64,000 nucleotides of DNA from Limisphaerales bacterium (GCA_965242585.1 OZ251460.1:1090614-1154613); one strand, 5' to 3'; counted from the stretch's first letter, positions 1 to 64,000 are shown. Numbers and translations are program-made. Notes: generated from the letters alone by a model not told the origin.

Positions 1-125
1 TTTAGCGTAATGAAGAGGCTCGGGCGAATCTTCCAAAACTTTACAGATAGCCTCCCTCCAAGTCATGTCTTTTCTAGCCATAGTGATCGCAAGTTAATTA
101 TTCTTTTTGTTACAAGATCAATTTG

Positions 126-1124
126 TTACTTCAACTCATGGTCGGCAGGCTTGAAACCTTTTTTGTAGGTGCCAAATCCGTAGAAGGTGGGATTGTAGGT
201 GCCAACGTAGTCGACGTTGCTCTTTTTGGGGATGCGGTCTTCCATTTCCAATGCCCAGTAGCAGGCGTTGACAAGGAGACGGCGGAGGTCTTCGCTGAGC
301 AAGTCAACGGAAGCGCCCATAGTGGTGCAGAAGATGCGGTTGGGATTGCCGGACTTGCCGGTGTATGTCCGGGTCCAGGCGAGGGGCATGAGGGATGTTT
401 CCAGTTTGACCGGATCGGTCGGTTTCATGCCGGTCAGCGTGGCTCCGTAGAGGAGAACTTGGGCTGTAGGTTCGAGGTTGCGGATGCCGTAAACATCCGA
501 AGTTCCGAAGACGTCGGTGACGCCTTTGAGAATGGGATGATTTTGGTGCATGCCGTTGACGAGTCCGCGAGTGGCTTCTCTTTTGTGACGGCCGTGATGG
601 TTGATCCAGGTTTCGCCGAGGACTTGTTGGCCGAAACCGCCCGGCCAGGTTCTGGAGCGGTGATCGTAATGCGCGTAAGGGCCGGTTCGGTTGCGTTTCA
701 TGTTAAACGCGTGAGTGGCGGTGCGAAGCCCGATAATGGGTTTGCCAGATTCAAGGTAATTCTCAAAGATTTTCATCTGTTCGTCGTTGGGTTCGCGGAA
801 TCGGTAGAAGATGATCAACAAATCGGCATCGGCAATCTGTTCAAATCCCGGCAGATTTGTCTGGTTGTCGGGATCGATGTTTCCCGTGTCCGGGTCAATG
901 GCGAAGAGAACGGTGCATTTGAATCCGTGGCGTTTGGCTAGGATTTTACCCATCATAGGCATTCCTTCTTCGGATCGATATTCTTCGTCTCCGGTCAGAA
1001 AAACGATATGTTTCCCTTTTTCATTCCCCTTGTCTCCTTCATAGACGACCCAATCTTTTGCGAAGACAAAAACAGCGTTTGGCAACAAGGCCATAACCAG
1101 GCAAGCAGTGTAAAAATATTTCAT
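126..1124 (-). CDS. ThuA-like (trehalose utilisation) domain protein, secreted
   Basis: Signal peptide; motifs GKHIVFLTGDEEYRSEE, GKPIIGLRTATHAF, PLAWTR and FCTTMG typical of PVC ThuA-like proteins. Confidence 0.75.
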   Translation of the reverse strand: MKYFYTACLVMALLPNAVFVFAKDWVVYEGDKGNEKGKHIVFLTGDEEYRSEEGMPMMGKILAKRHGFKCTVLFAIDPDTGNIDPDNQTNLPGFEQIADADLLIIFYRFREPNDEQMKIFENYLESGKPIIGLRTATHAFNMKRNRTGPYAHYDHRSRTWPGGFGQQVLGETWINHHGRHKREATRGLVNGMHQNHPILKGVTDVFGTSDVYGIRNLEPTAQVLLYGATLTGMKPTDPVKLETSLMPLAWTRTYTGKSGNPNRIFCTTMGASVDLLSEDLRRLLVNACYWALEMEDRIPKKSNVDYVGTYNPTFYGFGTYKKGFKPADHELK

Positions 1125-1417
1125 AAGATTTTGCGATTATAGTTATTCTCGGCGATGTAGATAAGATTATGGCTCCATCCGACAGATAAAGTCAACCCGC
1201 AATTCTCAAAAATCAGAAAATCGTCCTCAGTTTTATCGATAATGTTCTTTCTGTCGATTAAAGACGACCAGCACGAAATTCCCAAAGCCCCTAAACTCAT
1301 TCGTTTTTATATTTACACAGAAACATTGCGGCGCTCTTCCTCCCTAACCAAAAATCCGCCAATGCTTCCGCCAACCAGAAGCGCCGGGGCTTGGAGAGCG
1401 ATTTTCGGCAATCTTTG

Positions 1418-3806
1418 CTAGTTTGTCGGCTTGAGGCGGAGGAAGGATTGGTTGGCGTTGGCCTGAGGCAGAGTGAGGGTCATGTGCGCGGTGCCGTCTT
1501 GGTTGTCTTTCCAAACTAAGCGGTATTCTTCTTCTGGTTGCAAGAGGCGCCATACTCCGCCAACCAAGCGGGAGCTAGCCTCCACCGCGAATGCTCCCGA
1601 CCTGGCTCTGGTCAACGGCATCACCAATTCAAAGCGAACGCCGCCAGAGAACGCGGCCGCCTTGGTCCGACGACTTTCTTTCTTCTCCTTCGCAACGCTC
1701 GCTGTCTGAAATCCTCGGGGTTGCGCTTGGCGGCCGGACAACGCGGGCGCCGGGCGACTTACGATGATAGAGTAAGTTTGGGCCGCGCCATTGGCCGCGA
1801 TTACCGCCAGCGCAATGGGGTTGTCGCCTTCGGTTAAGGCTACCTGATGACCGGCAGTGGTGGTGGCGGCATCCTCGCCCCAAATCACCACCTGCGCCTT
1901 GTCGTGTTTGGCTGTGGCCGTCAAGGTGACCGCAGTGGTGGTGGCCGCTACCGTAGCTCGGTAAAGCGTGGGACGCCCGGTCACCTGCCCAAAAGTGAGG
2001 ACAGGTTTCAATCCTAACGCTCCAAAACTGACATCGCCAGACAAGGCGCGGTGGAGGGTTATAGTGTAAGTGCGGCTGCTTCGGTTGGGGGCGATCACGG
2101 TGGCCGCAATGGTGTTGTTGCCTTCGGCTAAGGCTACTTGATGGCCGGCAGTGTCGGCGTCGGCGTCGGCCGGCACAATCGCCAACCGAGCATTGGGATC
2201 GCTGGCGACGACCTGCACCGTCGTAGAAAGAGTGAGATGACTCACCGGCGCCGTGTAGTGGGTTGTGTCGCTGGAGAAGTTCAGGGGGATGCCGCTCAAC
2301 GCCAAAGACTGCAAAGCAGCGTCGTTGGACAAGGCGCGGTGGAGGGTTATAGTGTAAGTGCGGCTGCTTCGGTTGGGAGCGGTAAGGGTGATGGTAATGG
2401 GGTTGTTGCCTTCGGCTAAGGCTACTTGATGGCCGGCAGCGTCGGCGTCGGCGTCGGCCGGCAAGATGGACATGGAGGCTTGGGCATGGTTGGCTACGGC
2501 GGTAATAGTCGTCATCGCATTGGTTGCCGCCACGCCGGCCGTGTAACGAAGCCGGCCACTGGAAAAAGCGCCTATGTCGACTCCGCTCAACGCCAAAGCG
2601 CGCAACGTGGCATCTCCGCTCGGCGGCGCATGATAGGCGTATAACTTGTTGGCCGCCGCGTCTATGACCCACATGGTCGTCCCATCCGACCAGAGGTCGG
2701 GAGAATAAGAATTTCCGGCGGCGATTAGGTTATTGAAGTCTTTACTTGGATCGCGGGTTTTATCGGACAACTTGTACGCGTAAATCTTGCTATTCCGGGC
2801 TTCTGCCACCCAGAGAGTCGTCCCGTTCGACCACATGCTTTGCGGCGAGGTGTTTGTCCTATCCAGCGTATTGAAGTCCTGCGCTGGGTTGCGCGAGGTG
2901 ACGAAGGTACCTCTGCGAACGGCGATGGTGTAAGTGCGGGCAAGGCCGCTTGACGGAGTAACGGTGATAGCAATGTCGTTGGCGCCCACCGCTAAGGCCA
3001 CTTGATGCCCTTGACTTGCGCTGTCGGCGTCCGAAGGCGCTATCGACACCACAGCGTTGGTGTGCCAAGCCGCCGCCGCAATCGTGAGGTTGGTGATGGC
3101 GTAAGAAACGGAAACCGTATATCGAGCAATAGCGCCATCAAATCCGGGCGTCAACCCGGCGCCGTCGCTGAGCGTCAAACTGCTCAATACCGCGTCGTTG
3201 GATAAGTGATAGGCGTAAACTTGAGCGTCCGTATAGTCCGCCACCCACATGGTCGTCCCATCCGACCATAAGCCGTGAGGAGCCATATTCCCCGCCGCTT
3301 CCAAAGTGTCAAAGTCTTTGGCCGGATCGCGGCTCTTATCGCTCATTTTATAGGCGTAAATCTTGTCATCTAAAGCGTCCGTCACCCCACATGGTCGTGC
3401 CATCGGACCAAAGATCGCGAGGAGAATTATTTCCGGCAACACTCAGAATGTCAAAGTCCTCGGCGGGATCGCGTTGTTTGGTGGCCAAGTTGTAGGCGTA
3501 AAGTTTATCGTCGTTGGCGTCGGCCACCCATATGGTGGTGCCGTCAGACCAGAGGCCTGAAGGGTTGTTGTTGCCGGCGGCTTTCAAGGTGTCCAAGTCC
3601 TGCGCCGGATTGCGGGAGGTAAAGGTTCCCGTGGCGGCCGCGGCGGCCAAGGGTTGCGTCACCAAGCAAACGGCCAGACTCAGCAGCAAAATCGCCATTG
3701 GGCCGAGCTTGTTTGAAAGCCGGCGGCGATGCCCCTTGATCGCCAAGCCAGAGACATATTCGTTTTGATGCGTCGGAATAGTTGTTTCCATAATTTGAGA
3801 TTTCAT
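1418..3806 (-). pseudogene. Secreted cadherin-like beta-sandwich repeat protein with LWSDGTTMWV blade-like repeats, split by a +1 frameshift
   Basis: ORFs 3366..3866 and 1418..3442 join if one C is removed from the C4 run at 3385-3388; the sister repeat at about 3243 has C3. Restored text is GTTMWVTDALDDKIYAY. Contains four cadherin-like units (GHQVALAEGNN..I.T.APN...RTYTITL). Likely start is the ATG at 3806. May be a sequencing indel. Confidence 0.75.
2040..2463. repeat. 288-bp-period internal repeat (cadherin-like units)
   Basis: gacaaggcgcggtggagggttatagtgtaagtgcggctgcttcggttggg occurs at 2040 and 2328. Confidence 0.85.
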
Positions 3807-3868
3807 TGATGAATGATCTTTTGGTCTTTCAATATCTCCATCTGCTCTTCTTCGGCAAATGGACAAGC

Positions 3869-3913
3869 AATCTGCCTACCGAATACTCCAATGTCAAACT
3901 GTTTCTTCGGTAG
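3869..3913 (-). promoter_or_regulatory. Sigma70-like promoter (TTGACA-N17-CAGATT) with an 8-bp inverted repeat flanking the -35 box
   Basis: tgtcaa at 3892-3897 and aatctg at 3869-3874 on +; ctaccgaa at 3876-3883 pairs with ttcggtag at 3906-3913. Confidence 0.55.
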
Positions 3914-4064
3914 TTTACAAAAAATTCAGGCAAGAAGGTTTTCTATCGCGTTGCGGAAATAGCCTGCGCCTTATAACTTTGTGAAGGAACTTCTCGAATT
4001 CGGATACGACTAGTTGAAGTCTGCCGTTGCTTTTCGGTTGTCTTCCCTGTATAAATAAGGGGAA

Positions 4065-5640
4065 ATGATTTCTTTTGTTTACGGTGCGATTATTCATTGC
4101 GGTGTTCGAAGTGTAGCAGTGCTTGCGGCTGTTTTCTTCGCAACTTTCTCTTTATATGTTCCACTTTTTGCGGCGGCGGAGAAACCTAACGTGATCGTGA
4201 TCATGGCGGATGATCTCGGCTATGGCGATGTATCCTGCTATGGGGCGACAGCGCTTCGAACGCCGAACATCGATCGGTTGGCGGCGGAGGGAATCCGCTT
4301 CACTAGCGGTTATTGCTCGGCATCGACTTGCACGCCGACGCGTTATTCGCTCCTCACAGGCACTTATGCTTTTCGACGACCGGGTACGGGAATTGCGCCG
4401 CCCAATAGCCCTGCTCTTATCCAGCCGGGGACAGAAACTTTGCCTTCTTTGCTTCAAAAGGCAGGCTATCAAGCAGCGGTGATCGGCAAGTGGCATTTAG
4501 GTTTAGGAGGCAAGGAAGGGCCGAATTGGAACGGAGTAATTAAACCAGGTCCTCGCGAGATCGGTTTTGATTATAACTTTTTGTTGCCAACGACAAACGA
4601 TCGTGTGCCGCAGGTTTACGTCGAAAATCACCAAGTACGAAATCTCGACCCTGCCGATCCGTTGTGGGTGGGAAGGAAGAAGCCCAATCCGCAACATCCC
4701 ACCGGTGTCACGCACCGCTCCTCGTTGAAGATGGATTGGTCCCACGGCCACAACGCCACTATTCACAACGGGATTAGCCGCATTGGCTTTTACACAGGCG
4801 GCCATGCGGCAAGGTTTCGCGATGAGGACTTAGCTGACGAATGGGTGAAACGCTCGGTGCAATGGATGGAAAGCCTACGGGAGTCGCCATTTTTCTTGTT
4901 CTTTTCTTCGCATGACCTGCAACGTGCCCCGAATGCCTCACGAACGGTTTCAAGGAAAAACTTCTTTGGGATATCGCGGGGACGCAATTGCGCAACTGGA
5001 TTGGTGTGTGGGAGAGTTGATGAAGACGTTAGATCGACTCGATTTGTCGGAAAAGACTTTGATCGTTTTCTGTTCGGACAACGGGCCGGTTCTGGATGAC
5101 GGCTATCAAGATGAAGCCATTGAGAAAAACGGAGATCATCGTCCGTCCGGCATTTATAGCGGGGGCAAATACAGCATATTAGAAGGAGGCACTCGAACGC
5201 CGTTCATTACGCGCTGGAAAGGGAGAATTCAACCCGGTGTGTCTGATGAAATGGTATGCACGATTGATTTAGCGGCCAGTTTGGCGGCTCTTGTTGGTGT
5301 GTCGATTGACGACGACGCCTGCCTGGACAGTTTCAACGTGCTGGGAGCCTTGCTTGGCAAACCCGACGCCAAGGGACGGGAGCATTTGGTGCAACAGGAC
5401 AACGGGCGCGGAGGGAACTACGGTTTGCGGATGGGCAACTGGAAACTCCAGCGGCATGATTCCCGCAAGGCTCGGAACGTAAATCTTCGGCTCGAAAGCG
5501 TTTCAGTGCCGCAATATCAACTTTTCAATCTTGCGAATGATCCGGGCGAGCGCAACGACGTGTTCGAAAAATACCCGGAAATAGGCGAACGTCTAAAAGA
5601 TCGATTGGCGAAAATAATTGCCGATGGACGAAGCCGTTAA
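4065..5640 (+). pseudogene. Arylsulfatase (formylglycine-dependent), split by a +1 frameshift
   Basis: Motifs PNVIVIMADDLGYGD, CTPTR, GKWHLG and SDNGP. An extra A at about 4921 breaks HDLHVPRMP between ORFs 4065..5099 and 4912..5640. Confidence 0.85.
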
Positions 5641-5891
5641 AAATAGAAAAGAATGTCTTTACTCATATAGATCCATTCTTTTCTTTTTCATATAGGAGGA
5701 GAGAGCGTTGTAAGAAGTTTTTATGCAACTGTAAAAAGTGAAAAAACCGAGATTGTCTTGAACAAAGCATTGCGTATGATCGATGGTTATACCTCTAATT
5801 TGCCATATTCGAATTTGCTTTTTTATTGTTGTCTGTTTGTCTTATTTTGTTCAAGCGAGGTGTCCCAAATGGCGCCTCGTTTTTAGTCTAT

Positions 5892-6239
5892 CTAACCAGT
5901 CAATTGTCTTATAGCCCAAAGGATTGCTATAATTATCGCCCAGAATATTGCAACGGCAATCCAAGAAGTTTCGTCAGATTCTGTGTTAGTAGTTTGTTTT
6001 TTCTGTTCTTTTTTATAGCGTGATTGTTGTTGGTCTCTTCTGCAAGCGTATTTGCAAGTTATTTCGTAGGCTTCGTTGATTTCCTTTGTTTTCTCTTCCG
6101 CTAATTTCCGTCTGCGTTCGTTTTCGTTATGTTTGTCTGGATGCTAGATTATAAGCAAGTCTTTCCAAGCCTGTTTTATTTCTGTTTTTGAAGCGGTTAC
6201 TGGGATTCTTAATACTTCAAATGCTTTAAGTCGATTCAT
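5892..6239 (-). pseudogene. J-domain (DnaJ-like) protein with C-terminal TM helix and an in-frame TAG
   Basis: Manual translation: MNRLKAFEVLRIPVTASKTEIKQAWKDLLII*HPDKHNENERRRKLAEEKTKEINEAYE...SWIAVAIFWAIIIAILWAIRQLTG. The stop at 6144-6146 directly precedes HPD. Confidence 0.8.
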
Positions 6240-6277
6240 TTTATTTTGATTGTAAGGGGAGATTTTTTAAAGAGGCA

Positions 6278-7702
6278 CTAAACGCGGATGCGATCTATGG
6301 GTTGGTGTTCGCGGTTGGTGGGACCTAATTTATCGGTGATGCCCATAGTTGTTAGCATGGTGTTGTAGACGTCAATTCCTTCGGCGGGAACGTCCATGAT
6401 TTGGCCGGTTTTGAAGCGTCCGTTGGCGCTGGTGATGGCATGGAAGACGCCGGAGAGTTCGCGTTTGACGTTGGAGTGTCGTCCGTCGCCGGATTCTGTG
6501 GAGATGGTAATGAGCGAGTTTTCAAGGATGGAGCGTCCGTTCGCTTCCAGAGATTCCGGCTCGTCAAGGAGGTTGAGGAAGTAGGCGACTTCGCGCATTT
6601 TCATGTGGGCGTGCGCCCGGAGCGCTTGGTTGGGTTTGTTTTCGTTGAATTGGTGCCACCATTCGTGGCTGCAACCTTGGGAGCCGGTGGCGTTGAGTTG
6701 GGAGGCGTCGTCAAAGGTGTAGATTTTGCGGCCTTGGTAAAAGTAGTCTCCGGTGATTCGGAGGCGTTCTCCGGCGGCGAGGAAGGTTAGAGAGCCGAAG
6801 CGGGCGCGATCCATTTTGATGGCGAGGGCGTAGAGCTCGGCCATTAAACGCCATTCGTGGGTTAGGTCGTCTAGCTTCATGTCAATGCCTTCGCCGCCGG
6901 GGTCGGCTTGGCCGCCGTGGGCAAGTTTGGATCGTGGAGGCAAGGGGGGAGCGTCGTTCATGTATTCCGGCATTTCGTAGGCGCGTTGTTCTAATTCGCG
7001 GATGCGGTCCAGATGGTCGGCAAGACGGGATTTTGAGGCGGCGCCAAGGGGGGAGTTGGCTCCGGCGTAGTGTTTGTATTGTTCCATTACGGAATCTAGC
7101 ACGCTGCGTTTGAGTCGTTTTTGACGGGTTTCGGCGTTGCCATTTCCAATTTCAATGGCGCCAAAAACTCGGTCGAACAGTTCTCGGGGTCTTTCTTGCA
7201 TGGCGGCGGCGACGGTTCCGTCTTCGTTGTAGCTGTGAACGTAGCGGCTGACTCGGCTCCGCCGGAAGAAGGTTCCTCCGATGAGAGTTGGCACCATGCC
7301 GGCGGGAAGGCCGTTTGGGTGGTAGTGTTTGCGGATTACTTGATCGATGGAGGGTCCTCCGGCTTTGGCCTCGCCGTCGGGCGGTTCGGCGGTAAAAGCG
7401 CCGGATGCGCCGTCGAAGTGAGCGTTGATGCCGGATTCGTCGCATCGGATTTGGTCGATGTTTCGCATGATGAGCAGTTTCCGGCGGAGCGGTTTCAGCG
7501 GTTCGAGCACGTTGTCGAATCCTTCTGTTTGAAGTGGCGCCGGGATGCCGAGCCCGAAGAAAACGTTGAAGGCGCGGACGGGGACGTCGGTTTGGCTGGC
7601 GAGCGTTTTGGCGGACAGCATTTCTTCCAGAAAGGGAAGTCCGATAGTGACGGATCCCAATCCCTTGAGCATAGTGCGACGGCTGATGTGCGTGGTTCTC
7701 AT
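6278..7702 (-). CDS. DUF1552 domain protein (Tat-like N-terminus)
   Basis: ISRRTMLKGLG..IGLPFLEEM, PSIDQVI and SVLD..RLADHLDRIRELE motifs; adjacent to a DUF1592 gene. Confidence 0.85.
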   Translation of the reverse strand: MRTTHISRRTMLKGLGSVTIGLPFLEEMLSAKTLASQTDVPVRAFNVFFGLGIPAPLQTEGFDNVLEPLKPLRRKLLIMRNIDQIRCDESGINAHFDGASGAFTAEPPDGEAKAGGPSIDQVIRKHYHPNGLPAGMVPTLIGGTFFRRSRVSRYVHSYNEDGTVAAAMQERPRELFDRVFGAIEIGNGNAETRQKRLKRSVLDSVMEQYKHYAGANSPLGAASKSRLADHLDRIRELEQRAYEMPEYMNDAPPLPPRSKLAHGGQADPGGEGIDMKLDDLTHEWRLMAELYALAIKMDRARFGSLTFLAAGERLRITGDYFYQGRKIYTFDDASQLNATGSQGCSHEWWHQFNENKPNQALRAHAHMKMREVAYFLNLLDEPESLEANGRSILENSLITISTESGDGRHSNVKRELSGVFHAITSANGRFKTGQIMDVPAEGIDVYNTMLTTMGITDKLGPTNREHQPIDRIRV

Positions 7703-10362
7703 TAGTTTGCTTCTGTAAGAGTGGTTTGAACGAATTCGCTTTTGACGATCTCGGTGATTAAACTTTGGTAAGTGCCTCTGTTTTTCTGCGCTTTTTGGTG
7801 GATTTTGTCAACTTCTTCGGAGTCCGCAAAAACCAGAGGCCGGCCGATGGCAAATTGGGTCAGTTTCCAGGTCAAAGATTCTCGCAAACGTTCGCTATTG
7901 GCCAGAATTTGCATGAGTTCTTCGGAGGAATTGTAGCTTGCAGTTTTGGCGGCGCCGGGAAACAGAATTTCGCCGTCGTCGCGGAGTTTGTTTCCGTGTT
8001 CGTCGGTTTCGCGGTAAGCGCCGATGCCGTCGAATTTTTCCAGACCGAAGGCGAGCGGTTCGAATTTGCCGTGGCATCCGCCGCATTGAACATTGGCGAT
8101 GCGTTGCTCGGCGATGGCGCGTTGGGTCAAGCCGGGACGGGAGGGAACCGGGGTTGTGTCCACGCAAGGCGGCGGGTCTTTGACGACGCCGCGCAGCAAG
8201 TCATGCAGGATGAATAGGCCGCGGGAAACCATGGAGGCTTCGTCGCCGCCAACGGTCAAAACGCTTCCGTGAGTCAGCAATCCGCCGCGGCCGGGTTGCT
8301 TGGAGAGATGGTAGCGGGCCAACGGAATCTCTTTTTCTATTGCGGGAAGATTGTAGTGAGCGGCGAGTTTTGGCGTGGCGTAGGTAAATTGGGCGTCGAA
8401 GAGGTTGTGCAACGGGCGTTTCTGCTTCCAAACGATGTCTTCAAAATACGCCAGTGTTTCTTGTCGCATGTCGATAGCGAGTTGATGTTCCCAGTTGGGA
8501 AACTTTTCGGCGTTGGGTTGAAGGTTGTTCAAGCGGTCAAGATGCAGCCACTGTGCGATAAAGTCTTTGGATCGGCGGATGGATCGCGGGTCTCGGAGCA
8601 TGCGGGCAATCTGCTCGTCCAGTCCGGAATCGGAGAACAAGGCGCCGGATTCAGCGGCTTTGAGGAGGAATTGGTCGGGAGGAGCGCCCCAAAGAATGTA
8701 GCTGATGCGGGAGGCCAACTCGTGTTCGGTGACCGGCCATCGAGTTCCGTCGCCTCGCTGATTCTCTATGCGATATAAGAAACGTGGCGATTGGAGCATG
8801 GCATTGATAATGAGTCCGACGGCTTCCTTGAAATCGCCTCCCGCAGCGGCTGCGGTGGTCGACAGGCCTCGATAGAGCGTAACTTCGTGAGACTTCAGAG
8901 GGCCGCGAAGTATCCACTTGCCCATTTTGTCAATCAAGCCGCGCATGCTGTCGTCTGTGAGGCGTCGGTTTTTGGAGAAGCGTCCGGCGAATTTTTCGAC
9001 GTCCATTTTGGCGACGATTTTTTCCGCCAACTGCGCGTAGGCGTTCACGTGCTGAAAATCGACGTTGAGGTTGTAGGCGGTGTTGCTAAAACCGTCCGCT
9101 CGAAGGTCTGGCGGAAGCAGGGCGCGCGCTTCGTCGGCAATGTCGACGTCGACAGAGCTGTGGACACTCTCGATGTATTCGGAGACGGTCAGTCGCCGAG
9201 TCCAACTTTCGCCGATGTTTCCGCCGTGAACGAAAACCGCGGGATCGATTACTTCGATCGACCAGCTGGCGCCCCCGTCAATCCATTCCTGAATCCATGC
9301 TTGTTCCGCGGCGGAGAGAGGCTCGCGGTCTTTCGGCATTTCGCCGGTGATTACTGATTCCAACAAGTAACTTTCCGCCGCGTTTCCGGGAACGATCACT
9401 TTTCCGCTACTGCTGCCGGCAAAGGCGGCATCGCGTCGAGAGAGGTCCAGCTTTCCTTTCCGAGTGCCGGCGTCGTGGCATTCGAGGCAGTGTTCCGCCA
9501 GAAGCGGCGCGATTTTGTCCGTGAATAGTTTGGCGTTTGGCGAAGGAGAAGCGGCAGCAAGAGAGGGTTCCGGCGTTTTGGCGTCGGGGCCGGCCTGATA
9601 GTGAGTCTCCACTTCTTTTGGGAAAAGCGCGCGGGCATAGACGGCAACCAAGTGATACGTGCCGAGCCAAGCGCGATCGGCGCCAAATTCATTTCCAAGC
9701 GCAAGGTGAAATTGTCCGTTCCAGTTATAGACGGCGCCGGCGATGGTTTTCTCGGCCGCCTTTTTGCCGTCAAGGTAAAGCCGCGCAAGGCCGGCGCGAT
9801 TGCGGGTATAAACCACGTGGGTCAAGCGGGTGGAGGCTTGTTCCTTTTCTGGGCTCAGCGAGGGACTGCCGTTGTTGCTGGTATTGAGCGTGCGCAAACG
9901 AAAGTCGTATTTGTCGGCCTCTTGGCCGAGCGTGAAGTTCCTCTCGGTGCTGTTTTTGGAAAGCGTGACGATCCGCGCCGGGCCTTTTTGTTCGACGTTG
10001 GCGGGAGTGATCCAGGCTTCGACGGTGATTTCGCCGGAGCGTCGAATCGCTCCGCTGAGTTTATGCGCTGGTTGAACGGATCGAATTTGCGTTGGTTTTT
10101 GCAGTTGAAGGCTGTTTTTGCTCCAACGAACGGCCGCTGGTTTTGGGATATGGAGATTGAGCGCTTGGCCGGCGCCGGAGCGGTCTTGAATCCAGCGGCC
10201 GCTACCTGCGCTGAAGTCGTAAAGCGCTTGCAACCCAGCACGAGTTCGCGTCTCCGCATCTGAAGCGGACACGCCCGCAAAACAAAACAAAACAATCAGC
10301 AAAGTCAGAAAATGCGGACGGAGTGCAACGGACTTCATTCGTTTTTTTGGCATTGAAAACAT
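7702..10362 (-). CDS. LamG + planctomycete cytochrome c + DUF1587/1592/1588/1585 protein
   Basis: LamG (TVEAWITP), CLECH heme motif, RRLTVSEY, ELASRISYILW, RGGLLTHGS and CGGCH; start codon uncertain. Confidence 0.85.
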   Translation of the reverse strand: MFSMPKKRMKSVALRPHFLTLLIVLFCFAGVSASDAETRTRAGLQALYDFSAGSGRWIQDRSGAGQALNLHIPKPAAVRWSKNSLQLQKPTQIRSVQPAHKLSGAIRRSGEITVEAWITPANVEQKGPARIVTLSKNSTERNFTLGQEADKYDFRLRTLNTSNNGSPSLSPEKEQASTRLTHVVYTRNRAGLARLYLDGKKAAEKTIAGAVYNWNGQFHLALGNEFGADRAWLGTYHLVAVYARALFPKEVETHYQAGPDAKTPEPSLAAASPSPNAKLFTDKIAPLLAEHCLECHDAGTRKGKLDLSRRDAAFAGSSSGKVIVPGNAAESYLLESVITGEMPKDREPLSAAEQAWIQEWIDGGASWSIEVIDPAVFVHGGNIGESWTRRLTVSEYIESVHSSVDVDIADEARALLPPDLRADGFSNTAYNLNVDFQHVNAYAQLAEKIVAKMDVEKFAGRFSKNRRLTDDSMRGLIDKMGKWILRGPLKSHEVTLYRGLSTTAAAAGGDFKEAVGLIINAMLQSPRFLYRIENQRGDGTRWPVTEHELASRISYILWGAPPDQFLLKAAESGALFSDSGLDEQIARMLRDPRSIRRSKDFIAQWLHLDRLNNLQPNAEKFPNWEHQLAIDMRQETLAYFEDIVWKQKRPLHNLFDAQFTYATPKLAAHYNLPAIEKEIPLARYHLSKQPGRGGLLTHGSVLTVGGDEASMVSRGLFILHDLLRGVVKDPPPCVDTTPVPSRPGLTQRAIAEQRIANVQCGGCHGKFEPLAFGLEKFDGIGAYRETDEHGNKLRDDGEILFPGAAKTASYNSSEELMQILANSERLRESLTWKLTQFAIGRPLVFADSEEVDKIHQKAQKNRGTYQSLITEIVKSEFVQTTLTEAN

Positions 10363-10548
10363 AGCGGTTTGGAGAAGTCGGCAGGGTTTTAGCGAGTCCA
10401 GTCGCGGTCTTTGAATTTCAGCGACGCCCGCGATCCATTCCGCAAAAGTCGAGTGTTCTCGCATTCCCTCCTTGGGGACAAGCCGGAATGTTGCCGCCGA
10501 GAGAAAACAAAAACGCTGTTTTTCATGGAAATCGTCACTGGTTTTTTT

Positions 10549-11469
10549 TCAACGAGGAAAGAGTTTTTTGTAAGCGTCAATAGCGGCTTTGGCGGCGGTT
10601 TCCGAATCAGGAAGCGGGAAGCATTCGGCGGAAACAAAGCCGTCGTAGTCCGATTTTTTCAGGACTTCAGCAATGGTTTCGAGATCGAGATGCCCCATGC
10701 CGGGCGCCCGGCGGTTAGAATCCACAAAGTGAACGTGGCCGATCCAGCCTTTGTCTTCCTCTTCCTGTTCGGAACCGTCTTCGGGTTTTTCCTCCGTTGC
10801 CTTTGGTTTCTTTTCTGTCTTGTCGCCGTTTGCCTGCGCGGAACGGTTTTTGAGCGCGAACGCAATCGAGGCAACGGGATCATCTTCCTCAATGTTCAAG
10901 TGGAAGACGTCAGCGAGAATCTTGACGTTGTCAGTGGTCAAGGAGTTGCAAAGTGCGACGGCTTCTTCAATGGTTTTGCAAACGTTCGTTTCGTAGCGGT
11001 TCAACGGCTCGTAAAAAAGCGGGACGCCTTCGCGCTTGGCCAGTTCTCCCAGTTTGTTCAAGGCGATGCGAATCCTGCTAAAAGCTTGTTTTCGAGTGAT
11101 GCCCCGTCCCCAGCGCCCTTGCATCGAGCCAATAATGGCGGGCGCTCCGAACTGGGCGCCGTAGAGAATCATGTCCCGGATGAATTTTTTGGCTTCCTTT
11201 TGTTTATCAGGATCAGGATCGCAAAGGGTAAGCCCGTGAACCAGCCTTCCGGCGCCCGTGCCCACTGCGGCCAGCGACAAATTGTGATCGGCCAGCAGAG
11301 ATTTTAAACGCGGCGCCGACACTGCCTCTGGCGACGACGCAAACAGCTCAATAGCGTCAAACCCAAGAGCCTCCGCCCTTCGGCAACTTTTTTCAATCCC
11401 TTCCCAAAAAACAAAAGGACCCCCGCGAGCTTCCTCAACGAGACTGACGGTGACGGCGGTTCGAATCAT
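10549..11469 (-). CDS. Sugar phosphate isomerase/epimerase (xylose-isomerase-like TIM barrel)
   Basis: GFDAIEL, YEPLNRYET, DVFHLNIEE and HVHFVDSNRRAPGMGHLD motifs. Confidence 0.85.
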   Translation of the reverse strand: MIRTAVTVSLVEEARGGPFVFWEGIEKSCRRAEALGFDAIELFASSPEAVSAPRLKSLLADHNLSLAAVGTGAGRLVHGLTLCDPDPDKQKEAKKFIRDMILYGAQFGAPAIIGSMQGRWGRGITRKQAFSRIRIALNKLGELAKREGVPLFYEPLNRYETNVCKTIEEAVALCNSLTTDNVKILADVFHLNIEEDDPVASIAFALKNRSAQANGDKTEKKPKATEEKPEDGSEQEEEDKGWIGHVHFVDSNRRAPGMGHLDLETIAEVLKKSDYDGFVSAECFPLPDSETAAKAAIDAYKKLFPR

Positions 11470-11499
11470 AGAAAACCCAAGTTTTGCAAGTTAACGGCT

Positions 11500-12441
11500 T
11501 TAGTTGTTTTGAGGAAGCCCTTCAACGTGACCGACATTCTTCACCAGCGCGAAAACGGCACGAACCTCCTCCAAAAGTTCTTTGTCCATCGGATCGCCTG
11601 CCCACTGCGCCCATTTAGCGATGTTTTTCGGATTGGCACTGCCGGCAATGGTAGTGGACAAATCGGGATGCGCAATAGAAAACTGCAACGCCAACTGCGC
11701 AATGTCGACGCCCCGTTCCGCGCAAATTGCGGCGGCTTTGCGAGCGGCAACCTTCACTTCCTCCGGCTCTTTGAGCCAAAGGGGAAGCAGCGCATTCGTC
11801 AACAAGCGAGCGCTAAAAGGCCCCGCGTTCATCGCCCCCACGCCCCGTTCCTTCAGCCAAGGCACGGTTTCCTCCGCAAAACGCGAGTTTTGCAAAGTGT
11901 ATTGGTTGTAGTTCAACACGCAGTCCACTTCAATCTGCTCAATCACAAACCGAAAAATCTTCTGCGGATACCCGCTAAAACCAAGATAGCGAACTTTTCC
12001 TTGATCCCGGACTTTTTGCATCGCCGGCAAAGTTTCGTCCACAATCTGTTGCATTGGAACAAACTCAATGTCATGGCAAAGCAAAATATCCAAATAATCC
12101 ACGCCGAGCCGATGAAGACTCACATCCACGCTCTCCGCAACCCGTTTGGCCGAAAAATCAAAATGCGCCAGATCATAACGACCCAACTTGGTGCAAAGCG
12201 TATAACAACCGCGCGGCACTTCCCGCAAAGCAATGCCGAGCAACACCTCGCTCATCCCGCGTCCGTAAAAGGGAGAAGTGTCGATAAAGTCTATGCCTAA
12301 ATCTAAGGCCGTCCGCACGCTAGCCATCGCCTCCTCAATCTTCACCGGACGAAACTCCTGCCCCAACGACGACGCTCCAAAACCCACTATTGGCAAACTC
12401 AAATCCGTCTTGCCCAACTTACGATGCTCCATAAACAACAC
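11500..12441 (-). CDS. Aldo/keto reductase
   Basis: RKLGKT..GFGASSLG, IDTSPFYG.G.SE, TKLGR and LGVDYLD motifs; alternative start at ATG 12432. Confidence 0.9.
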   Translation of the reverse strand: MLFMEHRKLGKTDLSLPIVGFGASSLGQEFRPVKIEEAMASVRTALDLGIDFIDTSPFYGRGMSEVLLGIALREVPRGCYTLCTKLGRYDLAHFDFSAKRVAESVDVSLHRLGVDYLDILLCHDIEFVPMQQIVDETLPAMQKVRDQGKVRYLGFSGYPQKIFRFVIEQIEVDCVLNYNQYTLQNSRFAEETVPWLKERGVGAMNAGPFSARLLTNALLPLWLKEPEEVKVAARKAAAICAERGVDIAQLALQFSIAHPDLSTTIAGSANPKNIAKWAQWAGDPMDKELLEEVRAVFALVKNVGHVEGLPQNN

Positions 12442-12485
12442 TCTCTCCCCAAAACCACATAAACCACTAATTTACCACCAACCAC

Positions 12486-12514
12486 AAAAAAGTCCAGTCC
12501 TTTGAAAGAACTGG
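12486..12514 (-). terminator. Intrinsic terminator of the 15413/13715 cassette
   Basis: Minus strand reads ccagttctt-tca-aaggactgg followed by actttttt. Confidence 0.55.
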
Positions 12515-12550
12515 CCTTGCTGGTTTGTTTGACAGTTGGATTGCTGTTGC

Positions 12551-13715
12551 CTACTCCGTTGGCAACTCCAACATTGGCGGCGGCGAAGGCGTAATCCTCT
12601 CCAAAATCGCCTCATATTCCTCTGGCGGCGGCAGCCGAACCGTGCCGTCCGTCGCTACCCGCAACGGAATCTCCCCATCTAACTTCTCATCTACTATGGC
12701 CACTTCCATCCCCTCATAATAAGGAACTGGATTGTCATCTACATCAATCAATCTGTCCCCGTGTCCCACAGTGATCGCCTTTCTTTCCGGCTCTGCGCCC
12801 GGCGGATAGCGAATTTCAATGTCTCCCACACGCTCGGCCTCTCGAATGACATACTTTTCATACCAACCCTCATAAGGCACTAGCAGTTCTTCTGTGCCGT
12901 TCATCAAAGCTTGTAACTCTGCTGAACCCCATCGAAGAGTGTTCGAGATCAGATTCGGATGCTCTGGAACCGCTTCCAAAACGCCTTCCACTTCCGCAAT
13001 CAAGCGATCCGCCAGCTTCCAAGCATTCGGCACATTTTCGTCCGAGAGCATTCTTAGATGCATCCACTCTGAACTACATAGCACTGCTGCCAAACTTTCC
13101 CGGTAACCTTTTGGGTGGTTGGTGCCAAGTACATTCTTTCCTCCATTGGCTAGACAATAGTGATGATGCCATAAGTGACCGAAGGCACGAAAGATCAGGT
13201 AAGGATCGTAGTCAAATCCATGTTCCTCTAAGATGCGACAGAAGTCTTCAAACGGCTTGGAGAACCTCCCTTCCCATTGGAAGAATTCCTTCAAAGCCAT
13301 GTGTATTCTTCCCGCGTCTTTGTCCGCCTGTCTTCGATGCTTCCAGCCATGTTCTAGTAGTTGCTTTTCCCGCGTGGTCCTTGGGTAATTCCTACTGCTA
13401 GGTCGAGTAGCGTAGCGCAACATGACTTGTTTCGGGTGGAACCGGTAATCTTTGGCCGGCGTCGGTTTCCAAGGGAAGTTCGCCTTCCAGTTGGCCAAAC
13501 GAATAGCCTCGGTTTGCCCTTCTGCCGTCAATGCCGACCGCCCCCGAATGCGTTGCCATCCTGTATCATTTGATTCTTCAACCTTTTCCGCATTGGGTAG
13601 TGGCGCTTGCCCTTCCACCGCCTCTTGTTCTTCCACAGGCCTCGGCCCTAACAATAACATCCCCCCCCCCAATCACTACCACCCCAAACAAAATGATCCA
13701 ATGTGACCTCTTCAT
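12551..13715 (-). CDS. Membrane-anchored hypothetical partner protein; N-terminus out of frame at a G10 tract
   Basis: RBS ggaggaaaacg and ATG at 13715 give MKRSHWIILFGVVVI. With G9 instead of G10 (C10 at 13661-13670) the frame continues as GGGMLLLGPR into ORF 12551..13672. Confidence 0.7.
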
Positions 13716-13736
13716 CGTTTTCCTCCGTCGTTTCGG

Positions 13737-15413
13737 TTAGCGAGTGGGTATCGTTTCCTCATCATAAAAGATGACTATCCAAGTGTCCACGTAGACTTTC
13801 CTTTCCGTATGGTCCGTGGCTTCGTCATCCGGCGTCTCTGCATCTGGTTTTTCCTTGATGGTGGCATCGTAAGTCTTTCTGTGTTTGCCCCACTTGTATT
13901 TCAGTCCGCCGACGGCTTGCTCGTTTTTGACCACGTGATTGTCCGGGCAGATGTCAATCATCTCCTCTGCGCCGTGTTCCCCAGCGGAAAGATCGACAGT
14001 TTCGCTTATGTTTTTTTCCCAAGGAGCCGAGTAATCCCAGTATCCGAAGCTTCCGGCGGATCCCTTTTTCTTTGCCTGTTCATCGTTTACATACCTCAGC
14101 CTCTTTTTATCAAACTGGACAGCGGCTTTGAACATCAGGCCGTCGCTTTTCGCCTCTCTGCGCAGTGCCGCGCTGATGGATCCGCCGGGATTGTCCGGGT
14201 TGTATAACTCTGTGTAAAGCCTGACTGCCGGATATTCGTATTTCCAAGATGTAGAAGAAGGACTGTTGTCGATGACCGCCTTGCCGCCGCGTATCCAGTC
14301 GCCAACATCCAGAGTGGCGTGGTTGGGATCTCCGTTCATCAAGGCTCCCGCATCGACAATTCTCTGCCATTCTTCTTTTGTGCGGTAAGAGTCCGAGGTG
14401 GAGTAGGAACTTTCCCATTTTTGAACTAGATCACCGTCGTCGTTTGCCTCCACTTTGTCGGACCACTCATAAGTGTAGGCATAGTTCCCGCGTTGATGAT
14501 ATTCGCCTTTTAAACTCTGTGAGTAAGTGGTTTCTCCGCCATTTAGAGGAATCCGTATTACGGGATTATCATGAGTCACATCTTCATCGGCAGGGCCTCC
14601 AGAAGTTCCGTTTGCATTTTGTATTAAGTAAGACACTCTTGGAATTTCGGTCTTTCTGGCGTAGGTTTCTAATTGGGCTCTTGCTCCGATTTTCGGCGTT
14701 GCGTCTCGCGGCATATTGACGTTAATCGTGATGGAAGAGTTGACGGTGCCGTCGTCGTTGACGAATTCGTCGATCATTTGATCTACGGTGTAAACCGTGG
14801 TGCCGCCGGCGATGGTTCCCCAAATGAGCTTCCACAACCTTTTGGCTTTTTCCTTCCATCCTTCGGGGATTTGGATCCTTTTAGCGGTTGACGCTGTGCT
14901 AACTGTGCTGGCCGAGGCGGAGGCGGGGGAAAAGGAGGCTTTGACGCTGTAATAGCCCGTCCCAGAGTTTTGAGAACCAACCTGCAAGCTGTAGCTGTAG
15001 CCAGCGTTCACTTGGTGGCTAATGCGGAAGTTGCGACCTGATCCGCTATTTTCGTCGTAGTCCAAGTATCCGCCGGAGTTGTTCCACAAGTAGCCCCAAG
15101 TGTCGATGTTGCCGGTAGTTTCCATGGTTAGAGTTCCCGGATAGCTCACTTGGAAGTTGTAGAAATGGTAGCCGCTGCCGCGCAAATACGCGCTTTGCGA
15201 TTCTTCCCAAGCTCCCGAAGTTGTGGGAACGGGAAACTGATAGCTTTGGGAGTGCGTTGAGATCGCTCCGCCAAACAGCGGGGCGGCAACGAGGGCGATT
15301 TTCCCCGCTTTGGGAAAAGAGCGGGCCGACTTCTGCGCCAAGGCAGTTTTCTTTTGAGCCGCCGCTGTTGCGACGACGCTAATAATGGTCAACAATGAGG
15401 TTTTGATACTCAT
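13737..15413 (-). CDS. Secreted hypothetical protein: extended signal peptide, PPC-like domain, unknown C-terminal region
   Basis: About 55-aa Ala/Lys-rich leader; PPC-like FQV..PGTLTMETTGNIDTWGYL....LDYDENSGSGRNFRI. Confidence 0.7.
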   Translation of the reverse strand: MSIKTSLLTIISVVATAAAQKKTALAQKSARSFPKAGKIALVAAPLFGGAISTHSQSYQFPVPTTSGAWEESQSAYLRGSGYHFYNFQVSYPGTLTMETTGNIDTWGYLWNNSGGYLDYDENSGSGRNFRISHQVNAGYSYSLQVGSQNSGTGYYSVKASFSPASASASTVSTASTAKRIQIPEGWKEKAKRLWKLIWGTIAGGTTVYTVDQMIDEFVNDDGTVNSSITINVNMPRDATPKIGARAQLETYARKTEIPRVSYLIQNANGTSGGPADEDVTHDNPVIRIPLNGGETTYSQSLKGEYHQRGNYAYTYEWSDKVEANDDGDLVQKWESSYSTSDSYRTKEEWQRIVDAGALMNGDPNHATLDVGDWIRGGKAVIDNSPSSTSWKYEYPAVRLYTELYNPDNPGGSISAALRREAKSDGLMFKAAVQFDKKRLRYVNDEQAKKKGSAGSFGYWDYSAPWEKNISETVDLSAGEHGAEEMIDICPDNHVVKNEQAVGGLKYKWGKHRKTYDATIKEKPDAETPDDEATDHTERKVYVDTWIVIFYDEETIPTR

Positions 15414-15472
15414 AGCCGATGTCCTTTATGTGTACTGTTTGGTGTCTTTTCTTGCAAATAAAGTTTTCCGGC

Positions 15473-15653
15473 AACCGCCGAGCAGACACGCAATCTCCAC
15501 GGCACCAAGCCATTACAAGACACCGAGCAGTTCGATAACACGAAGGGTTCCGCTTTGTTTATCCGAAACACTGAAAGGATCAATTCTCGGCGCCATTCGG
15601 GCTATTCTATTTAGCGAGTAACCCGATTTAACGGGCCGCTCGGCGACTTGTTA
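15473..15653 (-). ncRNA. Putative structured 5' leader RNA
   Basis: Enclosing 13-bp stem agtcgccgagcgg/ctgctcggcggtt (15636-15648 with 15473-15485); inner hairpins tcgggtta/tagcccga and gcgccgag/ctcggtgt; deviations are G.U on the minus strand. Confidence 0.5.
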
Positions 15654-15658
15654 AAGAC

Positions 15659-15687
15659 AATCTGCCAGAAACTAAATCGAGATGCAG
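15659..15687 (-). promoter_or_regulatory. Putative promoter CTGCAT-N17-CAGATT with upstream A-tracts
   Basis: Same GGCAGATTG -10 context as the 3869 promoter; the predicted TSS falls at the start of the leader stem. Confidence 0.4.
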
Positions 15688-15773
15688 GCGTTTTTTCGTC
15701 TTTTTGATTTTTCTTGGGGGCGAAGATTTTGTGGAATGCTTTGAAAAAAAATCGCTTTTTGAACGAAGAAGAG

Positions 15774-16904
15774 TTAGGCGGGCCAAGCGCGGTTGAGAAA
15801 GCGAATCCAGTTTTTAGAGAGAATGTTTTCGGTGTCGGAGTTGGAGTATCCGCGTCGGCGGAGGAGGGAGGCGAGGGTTTGGAGTTTTTCAATGGAGTCC
15901 AGTTCGACGGGGCATTGTTCGGTTCCAAAGCCGCCGTCTAAGTCGCTACCGATGCCGACGTGGTTGACGTTGCCGGCGATTTGGCAGATATGGTCGACGT
16001 GGTTGACGGCGGTTTCGAGGGTGAGAGAGTGTTGTTGGGGAGTTGACTTTCCTGAAATCCAGTCGGGAATCAACATCCGGGCGTCGAGAGCGATTCCGAT
16101 GACGGCGCCGCGTTGGATGAGGAGGCGGATTTGTTGGTCGTTGAGTTGGCGTTGATGCGGTGTGATGGCGCGGCAGTTGGAGTGGCTGGCCCAAACGGGG
16201 CCGTTGAAATGTTCGAGACTTTCTTGAAAGCCTTCGTCTGTGAGGTGAGTGACGTCGAGGATGATTCCCATTTGATCCATTTCGTGCAGGAGGGCTCGCC
16301 CGCGGGCGGTGAGGCCTCCTTTGGCATTCGTGCCGGCGGCGTAAGTTCCCGGTCCATAGTGCGCAAGGCCAATAGCGCGGAGGCCTGAGGCATAGGCTTC
16401 GGCCAAGTAATCCAGATTCACGATTGAATCGGCGCCTTCGAGGCTGAGAAGGTAGCCGATGGGAAGGTCGGGGGTTAGTTTTTCTTCGCCGCAAGCGCTT
16501 TGCAAGTGGGGACGGTTGGTCGACAACCATTGGTGGAGGTGTTCGTGAAGTTGTTTGCGATTGGTGATTTGTCTGAGTTGTCGATCTTTTTCCATTGCGC
16601 GATACCAGCTGAGTTGGGCTTGGGTTTGAGCGTAGGCTTGTTCGGGCGAGAACCAGCCAGAACGGAAATTACCGGGTTGGGCGCATCGGGCAATTTGGGT
16701 AGCCACGCAAAGGCCGATGTTTCCCCGACGCATGGCGGGGAAGCTGACAACTCCTTTTGCGCGATCTTTTTTGTCGTTCATGGAGGTTTCTCTTCGGCGA
16801 ATTTCATCTAGGTCGCAGCGAAGGTCGCGGTTCCATTCCATAGCGTTCATGGACAGATCTAAGTGAGCGTCGAAGAGAAAAGGGTGGGGCGGTCTTTTAT
16901 TCAT
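15774..16904 (-). CDS. Membrane dipeptidase (peptidase M19)
   Basis: FDAHLD, SLEGAD, LDVTHL, ASHSNCR and HVGIGSDLDGG motifs. Confidence 0.9.
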   Translation of the reverse strand: MNKRPPHPFLFDAHLDLSMNAMEWNRDLRCDLDEIRRRETSMNDKKDRAKGVVSFPAMRRGNIGLCVATQIARCAQPGNFRSGWFSPEQAYAQTQAQLSWYRAMEKDRQLRQITNRKQLHEHLHQWLSTNRPHLQSACGEEKLTPDLPIGYLLSLEGADSIVNLDYLAEAYASGLRAIGLAHYGPGTYAAGTNAKGGLTARGRALLHEMDQMGIILDVTHLTDEGFQESLEHFNGPVWASHSNCRAITPHQRQLNDQQIRLLIQRGAVIGIALDARMLIPDWISGKSTPQQHSLTLETAVNHVDHICQIAGNVNHVGIGSDLDGGFGTEQCPVELDSIEKLQTLASLLRRRGYSNSDTENILSKNWIRFLNRAWPA

Positions 16905-16910
16905 AATGAA

Positions 16911-17516
16911 TTAGATGCCGAGTGAGCAGTCTCGCGCTTGGATTAGCCAGCAGTCAATCACTTCGTCGGCGTCGGAGCGGGTAAATGCGTTGTTGTAAGG
17001 CGCTGCGGTCGGGCAAACGTGCCGGGAATGCCGAGGAAGAAGTCTCCGAGAAAACGGTTTTTGGCGAATCGGCTGCGGACGACAAGATGCTCTTCGCTGT
17101 GGCTCTTTATTTCCGCATCGGGCCGAGCGGCAAAAATCACTCTGGGTTGCGGTTTGTCTGCGGAAGCCGCTTTGTATCCGAGGTGGAGACATAGATTTTC
17201 TTCGCTCAAACGACAATGTCGCTACCAACGGCCTGCTTGGCCAAAAGAACGCTGTCGCCTCCGTTTTGGGCGATCATTTCCGCCTCGGCAATTGTGGCGC
17301 ATTTGAACTTGCGAATGCCTCCAAGCATCTGGCGGGCGACGAGAGCCGGGCATTTTTGAGTGTTGCCGGGTGGATGCGGAGGACGAGACGGGGATCCGGC
17401 CAATCGCAACTTGGAGTCGATGTTCTGATCCATAGCGGATTGCCGAAAGAGCAATGCCGGCGACGGGAGTTCGCTGAGACAGGAATAGCGCACAAACGCA
17501 GTTCTTTTTCCGCCAA
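16911..17516 (-). pseudogene. D-threonine-aldolase-family (D-TA) PLP enzyme remnant with internal deletion and frameshifts
   Basis: Three frames give PSPALL..NI..KFKCATIAEAEM..VLLA.Q.VG, then LCLHLGYKA..PRV.F..SHSEEHLVV, then HVCPT..W.I.ARD. The PHxKTHK lysine motif is degraded. Lies between ridA-like and dipeptidase genes. Confidence 0.8.
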
Positions 17517-17517
17517 G

Positions 17518-17982
17518 CTAAGGAACGAGCTCGAAAGTGGATTCGATTTCGACGGAAATTCTTCCGGGAAGAGAGCTCACGCCAACTGCGCTTCGTGTGC
17601 CGACGCCATTGTCGGCGCCAAAGACTTCGGCGAAAAGTTCGCTGCATCCGTTGATCACTTGGGGATGCTCGGCAAAGTCCGCCGCCGCATAAACCATTCC
17701 CAGCAAGTGAATCACTCGCCGAATGCGATTCAAACTGCCGAGCCGGTCTCTAATGGTGGCGAGAATAGCCAAGCCGGCTTGCCGTGCGGCGGCTTTTCCA
17801 AATTCGAGACTCGCCTCGGCGCCTACTTGCCCGGTGAGCAAAGTGCCGTCTGTCTGCAGAGGGCCGTGTCCGGAAACGCGGACGACGTTGCCGACGATGA
17901 GAAGCGGTTTGTAGAGGCCGGCTGGTTGAGAAACCGGAGGCAGTTTCAAGCCAAGCTCGGCGAGTTTTGCTTCTGGATTCAT
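17518..17982 (-). CDS. RidA/YjgF family protein
   Basis: LAELGLKLPP..PAGLY, VSGHGP, HPQVINGCSEL and RSAVGVSSLP motifs. Confidence 0.9.
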   Translation of the reverse strand: MNPEAKLAELGLKLPPVSQPAGLYKPLLIVGNVVRVSGHGPLQTDGTLLTGQVGAEASLEFGKAAARQAGLAILATIRDRLGSLNRIRRVIHLLGMVYAAADFAEHPQVINGCSELFAEVFGADNGVGTRSAVGVSSLPGRISVEIESTFELVP

Positions 17983-18244
17983 GAGAATTTTCTCTCTCGT
18001 TCCGTTTCGTTTAGTGAGACAACAGAAAAGTAGATAACCGCCAACGACAAATCAATCTCCGAAATCGGACTTTCCGCGCCATCGAACCGATTCCAATATC
18101 CACGGGCTTTGAACCTCCAAAATCTCACTCTTTGCAACCGAAGCCACAAACACCGCTTCCGCTCCTCGCTGATATTCAGGCCTGTTTGGTTTGGAAAAAC
18201 GGACGATGCGTTGTGCAGTCAAAGTTGAGAATTCCCCTTTTTGA

Positions 18245-18450
18245 TTGGCATACGGTTTCGCCTTGCTTAACTTCAACAAATTGTTGATGTATCTCGATCT
18301 GGACCCGGAGAAGTCCAACATCCTTGATCATCCGCTGGCAAAACAATTCCTTGGCGAAGCCGAAAAAGAAACGGACAAAAATCAGCAAGGCGATGCTCTG
18401 AATTTAAACGAAGAGCATTCCATTGACGAAACACTCAACATTCATGACAG
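18245..18450 (+). pseudogene. Internal fragment of a DUF4011-helicase (Hhe-like) defence protein
   Basis: ALLNFNKLLMYLDLDPE..NILDHPL.KQFLG...EEHSIDE resembles the DUF4011-to-helicase linker; no start, and the rest of the gene is absent. Confidence 0.55.
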
Positions 18451-18482
18451 TCGGCGGCATAACTGCTGCTGCTGTTGTGGTG

Positions 18483-21400
18483 TTAGCCTTCTTCGGGATT
18501 GTCCCCGCTCTGATGCTCTCTGATCCAAGCGGGCGACAAGTTGAAGCGGGCGATAGTATCCAGAATCCTTTGGGCCGGGTTCTGAATCTTGGAAACTCTC
18601 TCCACACCCTTTGTGGTAGCGTTTTCCACGACATACAGCCAGTAAGCATTCTGCTTCTTCAAGGCAAACCTAAACTGTGTGATTGATAGGGTTACGGAGG
18701 ACAGAGCCCCTGCGCTGGACTTGACTTCGATCCACCGCTTCGGCTGGTCATTCGGACCCGGTTCCCACAAGTCAAACCCAGGATTCCCGTCTTTAGTCCG
18801 ATTCAAGAAACGTTCCTCCTTGAGGTTGAGGATGAACTTGATTGCCGCGTCTTCAACCTCCCTATTGTGCTGGTCGCCATCGCCATATCCATCCCCATTC
18901 CTCCCACCCGAAGACGTGCGTAGGGTGATGCTGATGCTTGGCCTGGGTTGGCTGATTTGCCCGTCGGATTTATTGGGGATCCGGTCAGTCCGGCTCCTTA
19001 CTCCAGTGAGTTCGTCGGTAGCCGGGCGTGGCCCCGTCGAAAAGCCAGTCGGGTTGCCAGCTCCCGGCTCACCAGCCAATTGTCCCGTATAGGAAACATC
19101 ATTGGTGGCCTCGGAATTCTTGAGCAAAAACGCTTTTATCTGAGTCAGAGGAATGTTGCTGTTCTTCTTCAGGAATCCTATAAAGTAATGTAAAGCCTCC
19201 CGGTCAATGCCCTCATTTTCGGCGACTTTGTCAACATCACTCGACAGGAATCCAATTTTCTCGGCAAGGGATGGATTGGCTTCCCACCCGATATCCGCGA
19301 AAGCCACATTTGTCGGTGACTGCAACTCCTGACGGTTCCCATCCGGAACCCACTTGGTCCCGCTCAGCCGTTTAACGAAATTAGCCGGAAACGTTGCGTG
19401 GTTCTCCGAGTAGTAGTGCCAGCTATAGCGGCCTTTGAACGCCGAATCACCCCGGTAGCTCTGGAATTCGCACAAGGCTTTCCACAGCAACTTGGCCCTT
19501 TCAGATGCTTGCTCAAACGGCATTGAGTCCATTTTGTCCAAGAGATCTTTCAAACCCATAAGCGTGTAGTCACGCACAGCGTGATCACGCGTACGTTTCC
19601 CATTACTAACATTGCGCCTGAGCGAGTATTTCTCTTTTTCTGTTAATTCACGTTCCACCCGCTTCCGGGCCAAGCGGTCCGGAGTCCCAGCAGCCGCCAA
19701 TAGGTTATGAGCTTCACCGGGCACAATGTTATCGTCTAACAACAACACGCCAGAAACGCCCTGGAACAAGGCTTTCAAGCTGTCGGTAGGCCAATAAGCC
19801 TCGCCGGGAAGAACGAACTGCCGGACGTTGGTGGCGGCATCTACGGCAATGGTGAACTTGACTTTGCCGATTTCGCCTGCTAGGAGTTGGCGTTGTTCGC
19901 GCGACGCTGATTCATAAGCGTTAAGTGCCTGCGCCAAATCGCCACGATAGACTTCGCAGACTTTGTCAGAGACCAGTACGAGATCCTTGTCGTACTTGGG
20001 CAGGATGTTCCTGATTACATAGTCAACAGGGTCGGGTTCCCTCAGTTTTAGGCTTCGGAGAAACTCCAAAGCCTCATTAGACTGGCACACGCTTGACTTA
20101 ACGGTAGGAAAGCCGGTAGGCGGTGCCTTGCTGGGCAGATATGCTTGTGGCGCGTCGCCATCGAAAGCGACGGTATGGACGCCGGTTTCCAAGCGCACGA
20201 GGGGCGGTGTCACCGGGAGACGCCTTAAAACGCTTTTCTGCCCATTGAAGAATTCATACGAGCGCATTATCCATTCGTCGGGCTGTGCTTCCAGAAATTC
20301 TTGCGTCAAGCGGCGAACTAACCAATCCGGCGTAACTTCGGTTATGACAAGCTGTTTCCTGAGGTAATTACGGATTTCAGGCGTCTGATCGGAGGTGATG
20401 CCGCCACCAATCCACTGGGGGTTGGCGTCTTCCGGGAACAACCCGGCCAGTTGTTCCGGGCCTATCAGCTCCTGCAAGTCGCCGGTTTTGGCCAGCTTGG
20501 CGTTCTTTCCGGCGATATGGCCGCCGCCGTAGGCCGGGAGCAGCTTTTCGTCCAGCAGGGCGTCTTTGACCGCTTGGAACATTTGGGCAAACCGGCCGCC
20601 TTCGTCAAAATCAGGTTCCATTTTCAGCGGCAGCGTCTGTAGCGCAGACGCATTAAGCCAACCGAGTCCGCGCAACTCTCTTAACGATTCGACCAGCAAA
20701 GTTGCGGTTTCTTGGGCAAGATACTGATTCCAACTATCAGGGTGGTTAATGTTTTCCCGGCTTGGCGGGGTGTTGTAGGGGCCATGCATTAAGAACCCAA
20801 GATTGGTTTTCAGCTTCGTCGGGAAGAAAACGAACAACTTTGAATCTGCCACAGAACACACAGACAGGTTTTGGCTGCCAGCGTCGCTATGCTCCAGCAG
20901 GAAAGCAATCTCAACGAAGCCTGCGGGTTTCTCATCTTTCTCAACGGGGCGAGAAAAGACAATCCACTGCTCACCTCCTGCCAAGTCATCACCAGGCCCG
21001 ACTAATCGCACTTGCCGAACATTCAAGGCGTGATGGGACGACACCTTTGAGGGGATGCTCCGGTGTCGCTTGACTGGCCTCCCGTCAACCGACCACGCTA
21101 TTTCTTCAATCTCCCGGAGAAAGAGCAGCGTTCGGGTTGCCATAGTTTGCAACCATTTAAACACTACTTCTTTTGCGGTCTCTCCTTCCACTAAGTCCTT
21201 GTTGAACGGGATGATGATTTGCGTCTCTCCCGTGTTCAAAGCCCTTTCATTTGCTGAGTGGGGGAAAACGAGTGACTCTATCGCGAAATGCTCATCGCCC
21301 GAATGAATTTCCGGCCGGCTGGTGAAATTGTAAACCGACTTGAAGCCGATGCCGAACTGCCCAATGCTGGTCAGCTCTTCCAGCTTAGTGCTTTCTCCAG

Positions 21401-21671
21401 CGCTGCAAATTCCCACAACATCCTTCTCGTCAAAGAGTTTCCCGAAATGGGATACAGTAAGTCCGCTGGAGTCCAGAGAAAACGTGACCAAGCGTTGACC
21501 CCTCCAGTTGGTACGCTTTCCCAAAGCATCCTCGGCGTTTTGCAGAAGCTCATAAATGAAGTGAGCGCGGTCGCTGTATAATCTGGGCAGGAGCTCGCCA
21601 ATCAAGCGAATACCCTTTTTGCCCCAATCTTCCCGGTTATCTTCTCGGATTTTCTGATAATCTGCTGGCAT
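18483..21671 (-). CDS. Sacsin/NOV-like GHKL ATPase + C-terminal DUF3883 nuclease (Tiamat-like anti-phage protein)
   Basis: HFIYELLQNAEDA, IGQFGIGFKSVY, LLFLREIEEI and LFVFFPT; C-terminal EVEDAAI..NPGFDL..RWIEVKS..LSITQF..YWLYVVEN. Confidence 0.8.
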   Translation of the reverse strand: MPADYQKIREDNREDWGKKGIRLIGELLPRLYSDRAHFIYELLQNAEDALGKRTNWRGQRLVTFSLDSSGLTVSHFGKLFDEKDVVGICSAGESTKLEELTSIGQFGIGFKSVYNFTSRPEIHSGDEHFAIESLVFPHSANERALNTGETQIIIPFNKDLVEGETAKEVVFKWLQTMATRTLLFLREIEEIAWSVDGRPVKRHRSIPSKVSSHHALNVRQVRLVGPGDDLAGGEQWIVFSRPVEKDEKPAGFVEIAFLLEHSDAGSQNLSVCSVADSKLFVFFPTKLKTNLGFLMHGPYNTPPSRENINHPDSWNQYLAQETATLLVESLRELRGLGWLNASALQTLPLKMEPDFDEGGRFAQMFQAVKDALLDEKLLPAYGGGHIAGKNAKLAKTGDLQELIGPEQLAGLFPEDANPQWIGGGITSDQTPEIRNYLRKQLVITEVTPDWLVRRLTQEFLEAQPDEWIMRSYEFFNGQKSVLRRLPVTPPLVRLETGVHTVAFDGDAPQAYLPSKAPPTGFPTVKSSVCQSNEALEFLRSLKLREPDPVDYVIRNILPKYDKDLVLVSDKVCEVYRGDLAQALNAYESASREQRQLLAGEIGKVKFTIAVDAATNVRQFVLPGEAYWPTDSLKALFQGVSGVLLLDDNIVPGEAHNLLAAAGTPDRLARKRVERELTEKEKYSLRRNVSNGKRTRDHAVRDYTLMGLKDLLDKMDSMPFEQASERAKLLWKALCEFQSYRGDSAFKGRYSWHYYSENHATFPANFVKRLSGTKWVPDGNRQELQSPTNVAFADIGWEANPSLAEKIGFLSSDVDKVAENEGIDREALHYFIGFLKKNSNIPLTQIKAFLLKNSEATNDVSYTGQLAGEPGAGNPTGFSTGPRPATDELTGVRSRTDRIPNKSDGQISQPRPSISITLRTSSGGRNGDGYGDGDQHNREVEDAAIKFILNLKEERFLNRTKDGNPGFDLWEPGPNDQPKRWIEVKSSAGALSSVTLSITQFRFALKKQNAYWLYVVENATTKGVERVSKIQNPAQRILDTIARFNLSPAWIREHQSGDNPEEG

Positions 21672-21698
21672 AAGCAAGATCCTTTACAAAATTGGTTA

Positions 21699-21715
21699 AT
21701 GCAAACCGTTTGCAT
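21699..21715. promoter_or_regulatory. Perfect palindrome ATGCAAAC-C-GTTTGCAT (operator-like) next to a TGnTATGAT -10 box
   Basis: Seen directly; lies between the putative promoter and the start of the ATPase-DUF3883 gene. Confidence 0.5.
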
Positions 21716-21776
21716 CATAGCACAAAGTCATCCCTTGTCCACCCCGTCAAAAAAATCCCCGTCCAATGTCTCCCCA

Positions 21777-21896
21777 TTACCCGCCGGACAGCGATTTTGA
21801 GAGCAGCTCCAAGTCCCGCTCCTGCGCCGCTAAATCCTGAACGCCACCCGCCGACAATCCCGCCAGCAATGCCCACTGGAAAGATCTTTCTTTCAT
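21777..21896 (-). pseudogene. Truncated third copy of the tandem membrane-anchored protein
   Basis: MKERSFQWALLAGLSAGGVQDLAAQERDLELLSK is identical to copy 2, then diverges and stops after 39 aa. Confidence 0.8.
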
Positions 21897-24111
21897 AGAT
21901 CGATTTTTCGTTTCCAAAGAAATCCCCATACCAGCAGAGGCCCCGCTAGAAGGAGAAAACCTAATAAAATCCGTCGTAGTAGACTCTCGCGAGCCGAAGC
22001 CGCATGTTGCGCCACCGCGTCCGCGTAAAAATCCTGTTGCATCACTCGCTCCATCGTCGGAATCGAGCCGTTGGTAGAAACGTAAATCATGCTGGGAATC
22101 CAACCGCTTTTTCTTAGCGAAAATCGCCTGTCATGAACTGTAACAATCTCTGGAAAATTCAGCATCGCAAGCGGAAAAGTTTCTGAACGGATGACATTGG
22201 TGATAGTTAGCTCCACCTGCAACTCAGTCCGATTCGTGATCCCTAAATTTTTGACCTGATACGAGCTCAGGAAACTCGAATAAACCAATTGTCGTGGACA
22301 TATTCCTAAGTCCGACTCAAAACGACCAGAAGCCGAAAACAAATCGTTTGTCCAGCCCCTCCGAGTGTGCGTTGAGAATTGAGACAGACCATTGAACAAT
22401 GAATTTGTATTGATCTGATGATCATAATACAAAAACAACAATTTGCCTCGTGAAGATCGGACGTGGTCCAAAATCTTCGGCCCTTTTCTTTGTCGGTAAA
22501 ACGGCTCTAAAAGTGACCAATTAAAGCCCAAAATCATCGGTATGGCATGGCTGGTAAAGGCATCGGGAATCGGTGTTGGTACTGCCGTCGCTGAAGCTGT
22601 ATCCATAGTGGTTGCAGGCGTGGAATTGGTGATCCATTTCCATTTACCGTCAATTATCTTAGGAATGATGTAATCGTCCGGCCAGATAATGTTCGTATCG
22701 TACCTTCCAAAGGAAATTGAATGTTCTCCATCCGTTCGATATTCGTAATGAAGTATCCGGGGACGATCATTCCAAGGATTGCGCAGGATTTTGATGACTG
22801 CGGAAATTCTGCCTTCGTCGATAATTGCCGAAAAAATGCCTTCTTCGGTTTCCATCACATTGGGATTGTCGTCGTTGGGAGTCAACCGGTCCACCCGTCC
22901 TTGCACTTCAATCGGGTAAGGAGGCTTTGAGAGCAACTCCAAATCCCGCTCCTGCGCCGCTAAATCCTGAACGCCGCCCGCCGACAATCCCGCCAGCAAT
23001 GCCCACTGGAAAGATCTTTCTTTCATAGATCGATTTTTCGTTTCCAAAGAAATCCCCATACCAGCAGAGGCCCCGCCAGAAGGAGAAAACCTAATAAAAT
23101 CCGTCGTAGTAGACTCTCGCGAGCCGAAGCCGCATGTTGCGCCACCGCGTCCGCGTAAAAATCCTGTTGCATCACTCGCTCCATCGTCGGAATCGAGCCG
23201 TTGGTAGAAACGTAAATCATGCTGGGAATCCAACCGCTTTTTCTTAGCGAAAATCGCCTGTCATGAACTGTAACAATCTCTGGAAAATTCAGTATCGCAA
23301 GCGGAAAAGTTTCTGAACGGATGACATTGGTGATAGTTAGCTCCACCTGCAACTCAGTCCGATTCGTGATCCCTAAATTTTTGACCTGATACGAGCTCAT
23401 GAAACTTGAATAAACCAGTTTTTGCGGACATGTCCCTAAGTCCGACTCAAAACGACCAGAAGTCGAAAACAAATCGTTTGTCCAACCCCTCCTCCGAGTA
23501 CTCGTTGATAGATAAGATAACCCGTTGAACATAGAGTTTGTATCAATCCCGTAATTACTGGTTAATTTTAATAATTTACCTCGCATTTTTTGCCCGAAGT
23601 CCAGAATTTTTGGCCCTTTTCCGTTCTGGTAAAATGGCTCCAACAACGGCCAGTTCAAACCCAAAACCATCGGGATGGCTTGGCTGACGTTTGCATAGGG
23701 AATTGGAGTAGGACTGAGTCTTGCCGAACCGGAAGAGGATGGTTTCCAAGGCGTGGAATTGGTGATTTGTTTCCATTCACCGTCAATCTTTTTGGGAATA
23801 ATGTAATCATCCGGCCAAACAATGTTTGTATCATATTTTCCGAAGGAAATCGAGTGGTTTCCGTCCGTTCGATATTCGTAATGAAGTATCCGAATGTCTG
23901 TGTTCCAGGGATTGCGCAGGATTTTGATGACTGCGGACATTCTGCCTTCGTCGATAATTGCCGAAAAAATGCCTTCTTCGGTTTCCATCACGTTGGGATT
24001 GTCGTCGTTGGGAGTCAGCCGGTCCACCCGTCCTTGCACTTCAATCGGGTAAGGCGGCTTTGAGAGCAGCTCCAAATCCCGCTCCTGCGCCGCTAAATCC
24101 TGAACGCCGCC
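21796..24111. repeat. Tandem duplication with a period of 1130-1133 bp
   Basis: tttgagagca.ctccaa.tcccgctcctgcgccgctaaatcctgaacgcc occurs at 21796, 22926 and 24059. Confidence 0.9.
21893..23026 (-). CDS. Secreted hypothetical protein with C-terminal TM anchor (copy 2)
   Basis: True start MKERSF overlaps the upstream stop (ATGA at 23023-23026); C-terminus RRILLGFLLLAGPLLVWGFLWKRK. Confidence 0.75.
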   Translation of the reverse strand: MKERSFQWALLAGLSAGGVQDLAAQERDLELLSKPPYPIEVQGRVDRLTPNDDNPNVMETEEGIFSAIIDEGRISAVIKILRNPWNDRPRILHYEYRTDGEHSISFGRYDTNIIWPDDYIIPKIIDGKWKWITNSTPATTMDTASATAVPTPIPDAFTSHAIPMILGFNWSLLEPFYRQRKGPKILDHVRSSRGKLLFLYYDHQINTNSLFNGLSQFSTHTRRGWTNDLFSASGRFESDLGICPRQLVYSSFLSSYQVKNLGITNRTELQVELTITNVIRSETFPLAMLNFPEIVTVHDRRFSLRKSGWIPSMIYVSTNGSIPTMERVMQQDFYADAVAQHAASARESLLRRILLGFLLLAGPLLVWGFLWKRKIDL

Positions 24112-24657
24112 TGTTAACGGCAGGTAAAGCCAAAGAAAAGCAGTCGGGCGGCGCAGTTTGCCTCCCGGTGATTCCCGAGATGAGGATAACTTCACCGTTT
24201 GTTTCAACACTAGAAAAACAATCAACAGAGAGCCGACGATGAAAATATGCACCGAAGTTCTAGCGATGAAAGAGGCCAAGCCGGGGCTCAGCCCCAAAAT
24301 TTCGGGGAGTGTGCCGAAGCAAGGGCAGTAGCCGTCGTCACCTTCCGGGAACCAAGGGCGGTAGAGGGATAGAATTGTGGCAAACCATAACAGAGAAACG
24401 GCCCGGGCCAGGTCGTTTCGCAGGAAGAATAACGAGATGATAACAGCCAATTCCAGCAGAACGCCGGCTAATCCGACGTGGTTGACCATTATCGGGGCGA
24501 CGACGGGGTCTTCAACCGAGGCCTTTTCCCAGTCTAGAATCAACCAGTGCGATTTGAAGACGGCGGCGATGAGAAGGATCGCTCCGGCAAAGACTCAAAA
24601 GGCTTTCCATTTGGAGTGAAACAAGCCTCTAATTCGACGATAAACTCGTGTTTTCAT
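23023..24657 (-). CDS. MauE/DoxX-like membrane domain fused to copy 1 of the tandem protein; in-frame TGA at codon 21
   Basis: ATG at 24657 gives MKTRVYRR..KAF*VFAGAILLIAAVFK (TGA at 24595-24597); MauE-like CPCFG motif; TM helices. Confidence 0.7.
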
Positions 24658-24826
24658 AGGCAAAAAAGAAGGCTATCGTTGCAAAGGGAACAAGTCAAGG
24701 GATTGAATTGGCATTTTTTTGAAATAAATATGTTATATTTTTCGCTTTGTCTTCTTTTATTTTCAGTGGAGAAATATTCGTTTATTTGAGGCGTAACGCT
24801 CTCTGCTCGACGACATTCCAAGCGGG

Positions 24827-25624
24827 TTAGGGAGGGGTTGGAAGCATTTGAATTTGGTCTTTTTTCAACCAGCCGGTTTGGTTTTGTGGGTCGCGGATTT
24901 GTCGCCAATCGTCTTTGGAGTCGAGAATGCGAACTTCAACGCCGTCACTCAGATTGTGGCTACTTTGGGATTCTTCAAAAGGGCCGAATCGAACGACGGC
25001 TTCTTTGCTAATTACTATGGCGAATGGTTTTCCGAAGCGCTCGTTGGCGGCGCTCAAAAGAAGAAGTCCGGCGATAAGAAACACAGCGATTGAAATCCGG
25101 GAACAGGCGCTCCATCGATTGCCTTTTTTGGAGGAGAGGAAGGAGAGAATTCCACAGGCAACCCCAATCCAAAATGGAATTACTGTCAGGATTGTCCATT
25201 CGTTGAGCGTTAGTTGAAGGAGGAACTGGCGCCAAAAGTGCGGCGAGATGCTGGTGTCGCTCCCCAGTTTCTCCTCCCGGACAAAGCGCAAATTGGTAAG
25301 AATATCGGGATCGCGAGGGGCAAGGGCAAGGGCTTTGCGGTATTGGACGATGGCCTCTCCAAATTGCGAGCTTTGGTAAAGGGCGTTGCCAAGGTTGAAT
25401 CGAATGGCAACGGCATCGAAGCCGTCGTCAAGCAGTTGGCGGTAGGCGGCGGCGGCGGCTTTGTATTCGCCTTTCTCGTAAAGGACGTTAGCTTCGTTGA
25501 ACTGTGTTTTCGGCGTGTCTGCTGCTGCAAGAATAGCTGGAAAAATGAGAGTCAAAGAAAGAGCAAGTCCTCGGCAGATTAGCGAGAGCGGATCCAGAGT
25601 TTTCGCTGCGCGGCGTTGTTTCAT
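24827..25624 (-). CDS. batE: BatE-like TPR + SH3 protein
   Basis: TPR motif FNLGNALYQ..GEAIVQYRKAL, TM helices, C-terminal SH3b (GVEVRILD...W....GWL). Confidence 0.8.
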   Translation of the reverse strand: MKQRRAAKTLDPLSLICRGLALSLTLIFPAILAAADTPKTQFNEANVLYEKGEYKAAAAAYRQLLDDGFDAVAIRFNLGNALYQSSQFGEAIVQYRKALALAPRDPDILTNLRFVREEKLGSDTSISPHFWRQFLLQLTLNEWTILTVIPFWIGVACGILSFLSSKKGNRWSACSRISIAVFLIAGLLLLSAANERFGKPFAIVISKEAVVRFGPFEESQSSHNLSDGVEVRILDSKDDWRQIRDPQNQTGWLKKDQIQMLPTPP

Positions 25625-27459
25625 CGATCGTGCGACAGTGGGAAGTTTTGCAACTCGCGAAGAGCGGATTCTGCGGTAGCGGCAATCTGTGCTAATTCTT
25701 TGCTGGAGTCAATGGGAGCGTAACGAGCTTGGTTGCACGCTTGAAAGAGCTGATCTAGCGATTGACTAATTTCCGGCTCTAGTCCGCAATTGCGAAGTTT
25801 TGTTTCAATTACCGCTTCGGTGATTGCGTTTGCGGGAAGGTCTAGGCGTTCGCCGATCTGCTCTTGCAAAAGGCGAAAGAGAACGGCGAAGAATTCGTCG
25901 GAACGATTTTCGGCGGCCATGTTTTCGAGGGTCTCAATCCCTTCGTCCACGATTGTTTTGACTCGTTTGCGTCGCCGGGCTTGGGGGTTTTTGTGGAGAG
26001 CATTCCGTCGTGAACGGTAGAAGTAGCAGGCAATCCAAGCGATGACGAGGAGGGCTTGCAATCCTAAGAACCACGGATTCCACAACCACGGCCGGCTTGA
26101 AGCGGCAATGTCGCCCAAGTGTGGTTTGATATGAACGATATTATCAGTAATCTTTGGGATTTCGCCGCCCTTTTCGGCCTCCGTTGCGACAACAAGTTGA
26201 GATGTCTCCGTGAGGTTGGGTTTCACCGTCAGCGGAATCGGATCTTGTCTCAGAATTTTATATTGCTCTTCTTGTGGATCGAAGAAGCTAAACTCAATTT
26301 CAGGAAGGCTTTGAATTTCGGTGTTATTGGGAATCACAATTTTTTCAAAGGTCTTGACGCCGCTCAGTCCAATTCCGTCGGAATAGTTAATTGTAGCAGT
26401 TTCCGGATACTGTTGAAACTCCCGCCAGGAATCAAACGACGGCATCGACAATGTCTCTAAGGCTCCTTCACCTTGAACGATCATTGTGATCGTAACAGGG
26501 TCACCGGCAGCGACGGTAGTAGGAGAAGCGTCCACCTTCATATGAGAGTAGTTACCAATGGCTCCATTGAAGCTGTCGGGTTGTTCCTCGACGGGAAGAG
26601 GGATAGCGTTTATTGAAACCGGTTCGGAGCGAAGCGTCACATCTCGGCGAATAGTGTTATTGTTGAAGAAGGGATCGGAAAAAAAGGGGGAGTCGAATAA
26701 ACTACGCCGGCGGTTGCGAGAGTTATCTTGGAAAAACAAAGGGACCCTCCAGACAACGGGACCGAGAGTGATCTTGCCAATTTTAACGGCTCTTGCAAGA
26801 TAGGTAAAGGTAACGCGATTGTAAATACTATTGTTATATGAAACTCGCCTTTGGCTTGGCTGGCCGGTTTCGCTAATGACGAATCCGTCGGAAGAAATAG
26901 TGGGCTTTTCCTCTAAATATTTCGAGCTCAATGCATAGTAGAGGTGGATGTTAATTGGAAACACTTCGCCTAGGTAGGTTTTCTGTTTGGTTTCTTGCTT
27001 GGGAATGTGAACTTGGAGGAAGGCGTATTGGCTGTAGTCCACTCCTTTGGAAACAGTCAGTTGAAGCGCTTTGCTGTGATAAGTCTTGCCGCTAATTCGA
27101 GATTCAATAGGAGGAATTTTATACGTTCCTACTTTTTCAGGGACAATGTTGTATTGATAAGTTGTCCGGTTAGACTCGGCGCTGCGTCCGTTGATGATTT
27201 GGATGCTTCTGCTGTGGGAAGGCCCGGCATAGTCAATTGTCAGCCCGTCGATTTTGGGGATTTCAGGGATCTGCTCCGGCTCGCAGTTGTTGTAGCGCAA
27301 TTGTAATGTAGTAGATTCTCCTAGAGGCACTGGATTTCGGGTTAACACGGCATCGTAATCGAATCCTTCTCCATAGAGAATCTGGAGCAAGAAGATTCCA
27401 AGCAACAACCCGCCGAGTCTCTGCGGGAGGCCGAGGAAAGGGTGTCTTTTAGGTCTCAT
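25621..27459 (-). CDS. batD: BatD family protein
   Basis: YNIVPEKVGTYKIP, FNGAIG and EFSFFDP motifs; operon context. Confidence 0.85.
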   Translation of the reverse strand: MRPKRHPFLGLPQRLGGLLLGIFLLQILYGEGFDYDAVLTRNPVPLGESTTLQLRYNNCEPEQIPEIPKIDGLTIDYAGPSHSRSIQIINGRSAESNRTTYQYNIVPEKVGTYKIPPIESRISGKTYHSKALQLTVSKGVDYSQYAFLQVHIPKQETKQKTYLGEVFPINIHLYYALSSKYLEEKPTISSDGFVISETGQPSQRRVSYNNSIYNRVTFTYLARAVKIGKITLGPVVWRVPLFFQDNSRNRRRSLFDSPFFSDPFFNNNTIRRDVTLRSEPVSINAIPLPVEEQPDSFNGAIGNYSHMKVDASPTTVAAGDPVTITMIVQGEGALETLSMPSFDSWREFQQYPETATINYSDGIGLSGVKTFEKIVIPNNTEIQSLPEIEFSFFDPQEEQYKILRQDPIPLTVKPNLTETSQLVVATEAEKGGEIPKITDNIVHIKPHLGDIAASSRPWLWNPWFLGLQALLVIAWIACYFYRSRRNALHKNPQARRRKRVKTIVDEGIETLENMAAENRSDEFFAVLFRLLQEQIGERLDLPANAITEAVIETKLRNCGLEPEISQSLDQLFQACNQARYAPIDSSKELAQIAATAESALRELQNFPLSHDR

Positions 27460-27481
27460 AGCGTGAAGTGTGGGATGTCGT

Positions 27482-28378
27482 TCACCAATCTTTGAAGGAT
27501 GAATTCCTTGATTGGCGTGTTTGCGGCGGCCGAAATATTACTGCTTTGGCTTGGTTTCGCTCAGCGTCGAGCAATTGTTCGGCTTGTTCGGGGGTCATCT
27601 TTCCGGGCGATGGCGCGGCAGCGCCGGAGGGAGATTTTTCTTCTTTGTCGTCTGGTTGCGGTTCGGAAGTTTGCGGTGTTTTTGGGGTGGGGTTTTCTGT
27701 ATCGGGTTGGTTTTGCTGCGTTTGGTTTTCTTTGTTTTGTTCTTGGTTGGCGCCGGGTTCTGAGGAATGTTGTGATTCGTCGTTTTGCGGTGACGAATTT
27801 TCCGGATTGGTCTCGGCGTTTGAAGTGTTTGGTTGTTGTTGCTCTTGGCTTTGTTGCTGTTGTTGGAGTTCTTCCAAGCGGTGTTTGACAAAGTCAAGGT
27901 TTTCTTGGGCGTTTTGGTCGGTTTCGTCGAGTGAGATAGCGTGTTGGTAGCTTTGAATAGATTGTTTCCAGTGGGCGATTTTTTGTTCGGGCTTGACGGC
28001 TTCTTCCCCTATTCGAAAAAGAGTGTTGCCCAGGTTATAGTGCGCTTTCTGCTGGAGTTCAAGATTTTCAGGCGAGAGGGAGGCGTTGACGAATTGCTTT
28101 TTGGCTTCTTCCATATCCTTTGCTCTATAGGCGGCGGCGCCTGCGTTGTAAGCTAAGCGCGGTATGTCCAGGTCTTCACGGGCTAGGCGGCGGTAGATTT
28201 TCAGGGCGCTTTCATAGCGTTTTTCTTGAAAATGAAGTTGTGCGTCCCTTTCGGTGGCGGCTTGCGATCCGGGGATGAATTCGGCGAGGAGCGCTAAGCA
28301 GAGGAGGGATGGCGCGAGGCGCAAAATTCGTTGGAATACGGCAAGCGGTTTAGGCAGGGTATGGTATGAGATTTTCAT
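27482..28378 (-). CDS. batC: BatC-like TPR protein
   Basis: HYNLGNTLF, Q-rich linker, MTPEQAEQLLDA and terminal KDW. Confidence 0.85.
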   Translation of the reverse strand: MKISYHTLPKPLAVFQRILRLAPSLLCLALLAEFIPGSQAATERDAQLHFQEKRYESALKIYRRLAREDLDIPRLAYNAGAAAYRAKDMEEAKKQFVNASLSPENLELQQKAHYNLGNTLFRIGEEAVKPEQKIAHWKQSIQSYQHAISLDETDQNAQENLDFVKHRLEELQQQQQSQEQQQPNTSNAETNPENSSPQNDESQHSSEPGANQEQNKENQTQQNQPDTENPTPKTPQTSEPQPDDKEEKSPSGAAAPSPGKMTPEQAEQLLDAERNQAKAVIFRPPQTRQSRNSSFKDW

Positions 28379-28396
28379 AGTTATTCGAATATTATA

Positions 28397-29461
28397 TCAA
28401 TGTTCGCTTTCTTGTAAGACGGTTCCCGATTTAATGGGACCGTCGGGGCGAGCGACCTTTTTCTGGTCTGAGATAAATAATTCTATCAGCAGACATAGGA
28501 TGGCTAGTGCGAGGGGCCATTGGAATTGTTCGCGGTATTGTTTGGATTGGCGCGAGGAGAGTTCGCTTTTGGGCAATGGCGCTAATCCTTTTTGATAGAG
28601 CGTTTTCATCGATTTTGTATCTCGCAGGTGAATGTAAAAGCCTTGACCGGCGGCGGCCACTTGTTGGAGGAGGTTTTCGTTAAGTCTGGATTTGACGGCG
28701 TTGCCTTGTGGATCTTTGAGGTAGGCAAAGCGGCCTTCTTTGTCGGGAACTTTTAAGAGTTCTCCAGAGGCGGTGCCTACGCCTACGGTGAAAATTCGAC
28801 AGTCTTGCGCGGCGGCGGCTTTGGCGGTTTCGATTGCTCCTTCTTCGTGGTCTTCGCCATCTGAGAGAAGAATGATGGCTCGGTAGGTATCGGTGGTTGT
28901 GTCGAAGGCTTTCATAGCGGTTTCCAGCGCTTCTTTGAGAGCGGTGCCTCCTTGGGGAATAATTTCGGGGCTCAGCGCGTTCAGGTTTTGTCGGAAGGCT
29001 TCGTCATCCAGAGTCAGCGGGCATTGCAGGAAGGCGCCTCCGGCGAAGGAAACTAGGCCGAGTCGGTCTTGTTGGGATTCTTTTATTAAGTCTTGAGCGG
29101 CCAGTCGGGCTCGTTGTAGTCGGTTAGGGGGGATGTCATTCGCCAGCATGCTTTTTGAAACGTCAATGGCTACAATAATGTCGAGTCCCTTCTGTCGGGC
29201 TTCTTGCCAGTCGAAACCGTATTGCGGTCTGGCGAGTGCTACAATAAGGAGGGAGACGGCTAGCACAAGCAGGCCCATTTTCACAAGTTGTCTTTGGTGC
29301 GAGACTCCGACGGTCAAAGCGGCTAGCAGTCTGGATTTGACAAATACGTGGATCAGCGCCCGGCGTTTGCGCCAAGACCATCGAAGAAACCAGGCGAGCA
29401 GTATAACGATGGCTAAGAGCCAGAGGAGTTTTGGGTGTTCGAATTTTAGAAAGGTGTCCAT
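28397..29461 (-). CDS. batB: BatB VWA protein
   Basis: ALARPQ, DVSKSM and LLSDGEDHE motifs. Confidence 0.9.
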   Translation of the reverse strand: MDTFLKFEHPKLLWLLAIVILLAWFLRWSWRKRRALIHVFVKSRLLAALTVGVSHQRQLVKMGLLVLAVSLLIVALARPQYGFDWQEARQKGLDIIVAIDVSKSMLANDIPPNRLQRARLAAQDLIKESQQDRLGLVSFAGGAFLQCPLTLDDEAFRQNLNALSPEIIPQGGTALKEALETAMKAFDTTTDTYRAIILLSDGEDHEEGAIETAKAAAAQDCRIFTVGVGTASGELLKVPDKEGRFAYLKDPQGNAVKSRLNENLLQQVAAAGQGFYIHLRDTKSMKTLYQKGLAPLPKSELSSRQSKQYREQFQWPLALAILCLLIELFISDQKKVARPDGPIKSGTVLQESEH

Positions 29462-29462
29462 A

Positions 29463-30476
29463 TTAGGGGAGGCGGCGCCATAAGGTATGGTTTAGAATGG
29501 TTTCCAAGAGGATAATTCCCAGTGCCGGAAAAAGGAACCAGTGGTAAATTTCTTCATAATACAGATATTGTTTGGTTTCGATCTCGGATTTTTCGAGCTG
29601 GTCAATTTCTTGGTAGATTTTTTGTAAAGTGTCGGTGCTGTCTGCGCGATAGTATTTGCCTTGGGTAAGGTTGGCGATTTTTGTGAGAGCGTCTTCGTCG
29701 ATGTTGACTTCCATTTGGTGGTAAACCGTTTGGCCAAAGAAGTCTTTTCCGGCGGGGAAGGGGGCGATGCCGCGGGTGCCGACTCCGATAGTGTAGATTT
29801 TGACGCCCAGGCTTGCGGCGGCTTCGGCGGCGGTTAGGGGAGGCATTTTGCCGGCGTTGTTTTCTCCGTCGGTCATTAAGATCATGCTTCGGCTTTTGGA
29901 GTCTAGGTCTCGGAGCCGGTTCAAGCCGGCGGCTATGGCGGAACCAATGGCGGTGCCTTCGTCTTCAATGGTTTCCAGATTGAGTCGATCAAGGTTCTGC
30001 AGGAGGAAGCCGTGGTCTAAGGTGAGGGGGGAGGCAATGTAGGCTTGGCCGGCAAAGGCGACGAGGCCGATGCGGTCGTTGCGACGTTTGTCGATGAATG
30101 CTCTCAGGACGTTTTTGGCGGCTTCCAGGCGGTTGATGCGTTTTTTTTGGGAGAAGAAGTCTTCGGCCGCCATGCTGCCGGACAAGTCTAGCGCCACGAC
30201 GATGTCTGTGCCGCTGGCGGTGACGGCGGTTTCGCCTTCTCCCAAGCGGGGGCGGGCGAGGGCGATGATGCAGAGGGCGAGCGCCAGCCAGCGGAGTTTT
30301 GCGCCGGCACCTTTGGTGGGGGAGCGTCTCAGGTCGGTAATGCCTCTCACGAGCTCTGTGGAAGAGTAGAGGAATGCGGCGCTGCGCCCGTGTTTTCCTC
30401 GAAGCCACGCCAGAATCGGCAGGAGAAGCAGGAGAAGCAGAAAATATGGATGAGCAAAGCCGGGCATGAGGGTCAA
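29463..30476 (-). CDS. batA: BatA VWA protein
   Basis: ALARPR, DLSGSM, GTAIG, MTDGENNAG and IDQLEK motifs. Confidence 0.9.
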   Translation of the reverse strand: MTLMPGFAHPYFLLLLLLLPILAWLRGKHGRSAAFLYSSTELVRGITDLRRSPTKGAGAKLRWLALALCIIALARPRLGEGETAVTASGTDIVVALDLSGSMAAEDFFSQKKRINRLEAAKNVLRAFIDKRRNDRIGLVAFAGQAYIASPLTLDHGFLLQNLDRLNLETIEDEGTAIGSAIAAGLNRLRDLDSKSRSMILMTDGENNAGKMPPLTAAEAAASLGVKIYTIGVGTRGIAPFPAGKDFFGQTVYHQMEVNIDEDALTKIANLTQGKYYRADSTDTLQKIYQEIDQLEKSEIETKQYLYYEEIYHWFLFPALGIILLETILNHTLWRRLP

Positions 30477-30495
30477 TTGTCGGCGAAAAGCAGGA

Positions 30496-31113
30496 TCATT
30501 GCGGGTTTTGAGACGGGGCGGTTGCCGTTGTTTCTGTGTCTGCTTCGATTGGTGATTCCATCAACGCGGGTTCTGTTTCTCGGACGAGCCGAAGGGCGGC
30601 TTGATGGAGTTTTTTCAATTCGTAGGCTTCGGGCTCGGATTTGGCAAATTTCACTAGGTCGCATTCGGCGAGGAAGTCGGCCAGCAGGCGTTTTTGATCT
30701 TTGGACAGATGGCGGCTTTCTTGCAGTTCTTCCAGGAATTCTTCGGTGGTTCGTTCTGGGGCGTTGAGGTGGAATTGGTCTTCCAGGTAGCGGCGAATCG
30801 CGTCCGAGACCATGACGCAGAAGCGTTCGGGATTGTGCAGATGGGCTAAGGCGTTTTCGAGGAGTCTTCGGGCGCGTTCGTGGGGGGGATCCGGGCGGAC
30901 GGCTGATTGTTTCGGCTGCTGTTTCGGCTGTTTCTTCCAATAGAGGAAGCCCCAATAGAAAAGAGAGAGGAGAGCAGCGGCGAGGAGACACCACCAAAGC
31001 CAGGCCCAAGAGAAAGGCGCTTCCACTAGTGGGCGGATGTCGTGAATGTCGGAGAGGGGATTCCAATTTTCCGGGGCGGACAAGACTAAGGCGGAGTTGG
31101 TCGCTTCCATCAT
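30496..31113 (-). CDS. DUF4381-like membrane protein
   Basis: DIHDIRP, TM helix, APERTTEEFL and DLVKFAK motifs. Confidence 0.75.
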   Translation of the reverse strand: MMEATNSALVLSAPENWNPLSDIHDIRPLVEAPFSWAWLWWCLLAAALLSLFYWGFLYWKKQPKQQPKQSAVRPDPPHERARRLLENALAHLHNPERFCVMVSDAIRRYLEDQFHLNAPERTTEEFLEELQESRHLSKDQKRLLADFLAECDLVKFAKSEPEAYELKKLHQAALRLVRETEPALMESPIEADTETTATAPSQNPQ

Positions 31114-32063
31114 CGGTTTCGGCGTTTTTCGCGGTTCTCGAAGAATTGGCTGAGTTCGTGGAGGTAGGGTTTGTCCGTTCGAAGTTGGATGCTGTCAATT
31201 CCGGCGGCGCGTAGGAGTTTATTCAGTTCGCCGCGGGCTTTTTTTTGCCGTCCGGCAAAGGCAGTTCGCTTTCTTTCATCGCCGGTGTCGACTTCGACGA
31301 CTTGGCCGGTTTCGGCGTCTTTTAGGATGATTTTTCCGATGTTGGGGAGGCGCATTTCGAAGGGGTCGGAAATTTGAACGGCGACTAGGTCGTGTTTCCT
31401 TTTTGCTTGGCGAAGGGAGGTAAGCGACACATGCCGCAAGCCGTCGGAGGTGATCACGCGCCGCCGCAGGTGCGCCTCAATTTCTTTTCGAGTCGGTTCT
31501 GTTTGTCCTAGAAAGTCGGAGATAAGGATTACGATGGCTCTTTGAGTAATTACTTTGGAAAGGAATTCTAACGCGGCGTCGAATTTCGTCCGGCGGCGTT
31601 TGGGTTCAAAGAAGAGAATGTCGCGGATGACGCGCAAGACGTGGAAACGCCCTTTGCGCGGGGGGATGAACTTTTCGACGATGTCGGTGAAGAGCAACAG
31701 GCCGACTTTGTCGTTATTTTTGATGGCGGAAAACGCCAAAATTGAGGCGATTTCGGCGGCTAATTCCCGTTTGGATTGTTCCCCGGAACCAAAAAGCCCG
31801 GAGCCGCTGAGGTCGACGAGTAGCATAACCGTCAGTTCGCGTTCTTCAACGAACTTCTTGATGAAGGGATGGTTCATTCGGGCGGTGACGTTCCAATCGA
31901 TGGTTCGAACGTCGTCGCCGGGTTGGTATTCCCGAACTTCGTCAAAGTTCATGCCCTGTCCTTTGAAGACGCTGTGATAGTGACCGGCCAGAGATTCAGA
32001 AACCAGTTGATTGGTTCGAATCTCGATGCGGCGGATTTTTTTGATGATCTCACGGGGAATCAT
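31110..32063 (-). CDS. DUF58 protein
   Basis: FKGQGMNFDEVREYQPGDDVRTIDWNVTAR; start MIPRE at 32063. Confidence 0.9.
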   Translation of the reverse strand: MIPREIIKKIRRIEIRTNQLVSESLAGHYHSVFKGQGMNFDEVREYQPGDDVRTIDWNVTARMNHPFIKKFVEERELTVMLLVDLSGSGLFGSGEQSKRELAAEIASILAFSAIKNNDKVGLLLFTDIVEKFIPPRKGRFHVLRVIRDILFFEPKRRRTKFDAALEFLSKVITQRAIVILISDFLGQTEPTRKEIEAHLRRRVITSDGLRHVSLTSLRQAKRKHDLVAVQISDPFEMRLPNIGKIILKDAETGQVVEVDTGDERKRTAFAGRQKKARGELNKLLRAAGIDSIQLRTDKPYLHELSQFFENREKRRNR

Positions 32064-32083
32064 GCGCCTGAAGCGTTTTGCGT

Positions 32084-33073
32084 TTACGGCACGGGGAGTT
32101 CGTCGAAGATTTTTTGGATAATGATTTCTGAGGTTTTCTCTTCGGCTTCCGCTTCGTAAGTGATGGCCACTCGATGGCGCAGGACGTCCATGCCGATGCT
32201 TTTGACGTCTTGCGGGGTGACGTATCCGCGTCCGCGAAGAAAGGCGTATGACTTCGCGGCCAGCGCCAGCGCGATGGTGGCGCGTGGCGAGGCGCCAAGT
32301 TGGACGTACTCGGCGATGTCGATTTGATAGGCTTCCGGCCGTCTGGTGCAACAAACTAGATCCACGATGTAGTCTTTGACTTTGTCGTCTAGGTAAATCT
32401 CATTAATGACTTTTCGCGCCGAGAGAATTTGAGTGGGGGAAATCACGGGACTCGCTTCCGGCGGGGACGTGGTTTTTGCCATCAGATCGAGAATCTGCCG
32501 CTCTTCCTCTTTGGCGGGGTAGTCCATCTTGAGCTTGAGCATAAAGCGGTCGACTTGCGCTTCTGGAAGCGGGTAGGTGCCTTCTTGTTCGATGGGGTTT
32601 TGGGTTGCCAGCACCAGGAACGGCTCGTCGAGCGGATAGCTCCGGTTGCCAATAGTGACTTGCCGTTCTTGCATGGCTTCCAGCAACGCGCTTTGCACTT
32701 TGGCCGGGGCGCGGTTGATTTCGTCCGCCAGAATCAAGTGCGAGAAAATGGGGCCTTTCCGAGTGGAAAAGTCGCCGGACTGAGGGTTGTAAATTTGGGT
32801 GCCGATAACGTCGGCGGGGAGCATGTCGGGAGTGAATTGAATCCGCGAGAATCCCGCGTTGATGCAAGCGGCCAGGGACTTGACCGAAGTGGTTTTGGCC
32901 AAGCCGGGAACGCCTTCCAGCAAGATGTGTCCATTGGCCAGCAGGCCGACCATAAGGCGCTCGAGGAGGTATTTTTGCCCGACGATGACTTTGTTGATTT
33001 CGGACAAGAGCGGTTGCACGAAAGCGCCTGCTTTCTGCACTTCTGCGTTAATGGCGGTAATCCCTGCGTTCAT
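32084..33073 (-). CDS. moxR: MoxR family AAA+ ATPase
   Basis: GVPGLAKT, DEINRAPAKVQSALLEAMQE and TQNPIEQEGTYPLPEAQVDRF motifs. Confidence 0.95.
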   Translation of the reverse strand: MNAGITAINAEVQKAGAFVQPLLSEINKVIVGQKYLLERLMVGLLANGHILLEGVPGLAKTTSVKSLAACINAGFSRIQFTPDMLPADVIGTQIYNPQSGDFSTRKGPIFSHLILADEINRAPAKVQSALLEAMQERQVTIGNRSYPLDEPFLVLATQNPIEQEGTYPLPEAQVDRFMLKLKMDYPAKEEERQILDLMAKTTSPPEASPVISPTQILSARKVINEIYLDDKVKDYIVDLVCCTRRPEAYQIDIAEYVQLGASPRATIALALAAKSYAFLRGRGYVTPQDVKSIGMDVLRHRVAITYEAEAEEKTSEIIIQKIFDELPVP

Positions 33074-33135
33074 CTCTGTTTCAAGCCAGCAGAATCACCA
33101 TTTCCACTGGCATTTTCCAGTACCAAGTGACAAAC

Positions 33136-34134
33136 TCATCTGGTTTCGAGTTCAAAATTTTGCGCCGCCGGCGTTGCGAGGACTGCGGTTTTGTTCCGGG
33201 CCGTTTCTGAAAGAATTTGGAAGGCCGCCTCGGCGTCTTTTTTGATTTGATTTCGTAGCAAACTTCGGGACGGGAATTTTTGTTCCGGTCGAAGGCGTTC
33301 GAGCAACTGCGCTTCGAGATGTTCGCCATAGAGGTTTTGGTCGAAATCAAACAAATGCACTTCGGCCGAAGGCGGCTCGTCGATTTCTCTGACGGTCGGA
33401 CGGCAACCGATATTCGCAACGCCTTGGAAGGTTCCATTTCTCACTTTCACAAAGGCCGGATAAACGCCGTTCGGTGGCAAGACAATGCCCGAAACGTCAA
33501 GATTTGCGGTGGGAAATCCAAGCCCGCGGCCGATTTTTTGGCCGGGAACAACTTGGCCGCAGACTGCGTATTTCCGTCCCAGCCGTTTGCCCGCCGCCTC
33601 CAGCCGGCCTTCGGCGATCAATCTCCGGATTGCCGTGCTGCTCACTTCTTCGCCTTGTTGCCGGAGGAGAGCGACTTCGGGCAGCTCATAGCCGAGGTCT
33701 ATGGATCGATCTCGGAGAAGTTGGATATTGCCCGATCGTTGGCGTCCAAAATGGAAGCCGGGTCCAACGCAAATCATTTTTAGCGGACGCAGCTGTTCAC
33801 AAAGCAACTTTAAAAAATCGTTTGCGCTGGTTTGGCTGAATGAGAGGTCAAAGGGAATGATCCAAAGAAGGTCGAGCTGGGTTTCTTCCAAAAGCTTCTG
33901 GCGTTTGCGGAAGGGATAGATCAAAGCCGGCGCTCGTTCAGGAACGATCACTTGGGCTGGATGGCGGTCGAAGGTAACGGCAATGGAAACCCCCTTTGCT
34001 TGTCTCGCTCGTTGAACGACGCGGCGGATGACATGCTGGTGTCCGAGATGTAGTCCGTCGAACATGCCGATGGCGCAGAAAGCTTCGCTCCGGTCTAGAT
34101 TCTGGAATTCTTCAATCTGGTGAAGGATTTTCAT
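33136..34134 (-). CDS. ribF: Riboflavin kinase/FAD synthetase
   Basis: GMFDGLHLGH, SSTAIR, GFPTAN and EVHLFDF motifs. Confidence 0.95.
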   Translation of the reverse strand: MKILHQIEEFQNLDRSEAFCAIGMFDGLHLGHQHVIRRVVQRARQAKGVSIAVTFDRHPAQVIVPERAPALIYPFRKRQKLLEETQLDLLWIIPFDLSFSQTSANDFLKLLCEQLRPLKMICVGPGFHFGRQRSGNIQLLRDRSIDLGYELPEVALLRQQGEEVSSTAIRRLIAEGRLEAAGKRLGRKYAVCGQVVPGQKIGRGLGFPTANLDVSGIVLPPNGVYPAFVKVRNGTFQGVANIGCRPTVREIDEPPSAEVHLFDFDQNLYGEHLEAQLLERLRPEQKFPSRSLLRNQIKKDAEAAFQILSETARNKTAVLATPAAQNFELETR

Positions 34135-34184
34135 AAGGCAAGTGCGTCTACCGGCAGGATTGTTTAGTCGAGCGACGCCGCGAC

Positions 34185-34892
34185 TTATTGAAGGCGGGCG
34201 AGTTGTATCATAGGGATTACGCGGCCGGCAACTTCGGCCACGGTCATTTTGCCAATGGAGTCAACAGCCAAAGCTTGGGACACCTGAAAGGAACCAGATT
34301 GGGTTCTGCGCAGTGTTTTGAGGTGGGCGCCGCAACCAATCTTAGCACCTAGCTCATGCACTAAGCTTCTGGCGTAGACGCCTTTGGTGCAAGCGACGCT
34401 AAATCGGCCTTCGGGTTCGGCATAGGCTGTGAACTGGAAGCGGTAGATGTGTACAAGGCGAGGCTTTCGCTCCACGGTTTTTCCTTTCCGCGCCAATTTG
34501 TAAAGCGGGACTCCGTCCACTTTGACGGCGGAGACCATCGGAGGCGTTTGGAAAATGTCGCCGACGAAGGATTGCGCTTCCCGGTTCAGCCTTTCAATCG
34601 TCAACGGCGGCACGGGATGGGTTGCCGTGATAGTTCCGTCGGTGTCGTAACTATCGGTCGTTTCGCCAAAACGAGCGACGCCTTCGTAGTGTTTGTCTTG
34701 TTTCATGAAGCGGTCCGACATTTTGGTGGCCTTGCCGATGAGGATCACTAAAAGCCCCGTCGCATTCGGATCCAAAGTGCCGCAGTGCCCCGCTTTCTTG
34801 ATTTTGCAGCGGCTTCGGATTCGGGCGACCACGTCGTGCGAAGTCCATCCGATGGGCTTGTCGATCAAAAGAGCGCCGTGGATATCAGTCAT
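34185..34892 (-). CDS. truB: tRNA pseudouridine(55) synthase
   Basis: DKPIGWTSHDVV, GHCGTLDP and PPMVSAVK motifs. Confidence 0.95.
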   Translation of the reverse strand: MTDIHGALLIDKPIGWTSHDVVARIRSRCKIKKAGHCGTLDPNATGLLVILIGKATKMSDRFMKQDKHYEGVARFGETTDSYDTDGTITATHPVPPLTIERLNREAQSFVGDIFQTPPMVSAVKVDGVPLYKLARKGKTVERKPRLVHIYRFQFTAYAEPEGRFSVACTKGVYARSLVHELGAKIGCGAHLKTLRRTQSGSFQVSQALAVDSIGKMTVAEVAGRVIPMIQLARLQ

Positions 34893-34906
34893 TGGATTGG
34901 CCGAAG

Positions 34907-35896
34907 TCAGATTTTTTTCTCAGCGGCGAGTTGAGCGCGAATAGCTTTGACCACGCGCCGCTGAATAGCCATTGGGCGGCCGTGAATTCTCGCGCCGGCC
35001 GCTGCTTTGTGTCCGCCGCCGCCAAACCGTTTGGCGATGTCGCTCACGTTGATGTCCGGGCTTTTGCTTCGCAAGCTAATGCGAATGACTTCGGGTTCCA
35101 GCTCTTCAAACAAGCAGGCGACTATGACCGGATCGATGTCTCGGATGTGGTCAATCAGGCCTTCGCTTTCGTCTCGAGCGGCTCCGGTTCGTTGGTAGTC
35201 TGCCGGTCTCAGCCAGAAATAGGCGATTTCGTTGTTGTTGGTTAGTTTGAAGTGGTTATAGACGTGTTTGAGGAGCTTGACCCTCGAGAGCGGATAGGAT
35301 TGGTAGACTTGATCGCAGATGACGGAAAGGTTGGCGCCTTTGTCCACCAGGTCGCCGGCGATTTCATAGGTGGAGGGCAGGGTGGTTGGATATTGAAAAG
35401 AGCCGGTGTCCGTAGAGATTGCGGTGAACAGGCAGTTGGCAATTTCCGGTTTTATGCTCCATCGCGCGGCTTTGAGGAGGCGGTAGATCATCTCTCCAGA
35501 AGAAGGTTTGTTAGGCGCCACCCAGTTGATGTCGCCGTAGCGGGTGTTGCTGGTGTGATGGTCGATGTTGATGAGCGTTTTGCGGTTATGGATGAACTGC
35601 CGGACTTCGCCAATGCGGTCGAGACTGGCGGAATCAACGGCCAGGACGCAGTCCAATGATTGCGCGGCTTGGGGGCGGGCGAAGAGGTTTCCGGCGTCGA
35701 GAAACTGCAATTTTTGCGGCATCGGGTCTTGGTTCCAGCAGACGACGTTGCGTCCCTCGTTCTGCAAAGCCAAGGCGAGGGCAAGCTGGGAGCCGACGCA
35801 GTCTCCATCCGGCCTTTGGTGGCCGACGACGCAAAAGTGTTCGTGCTTTTTGATTTCCTCGATGATTCGGGCGGTGATCTTCGGAGTAGTCTTCAT
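34907..35896 (-). CDS. nrnA: Bifunctional oligoribonuclease/PAP phosphatase (DHH)
   Basis: HQRPDGD, IDHH, DTGSF and GGGGHKAAAG motifs. Confidence 0.9.
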   Translation of the reverse strand: MKTTPKITARIIEEIKKHEHFCVVGHQRPDGDCVGSQLALALALQNEGRNVVCWNQDPMPQKLQFLDAGNLFARPQAAQSLDCVLAVDSASLDRIGEVRQFIHNRKTLINIDHHTSNTRYGDINWVAPNKPSSGEMIYRLLKAARWSIKPEIANCLFTAISTDTGSFQYPTTLPSTYEIAGDLVDKGANLSVICDQVYQSYPLSRVKLLKHVYNHFKLTNNNEIAYFWLRPADYQRTGAARDESEGLIDHIRDIDPVIVACLFEELEPEVIRISLRSKSPDINVSDIAKRFGGGGHKAAAGARIHGRPMAIQRRVVKAIRAQLAAEKKI

Positions 35897-36252
35897 TCTT
35901 CGGCGTTTTCCGGTTTTTCGAGTTCTTTCATGATTTCAAGAACTCGGTCTCCTCGTTCCAAGGATGCATCCAAGACGAATCGGAGATGCGGCAAATACTT
36001 GAGGATGACTCGGCCGGCAATTTCCCGTTGGATGGCCGCTCGGTCTTTTTGCAATCTCCGAAGAGCGTGCGGACGTTGCTCCTTATTGCCGGTGACACCG
36101 ATAAAGACTCGCGCAGACTTCAAGTCGTTGCCCATTTGAATGTCGGACACGGTGATAAGGCCGTATTGCTCCAAGGAGTAGTTTCGGCGAATAATCTCGC
36201 CGATTTCCCGCTTCAAAAGTTCGCGGACTCTTTCGTGCCGAAGGGAGGCCAT
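35893..36252 (-). CDS. rbfA: Ribosome-binding factor A
   Basis: RHERVRELLKREI, DLKSARVF and PHLRFVLD motifs; lies after infB. Confidence 0.93.
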   Translation of the reverse strand: MASLRHERVRELLKREIGEIIRRNYSLEQYGLITVSDIQMGNDLKSARVFIGVTGNKEQRPHALRRLQKDRAAIQREIAGRVILKYLPHLRFVLDASLERGDRVLEIMKELEKPENAEE

Positions 36253-36276
36253 GTCGAACCGGTGTCTGCTGGCGAT

Positions 36277-38748
36277 TTACAGTTCTTGGGCAATCTCTTC
36301 AAGAGAATAACTTTCAATGGTGTCGCCTTCCTGAAAGTCGTTGAAACGGTCAATGCGGATGCCGCACTCCATGCCCGCCCTCACTTCGTTGACTTCGTCT
36401 TGAAATCGCCGGAGCGATTGGGTCGTTCCCTCGTAAATCATGTTGCGGTTTCGGTAGACTCGCACTTTGCCGCGTTCAAATTTTCCCTGGGCAATGACGC
36501 AACCCGCGACTCGGCCGCCTTTGGACATCTCAAAAATCTTTCGAATTTCCGCAACGCCGTTGATCCGATCCTTCGTGATGGGATCTAAAAGTCCCGCCAT
36601 CGCTTCTCGAACTTCGTCAATCAACTCGTAAATCACCGCGTAGAGCTTGATCTGAACCTTCTCTCGTTTAGCAATGTCGGAAACGCCAGCGTCCAGCCGA
36701 GTGTGAAATCCGATGAGAACCGCGGTCGAAGCCGAAGCCAGCATGACGTCGCTTTCGTTCAAGGAACCAATTCCGCTGTGGATAACTTCAAGGTTGACTT
36801 TCTTGGACTCGATCTTTCTCAACGACTCGACGATGGCTTCCACAGAGCCTTGGGTGTCCGCTTTGACCACCACCCGCAACAGTTTGGCCGAGGTGGAAGA
36901 AAGCGAGTCAAAGAGATTTTCCAAAGTGACGGCGTTTCGTTTTTCGGAGGCTTCTTCGCGGGTTTGCAAGGCGCGCTCTTCCGCCAGCTTCTTGGCTTGT
37001 TTTTCGTTGGGCAGAATGTTGAATTCTAAGCCGGCTTCGGGGGCACCGTTCAGCCCAAGCACCCGAACGGCGACGGAGGGAATCGCTTCTTTGAGCCGCT
37101 TTCCGTCTTCGTTAATGAGCGCCTTGACTCGGCCCCAGAAAGCGCCGCACAACATAGCGTCGCCAACTTTGAGCGTTCCTTTGCGCACTAATACGGTGGC
37201 AATCGGCCCACCCGGTTGCATGCCGGATTCAATGACGTTGCCGACTGCCGGCCGGTTTGGATTGGCGCGAAGTTCTAAAACTTCTGATTGGAGCAACACC
37301 ATCTCAAGAAGCGCGTCGATGCCCTTTAAATTCAAAGCCGATATGTCGACGAAGATGGTATCCCCGCCCCATTCCTCGCAGACCAACCCGCGATCCTGCA
37401 GTTGTTTGCGAACTTCGGAAGGAACGGCGCCGGGAAGGTCGATCTTGTTGACTGCGACGATGATGGGCACTTGAGCCGCCTTGGCGTGATTAAGTGCTTC
37501 GACGGTTTGCGGCTTGACGCCATCGTTGGCGGCGACCACTAAAATCACCAAATCCGTGATGTTGGCTCCGCGCGCCCTCATCGAGCTGAAGGCCGCATGC
37601 CCCGGCGTGTCCAAAAATGTGATTTGTTGGAGTTTCCCAGGGTTGTCCGGATGCGGAAAGTGAATCGTATAGGCGCCGATATGTTGAGTGATGCCTCCGG
37701 CTTCTCTGGAAACGACGTTGGATTTTCGAATAACGTCCAGCAACGTGGTCTTCCCGTGATCTACGTGCCCCATAATGGTCACCACCGGCGGTCTTGAAAC
37801 CAAATCGCTTTCTTTGTCGTCGACGTCCAAGTCAATCGTGTCCTGTTGGCGCGTGACGCCGGCGCCTCTCTCCCGCTTTTCAATTTCGAAGCGAAAACCG
37901 TATTTGGCGCAGATTTCTTTGGCGGTAAACTCCTCTATCGCCTGATTAACCGTCGCAAAAACATTCAGCTCCATAAGATCGGCAATGAGCTGAAATGATT
38001 TTCGATTCAACACTTTTGCCAAGTCTCTGACAATAATGGGCTGTTTAAGAGACAACAGCTTGGCTTGGGGCGGAGCGACGTATTTCGGCTTTTTTGCCGT
38101 CTGGTTTGCCGCAGTTTGGAGATTTCGAGCAGATTTTCCCCCATCCACCGCCGCGCGCGCATCTTTCCGGTTTTTGCGACGTCGTCTCTCGCGGCCTCTG
38201 TCTTCCGGTCGCGGACGCCCTTGCAATCCTTTTGTCAGACGGATGAAGCCGATTTTGGCGCCTAAGCCGGGTTGCTCCGTTTCTTCACTGCCGTCATCCG
38301 CGGGTTCGCCTTCCTCCAATTTTTCCGTTGAATCCGCCTCTTCTTCAAAAGCGGAGTCTGCCTCGCCGGATTCCGGCTGCTCTTCTTCCGGCTGAGAGAT
38401 TTCCTCATCTGCCGCCAACGGCAACGCATCGGCTGAAACTTCCGCTTCGGACGGCGGTTCAGAACTGTCGGTCGACGCCGCTTTTTTTGTGGTTTCTTCG
38501 GCGGGTTTCTCTTCCGGAGGGGCGGTGACGATGATGATGGCTTTGTCTGCTGGGGGTTCCGCCGTCGGCTCGACGGTTTTGGCTTTCAATGCTCCGCCTA
38601 TCTGCTTTTCCAAATACTCGGCGGTAATCTTATCCAAAGTGCTGGAAGCAACTCGAGCATTGATAATCCCAATTTCCTTAGCCTTGGCAAGGACTTCCTT
38701 GTTCGTGATCCCCAGTTTCTTAGCGATGTCGTATATGCGGACGGGCAT
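36277..38748 (-). CDS. infB: Translation initiation factor IF-2
   Basis: [29 protein letters not shown] and [10 protein letters not shown] motifs. Confidence 0.98.
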
Positions 38749-38837
38749 GAGTTCTTTGCAAAGCCTAAATCCTAAAAGGCGGAAGAAGAATTCCCTTTGT
38801 CAATCTCGTATGGAAAAATAGAAGCGTCAGTCAATTT

Positions 38838-40109
38838 CTATTGAGTTTCTTCCAGCTTTAACAATCTCCGCGCCGACTCTGCTTTGGCGGCTTTGAGAAT
38901 GTATGCCGCGTCGTCGCCAATTTCAGGAATCTCTTGAAGGTCGGCTAATTCAACTTGGAGCAGGTCTTCCAGAGCGTGAAAACCGATGGCGACGAGGGTG
39001 TTGGCTTGTTCTTCCGTAATGCCGTCGATGGTTGCAAAAGCGCGAACGGCCCGGGCTACTTTTTCTTCGAGTCCGATTTCAGTGTCTTTCTGCGCTTGAA
39101 TATCTACATGGCAACCGCAAAGTCTGGACGTCAATCGAGCGTTTTGCCCTTTTTTGCCGATGGCCATGGAAAGTTGATCCGGTTCCACTAGAATGTGAAT
39201 CCGCTGTCCGCTGTCTTTAGACTCGAATGACACAATTTTGGCCGGCGCCAGCGCGTTGGTGATAAAAGTCCGCTGATCGTCGCTCCAAGGAATGATGTCC
39301 ACCTTCTCGTTGTTTAGTTCCCGAACGATGTTCTTCACGCGTTGCCCCCGGAGTCCGACGCAGGCTCCGACGGGATCCACATTCGCATCATGCGAATGGA
39401 CGGCCAATTTGGTTCGATAACCCGCCTCGCGAGCAATGGACTTGATTTCGATGGTACCGTCGTTGATTTCCGAGACTTCCACTTGAAAAAGTTTGAGGAC
39501 GAAGGCGGGATCCGAACGGGAAAGAATAATGCACGGACCGTTGACGCCGCTCTCGACGGCTTTGACAAAACATCGAAGCCTTTCGCCGATCTGATATTCT
39601 TCCGTAGGAACTCGCTCGGTGTGTGGAAGAATCGCTTCAAATCGACCCATGTCCAGAAAAACGTCCGAACGCTCAAAACGGCGGACAACGCCGCTGATGA
39701 TATCGCCTGTTCGGTCTTTAAATTCAGAATAAATCATCTGTTTTTCAACGCGCCGAAGATGTTGAATAAGCGCCTGTTTTGCATTCTGCGAAGCAATTCT
39801 GCCAAAATCCGCTGGCGTAATTTCCACTTCAATCTCATCGCCTAGTTGGACATTTTTTCTGATTTTTTGGGCATCGGCCAAAAGGATTTCGTCGTGCTCC
39901 GAAGCCATCTCTTCAACCGCGATCAACTTGGCAAAAGCCTTGATGTCGCCGGTGTTTGGGTTAATCGAAACGCGCAGCTCCCTTGCCGGGCCAACGGCCC
40001 TTTTGGCGGCCGACAAAAGAGATTCCTCTATCGCCTCCAAAACAGCCTTCCTCGGAATCCCCCTGTCCCGCTCCCAATAATTCAGTAACGGCATTAAATT
40101 CTCACTCAT
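38838..40109 (-). CDS. nusA: Transcription termination factor NusA
   Basis: FGRIASQNAKQ, DPVGACVG.RG.RV and AIGKKGQNARL motifs. Confidence 0.97.
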   Translation of the reverse strand: MSENLMPLLNYWERDRGIPRKAVLEAIEESLLSAAKRAVGPARELRVSINPNTGDIKAFAKLIAVEEMASEHDEILLADAQKIRKNVQLGDEIEVEITPADFGRIASQNAKQALIQHLRRVEKQMIYSEFKDRTGDIISGVVRRFERSDVFLDMGRFEAILPHTERVPTEEYQIGERLRCFVKAVESGVNGPCIILSRSDPAFVLKLFQVEVSEINDGTIEIKSIAREAGYRTKLAVHSHDANVDPVGACVGLRGQRVKNIVRELNNEKVDIIPWSDDQRTFITNALAPAKIVSFESKDSGQRIHILVEPDQLSMAIGKKGQNARLTSRLCGCHVDIQAQKDTEIGLEEKVARAVRAFATIDGITEEQANTLVAIGFHALEDLLQVELADLQEIPEIGDDAAYILKAAKAESARRLLKLEETQ

Positions 40110-40142
40110 AAATCACTGTCTCCGATTCGCATTGATGGGAAC

Positions 40143-40169
40143 AAAAAAGCCGGCTCCATTCGCCGACTT
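40143..40169 (-). terminator. Attenuator-like hairpin in the nusA leader (rimP-leader-like)
   Basis: Minus strand reads aagtcggc-gaatgga-gccggctttttt. Confidence 0.6.
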
Positions 40170-40207
40170 GCCCCGCCACAACACAGCTTCCAAGCAATCA
40201 AAACCAA

Positions 40208-40236
40208 ATCATAAAGTCAGGACGGCAAGCCGTCAA
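40208..40236 (-). promoter_or_regulatory. Sigma70 promoter of the nusA operon
   Basis: TTGACG-N17-TATGAT on the minus strand. Confidence 0.75.
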
Positions 40237-40567
40237 GCCCAATTCCCGTAGCGCCGACCATTTTCATGCTTCCAACTTTCAGGACTTTCTCCAACATAAA
40301 AATTTCCCCAACCTCCGCCGCCGGCTGGTTAAGTCCGAATCTTTCGTCTCTGGTCACCCCATCGGTCCGACGGACTTCCTACTCTCCGCCCGTAGCCTTG
40401 CTCGCCATCCTGGCCGTCGTTCCAGCGGTCTTTTCGGCAGTATTTGAAAAATTTCGCCATCTCTATTCGATGGTCGTTGGGAATGTTTTTCGCTTCTGCA
40501 AAATGGCTTTTGAAATTGATTTAGAAAAATTTTTGCGTCGATTCCAGGCTTCGGCATTCTCAACGAC

Positions 40568-41033
40568 ATGTTTGGCATATTTTCATTTTTAAATCATTTG
40601 ACGACCGCTGTCCCAACCGCCATCCGTCAATCAAACATCAGGCAAGCGGCTGCGTCCGTTGTTGTCAGGATTACCCTCCTCACAAGATCAACCGTTGAAT
40701 CCCAAACGCAAACAATTCCGCTTGTTTTAGATGTGCAAGTTGTCGGTGATCCGAATGATCTTCCTCAAGTTGGCGTTACCTATTCATTCGGATAGTTGGC
40801 TTGAGCATTGGAACGTTGCCAGTGCAACTCTGAAGTCTGCCGCTCTTGGTTGTAATGGTTATTGTGTGTTTTGGCTCTATCCGGTGGAAAATAGTGTTCC
40901 AGTTAATGATGAATGGATTGAACTTTGGATATGGATGGGTAATGAATCGTCGCCTCCGGAGGCGTGGGTGAAAACAACAAACTACGGTAGTCCCTTATAT
41001 ATTATATTGACTGTTGTCTTAACGGGCACTTAG
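40568..41033 (+). pseudogene. Probable small secreted protein split by a frameshift
   Basis: ORF 40568..40795 (signal-like ...AAASVVVRITLL..VESQ) appears to continue in ORF 40731..41033 near 40790. Confidence 0.4.
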
Positions 41034-41055
41034 TTAGTGGGCCGTCTATGGATCC

Positions 41056-41896
41056 GTGAATCGCCGGGCCTTTACATTGATCGAATTGCTGGTCCTCGTC
41101 ATCGTTATTGGCATTTTGGCTGTCGTTTTGTTGCCGACGCTGGATCGCTCAAAGGTTGCCATCAAGCGGATTCATTGCTCCGACAATGTTCGACAACTGG
41201 CTTTGGCTTTCATTTGTACGCTGAAGATCATGAGGATTATCCGCCGCCATACCATCTTCAGGATACTCGTCTGGAGACGCTTGGTGTACCCTGTCCTATT
41301 GGTTGGGATAATTTGCTTTTGGATGACTATTTGAGTCGGAATACCAACGTTTTCCAGTGTTTGGGCAACTTTGGTTTGAAATCAGTACTTCGCAAGGCGA
41401 ATTTGGTTCCTTCCACCCTATCTATTTATCTCATTCGTGAAGGGATTAATTCGCGTATTCTTAATAGCTCAAAGACATTAACAAGGTCATTTAATTTTGC
41501 CTATAATATGCATCCCTTTTTTAGCAAAATTAAACTAAGTCAAGTTGTTTATCCTTCGGATTTTGTTCTGCTTGGAGATTCGCCGGGGTGGATAAATTTT
41601 AAATCTCCTCGATTTGCTGGGACTGGGAATGGTCTACCTTGGATATATTATCCTATGTTTGATTTGGTTTACCCTTTGTATACCTTTAACTTAACTTGCA
41701 GACATGTTGCGAGGCAAACATTGCGTTTTTGGATGGACATGTCGAAGCATTGACTCTTCGAGAGTTGACGTTGCCTGTGGAGTCGGTTCATCGTCGTTGG
41801 CATTATGACGGCAAGGCGCATTTAGATCGTCTGCGTTATCGGGATGTGGACAACTGGGCGCCTCTTCGCGGCATTGATGAAGAACTTCCTAATTAA
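41056..41896 (+). pseudogene. Prepilin-type N-terminal / H-X9-DG (DUF1559-like) protein with two frameshifts
   Basis: RRAFTLIELLVLV..CSDNVRQL, then HLYAEDH..., then ANIAFLDGHVE in three frames; shifts at about 41208 and 41708. Confidence 0.85.
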
Positions 41897-42083
41897 TCTC
41901 TGATTTCATAGGGTTTTCTTCGGATAGGATTGTTCTGTTCTGATGATTTGCTGCAGGCGAATGCCTCTCTATTTACCCTCTACTTCTGATACGAAAGAGG
42001 AAGTGGGAAATACGGGATATTTCTCTTCCTGTTGCTCTAAAAATGAGTTATGCAAAAGGTCGTCTTTATCGAGAGACGAAACA

Positions 42084-42260
42084 ATGATAATGAAATGTAA
42101 AATGTTTTGGAGCAAATTTTTCACGCCGTGGGAAAAAACGTTTCAATTGGCCTGCGACTTTGCATTCCGAATTGTCTGGGAGCGAGTCATTAGCATTAGC
42201 AATTTTAGCGATCGTTGGTACTGTATTGTGACGGTTTGGTATTGGGAGTACACCGTCGTT
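42084..42260 (+). other. Degenerate small PVC-type hypothetical protein
   Basis: W...F..A.DFA..I..ERVISIS......VTVWYW pattern; the frame runs on into tlyA. Confidence 0.3.
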
Positions 42261-42351
42261 CCAACCTCTTCGTTCTCCCTGCCCTGCCGAAGAAGTAAAA
42301 CCGTGCTTCCCCAAAGAACGGAAAAAGAAGAGAATACGCCGGAAGGAAACG

Positions 42352-43194
42352 ATGAAGCGCCGCTTGGATCAATATCTGTCCGAGGAGGGAATCTGCGCCA
42401 GCCGGGAGAAGGCCAAGCGGGCGATTCTGGCGGGCGCCGTAAGGCTCAACGGACAACGCGCCCGGAAGCCCAGTGACATTGTCAGAGAAACAGATCATGT
42501 CGAACTGATTCCATCCGAACGATACGTCAGCCGGGGAGGGTTTAAGATGGAACATGCGCTCCGATATTTTCAAATCGAAGTCGAAAGTATGACCGCCGTT
42601 GACTTAGGATCTTCTACTGGAGGCTTTACCGATTGCTTGCTACAGCATGGCGCGGCGCGAGTCTATGCCGTCGACGTCGGCAAGGGACAATTAGCGTGGA
42701 AACTGCGTCAAGATTCGCGCGTGCAAATTATGGAAGGAGTTAACGCGCGCTATCTCCAACGATCCCGAATGCCCGCAACGTTTCCGGGAGCCAACCTTGT
42801 TGTCATTGACTGTTCTTTTATCTCACTGACCAAAATACTGCCCGCCATCGTTCCGCTTCTTGTCCCCGCCGGAAAGATTATCGCCCTCGTCAAACCACAG
42901 TTCGAGGCGGGCAGATCAGCTGCGAATCGGGGCCGCGGAGTCATCCGCGATCCGAAAATCCACAAACAAGTGCTTCAAAAAATTCGGCGATTTACCGCCG
43001 ATGAATTGAATCTGCGCTGGATTGGTGTCTGCGAATCTCCTATTTTAAGAGCTTCTGGCAATCGAGAGTTTCTCTGTTTAATCGAAAAGTCTCATGCTCA
43101 AGATTCATCGCATCGGGATCATTGCGAATCCGGGAAAACCCCGTTGGAAGACGAATTTGCGACAAGCGGCGGCGCTGGTTCGCAACGCCGATAG
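42352..43194 (+). CDS. tlyA: TlyA rRNA methyltransferase
   Basis: S4 domain; YVSRGGFK, DLGSSTGGFTD and LVKPQFE motifs. Confidence 0.93.
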   Translation: MKRRLDQYLSEEGICASREKAKRAILAGAVRLNGQRARKPSDIVRETDHVELIPSERYVSRGGFKMEHALRYFQIEVESMTAVDLGSSTGGFTDCLLQHGAARVYAVDVGKGQLAWKLRQDSRVQIMEGVNARYLQRSRMPATFPGANLVVIDCSFISLTKILPAIVPLLVPAGKIIALVKPQFEAGRSAANRGRGVIRDPKIHKQVLQKIRRFTADELNLRWIGVCESPILRASGNREFLCLIEKSHAQDSSHRDHCESGKTPLEDEFATSGGAGSQRR

Positions 43195-43996
43195 AATCGC
43201 CGTTGCTCCTCAACTAGAGCCGTGCGTCGGCTTGAAGAGCCAAACGGACTCAGAAACTCTGTCCGCCGCGGATGCCGCATTTCCCAACTGCATCCAAGGT
43301 ATGGAACAAACAGACCTCATCCTGGTTATCGGAGGCGACGGCACAATGTTGCACGTCGCCCGAACGCTTGGCGGCAGGAAAACCCCGATTCTTGGCATTA
43401 ACACAGGGAATCTCGGATTTCTCACCGCCGCTCCCATGTCGAATCTGCGCGGCATTTTGGAGCGCATTTGGCAGGGCGCCTTCGCCATCGAGACCAGGCC
43501 ATTTCTAGAAGCTGTTCTCTCTAGACCGCGTCCGACAGTTCGCTCCATCGCTCTCAACGATTTTGTCATCAGCCGCAGCGAACTTTCCCGGATGATCCAA
43601 TTGGACGTTTTCGTGGACGGCAAACCGCTAACTACCTATCGATGTGACGGCTTGATTATTTGTTCTCCCACCGGCTCCACTGCTTATTCGCTCTCTGCCG
43701 GCGGTCCCATCGTCAGTCCGAACACGGAAGCCATTGCCTTGACTCCCATCTGCCCGCACGCGCTCTCGAATCGATCCGTCATCGTCCCCCTCAAATCAAC
43801 CGTTCGAGTAGCCGTCGGCACACAGCGCCCCGAAACTCTTCTCACCGGAGACGGACAAGTCTCTCTCACGCTAAAACAAGGGGACGTCATCCAATTTCAG
43901 CAAAGCCGTCGCCGGCTACGTCTTCTTTCAGTGGTTGGCAATGAGTTCTTTCAAACCCTGCGGCAAAAAATGAAATGGAGCGGCTCCAACGTCTAA
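43094..43996 (+). CDS. nadK: NAD kinase
   Basis: GGDGT, GNLGFL, ALND and DGLIICSPTGSTAYSLSAGGP motifs. Confidence 0.95.
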   Translation: MLKIHRIGIIANPGKPRWKTNLRQAAALVRNADRIAVAPQLEPCVGLKSQTDSETLSAADAAFPNCIQGMEQTDLILVIGGDGTMLHVARTLGGRKTPILGINTGNLGFLTAAPMSNLRGILERIWQGAFAIETRPFLEAVLSRPRPTVRSIALNDFVISRSELSRMIQLDVFVDGKPLTTYRCDGLIICSPTGSTAYSLSAGGPIVSPNTEAIALTPICPHALSNRSVIVPLKSTVRVAVGTQRPETLLTGDGQVSLTLKQGDVIQFQQSRRRLRLLSVVGNEFFQTLRQKMKWSGSNV

Positions 43997-44660
43997 AGCG
44001 ATTAAATCACATCCCCACAAACAGCGGCGCTCCCAAAAAGAAGAGAGAACTTGATGAAGAAACCGAGAAAAATCCAGCCAATCCTCTTCAAACAAAAGGA
44101 GATACGGCAAAATTCCTTTTCATCGGTAAAATCACCTCTGATCCCTGAATCCATGACTGACTGCCGAGCCCTAACTAAGCATCCTCAGAATGCTTACGGA
44201 GCATTGAGCCGCCGCCAAACCCCCCAACAAAAACCACCGCTCTCGCTATCCGCCAATCCCCGCCAACCGACTAGACCGGGTTCACGTTTCGATCTGATGC
44301 GGCCAATCCAAAAGAATCGCCAACCCAACAAACCCCAAGAAAATCCCTCTCCACTCCTCAGCAACCACAAAATGCGCCAGCGTAGCAAACCACGCCCACC
44401 CCAGCTTTTTTGCTCACTAGTCCCTCAGCGAATCCGCTCGCCACGCTTGGCCGCTCTCCTCTCAAAAACTTTCTTTTCCGCCACGGCAAAGCAGGATTCT
44501 ACGCTCTTTTGGCAAAGTCAGCAACTTGCGGCCAAGGATTGGCAGCGAGCGGATCTGCTAACGGCCAATGCAAGATGGTGCTCTCTTTCGCTCTTTTTGT
44601 CGTTTTTTGCCGTTGCCAACGAATTTTTCTTAACTTTTTTCATTTTTTTTGATTTTGGGG

Positions 44661-44689
44661 TTGACTCTTTGCGGTGAGGAGGCTAAAAA
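44661..44689 (+). promoter_or_regulatory. Putative sigma70 promoter of the PEP-CTERM gene
   Basis: TTGACT-N17-TAAAAA after T-tracts. Confidence 0.45.
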
Positions 44690-44734
44690 GGAAATCGTTT
44701 ACGTCACCAAAGTCAGAAAATCGATCATTTTTTT

Positions 44735-45560
44735 ATGTTGGAATCTATGAGAACCTTTTCGTTATCATTGGCAAGCGGACAAGCGGGGCTATAATTGTCG
44801 CCTTTTCGCGGCGTTAGTGGTGTCGGCGCTCTCTTTGGTTTCTGGGGAGCAAAGCCAAGCCCAACTTTACCTCCACATCTATCCCAGCCAAGACAACCCC
44901 ACCAGCGAAACCCTCTGGATTTTTAGCGGCTCTTCCACCGCGAGTAGTGCCGGTAGCATCCGAACCTCCTCCTCCAGCGATTCTTTCTCAAGCGGGGACA
45001 GTTGGGGAACTGCGAGCAACAACTTTTTCAACGCCAACAAACCCAACAACGCCAACCTCTCTTTGTCTCCCTTGTTTTCCAGTTCCAACACCAGCGACAT
45101 CGCTTCGGTGAGAGCCCGAATTCCCGGCGGCGGCCGAACCAACATCACCTTTGCCGCCAACGCCACTAATACGCCGACCATCACCATCGGCAGCGGCAGC
45201 CGAACCATTTCCCATCTCTATATGGATGAAAATAGCGGAAACCCTGATAATATGGGGATTCGCGTCTCTGGAAGCGCTTTGTCTTATTCCACTGGGAATG
45301 CTTCGGCTTGGACGGGCGCCGGCATCCTCAACAAACCCATCGGCGACTTCTTTGTGGGAACCTTCAATAACCACGCTAATAGCTTCCTGAATGGCAATTT
45401 TGTGGCAAGCGGCAGTGGCTCGTTGCGGGTTGTCGTCAACAGCCAAGTCATCCCCGAACCGGAAGAATATGCGCTTGTCTTCGGCTTGTTTGCGCTGGGT
45501 TTTGTGTTCTTCCGCCGCTACTTCCAAAAGAAGAAACGCCAACAAACCTCCGCTTCGTAG
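44735..45560 (+). CDS. PEP-CTERM sorting-domain protein (Ser/Asn-rich); probable +1 frameshift in the signal region
   Basis: C-terminus VIPEPEEYALVFGLFALGFVFFRR. ATG 44735 joins ORF 44817..45560 if one base is removed, for example from the G4 at 44785-44788. Confidence 0.8.
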
Positions 45561-46089
45561 TCAACCGCCGGCATTTGCGCTGCGGCAAACCAGTAGCCAG
45601 TGCTCATTAATTCGCGGTCTGTGGCCAAGTGACTTGGGATATTCACAGTTGCGCCAACATCCGTTGTCTACAAACGACGATTGGATTTTTACTTCGCTTC
45701 CATCTTTGCGAAGCGGAGTTTTTATCGCCATGATAAATTCATGGAAACAGAAAGGAAATAGTGGAACGAGGATAAGGAAGGAGCTGTGGATTAGTGGTCT
45801 GAGGATCGGTAGCCAGTGTTCTGCGAGTGTTGCACTGCAAAAACGCTTTTTTCTCCTTGTTTCCTAGAATTTGGAAACGGGATTTTGTTTAGATGGTTAG
45901 TGATACTGGCGGCCTTTTACGCGTTTTCAAAGGCAAGAGAAGAAGAGCAATCAACGTGAATCTCAATTCGCTCTATGCGAGCAGGTTATAAGTTTGATAT
46001 CCCATGTTGAGGGGATGCGTGGAATTCTGGTAAGCGATTCTTCGTAGACAGCATGTTTTGGAGAACGCTCGTGGCCTTACGCTTCCGCA

Positions 46090-46400
46090 AGGGCAAGATT
46101 ACGCTTGCTCCTCAAGTGGTGCGCTGTGGTTGAGAATCCAACCCGGTCTCCGAGAATCCAAACATGCGACCAGCAGTCCGCCGAAGCTCAGCAACCAGCT
46201 GTCCATTCAAGCCGGCTTATACCAAATGCGCACCGGGACACCTCTAGAGAGAAACCTGCCCGATGAGTTCGGCGACTGAAACGCCATCTATCTCCCTTTC
46301 GCCATTGTGCGAAAAGCGCTGTTGTAGAAACGACTCCGGCAGCGGTTCCGGCGCAATCGACAATGAACAACTTCACACGCTATTCACCCAATTGTTGTAT
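46090..46400 (+). mobile_element. Decayed IS5-family transposase N-terminal (DUF4096-like) remnant
   Basis: LW.RI.P...SPPKLS.....LYQMRTGTP..RNLPDEFGD*NAIY matches the RTGxPWRDLPxxFGxWxxxY motif, with W changed to TGA. Confidence 0.7.
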
Positions 46401-47538
46401 AAACTCTTAGGTGTTGATATGCGAGCTGCCTCGGCGCAAGAGGTGTTCCGCGCACTGAGATGTTCGACCCAAGTAAGTTCATTCTCAGTGAAGACAGCCT
46501 ACTCTGGCGCAATGCGCGCTTCACTATGCTCAATGTATGTAGCGCAAATTGCCGTTCTTCCTAGAGTTTTCTGCTACCGGCGGGGGGAGAACAACCATGC
46601 CATGTCAATGTCTGGCGGCGTTGGGAATCGAAGGAGAGTTGTTCTTTCCCAGAGCGGAGCGGAGTGCATGGAGTTATTACGATGCTGGGAAGCGCCCGTT
46701 GCGAATGGCGCGCAATTCCGCTGGGTGCAGGAAGGGAGAGAAACGATTGATTAGAAGGAGGAGGGATGGCCCGAGAGGGTTGAGCGGGTTGTTTCACCAG
46801 GGCAAGAAAGTCTCTTACGAACCCAGTCAAAGAGCTGGGGGTTGGGGGAACTTGTTCGTTTGGCTGGGGCCAAGAAGTTGGAGTGGCATTAGAGAATCGA
46901 GGGAGAATCTCTTATACGAGGGGTTTCTCCTCCAACCATTTCATCGCATCGCCATGCCGTGATAGGATAAATTCTGCGCGGGATAATAGCTCCATTTCCT
47001 CCACAGGACATGACTATTTCCCCCGGAGGTTCTTGGCGTTGGTTCCTCTCGTGGCCATTTGGATTACGACGCAATGATTCACCAATATGGACTAATCAGT
47101 AGGGATTTCGTCCTGTGTCAATTTTGCCAGCGGGTAGTGATTAGCGGCCGTCGACTGGATTTTGACTTGGCTTCGAGATTTCTAAGGCGGTTTTTTTATT
47201 GAGGAATGGTGGAGATGAGAAGGAAAACAGGATGGAATATGGATAAGCAGGATTGCGGAGAAGATGGTGGGACTTTCATCGTTTTTTCCTCTTCTTTATC
47301 TCTTGCCGTTTATGTTCAAAAAACAAAAACTCCAAACCCGCAATTTCTAATTTTGCGCATTGCGTAAACAGCGCTAACCCGCAGTCATAATAAGAACGGA
47401 AAAACTATTTGTTCAAGTAAAGTAAAGATGCTCATCTGCTTTTTGGAGAGAAAAAACGCAGACAAGAATGGCCGAGCCGCTGTGTAATCTGTCGAAGAAA
47501 ACATTGTCAAAAACCGGCAAAACTGTTACTCACGAAGC

Positions 47539-48384
47539 ATGTTGTCGCCGCGCAATTCCACCGCTCTGTGGCAGGAGATTGAGAAACGCTTCTTCCTGAT
47601 CGCCGGACCGTGCGTTATCGAAAGCGAAGCTCTCTGCTTGGATATCGCTGCATTTCTGGCGGAGGCTTGTCGACAACAAGAAATTCGCTGCGTTTTCAAA
47701 GCCAGTTACGACAAAGCCAACCGTTCTTCGGCTAAGTCGTTTCGCGGTCCCGGTTTAGAGGCCGGCCTCGCCGTGCTGGAAACGGTGCGGGCAAAGCACG
47801 GCCTTCCCTTGCTCACGGACGTTCACACCGAGGCTGAAGCCAAAGCGGCCGGCGCCGTCGTCGACATTCTCCAAATTCCCGCTTTTCTTTCCCGACAAAC
47901 CGATCTTCTCCAAGCGGCAGCCGAAACCGGCCGCATTGTAAACGTCAAGAAGGGACAGTTCGCTTCTCCACAGGAGATGAAGAACGTCGCCGACAAATTG
48001 GCCGCCTTCGGCAACCGCCGCTTTTTGTTGACCGAACGAGGCGCCTCCTTCGGCTACCACAACCTTGTGGTCGACATGCGCTCTATCTCAATCATGCAAC
48101 AGTTCGGTTGTCCAGTGGTTTTTGACGCCACCCACTCTGTGCAACTTCCCGGTGTCGGAGGTAGTCAATCCGGCGGGCAACGCGAATTTGCGCCCGTCCT
48201 CGCCAAAGCCGCCGTAGCCGCCGGCGCCGCCGGCATTTTCATGGAAACCCATCCAGAACCCAAAAAGGCACTCAGCGACGGTCCCAACATGATTCCACTT
48301 GACGACCTTCCTGGACTGCTCCGGCAACTGCTGGCCATCCGAAAAGCCATCGAACAAACCCAAAATGAGATTGGCGCTGGATAA
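47539..48384 (+). CDS. kdsA: KDO8P synthase
   Basis: IAGPCVIE, KASYDKANRSS, QIPAFLSRQT and FDATHSVQ motifs. Confidence 0.96.
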   Translation: MLSPRNSTALWQEIEKRFFLIAGPCVIESEALCLDIAAFLAEACRQQEIRCVFKASYDKANRSSAKSFRGPGLEAGLAVLETVRAKHGLPLLTDVHTEAEAKAAGAVVDILQIPAFLSRQTDLLQAAAETGRIVNVKKGQFASPQEMKNVADKLAAFGNRRFLLTERGASFGYHNLVVDMRSISIMQQFGCPVVFDATHSVQLPGVGGSQSGGQREFAPVLAKAAVAAGAAGIFMETHPEPKKALSDGPNMIPLDDLPGLLRQLLAIRKAIEQTQNEIGAG

Positions 48385-48460
48385 TTGGTTCCTCATCCGG
48401 GCCGGCAAAGCGGATTTGCTTGTTTCCCAATCTTTGAATTCTGGTTAAATTGCTCTTCCT

Positions 48461-49027
48461 ATGATGCTTGTCGTCGACAACTACGATTCCTTCACCTACA
48501 ACCTCGTCCAATACCTCGGCGAGATGAAAACAGCCATGACTGTCGTCCGCAACGACGAGATCAACGTCGAGAAAGTTCAAGAACTAAATCCTACCAGAAT
48601 CCTGATCTCTCCCGGCCCTTGCACTCCCAAAGAAGCCGGACAATCCAACAAAATCATCCAAACCTACGCCGGCAAAAGGCCGATTTTAGGCGTCTGCCTC
48701 GGACACCAGTGCATCGCCCACGTCTTTAACGCCAAAGTGCGCGTCAATTACCGCATGATGCACGGCAAAACCTCCCCCATAAAACACAACAACCGAGAAC
48801 TCTTCAAAAACCTTCCCAATCCCTTCACCGCCACGCGCTACCACTCCCTAATCGTGGACCGAAACAACCTGCCGAACTGCTTGGAAATCACCGCCGAAAC
48901 TGAAGAAGGCGAAATCATGGGACTCCGTCATCGCGAACTCCCCCTTTGGGGCGTCCAATTTCATCCCGAAAGCATCCTCACCGAACACGGAAAAGACCTT
49001 CTCAAAAACTTTCTCAGCCTTTGCTAA
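48461..49027 (+). CDS. trpG: Anthranilate/aminodeoxychorismate synthase glutaminase component
   Basis: [21 protein letters not shown] and QFHPES motifs (TrpG/PabA). Confidence 0.92.
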
Positions 49028-49344
49028 AATTGCCGTTCCCACTTTCCCTTCCTTCATCCGCCGCTTGCGGTCCCCACCAATCCACTCTCTTTTCCGCCCT
49101 TCTGCGTCCCGCCAAACAAGGCATCCAAGAAAAATTCTCCCGAGAATCGCCCCGCAAAACTCGTTAAAACCATCACTAAGCCGATACTAAAATCCGTTGC
49201 TGAAGGCTTAAAAACCAAAAACAAATCGCCATCCCGCCGCCGAAAAACGGAGAAAAGTGCGCTTCTGCACCCGAAAAATTCGAGAAAAAATCGCTCAATT
49301 CGTCAAAAAATCGAAAAAAAAGGAAAAAAAGTTGAAAAAAAAGC

Positions 49345-49375
49345 TTGCGCTCAGGGTTGTTTTGGGTTTTATTAA
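49345..49375 (+). promoter_or_regulatory. Putative promoter TTGCGC-N17-TTTATT with strong upstream A-tracts
   Basis: A-tracts at 49305-49342; the predicted TSS at about 49380 coincides with the start of the long stem. Confidence 0.45.
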
Positions 49376-49377
49376 GT

Positions 49378-49536
49378 GCGTAACAAACGTTCGGCGTGGG
49401 GATTCGTCAATCGGGTCTCCCGCTGAATATCACAGTTTATGATCGTGTTTCGGGAGAGTCGAATATTCTCTTTCCTGTTGCCTTCGGCAAACGGGCAGGA
49501 AAAATTTCGCATTCCCATGCTGAACGTTTGTTACGC
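49378..49536 (+). ncRNA. Putative structured ncRNA / 5' leader
   Basis: Uninterrupted 26-bp stem (49378-49403 with 49511-49536, three G.U pairs) encloses hairpins tctcccg/cgggaga and tttcctg/caggaaa with ttgcc/ggcaa. Confidence 0.7.
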
Positions 49537-49617
49537 GGCCTGGACGCGGGAAGAAGTTTCCCCAAGGCGCCGGCCAAAACGCAATAAACGACATAATCAA
49601 ATAAAGAACTCGACGTT

Positions 49618-50736
49618 ATGAGCCAAATAATGCACCCAAATCAGCTTGACGATTCCACCGAATCGGTCAAGGATAGCCCCAACAACGCCATGCAACCTGC
49701 ATCGCAAACAACCGAATCGCCGGCATCGGCCAAGAAAACGCCGCCGCCAAAGCACTTTGGACTGCTCGCCATCCTCGCCATTGGAGTGGCCGCCGCCGCC
49801 GCCTCCTTTTTGAAATCCAAAATGGAGAAAGCGGCGGCCGTTGCCTCTCAAGTTGGCGCCGCCGTGTTGAAGTCCAAGAAAGCGGTCTTCTCTGCGGCCT
49901 CCGCCATCCTCGGCGTCGTCCAACCCAAATCACAAAAGATTGCAGAGAAACGCCTTGCCAAAGGCAAAGCCCGCCTCGCCAGGGCATCCATCCTCGCGCT
50001 CTTGACCGCCTTCTTCGCCGCTAGCTCACAACTAAATGCTTGGATCAATTTGAGATATTTCCCCATTTATGAACGGACAAATCATTCGTATGTATATTCC
50101 GTTTGGCATCCAAACGATCCAATTCCAGAGATAGAGAGCGGCTACTTTTCAATGTACTTTACTGACTGGCTTAATTCACTTCCATTCTATCCGGGACCGT
50201 GGATTATCGCACATGCGTCGGTGTCGACAGATATGCTTGATAGTAGCCGTTTTCGCAGTATGAGCACTACCTATTTTTCCAATGGAAATCGTGACAACCA
50301 CTGTTTCCGACGAAATAGTGTAGGTCGGCTAATTGGTTGGCGATGCAATAATCGAAGTCCTGTTGCTTTGATCAACCACAAAAAAATTGGAAGACATGTA
50401 CTACGAAAGAAAGAAGGCGCAGAAAACCCCGATAAAAACGCAGTGATAACCCGGGATTATGACTTTTCAATCGTTGTTCCAGAAACAGGACCGGGTAGAC
50501 TTGGACCGGATAAATTTCAAGTACAGTTTCAATATCCACGCTATAATGGAGAAAGTCTGCCTCTCCCACCAGTGAGACGTTGTGTGTCACATGAGTTTCC
50601 TGCCTACCCCGGTCCTTTAGTTTTTATTACTCCTTGTATTCCGAGTGACATGAGCTTGCCAGAAAACGGCTACATTGATTACGAAGGCGCTTGCCTTGTT
50701 ATTTTTGCGCCTCCTTCAGATGAAGACGACGAATAA
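49618..50736 (+). CDS. Secreted hypothetical protein with a very long (about 140 aa) N-terminal leader
   Basis: Ala/Lys-rich leader ending ASILALLTAFFAASSQLNA; the mature part is more AT-rich. Confidence 0.7.
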   Translation: MSQIMHPNQLDDSTESVKDSPNNAMQPASQTTESPASAKKTPPPKHFGLLAILAIGVAAAAASFLKSKMEKAAAVASQVGAAVLKSKKAVFSAASAILGVVQPKSQKIAEKRLAKGKARLARASILALLTAFFAASSQLNAWINLRYFPIYERTNHSYVYSVWHPNDPIPEIESGYFSMYFTDWLNSLPFYPGPWIIAHASVSTDMLDSSRFRSMSTTYFSNGNRDNHCFRRNSVGRLIGWRCNNRSPVALINHKKIGRHVLRKKEGAENPDKNAVITRDYDFSIVVPETGPGRLGPDKFQVQFQYPRYNGESLPLPPVRRCVSHEFPAYPGPLVFITPCIPSDMSLPENGYIDYEGACLVIFAPPSDEDDE

Positions 50737-50757
50737 GAAGAAAGAAAAAACTAGACC

Positions 50758-51777
50758 ATGAAAAAGTCAATCCTAATCCTGACCGCCGGCGTTGTTGTGA
50801 TTTCGCTTCTCTTACTGGTTAACGAGAAGTGGATCAAAGAACCCAGCGCGCCGAAGACTGCCGCCAAACAGCAAGAGACGGAACCCGTACAGCAAAGCTC
50901 GCCAACGGTGCAAAAGAAGAAGACGGAGGCCAAGCCGACAAGCAAGCCCCCCGTCTATGATTTGTCAAACAAAACGCACTGGTACGACCCCGAAACAACC
51001 ATCGGCCTTTACGGATCAAGGATACTTGCCAAAGAGATTGAACCTTTCAAACCCACGTCGGAGGAATTCCAGATCATCGCGCAATACGAAACCGCGCGCA
51101 GAAAACTCAAGGAATCTCTTTCCGAAGACGAGTACTACTCTGTGGAAGGAAGAAAACGGCTCATCGATGGAATCCTAGAACTGAATAAGCAACTGCGGGA
51201 AGATCTGGGAGAAGAACGAACCCAATTCTATGCGGAAGTTCGGGACCCTTATACGGGCTATTACAACACTTGGGAAGTATTGAAGGTCAACGGCATTAGC
51301 GAAGAGCGCGTCGCCGAGTTCCGCGAACTAGCGGATGAGTTCAATCGGAAAATGCACGGCAGACCTCTTTACAGGGCGGAAAGGAGGATAGCTTATTACT
51401 CCCCGGCTGATTGGTATTTTTCTTATGACGAGCATAATCAAATAGCCAAAACCTTCCGGGAACGGATTGAAAAAGAGTTTGGAAGACAAGTTCTCGACGA
51501 CATTCTTTCACTCTCACCAGATACGTTTTTTATGGATGATTTGGGTGGCATGACCATGATGATGACTATCGATTTATTGCATGATCCAAGCCAACAAGAG
51601 CGATTGAAGGAGTTGTACGACTACCACGTTGACTTTAGCGAACCTGCTGATGAAGTTGATAAAGAAATAGAAGAATCCAAGCGTTTGGGAAAACTAGAAA
51701 TAAAACTGATTGAGGCATGGGGAGAAAAATACGGCGGTTCAATTTCTAGGGAACCACCAATCGGCTGGATTCCCTGA
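50758..51777 (+). CDS. Membrane-anchored helical hypothetical partner protein
   Basis: MKKSILILTAGVVVISLLLL anchor, Pro/Lys linker, helical body (FKPTSEEF, LREDLGEER). Confidence 0.75.
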   Translation: MKKSILILTAGVVVISLLLLVNEKWIKEPSAPKTAAKQQETEPVQQSSPTVQKKKTEAKPTSKPPVYDLSNKTHWYDPETTIGLYGSRILAKEIEPFKPTSEEFQIIAQYETARRKLKESLSEDEYYSVEGRKRLIDGILELNKQLREDLGEERTQFYAEVRDPYTGYYNTWEVLKVNGISEERVAEFRELADEFNRKMHGRPLYRAERRIAYYSPADWYFSYDEHNQIAKTFRERIEKEFGRQVLDDILSLSPDTFFMDDLGGMTMMMTIDLLHDPSQQERLKELYDYHVDFSEPADEVDKEIEESKRLGKLEIKLIEAWGEKYGGSISREPPIGWIP

Positions 51778-51806
51778 AAAGTTTGTTTTTGCCGTTTACC
51801 TATTCC

Positions 51807-51838
51807 AAACCGTCGGGTTTTTGCCCGGCGGTTTTTTT
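51807..51838 (+). terminator. Intrinsic terminator
   Basis: ccgtcggg-tttttg-cccggcgg followed by T7. Confidence 0.8.
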
Positions 51839-52024
51839 CTTTGCCTTCATCCCGCCGGCGACGCCGCTAAAAACTTTTGTAGCATTTGCAAAGAGAAGGT
51901 TTTAAAATTGTTCAATATCCGGTCTCAACGAAGTCCTAACAACACTTCTATTTTCAATCTTTTTCGTTGAGAGGCGTTTGATTTCTTTGTTGCGTTTGGC
52001 GTGCGCGCTGATTAAGTTGGGTGG

Positions 52025-52483
52025 ATGCGGTTGCTTGTTTTTATTTTCGCTGTTTGCTTTGGATTAGGCTCGTTGGCGGAGTCGTCTCACGCCCAAGCGA
52101 TCAAAGTTTTCCGATTCCTGGTGGATGCCGAAGGCCGTCATGCGCGCTCTCCCAGCTTGCTGGATCGCGATGCGTATCAAGCGCATTTGCGGGAACATCC
52201 GGCGAAAGTCAGCGGGTTGCGTTTTGTAATTCAGTGGAAGAGACGAAGCGGGGCGTTGGCGCAGCCGGCAATTCGCATCGAAGTGCGACACGGAAACGGC
52301 AATACGATTGGAGAGTTTTCAAAAAACGCACCCGTCAAAGTTCGGAAGGCGCGCCGTTCGCAATGGCATCGAATCACAATCTCCGGCGAGGAATATGCCC
52401 GGTTGGGAAAAGTGATTGCTTGGCGCGTTAGTCTTTGGGACGGCGAAACGATGCTCGTCCAAGAGGAGAGTTTTCTTTGGTGA
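52025..52483 (+). CDS. Conserved hypothetical secreted protein
   Basis: Signal peptide; GRHA.SPSL.DRDAYQ..LR, GLRF..QWK and AWRVSLWDG.....ESFLW. Confidence 0.75.
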   Translation: MRLLVFIFAVCFGLGSLAESSHAQAIKVFRFLVDAEGRHARSPSLLDRDAYQAHLREHPAKVSGLRFVIQWKRRSGALAQPAIRIEVRHGNGNTIGEFSKNAPVKVRKARRSQWHRITISGEEYARLGKVIAWRVSLWDGETMLVQEESFLW

Positions 52484-52579
52484 CTCCCTTGTCCTGCTGG
52501 CTCAACTTACTCGGATTCCTGCCGAAGCGGCCAAAAAATCCGCTTTGAAGAATCGCCTTTTTCCCTTAGTTTGGCGGGG

Positions 52580-53389
52580 ATGCGAATCGCCTTCACCAAA
52601 ATGAACGGAGCGGGAAACGACTTTGTTCTGATTGACAATCGCGGCGGCTCTATTCAGCTTCGCGGCGATCAAGTGCGGCTTTTGTGCGATCGACAGCGCG
52701 GCGTGGGCGCGGACGGGCTTTTGTTGCTCGAACCAAACTCGAACGGCGTTGCCGACTGGCGTTGGCAGTTTTTTAACCGCGACGGAGGCACTGCCGAAAT
52801 GTGCGGCAATGGCGCCCGCTGTTTTGCGGCTTTTGTGCGGAATCTCACTCGGCCGCCGGCCGGAATTTCTTTTGAGACACTGGCTGGGATTGTCCGGGCG
52901 ACTTTTGCCAACGGTCTAGTGACGATCACTCTCCCCGTTCCCAGAGGGCTGCGGCTTCATCAACCGTTGCAGGTCAACGGCGCGGAGTTCATGGCGCACT
53001 CGCTTCATACCGGCGTCCCTCACGCGGTGGTTTTTGTGGACGACACAGACAAGGCTATGGCGGAAGAATGCGGGCGAGCGATTCGCGCGCATCCACACTT
53101 TGCGCCCGCCGGAACTAATGTCAACTTTGTCGAAATCCTTCGGCCGGACTGTCTTCGCATTCGCACTTACGAACGGGGCGTCGAAGGCGAAACTTTGGCT
53201 TGCGGCACTGGCGCCGCAGCCGCAGCCATGATTGCCTCCCACATTCGACGCGTCCCGCCCCCCATTTCTGTCAAAGTGCGGGGAGGCGACGTTCTCACGG
53301 TGGATTTCAAAACCACCGAGTCAGGATTCAAAGCCGTCCAACTAACCGGGCCGGCCGAAACCGTCTTCACCGGAGAAATCGAAATTTAG
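52580..53389 (+). CDS. dapF: Diaminopimelate epimerase
   Basis: KMNGAGNDF, EMCGNGARC, GVPH and RTYERGVEGETLACGTG motifs. Confidence 0.96.
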   Translation: MRIAFTKMNGAGNDFVLIDNRGGSIQLRGDQVRLLCDRQRGVGADGLLLLEPNSNGVADWRWQFFNRDGGTAEMCGNGARCFAAFVRNLTRPPAGISFETLAGIVRATFANGLVTITLPVPRGLRLHQPLQVNGAEFMAHSLHTGVPHAVVFVDDTDKAMAEECGRAIRAHPHFAPAGTNVNFVEILRPDCLRIRTYERGVEGETLACGTGAAAAAMIASHIRRVPPPISVKVRGGDVLTVDFKTTESGFKAVQLTGPAETVFTGEIEI

Positions 53390-53439
53390 GCGGAAAGACA
53401 ACGGAAAACCCACAAAACACGAGCCTCCCACTGCTAAAA

Positions 53440-54351
53440 ATGTTTGAAGGAATCTACACCGCCCTCGTCACCCCCTTTTCAAAAGGAAAACTTGATCTGC
53501 GGCGATTGGAAAGCCTAGTTCAATCCCAAATTGCGGGCGGCGTTGACGGCGTTGTGCCAGCCGGAACCACCGGGGAATCGCCGACCCTTTCGCCCCAAGA
53601 ACACTTGGTCGTTATCAAAGCCGCAGTAGACTTTGCTGGCAAAAATCTTCTGGTGCTTGCCGGCACCGGCGCCAACAGCACCAACGAAGCCGTTCACTTT
53701 ACCCAAGAAGCCGAAAAACTCGGCGTCCACGGTTCGCTTCAAGTAACGCCCTACTACAACAAACCCTCCCAAGAAGGCTTGTTCCAACACTTCCACGCCG
53801 TCGCCCAAGCCACCAAACTGCCCATCATCCTTTATAGCATTCCCGGACGATGCGGCGTCCCTATCGACGTCCATACAGTGGCTCGCCTGCGTAAAGCCTG
53901 CCCCAACATCGTCGGCATCAAGGAAGCCGGAGGCGACGCAGACCGGGTTTCCCGTCTGCGCCAAGCGCTCGGCCAACAATTTGTCATTCTCAGCGGCGAC
54001 GACGCCTTGACTTTGCCTTTCCTCTCGGTGGGAGCTAATGGCGCCGTCAGCGTCGCCTCCAACTTGTTGCCCAGCCAAGTCAGACTCCTAGTGCGCAGCT
54101 ATCTCGAAGGAAATCCCCAAGAAAGCCTGGCCGTTCACCAGCGACTCTACCCCCTCTTCAAAGACTTGTTTCTAGAAACCAACCCCGTTCCCGTCAAAAC
54201 TGCGCTGGCGCTCTGCGGACGCATCGAACCGGAACTCCGACTGCCTTTGACACCGATGACGCCCGCCAACCAAACGCAACTGAAACAAACCCTCGAAACC
54301 CTGAACATCAACACGATGCCGACCTATTTGCCGGGGACCTCCAAAAAATGA
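53440..54351 (+). CDS. dapA: 4-hydroxy-tetrahydrodipicolinate synthase
   Basis: ALVTPF, GTTGES, PYYNKP, GIKEA and ETNPVPVK motifs; start MFEG at 53440. Confidence 0.96.
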   Translation: MFEGIYTALVTPFSKGKLDLRRLESLVQSQIAGGVDGVVPAGTTGESPTLSPQEHLVVIKAAVDFAGKNLLVLAGTGANSTNEAVHFTQEAEKLGVHGSLQVTPYYNKPSQEGLFQHFHAVAQATKLPIILYSIPGRCGVPIDVHTVARLRKACPNIVGIKEAGGDADRVSRLRQALGQQFVILSGDDALTLPFLSVGANGAVSVASNLLPSQVRLLVRSYLEGNPQESLAVHQRLYPLFKDLFLETNPVPVKTALALCGRIEPELRLPLTPMTPANQTQLKQTLETLNINTMPTYLPGTSKK

Positions 54352-54472
54352 AGGAATGAATACCTCACACTATACCCGTTTTCCCCAGTCTTACAAACTT
54401 GTCGCCAACCGCCGCAATATGGACTTAGGGCTGGTGTCTGGCATTGACGGCAAGACAAACCGCAAAAGAACA

Positions 54473-56971
54473 ATGCAACTAAAAAACTGGATGCCTCTCC
54501 TCACTCTTGCTTTGCCATGCTTAGCGTGGATTCAAAGCGCGCAAGCCCAAACCTCAATCATCACCGGAGTAAAAACCAACGGTGTTTTCTTTATACAGGA
54601 AGTTTTGCCGAACACGTCCGCCTTAGATCTTCGAGGCCGCTATCTAACCGAATTATTCCTTCCCAACAGCTTGACGAATTTGGAGCTGTTGTACCTTGAC
54701 AACAATCAGCTAAGCTCGCTTACTTTGCCAGACAACTTGACGAGCCTAAAATGGTTGTCTCTTTCTAGCAACCAACTTTCCTCCCTCATCCTGCCGAACA
54801 ATGCCACCAACCTGCACAGCTTGAATCTATTCTGGAACCGATTAACTTCTTTCGCCCTGCCTAACAACGCTACCAACCTGCATAGATTGGATCTATCTCG
54901 GAACCGATTAACTTCTTTCACTCTGCCTAACAATGCCACCAACCTGCACAGCTTAGATCTATCCGTGAACCAATTAACTTCTTTTGCCCTGCCTAACAAT
55001 GCCACCAACCTGCACAGCTTAGATCTATCCGTGAACCAATTAACTTCTTTTGCCCTGCCTAACAATGCCACCAACCTGCACAGCTTAGATCTATCCGTGA
55101 ACCAATTAACTTCTTTTGCCCTGCCTAACAATGCCGCCAACCTGCGCAGCTTGAATATTTCTACCAACCGCCTGACTTCCTTTGCCCTGCCTAACAATGC
55201 CACCAACCTGCAAAGATTGGATATTTCTCACAACCAATTGACTTCTCTTACCTTGCCCGATAGCCTGAAAAATCTGAAATTCTTGAATCTCATTCTCAAC
55301 CAACTGAGCGCTTTTAGAATTTCCCAAGATTTGCCCCTTTTGGAATATCTAGACCTTTCTCGCAATCAGTTGGCTTCCTTCGCCTTGCCCGACAATGTCG
55401 TAAACCTACGAAGATTATATCTTGACCGCAATCAATTGACTTCTCTTACCTTGCCGGAGGATCTGGAAAGTCTGGAATACTTGGATCTTTCCCACAATCC
55501 ATTAACTCTCTTTGCGTTGCCGGACGGACTGAAAAGCCTGCAAACTTTGTATCTTTCCCGCACCCAATTGGATTCCTTCATTCTTCCTAAGGGACTGGAA
55601 AACTTGCGAAGATTATATCTTGACCGCAATCAATTGACTTCTCTTACCTTGCCGGAGGATCTGGAAAGTCTGGAATACTTGGATCTTTCCGACAACCAGC
55701 TGGATTCCTTCACAATACCCAACGAACTAGCAAGATGGATTCTGCTGTTGGATCTTGCTGATAACCACCTGACTTCTTGTTCCTTGCCCGACGACATGAC
55801 CAACTTGCGAAGATTATATCTTGACCGCAATCAATTGACTTCTCTTACCTTGCCGGAGGATCTGGAAAGTCTGGAACTGTTATCTTTGGAAGACAATCAA
55901 CTCAGCGCGCTCACAATTCCTCAAAACTTGATCTGTTTGGAAACCCTGACTCTCGGACGCAACCAGCTGACTTCTTTTACCATCCCTAACAATACCACCA
56001 ACCTGCACAGCTTGAATATTTCTAGCAACCACCTGACTTCTTCTAAATTGCCTGACGGCTTGACGGACTTAGAAACTTTGGATCTTTCCTACAACCAATT
56101 GGATTCCTTCGCCTTGCCGGAGGATCTGGAAAGTCTGCAACTGTTATCTTTGGGAGACAATCAACTCAGCGCCTTCACTCTGCCAAAGGAAGCGGCCAAC
56201 CACCTGCAAGTCTTGGATATTATTCGCAATCAATTGACTTCTCTTACCTTGCCCGACAACGTAGCGAACTTGCAGAGGTTATACCTTTCCGGCAACCAAT
56301 TAACTTCTTTTCAACTGCCTGACGGCTTGACGGACTTAGAAACCTTATATCTTTCCTACAACCGCCTGACTTCTTTTGCCCTGCCCCCCAACATGGCCAA
56401 CTTGCGTTCCTTGTTTCTCGCCGGCAACCAACTCAGCGCCTTCACTCTGCCAAAGGAAGCGGCCAACAACCTGCAAATCTTGGATCTTTCTCGCAATCAA
56501 TTGACTTCTCTTACCTTGCCCGATAGCCTGAAAAATCTGAAATTCTTGAATCTCTTTCTCAACCGACTGAGCGCTTTTAGAATTTCCCAAGATTTGCCCC
56601 ATTTGGAAAATCTAAACCTTTCTCGCAATCAGTTGACTTCCTTGACTTTGCCGGAAGGCTTGACCAGCTTGGAAGAGTTGAATCTTTCTGGCAATCCGCT
56701 AAGGCGCTTGCTCATCCCTCGCGGGATGAACGTTGAAAACTTGGAAGTGTATGGTTTTCCGAAATCAGAAATCACGCGTTACTTTGCCGAAGGGCAAATA
56801 TCTATTCGGCCGGCAGAGAACGGCCAAATAATTGTTGAATTCAGCGGAGGGATTTTGCAGACGGCCGAAAGTCTTTTAGGAAAATGGAAAGACCGTCCTG
56901 AGTGGAAAAGCCCCTTTCACTTCTCTCCATCCGCGCCGCAAAAGTTCTTCCGCGTCCGCCCGGCTTTTTAA
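54473..56971 (+). CDS. Secreted leucine-rich repeat protein (paralog 1)
   Basis: Signal MQLKNW..QSAQAQ, 22-aa LxxLxLxxNQLTS.xLP repeats, C-terminal ..FFRVRPAF domain. Confidence 0.9.
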   Translation: MQLKNWMPLLTLALPCLAWIQSAQAQTSIITGVKTNGVFFIQEVLPNTSALDLRGRYLTELFLPNSLTNLELLYLDNNQLSSLTLPDNLTSLKWLSLSSNQLSSLILPNNATNLHSLNLFWNRLTSFALPNNATNLHRLDLSRNRLTSFTLPNNATNLHSLDLSVNQLTSFALPNNATNLHSLDLSVNQLTSFALPNNATNLHSLDLSVNQLTSFALPNNAANLRSLNISTNRLTSFALPNNATNLQRLDISHNQLTSLTLPDSLKNLKFLNLILNQLSAFRISQDLPLLEYLDLSRNQLASFALPDNVVNLRRLYLDRNQLTSLTLPEDLESLEYLDLSHNPLTLFALPDGLKSLQTLYLSRTQLDSFILPKGLENLRRLYLDRNQLTSLTLPEDLESLEYLDLSDNQLDSFTIPNELARWILLLDLADNHLTSCSLPDDMTNLRRLYLDRNQLTSLTLPEDLESLELLSLEDNQLSALTIPQNLICLETLTLGRNQLTSFTIPNNTTNLHSLNISSNHLTSSKLPDGLTDLETLDLSYNQLDSFALPEDLESLQLLSLGDNQLSAFTLPKEAANHLQVLDIIRNQLTSLTLPDNVANLQRLYLSGNQLTSFQLPDGLTDLETLYLSYNRLTSFALPPNMANLRSLFLAGNQLSAFTLPKEAANNLQILDLSRNQLTSLTLPDSLKNLKFLNLFLNRLSAFRISQDLPHLENLNLSRNQLTSLTLPEGLTSLEELNLSGNPLRRLLIPRGMNVENLEVYGFPKSEITRYFAEGQISIRPAENGQIIVEFSGGILQTAESLLGKWKDRPEWKSPFHFSPSAPQKFFRVRPAF
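54790..55215. repeat. 66-bp tandem repeats (one LRR each)
   Basis: ctgcctaacaatgccaccaacctgcacagcttagatctatccgtgaaccaattaacttcttttgcc occurs three times identically, plus variants. Confidence 0.9.
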
Positions 56972-59900
56972 CTTTGCTCTCGTTTTCAAATCTCACCTAC
57001 TCACGCAAACTTGGCAGTTTCCTGAAGAAAAGAATGCAACTAAAAAACTGGATGCCTCTCCTCACTCTTGCTTTGCCCTGCTTAGCGTGGATTCAAAGCG
57101 CGCAAGCCCAAACCTTAACCATCACCGGAACAAAAACCAACGGCAGTTCTTTTGAACAAAAAGTTTTGCCAGACGAAACTAGATTAAATTTTTACAACCT
57201 CCAGCTAGCCGAATTGACCATTCCTCAAGGCTTGACGAATTTGACCCAATTATATCTCGACAACAATCATCTGACTTCGCTCACTTTGCCCAATGATCTG
57301 ACAAACCTAAAATGGTTGTCTCTTCCCCATAACCAACTGGCCTCCATCGCCTTGCCAAAAGGCCTGATGAGTTTAGAAGAGTTAGATCTTTCCGACAATC
57401 CGCTGACGGCCATAAGCTATCCCGACGACTGGAACTTGTTGCCCGTTGTCGGCGCAAGAACCGACGGGACTAGCTTCCACTGGGAAGTTTCTCCAAACAG
57501 GAAAACATTATATCTAGACCGCAACCAGTTGGCTTCCCTTACCTTGCCTGTAGGATTGACAAATTTGAATCTGTTGGATCTTTCCGAGAACCAACTAATC
57601 TCAATCTCCTTGCCCAATGACTTGACGAAATTAAATCTGCTATATCTTAATCACAACCGGCTGACTTCGGCTACCATTCCCGAAGGCTTGGCGAACTTGA
57701 CTCAGTTATATCTCGACAACAATCCGTTGACCTCGCTTACTTTGCCCAATGACATGGCAAGCCTAGAATGGTTGCATCTTCAAGACAATCAACTAACCTC
57801 CATCGCTTTGCCTGATAGCTTGGCAAGCCTGCGAAGGTTGGATATTGCCCGCAACCAACTGCTCTCCCTTACCCTGCCCGATGATATGGCCAGATTGGAA
57901 TTCGTGTCTCTTCCCGATAACCAACTCACTTCTCTTACCTTGCCCAATAGCTTGACAAGCCTAAGATGGTTGCATCTTCAAGACAACCATCTCAATTCCT
58001 TTGCCTTGCCCGATAGCTTGGCAACCCTAAGATGGCTGCATCTTTCCGACAACAAACTCACCGCTTTTACTCTCCCCGACAACATCACCAACTTGCTATC
58101 GTTGTCTCTCGCCAACAATCGACTGACTTCTTTCACTCTGCCCGACGACGCGGCCAACTTGCAATATTTAGATCTTTCCCGCAATCGACTGACTTCCTTC
58201 ACTCTGCCCGACGACGCGGCCAACTTGCAAAAGTTATATCTTTCCCACAATCAACTCCCTTCTTTTCGCTTGCCCGACGGCTTGGCGGACTTAGAAATCC
58301 TTTATCTTTCGGACAACCAATTGACGGCCTTTGCGTTACCGAAAGGATTGGAAAGCCTGCAACTTCTATCTCTGGGCGGCAATCAACTCAGCGCTTTTTC
58401 AATTCCTCATGAATTGCCCCAACTGGAAACCCTTACCCTTGGCCGCAATCAACTCGCCTCTTTTGCCCTGCCCGACAACATGACCAACCTGCGCTCCTTG
58501 TCTCTCGCCGGGAATCCACTGAAATCATTCACAATTCCGCAAGATTTGACAAGCCTGGAGCGCTTAGACCTCTCCGGCGTTCCGTTGACAGCCGTCGCTT
58601 ATCCCAATGACTGGGCTTTTCTCTCCCTGAGCGGAAAGGGCGAGTATGGGGGCTTTCACTTAGAAGTTTTCCCAGCTGTGGAAAGTTTGTCTCTTCGATC
58701 TAGGGGACTGACTTCCTTGACTTTGCCGGAAGGCTTGACCAGCTTGGAAGAGTTGAATCTTTCTGGCAATCCGCTAAGGCGCTTGCTCATCCCTCGCGGG
58801 ATGAACGTTGAAAACTTGGAAGTGTATGGTTTTCCGAAATCAGAAATCACGCGTTACTTTGCCGAAGGGCAAATATCTATTCGGCCGGCAGAGAACGGCC
58901 AAATAATTGTTGAATTCAGCGGAGGGATTTTGCAGACGGCCGAAAGTCTTTTAGGAAAATGGAAAGACCGTCCTGAGTGGAAAAGCCCCTTTCACTTCTC
59001 TCCATCCGCGCCGCAAAAGTTCTTCCGCGTCCGCCCGGCTTTTTAACTTTGCTCTCGTTTTCAAATCTCACCTACTCACGCAAACTTGGCAGTTTCCTGA
59101 AGAAAAGAATGCAACTAAAAAACTGGATGCCTCTCCTCACTCTTGCTTTGCCCTGCTTAGCGTGGATTCAAAGCGCGCAAGCCCAAACCTTAACCATCAC
59201 CGGAACAAAAACCAACGGCAGTTCTTTTGAACAAAAAGTTTTGCCAGACGAAACTAGATTAAATTTTTACAACCTCCAGCTAGCCGAATTGACCATTCCT
59301 CAAGGCTTGACGAATTTGACCCAATTATATCTCGACAACAATCATCTGACTTCGCTCACTTTGCCCAATGATCTGACAAACCTAAAATGGTTGTCTCTTC
59401 CCCATAACCAACTGGCCTCCATCGCCTTGCCAAAAGGCCTGATGAGTTTAGAAGAGTTAGATCTTTCCGACAATCCGCTGACGGCCATAAGCTATCCCGA
59501 CGACTGGAACTTGTTGCCCGTTGTCGGCGCAAGAACCGACGGGACTAGCTTCCACTGGGAAGTTTCTCCAAACAGGAAAACATTATATCTAGACCGCAAC
59601 CAGTTGGCTTCCCTTACCTTGCCTGTAGGATTGACAAATTTGAATCTGTTGGATCTTTCCGAGAACCAACTAATCTCAATCTCCTTGCCCAATGACTTGA
59701 CGAAATTAAATCTGCTATATCTTAATCACAACCGGCTGACTTCGGCTACCATTCCCGAAGGCTTGGCGAACTTGACTCAGTTATATCTCGACAACAATCC
59801 GTTGACCTCGCTTACTTTGCCCAATGACATGGCAAGCCTAGAATGGTTGCATCTTCAAGACAATCAACTAACCTCCATCGCTTTGCCTGATAGCTTGGCA

Positions 59901-60097
59901 AGCCTGCGAAGGTTGGATATTGCCCGCAACCAACTGCTCTCCCTTACCCTGCCCGATGATATGGCCAGATTGGAATTCGTGTCTCTTCCCGATAACCAAC
60001 TCACTTCTCTTACCTTGCCCAATAGCTTGACAAGCCTAAGATGGTTGCATCTTCAAGACAACCATCTCAATTCCTTTGCCTTGCCCGATAGCTTGGC
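56634..60097. repeat. About 1.39-kb direct duplication (56634-58022 = 58709-60097, period 2075 bp)
   Basis: Covers the 3' end of one LRR gene, the intergenic spacer and the 5' part of the next; appears identical by eye. Confidence 0.9.
57034..59046 (+). CDS. Secreted leucine-rich repeat protein (paralog 2)
   Basis: Same signal peptide and C-terminus as paralog 1; LRR core. Confidence 0.9.
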   Translation: MQLKNWMPLLTLALPCLAWIQSAQAQTLTITGTKTNGSSFEQKVLPDETRLNFYNLQLAELTIPQGLTNLTQLYLDNNHLTSLTLPNDLTNLKWLSLPHNQLASIALPKGLMSLEELDLSDNPLTAISYPDDWNLLPVVGARTDGTSFHWEVSPNRKTLYLDRNQLASLTLPVGLTNLNLLDLSENQLISISLPNDLTKLNLLYLNHNRLTSATIPEGLANLTQLYLDNNPLTSLTLPNDMASLEWLHLQDNQLTSIALPDSLASLRRLDIARNQLLSLTLPDDMARLEFVSLPDNQLTSLTLPNSLTSLRWLHLQDNHLNSFALPDSLATLRWLHLSDNKLTAFTLPDNITNLLSLSLANNRLTSFTLPDDAANLQYLDLSRNRLTSFTLPDDAANLQKLYLSHNQLPSFRLPDGLADLEILYLSDNQLTAFALPKGLESLQLLSLGGNQLSAFSIPHELPQLETLTLGRNQLASFALPDNMTNLRSLSLAGNPLKSFTIPQDLTSLERLDLSGVPLTAVAYPNDWAFLSLSGKGEYGGFHLEVFPAVESLSLRSRGLTSLTLPEGLTSLEELNLSGNPLRRLLIPRGMNVENLEVYGFPKSEITRYFAEGQISIRPAENGQIIVEFSGGILQTAESLLGKWKDRPEWKSPFHFSPSAPQKFFRVRPAF

Positions 60098-61847
60098 GAA
60101 TTTAATTCTGCTGAATCTTTCGGACAATCAACTCAGTTCCCTTGCCTTGCCCAACGGTTTGGCCAATTTGACCCAGTTATATCTCAATGGCAATCGACTG
60201 GATTCTTTTAGTTTGCCCAATGGCTTAACAAAGCTAAGATGGTTGCATCTTCGAGGGAATCAATTGGCTTCTTTTCGTTTTTCGGACAAGCTAACAAGCC
60301 TGGAAAGCCTCTATCTTTCGGACAATCAATTAACTTCCCTTACCTTGCCTAACGGTATGGTAAGTTTGAAAGAATTGCATCTTCAAGGCAATCAGCTTAG
60401 CGTCTTCTTGCTTTCCCAAGATTTGCCTCTTTTAGAAACCCTCACTCTTTCCCGCAATCAACTCGCCTCTTTTGCCCTGCCCGACAACATGACCAACCTG
60501 CGCTCCTTGTCTCTCAACGAAAACCAACTCGCTTCCTTCACTCTGCCCGACGACGCGGCCAACTTACAAAGATTAGACCTTTCCCGCAATCAACTCGCCT
60601 CTTTTACTCTGCCCAACAACATGACCGACTTGCAAAAGTTATATCTTTCCCACAACCAACTCCCTTCTTTTCACTTGCCCGACGGCTTGGCGGACTTAGA
60701 AATCCTTTATCTTTCGGACAACCAATTGACGGCCTTTGCGTTGCCGAAAGGATTGGAAAGCCTGCAACTTCTATCTCTGGGCGGCAATCAGCTTAGCGTC
60801 TTCCTGCTTTCCCAAGATTTGCCTCTTTTAGAAACCCTCACTCTTTCCCGCAATCAACTCGCCTCTTTTGCCCTGCCCGACAACATGACCAACCTGCGCT
60901 CCTTGTCTCTCAACGAAAACCAACTCGCTTCCTTCACTCTGCCCGACGACGCGGCCAACTTACAAAGATTAGACCTTTCCCGCAATCAACTCGCCTCTTT
61001 TACTCTGCCCAACAACATGACCGACTTGCAAAAGTTATATCTTTCCCACAACCAACTCCCTTCTTTTCACTTGCCCGACGGCTTGGCGGACTTAGAAATC
61101 CTTTATCTTTCGGACAACCAATTGACGGCCTTTGCGTTGCCGAAAGGATTGGAAAGCCTGCAACTTCTATCTCTGGGCGGCAATCAGCTTAGCGTCTTCC
61201 TGCTTTCCCAAGATTTGCCTCTTTTAGAAACCCTCACTCTTTCCCGCAATCAACTCGCCTCTTTTGCCCTGCCCGACAACATGACCAACCTGCGCTCCTT
61301 GTCTCTCGCCGGGAATCCACTGAAATCATTCACAATTCCGCAAGATTTGACAAGCCTGGAGCGCTTAGACCTCTCCGGCGTTCCGTTGACAGCCGTCGCT
61401 TATCCCAATGACTGGGCTTTTCTCTCCCTGAGCGGAAAGGGCGAGTATGGGGGCTTTCACTTAGAAGTTTTCCCAGCTGTGGAAAGTTTGTCTCTTCGAT
61501 CTAGGGGACTGACTTCCTTGACTTTGCCGGAAGGCTTGACCAGCTTGGAAGAGTTGAATCTTTCTGGCAATCCGCTAAGGCGCTTGCTCATCCCTCGCGG
61601 GATGAACGTTGAAAACTTGGAAGTGTATGGTTTCCCAAAGTCGGAAATCACGCGTTACTTTGCCGAAGGGCCAATATCTATTCGACCGGCAGAGAACGGT
61701 CAAATAATCGTTGAATTCAGCGATGGAATTCTGCAGACGACCGAAAGTCTTTTGGGGAAATGGAAAGACCGTCCTAAATTGGAAAGTCCTTTTCACTTTT
61801 CTCCTTCTGCGCCGCAAACATTCTTCCGCGTCCGCCCGGCTTTTTAA
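59109..61847 (+). CDS. Secreted leucine-rich repeat protein (paralog 3)
   Basis: N-terminal part identical to paralog 2; expanded LRR core. Confidence 0.9.
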   Translation: MQLKNWMPLLTLALPCLAWIQSAQAQTLTITGTKTNGSSFEQKVLPDETRLNFYNLQLAELTIPQGLTNLTQLYLDNNHLTSLTLPNDLTNLKWLSLPHNQLASIALPKGLMSLEELDLSDNPLTAISYPDDWNLLPVVGARTDGTSFHWEVSPNRKTLYLDRNQLASLTLPVGLTNLNLLDLSENQLISISLPNDLTKLNLLYLNHNRLTSATIPEGLANLTQLYLDNNPLTSLTLPNDMASLEWLHLQDNQLTSIALPDSLASLRRLDIARNQLLSLTLPDDMARLEFVSLPDNQLTSLTLPNSLTSLRWLHLQDNHLNSFALPDSLANLILLNLSDNQLSSLALPNGLANLTQLYLNGNRLDSFSLPNGLTKLRWLHLRGNQLASFRFSDKLTSLESLYLSDNQLTSLTLPNGMVSLKELHLQGNQLSVFLLSQDLPLLETLTLSRNQLASFALPDNMTNLRSLSLNENQLASFTLPDDAANLQRLDLSRNQLASFTLPNNMTDLQKLYLSHNQLPSFHLPDGLADLEILYLSDNQLTAFALPKGLESLQLLSLGGNQLSVFLLSQDLPLLETLTLSRNQLASFALPDNMTNLRSLSLNENQLASFTLPDDAANLQRLDLSRNQLASFTLPNNMTDLQKLYLSHNQLPSFHLPDGLADLEILYLSDNQLTAFALPKGLESLQLLSLGGNQLSVFLLSQDLPLLETLTLSRNQLASFALPDNMTNLRSLSLAGNPLKSFTIPQDLTSLERLDLSGVPLTAVAYPNDWAFLSLSGKGEYGGFHLEVFPAVESLSLRSRGLTSLTLPEGLTSLEELNLSGNPLRRLLIPRGMNVENLEVYGFPKSEITRYFAEGPISIRPAENGQIIVEFSDGILQTTESLLGKWKDRPKLESPFHFSPSAPQTFFRVRPAF
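60387..61305. repeat. 396-bp (six-LRR) tandem repeat
   Basis: ggcaatcagcttagcgtcttc occurs at 60387, 60783 and 61179. Confidence 0.9.
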
Positions 61848-61872
61848 ATTTGCTCTCGTTTTCAAGTCTTAC

Positions 61873-63321
61873 TTACTCACGCGCCCTTGTCGGTTTCCCG
61901 GCGGCGAGGCTCAGGCAAAGGATTTCGCGGTCGTTGCGCAGGTAGATGCGGCGGTTGGCAAAGGCTGGATGGGACCAAACGAGGCGGCGTCCGCCGACAA
62001 TGTGGGTCGGCTCGATGACTTGGGTGCGCGAGATTTCTCGATAACCTTGGGGAGAAAGTTCGGCCAAGATGAGTTCGCCGTGGTCGTTGGCCAGAAAGAA
62101 ACGACCGCTAGGCTTGTGTTTGATGGTGAAGACGTTTGGCCAGGAAGCGGCGCGTTGTCCGGCCTGATTTCGGGTAGGCAAATCATTGCTCCACATCCGG
62201 CGGCCGGTGGCTAGTTCAACGCAGCGGTATTCGCCCCGATGACCGGAGGCGTAGACGAAGCCATCTTCTATCCAAGCAGTATTCAAAACGCCGCTCACCC
62301 CGGATTTTGTTCCTCCTTTCCAAATCACTTTTGCGGACGCGCCGTCGGAGGCCACTTCAATCGTCCCCGAAATGCGGTTGAAGGCCATGAGAAACAAGCG
62401 ACGGCCTTCCAAGCGGGGCATGCCGATGGACATTCCAAAGGTCGATGGGAAGGGCAAGGACCAGAAAACTTCTCCCGAAACGGGGTTCAATCCGCGGATA
62501 TTTTTGCTGTCCCAAGCGATGAGTTGGCGTTTTCCCCCGATGGAATAAATGACGGGCGGGCAGTAACCGGGGTCTTTTGCCGCGCCGGATCGCCAAAGTT
62601 CTTCGCCGGTGTTTTTGTCAAAAGCCACCACTGCCGAATCTTTTCCGCCCACCATACAAAAGAGCCGGTCGCCTTCCACCAGAGGATGCGCCGCAAAGCC
62701 CCAAGTGGGTGTTTTCGCTTGGTGGCTTTTCCGAAAGTCGACGCTCCAAATTTCCCGTCCGTCTTCGATTGCAAGGCATTTCAAGTGGCCTTCGGCGCCT
62801 AAGGTGTAGACACGGCCTTCGTTCACCGTCGGCGTGCATCGCGGGCCGATTGCGTAAGGATAGGCCGTGGAATAGACGCTTTCGTATTGCACTTGCCAAA
62901 GCTTTTTGCCCGTGGATGCTTCCAAGCAAATCACGCGCTCCGTTCCCGGAATTTTCGCCCGGACAAAGTTGGGATTCCCCGTCGCTTTTTCAAAAGCAAA
63001 GGCTTTGGCCTGGCGGTCCATCACCAGAACGCGTCCATCGGCGACCGCCGGTCCCGAATAGCCGCCGCCTAAGGGTTGTCGCCAAATCACAGGCAATCCG
63101 CCATTGGGAAACTTCTCGACAATGCCCACTTCCCGCCAGACGCCGTCGCGATTCTCTCCCAACCACTGCGGCCAATCGTCCGCCAAGATCATCGTGACGC
63201 CCAGCCAACACGCCAACACGAGCGCGGCCATTCTTCTCATTCTTCCGTTTTGGTTCATCTTTCTATCGGTCAGTTTCTTTCCAAAATCCAGTTTGCGGAA
63301 ACGCCCGCCATTCAAAAACAA
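61873..63321 (-). CDS. PQQ-binding-like beta-propeller protein
   Basis: DWPQWLG.NRDG, GYSGPAV, GPRCTP and WSHPAFAN motifs; true start probably near 63258. Confidence 0.85.
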   Translation of the reverse strand: MFLNGGRFRKLDFGKKLTDRKMNQNGRMRRMAALVLACWLGVTMILADDWPQWLGENRDGVWREVGIVEKFPNGGLPVIWRQPLGGGYSGPAVADGRVLVMDRQAKAFAFEKATGNPNFVRAKIPGTERVICLEASTGKKLWQVQYESVYSTAYPYAIGPRCTPTVNEGRVYTLGAEGHLKCLAIEDGREIWSVDFRKSHQAKTPTWGFAAHPLVEGDRLFCMVGGKDSAVVAFDKNTGEELWRSGAAKDPGYCPPVIYSIGGKRQLIAWDSKNIRGLNPVSGEVFWSLPFPSTFGMSIGMPRLEGRRLFLMAFNRISGTIEVASDGASAKVIWKGGTKSGVSGVLNTAWIEDGFVYASGHRGEYRCVELATGRRMWSNDLPTRNQAGQRAASWPNVFTIKHKPSGRFFLANDHGELILAELSPQGYREISRTQVIEPTHIVGGRRLVWSHPAFANRRIYLRNDREILCLSLAAGKPTRARE

Positions 63322-63330
63322 GACAATTGC

Positions 63331-64000
63331 CTAGCGAATCACCGGCCCGTCAACGTCCAGAATTTGCGAATTCGACACCGAGTTTCCAAAAGTTTCATAG
63401 CGGTCAAAAGTCCAAACGACTTCTTTGGTTTTTGGATCCAACTCGACTAAGAGCGGGTTGTCGGGGCCGGCATGGCAGTTTCCAACAACGTAGTTTCCAT
63501 TCGGCAAAACTTCCAGCGTCGTTACCCAAGCCAAACGAATCCCCGGCAAATCATCTTGCCGCACTTGCCAGACAATGTTCTTTTCGGGAGTCACTTCCAG
63601 AACGCTGTGGCCATTGCCGGTGGCAATCAAAGTGTTGCCGTTGACCAAACGCAAAGCCGAGAAACACTGGTTGCCATACGCTTGCAGGCCGTGCCCCGGT
63701 TGCGCTTTTTTGCCGAACATCGGCACTTCATACTCCCAAACCACCGCTCCGTCGGCGCCGCGATATTCACGCACGACTCCATCGCGCTCGTGGCAAACGA
63801 GGTAGTTGCCGCTTTTCAACTTGCGGGCGAGCCTCGTGTCGGTGTGCGGATGCGGCTTGAGAACTTTGAGCCGAATCTCCTTTTGAATTTTGCTGGCGCG
63901 ATTCACTTCAATAATCCGCGCCGGCCCCGATTCAGCAATCATCACGAGGCCGTTTTCCAAAGGCTGAAAGGCATGCACTTCCACTCGTTTTTCCTCGTTT
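63331..64000 (-). CDS. Beta-propeller-like hypothetical protein (5' end outside the window)
   Basis: Repeated L.NGN.L..../VVW blades. Confidence 0.7.
   Translation of the reverse strand, partial: NEEKRVEVHAFQPLENGLVMIAESGPARIIEVNRASKIQKEIRLKVLKPHPHTDTRLARKLKSGNYLVCHERDGVVREYRGADGAVVWEYEVPMFGKKAQPGHGLQAYGNQCFSALRLVNGNTLIATGNGHSVLEVTPEKNIVWQVRQDDLPGIRLAWVTTLEVLPNGNYVVGNCHAGPDNPLLVELDPKTKEVVWTFDRYETFGNSVSNSQILDVDGPVIR

Follow-up and report, generated by a model that had tools for sequence, protein, structure and literature searches.

In a stretch of 64,000 nucleotides from a Limisphaerales bacterium (GCA_965242585.1, OZ251460.1:1090614-1154613), referred to here in its entirety as the window, two gene cassettes share one layout, and the question they raise is whether this reflects a common system and, if so, of what kind. 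The original prediction, made from the sequence of the window, described two copies of a family in which an exported protein and its partner are expressed under a cis-RNA. The number was understated more than tenfold, as a search for further cassettes found dozens of units with the same layout in this genome. The data support an undescribed recurring layout in which a leader RNA precedes the genes of a variable exported protein and of a partner anchored in the membrane. While the prediction of a recurring unit thus stood, its identification as an effector with its immunity protein, or as a lipase-Lif pair, gained no support: the four window proteins and 38 first-gene proteins from other units yielded no domain of a toxin, lipase, Lif or trafficking type.

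Layout of the two cassettes

The first gene, 21-nt spacer, partner start and terminator-like hairpin predicted for each cassette were all located, and are listed here in window coordinates. R1 denotes the covariance model of leader B defined in this study, a full match to which comprises both the long closing stem and the conserved core.

15507..15658, minus strand: leader-A RNA domain, a long closing stem around hairpins (RNAalifold on 6 copies, weak R1 match)
15414..15506, minus strand: 3' module of leader A, which includes a hairpin with three covarying pairs (alignment of copies, RNAalifold)
15413..13737, minus strand: first gene of cassette A, 558 aa (P0001)
13736..13716, minus strand: spacer of cassette A, 21 nt, with GGAGG inside (sequence reading)
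13671..13715, minus strand: start codon of partner A (ATG at 13715) and the segment encoding its membrane anchor, in a different frame from the remainder of the gene
13661..13670, minus strand: G10 homopolymer, the frame break of partner A (sequence reading, comparison with a copy and an ortholog)
12551..13672, minus strand: body ORF of partner A (P0002), 373 aa, in another frame than the anchor
12494..12514, minus strand: terminator-like hairpin of cassette A (hairpin scan)
49270..49342, plus strand: A-rich tract 5' of cassette B, UP-element-like and possibly functioning as such (direct sequence reading)
49343..49374, plus strand: conserved promoter-like block of cassette B, putative (alignment of 36 copies)
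49378..49541, plus strand: leader-B RNA domain, the 26-bp closing stem P1 around conserved hairpins (model R1, fold)
49536..49577, plus strand: GC-rich hairpin 3' of P1 (single-sequence fold)
49618..50736, plus strand: first gene of cassette B, 372 aa (P0003; ORF, hydropathy, alignments)
50737..50757, plus strand: spacer of cassette B, 21 nt (sequence reading)
50758..51777, plus strand: partner B, 339 aa (P0004), an N-terminal anchor and an all-helical domain (ORF, model, family search)
51807..51844, plus strand: intrinsic-terminator-like hairpin of cassette B, 12 pairs and a T-run (51807..51834; hairpin scan)

Both cassettes lie between housekeeping genes, as predicted: an aldo/keto reductase and an M19 dipeptidase next to cassette A, and DAHP_synth_1, GATase and DapF next to cassette B. 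The gap of exactly 21 nt is present in both, and likewise in the orthologs of each cassette in a related genome (G151), but it is not a feature of the family, in which most full-length partners start 12-36 nt 3' of a variable gene of 270-560 aa; the spacers of A and B have no sequence relation to each other.

In P0003 a conserved N-terminal module spans residues 1-145 and includes one hydrophobic segment at 44-67 and a second, weaker one at 120-137; a variable, cysteine-containing body follows. P0001 has a short N-terminal hydrophobic segment (5-19), and the resemblance of its residues 70-156 to a PPC-type domain is a weak lead. BLASTP found no significant similarity between the two proteins (best E 0.23). 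A C-terminal echo that they were said to share, Y[VI]D..[IL]VIF, occurs in 2 of 6039 ORFs, both of them the first genes of the window, a count that is post hoc because the pattern was taken from those same two sequences. No Pfam domain was found in 40 exported first-gene proteins (P0001, P0003 and 38 further), and none of the four window proteins matched an NCBIfam family.

Each partner has a single N-terminal hydrophobic segment by hydropathy, followed by a predicted, largely helical soluble domain (AlphaFold2 models of both, mean pLDDT 72). A fold search, proposed earlier as a check, was uninformative for both partners, with best Z values (6.6 over 74 residues for partner A, 6.1 for partner B) in the noise range for helical models. 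The two are not significantly similar to each other by BLASTP (best E 0.15), their families are unrelated by profile comparison (hhalign probability 1.7%), and neither family contains a Pfam domain. The claimed likeness of the partner N-termini does lie above background, in that G[VI]VVI is found within the first 40 residues of only 5 of 6039 ORFs of at least 150 aa, namely four B partners and an in-frame twin of partner A. A PP motif at the partners' ends, also taken as shared, is explained by chance: it occurs in 7.6% of all ORFs, as compared with 2 of the 31 partners of family A and 1 of the 5 of family B.

It is important to note that partner A, presented earlier as one gene, is not contiguous in the window, where the G10 run puts the anchor and the long ORF in different frames. 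A second genomic copy, otherwise identical, has G12 and reads in frame; it sits behind an unrelated gene, without the first gene of cassette A. The G151 ortholog carries a short G run only and is intact. Tract length in partner A sets the frame and differs between copies and relatives, as in phase-variable genes. Both lengths recur in contigs of public runs, in which the gene is a collapsed two-copy repeat and length variation within a locus is invisible: a contig from another study that reaches from gene 1 into the partner has G10, and a contig of one run, with the two copies collapsed, has two extra bases in the poly-G tract. Of 148 G/C runs of at least 8 in the genome, only 3 fall within cassettes (which make up 4% of the genome), so poly-G switching is not general to the cassette family.

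A covarying leader RNA

Leader B is about 165 nt long, with a 26-bp closing stem (P1) around conserved inner hairpins, and is present in 56 copies in the 4.5-Mb genome (nhmmer, E <= 1e-3). The prediction of a folded leader holds strongly for cassette B, whose copy folds at -100 kcal/mol, far more stably than its shuffles (z = -6.28, 0 of 200 as good), but only modestly for cassette A (z = -2.37, 3 of 200 as good). In 48 distinct leader-B sequences from 5 genomes, 84.2% of pairing cells can pair, whereas shuffles give 71.5% and slid controls 41-44%. Both sides have changed in 263 cells, as against 98 for the shuffles, and 0 of 500 shuffles attain this number. The closing stem covaries very strongly: of the 14 pairs in the core of P1, 12 have compensatory changes, and pairing is kept in 90.5% of the core's cells. 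The inner hairpins covary too. The sequence of the stem varies between copies while the enclosed hairpin core is conserved, and the two arms of P1 are matched to each other, with a mean of -25.1 kcal/mol for cognate and -12.3 for non-cognate arms; in 21 of 33 copies a copy's own arm is its best partner. G-U cells in P1 outnumber A-C cells by 125 to 33, which points to an RNA of the sense strand. Together these observations support leader B as a covarying sense-strand RNA.

R1 finds the leader of cassette B at 49378-49541 with 142.4 bits (E 2e-33), a match that is by construction because this copy belonged to the seed alignment; independent support for the family comes from the 55 further genomic copies. 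Rfam 15 gave no match across the whole window at gathering scores, and relaxed searches with both leaders returned chance-level matches only, to models of eukaryotic lncRNAs and snoRNAs. A GGGAGAG segment has two alternative partners, one pyrimidine run upstream of it and one downstream, and each of these pairings is about 90% kept. Upstream, the A-rich tracts and the promoter-like block are retained across 36 aligned genomic copies; in cassette B the block reads TTGCGC (49345-49350), a 17-nt spacer and TTTATT (49368-49373), and stops 4 nt short of the leader stem. The promoter remains putative, since these hexamers were read by eye and a consensus scan did not list the block. The GC-rich hairpin that follows P1 is found in some copies only, and is replaced in many of the 36.

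Could the 'leader' instead act as DNA, as an invertible promoter segment, a recombination site or a small mobile insertion? A conserved core of about 110 bp flanked by inverted repeats of about 25 bp would suit such an element, as would the chimeric copies that show recombination within the core (see below). However, the inverted repeats vary between copies, unlike the sites of a shared recombinase, and BLAST and HMM matches that extend beyond the core run collinear with both the gene and the block upstream of it, with no flipped core seen. The covarying inner hairpins and the G-U excess in P1, which favours a sense-strand RNA, likewise make a DNA element highly improbable.

Leader A is also multi-copy, its 3' module occurring in 11 other loci at 82-91% identity, but RNAalifold on 6 of its copies gave no net covariation support. 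R1 matches leader A at 15507-15655 with 22.5 bits (rough E 4.2e-4 over 40 kb); this is the second-best match of the model, the next having 13.1 bits, and its borders agree with the domain borders obtained independently by RNAalifold on the 6 copies. Motifs common to the two leaders are visible in the R1 alignment. Of 8 other leader-A loci, 5 match R1 at 20-24 bits (rough E values) and 3 have no match at E <= 0.05. Leaders A and B are thus supported as distant relatives, although the link is weak.

Units, partner families and distribution

The copies of leader B precede second genes of more than one kind. Seventeen of the 56 stand before an A partner, 4 before a B partner and 7 before a third class, prepilin-type genes, six of which match Pfam N_methyl (PF07963) and four of these also DUF1559 (PF07596), one of the four below the cut-off. 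The remaining 28 have no recognised partner behind them, 14 preceding other ORFs and 14 none or short ORFs. Viewed from the partners, iterated HMM searches of the 24,507 ORFs of the genome returned 79 ORFs of family A, 31 of them of at least 320 aa, and 5 ORFs of family B; leader B lies within 3 kb upstream of 18 of the 31 full-length A partners and 4 of the 5 B partners. Family A, with its 31 full-length paralogs and fragments, has 287 clusters in public data.

This pattern bears on whether A and B might be unrelated operons, with a promoter, leader, signal peptide, short spacer and terminator generic to bacterial operons and a resemblance that is coincidental. Their first genes and partners are without significant sequence similarity, their spacers are unrelated, the PP motif is background and leader A scores just 22.5 bits with the leader-B model, all of which would be expected of coincidence. 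Yet leader B occurs before both A-type (17) and B-type (4) partners, its model matches leader A at independently derived borders as well as 5 of 8 further leader-A loci, and all 5 of the 6039 ORFs with G[VI]VVI are partners of the two families. We therefore regard a coincidental layout as very unlikely.

Leader B was detected in 5 of 21 relatives, the present genome included (G000, 55 copies; G151, 56; G158, 59; G110, 20; G155, 8). Within the genus, 4 of 10 other genomes carry 8-59 copies; across the order, it was found in 2 of 151 genomes sampled, and no match was seen in the other genera sampled. All of the sampled genomes that carry the system fall in one subclade of a single Limisphaerales genus, to which it appears to be confined.

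Several observations point to recombination and replacement among the units. In 12 of the 33 copies a copy's own 3' arm is not its best partner, one of the 12 differing only by a near-identical paralog. At least 3 of the 12 are chimeras: two have a 5' arm, and the third a 3' arm, in common with some other copy. The twin of partner A lies behind an unrelated gene, and the slot next to dapF, on its upstream side, is taken by a different unit in G158 and carries no unit in G152.

As for rates, the first gene changes more quickly than its partner (identities of 0.32 and 0.66, respectively, in one example), and the two co-diverge with an overall r of 0.70 (241 comparisons of 27 pairs).

Possible functions of the system

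We hypothesize that the cassettes belong to a multi-gene system of leader RNA, diversified envelope or surface proteins and anchored partners, a reading that we consider probable, though only modestly so. The units would provide the cell with a varied set of envelope or surface proteins, an assignment drawn from hydropathy, variability and copy number only, as searches for known domains or informative fold matches found none. Such a repertoire may arise via duplication and recombination at the shared leader and N-terminal modules, with whole units swapped at fixed chromosomal slots, while the partner may anchor, assemble or escort the first-gene product. Expression of partner A might in addition be toggled through poly-G slippage, with the window copy in the OFF frame. 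The leader would act in cis on the mRNA, by stabilizing its 5' end, through RNase III-type processing or through a shared factor on the core, which would place all units under common post-transcriptional control; RNA control of the units, including the presumed transcription start, is suggested by position only.

It is tempting to go further and regard the leader as a new class of cis-regulatory RNA, in which one trans-acting factor would bind the core of about 60 variable envelope-protein operons, the alternative pairing of GGGAGAG would serve as a switch, and processing or stability would be gated by the long locus-specific closing stem. Copies with mismatched arms would come from recombination within the core, and a recombinational on/off layer would thereby select the units that are expressed. 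As a whole this elaboration is distinctly unlikely.

Two other functions deserve to be weighed against a diversified envelope repertoire. The first gene may encode an exported polymorphic toxin with a variable body and the partner an anchored periplasmic immunity protein, the copies and fragments forming an arsenal with orphan modules. Adjacency of the variable first gene and a partner gene 12-36 nt downstream, the many fragments and pseudogene-like pieces in the family, the in-frame copy of partner A without its first gene, the occupation of one chromosomal slot by different units in different genomes and the mostly parallel divergence of first gene and partner (r = 0.70) would all be consistent with this, but co-divergence is expected anyway of tandem duplicates. 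The 40 first-gene proteins have no Pfam family and the four window proteins no NCBIfam family, so that neither a toxin domain nor an Rhs, CDI, T6 or T7 trafficking domain was found; conservation is higher in the partner than in the first gene, whereas typical immunity genes show the opposite; and prepilin/DUF1559 partners are not immunity-like. Moreover, the window's partner A has a broken frame beside an intact first gene, which would mean self-harm if the latter were a toxin acting on its producer. Toxin-immunity pairs are for these reasons unlikely, and much the same low probability attaches to a Lif-like foldase or export chaperone, whereby the anchored partner would be a steric chaperone that the first-gene product needs for its folding or release in the periplasm. 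A single N-terminal anchor with a predicted, largely helical soluble domain would fit this role (if as a generic feature), the short spacers suggest coupled synthesis, and the pair is inherited as a unit. Against it, Pfam and NCBIfam gave no match to a Lif or lipase family, the fold matches of the partners are at noise level (Z 6.6 and 6.1), three or more unrelated partner families occur in the same unit type, and an identical partner occurs without the first gene.

The preferred reading, a diversified envelope or surface repertoire, can be compared with known systems. CDI and Rhs are polymorphic toxin-immunity systems, and resemble the present units in that a small partner gene follows the gene of a variable exported protein, and in their orphan and fragmentary copies; unlike them, the units described here have no trafficking or toxin domain among the families found, have partners that are better conserved than the first gene, and include pseudopilin-like partners. 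Partners A and B likewise start with one hydrophobic helix, as prepilin-type/DUF1559 proteins do, but N_methyl and DUF1559 were not found in P0002, P0004 or P0005. The units can also be likened to Neisseria opa and pilC, contingency multigene families of variable surface proteins, which also exist as many scattered copies with conserved 5' regions and recombination between copies, and in which a homopolymer in the part encoding the signal or anchor sets the frame (here in partner A, G10 versus G12). In contrast to opa and pilC, such a tract is exceptional here (3 of 148), the units are two-gene operons whose shared 5' element is a covarying RNA structure, and they are without a known host or antigenic role. 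Long leader stems are known as RNase III processing sites or 5' stabilizers in the rnc and pnp leaders and the ompA 5' UTR. Leader B similarly begins the presumed transcript with a stem of 20-26 bp that is perfect or nearly so, but this stem encloses a conserved core of about 110 nt with invariant loops, in more than 50 copies per genome.

Cassette layout, copy number and protein families

Both units of the window, cassette A on the minus strand and cassette B on the plus strand, are flanked by ordinary metabolic genes, and the coordinates originally predicted for them proved correct.

Features of cassettes A and B (window coordinates)
15413..13737, minus: first gene of cassette A (P0001, 558 aa)
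directly after the P0001 gene, minus: cassette A spacer, 21 nt, with GGAGG
13715, minus: ATG start of partner A
13661..13670, minus: G10 tract in partner A, anchor-coding start out of frame
13672..12551, minus: body of partner A (P0002, 373 aa), in another frame than the anchor start
12514..12494, minus: terminator-like hairpin of cassette A
49618..50736, plus: first gene of cassette B (P0003, 372 aa)
between the P0003 and P0004 genes, plus: cassette B spacer, 21 nt
50758..51777, plus: partner B (P0004, 339 aa)
51807..51834, plus: 12-bp hairpin and T-run of cassette B

The cassette was originally predicted to occur in two copies. Genome-wide partner and leader searches revise this count, the window units being two of many, and cassettes occupy about 4% of the genome. 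A search of the window's own 4.53-Mb genome returned four paralogs of partner B (65, 65, 60 and 34% identity), and an iterated HMM search of its 24,507 ORFs returned 79 matches to the family of partner A (family A), with 31 of at least 320 aa and numerous fragments. Most full-length partners follow, by 12-36 nt, a same-strand variable gene of 270-560 aa. The 21-nt spacer is present in both window cassettes as predicted and is retained in the orthologs of both; it is typical of the family rather than a constant, and the two spacers are unrelated in sequence. Five identical 166-aa family A fragments (G000:C1:874939-875439, 969864-970364, 1874260-1874760, 3050348-3050848 and 4454446-4454946, G000 being the window's own genome), all with identical neighbouring fragments beside them, are probably part of a repeated element that may be mobile.

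Profile-profile comparison found no relation between partner families A and B (probability 1.7%). The predicted similarity of the partner anchors is real: G[VI]VVI occurs within the first 40 residues of 5 of 6039 ORFs, namely four B partners and a second, in-frame genomic copy of partner A (the twin), and the anchors of other A partners differ. The shared 'PP' ending of the partners occurs at background frequency. A C-terminal echo between the first-gene products is weak and without BLASTP significance; as a pattern it is found in 2 of 6039 ORFs, but it was built from those two.

Each partner has a single N-terminal hydrophobic segment. AlphaFold2 models partner A as a helical domain with a small beta C-terminal part and partner B as an all-helical domain (mean pLDDT 72 for both); Foldseek gave no PDB match at E <= 0.001 for either model, and the best VIA wide scores (Z 6.6 over 74 residues at rmsd 2.7 for partner A, Z 6.1 for partner B) are noise for helical models. 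Public protein relatives number 81 for a central A member, 17 for a window-type A member and 67 for partner B, all of them unnamed and lacking a Pfam domain. Record titles of relatives read 'MAG: Limisphaerales bacterium', in agreement with the phylum originally guessed. The family A profile matched 287 of 1.84 billion cluster representatives, including 97 with E <= 1e-30, and none of 12 more distant representatives reaches a Pfam cut-off.

The first-gene products are similarly devoid of Pfam families, in 38 such proteins as well as in P0001 and P0003. Residues 1-145 of P0003 form a conserved module that is attached to different bodies in relatives. The module opens with hydrophilic residues and also contains a hydrophobic segment at 44-67, an Ala/Lys-rich helix and another, less marked hydrophobic segment; the P0003 body has no usable ESM Atlas match. 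P0001 has a single ESM Atlas lead (0.85), to pre-peptidase C-terminal (PPC) domains, a weak language-model lead that falls on its residues 70-156 (window 15206-14946, minus); a 1161-aa ORF at another genomic site includes a stretch similar to these residues (E 7.5e-10).

A structured RNA leader with many genomic copies

Dozens of genomic sites resemble the 418 nt 5' of P0003 (68-81% identity), and an nhmmer profile of this leader (leader B) finds 56 copies. Across 36 aligned copies the order of parts is an A-rich tract, a conserved promoter-like block, a variable stretch, a conserved core of ~110 nt and a second variable stretch, followed in part of the copies by a GC-rich hairpin. Within each copy, the variable stretches complement each other and form a closing stem (P1) that in the window copy reaches 26 bp (-100 kcal/mol, z = -6.28). 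Cognate P1 arms pair with a mean of -25.1 kcal/mol, against -12.3 between different copies, and a copy's own arm is its best partner in 21 of 33.

Covariation was assessed in 50 leader-B copies from five genomes, aligned to a covariance model (R1). Pairing is kept in 84% of cells, compared with 71.5% in shuffles and 41-44% in slid controls; changes on both sides affect 263 cells against 98 in shuffles, with none of 500 shuffles as high, and 12 of the 14 pairs of the P1 core show compensatory change. P1 contains 125 G-U and 33 A-C pairs, and this large excess of G-U indicates that the structure belongs to RNA of the gene's strand. GGGAGAG in the core can pair with either an upstream UCUCCC or a downstream CUUUCCC, each kept in about 90% of cells, which is compatible with, but not proof of, a switch. 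One copy (locus L063) carries a C17 homopolymer (G000:C1:2180576-2180592) in the 5' strand of the conserved inner helix, possibly a slippage site within the RNA element itself.

We also considered the leader as coding sequence. In some copies the frame of the first gene stays open across the leader, but the window copy has stops and the core indels are not multiples of three. An inverton was likewise considered and dropped.

Leader A, 5' of cassette A, is a different multi-copy, modular element, with 4 matches in its own genome, 7 and 5 in two congeners and 5 partial ones in a third. RNAalifold of six copies gives a long closing stem (about 15658..15509) enclosing hairpins, and in addition a 3' hairpin with three covarying pairs; net covariation support is absent because the copies are few and similar, and the single-sequence fold has z = -2.37. 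With filters off, R1 matches 15507..15655 (minus) at 22.5 bits (rough E 4.2e-4 over 40 kb), its second-best match after cassette B, the next one scoring 13.1 bits. R1 also matches five of eight further leader-A loci at 20-24 bits, and in its alignment the order of motifs around the stem is common to both leaders. Leader A is a probable, not a proven, distant relative of leader B. Neither leader has a match in Rfam.

Leader B stands at most 3 kb upstream of 18 of the 31 full-length A partners and of 4 of 5 B partners, and its copies precede several kinds of gene.

Genes behind the 56 copies of leader B
17/56: A-type partner
4/56: B-type partner
7/56: prepilin-type gene
14/56: other ORFs
14/56: none or only short ORFs

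Pfam N_methyl is found in six of the prepilin-type proteins; three also reach the cut-off of DUF1559, and a fourth matches it below cut-off.

Exchange between units and the frame of partner A

In the remaining 12 of the 33 leader copies the own 3' arm is not the best partner, and at least three carry the arm of another copy, so that recombination does take place inside the core. Strong concerted evolution was rejected, core identity within the window's genome (0.72) being no higher than that to the related genomes G151 and G158 (0.76-0.77); a small within-genome excess is seen only in a third relative, G110. The site upstream of dapF where the window has cassette B is empty in the related genome G152; in G158 it is occupied by a different unit (L212 2-406) whose C-terminus resembles the ends of family-A partners. 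G151 has its ortholog of cassette B at another location. Just upstream of dapF, a 152-aa ORF with a signal-like start and no Pfam family (window 52025-52483, plus) is found at the same place in G158 and G152. Divergence proceeds roughly twice as fast in first genes as in partners and is correlated between the two (r = 0.70).

Partner A does begin, as predicted, with an ATG after the 21-nt spacer; overlooked was that its anchor start and body lie in different frames, separated by the G10 tract. The twin sits behind an unrelated gene, is identical to partner A from shortly after the start codon onward, and has G12, in frame. In contigs from public runs the partner A gene is covered twice as deeply as the first gene, and the collapsed contig of one run is two bases longer at the tract. 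Another study yielded a contig that reaches from the first gene into partner A with G10. Assembly error therefore does not explain G10. In the G151 ortholog of cassette A (L217 302-1976) the G run is short, the partner is intact and the first gene is split into ORFs of 121 and 480 aa in different frames, the reverse of the window state. Poly-G switching as a family-wide trait was rejected, only 3 of the 148 genomic G or C runs of at least 8 bases falling in cassette space; these runs extend up to 24 bases, and A/T runs of at least 10 bases number only 12. Upstream of the twin is the gene of a 427-aa protein with a partner-like N-terminal anchor (G000:C1:367558-368841, minus), and the twin locus may consist of tandem partners that lack a first gene.

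Possible roles and distribution of the system

What is shown is consistent with a multi-gene system confined to part of one genus, whose units are two-gene operons under a shared structured leader, each encoding a variable exported protein and an anchored partner. We hypothesize that the products would form a variable envelope repertoire and that the leader would act in cis on stability, processing or translation. Two more specific roles were originally guessed, both without positive support here: that the first gene encodes an effector and the partner its immunity protein, or that the partner is a foldase for the first-gene product. That partner A is out of frame while its first gene is intact speaks mildly against a self-toxic effector; as toxin-immunity pairs, the units would constitute a new secretion-linked arsenal. 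As a variable surface repertoire, they would show envelope diversification and regulation without the repeat-based switches of pathogens, in an uncultivated bacterium that may be host-associated. In the libraries searched, the units are built from an RNA without an Rfam match and several protein families without a Pfam domain or informative fold match. Leader B covaries unusually cleanly and has over 50 natural variants per genome, and it thus lends itself to structure probing and a search for binding partners.

Literature searches on Limisphaerales in sponges or as symbionts found nothing in print on the system. Among the public runs matched to the stretch, none was an RNA run. Public runs labelled 'sponge metagenome' contain 0.05-0.26 of the sampled words, from which we claim no habitat. 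Leader B was not seen in the other genera searched; it is present in 2 of the 151 genomes that sample the order, and in 4 of 10 other genomes of the genus (56, 59, 20 and 8 copies).
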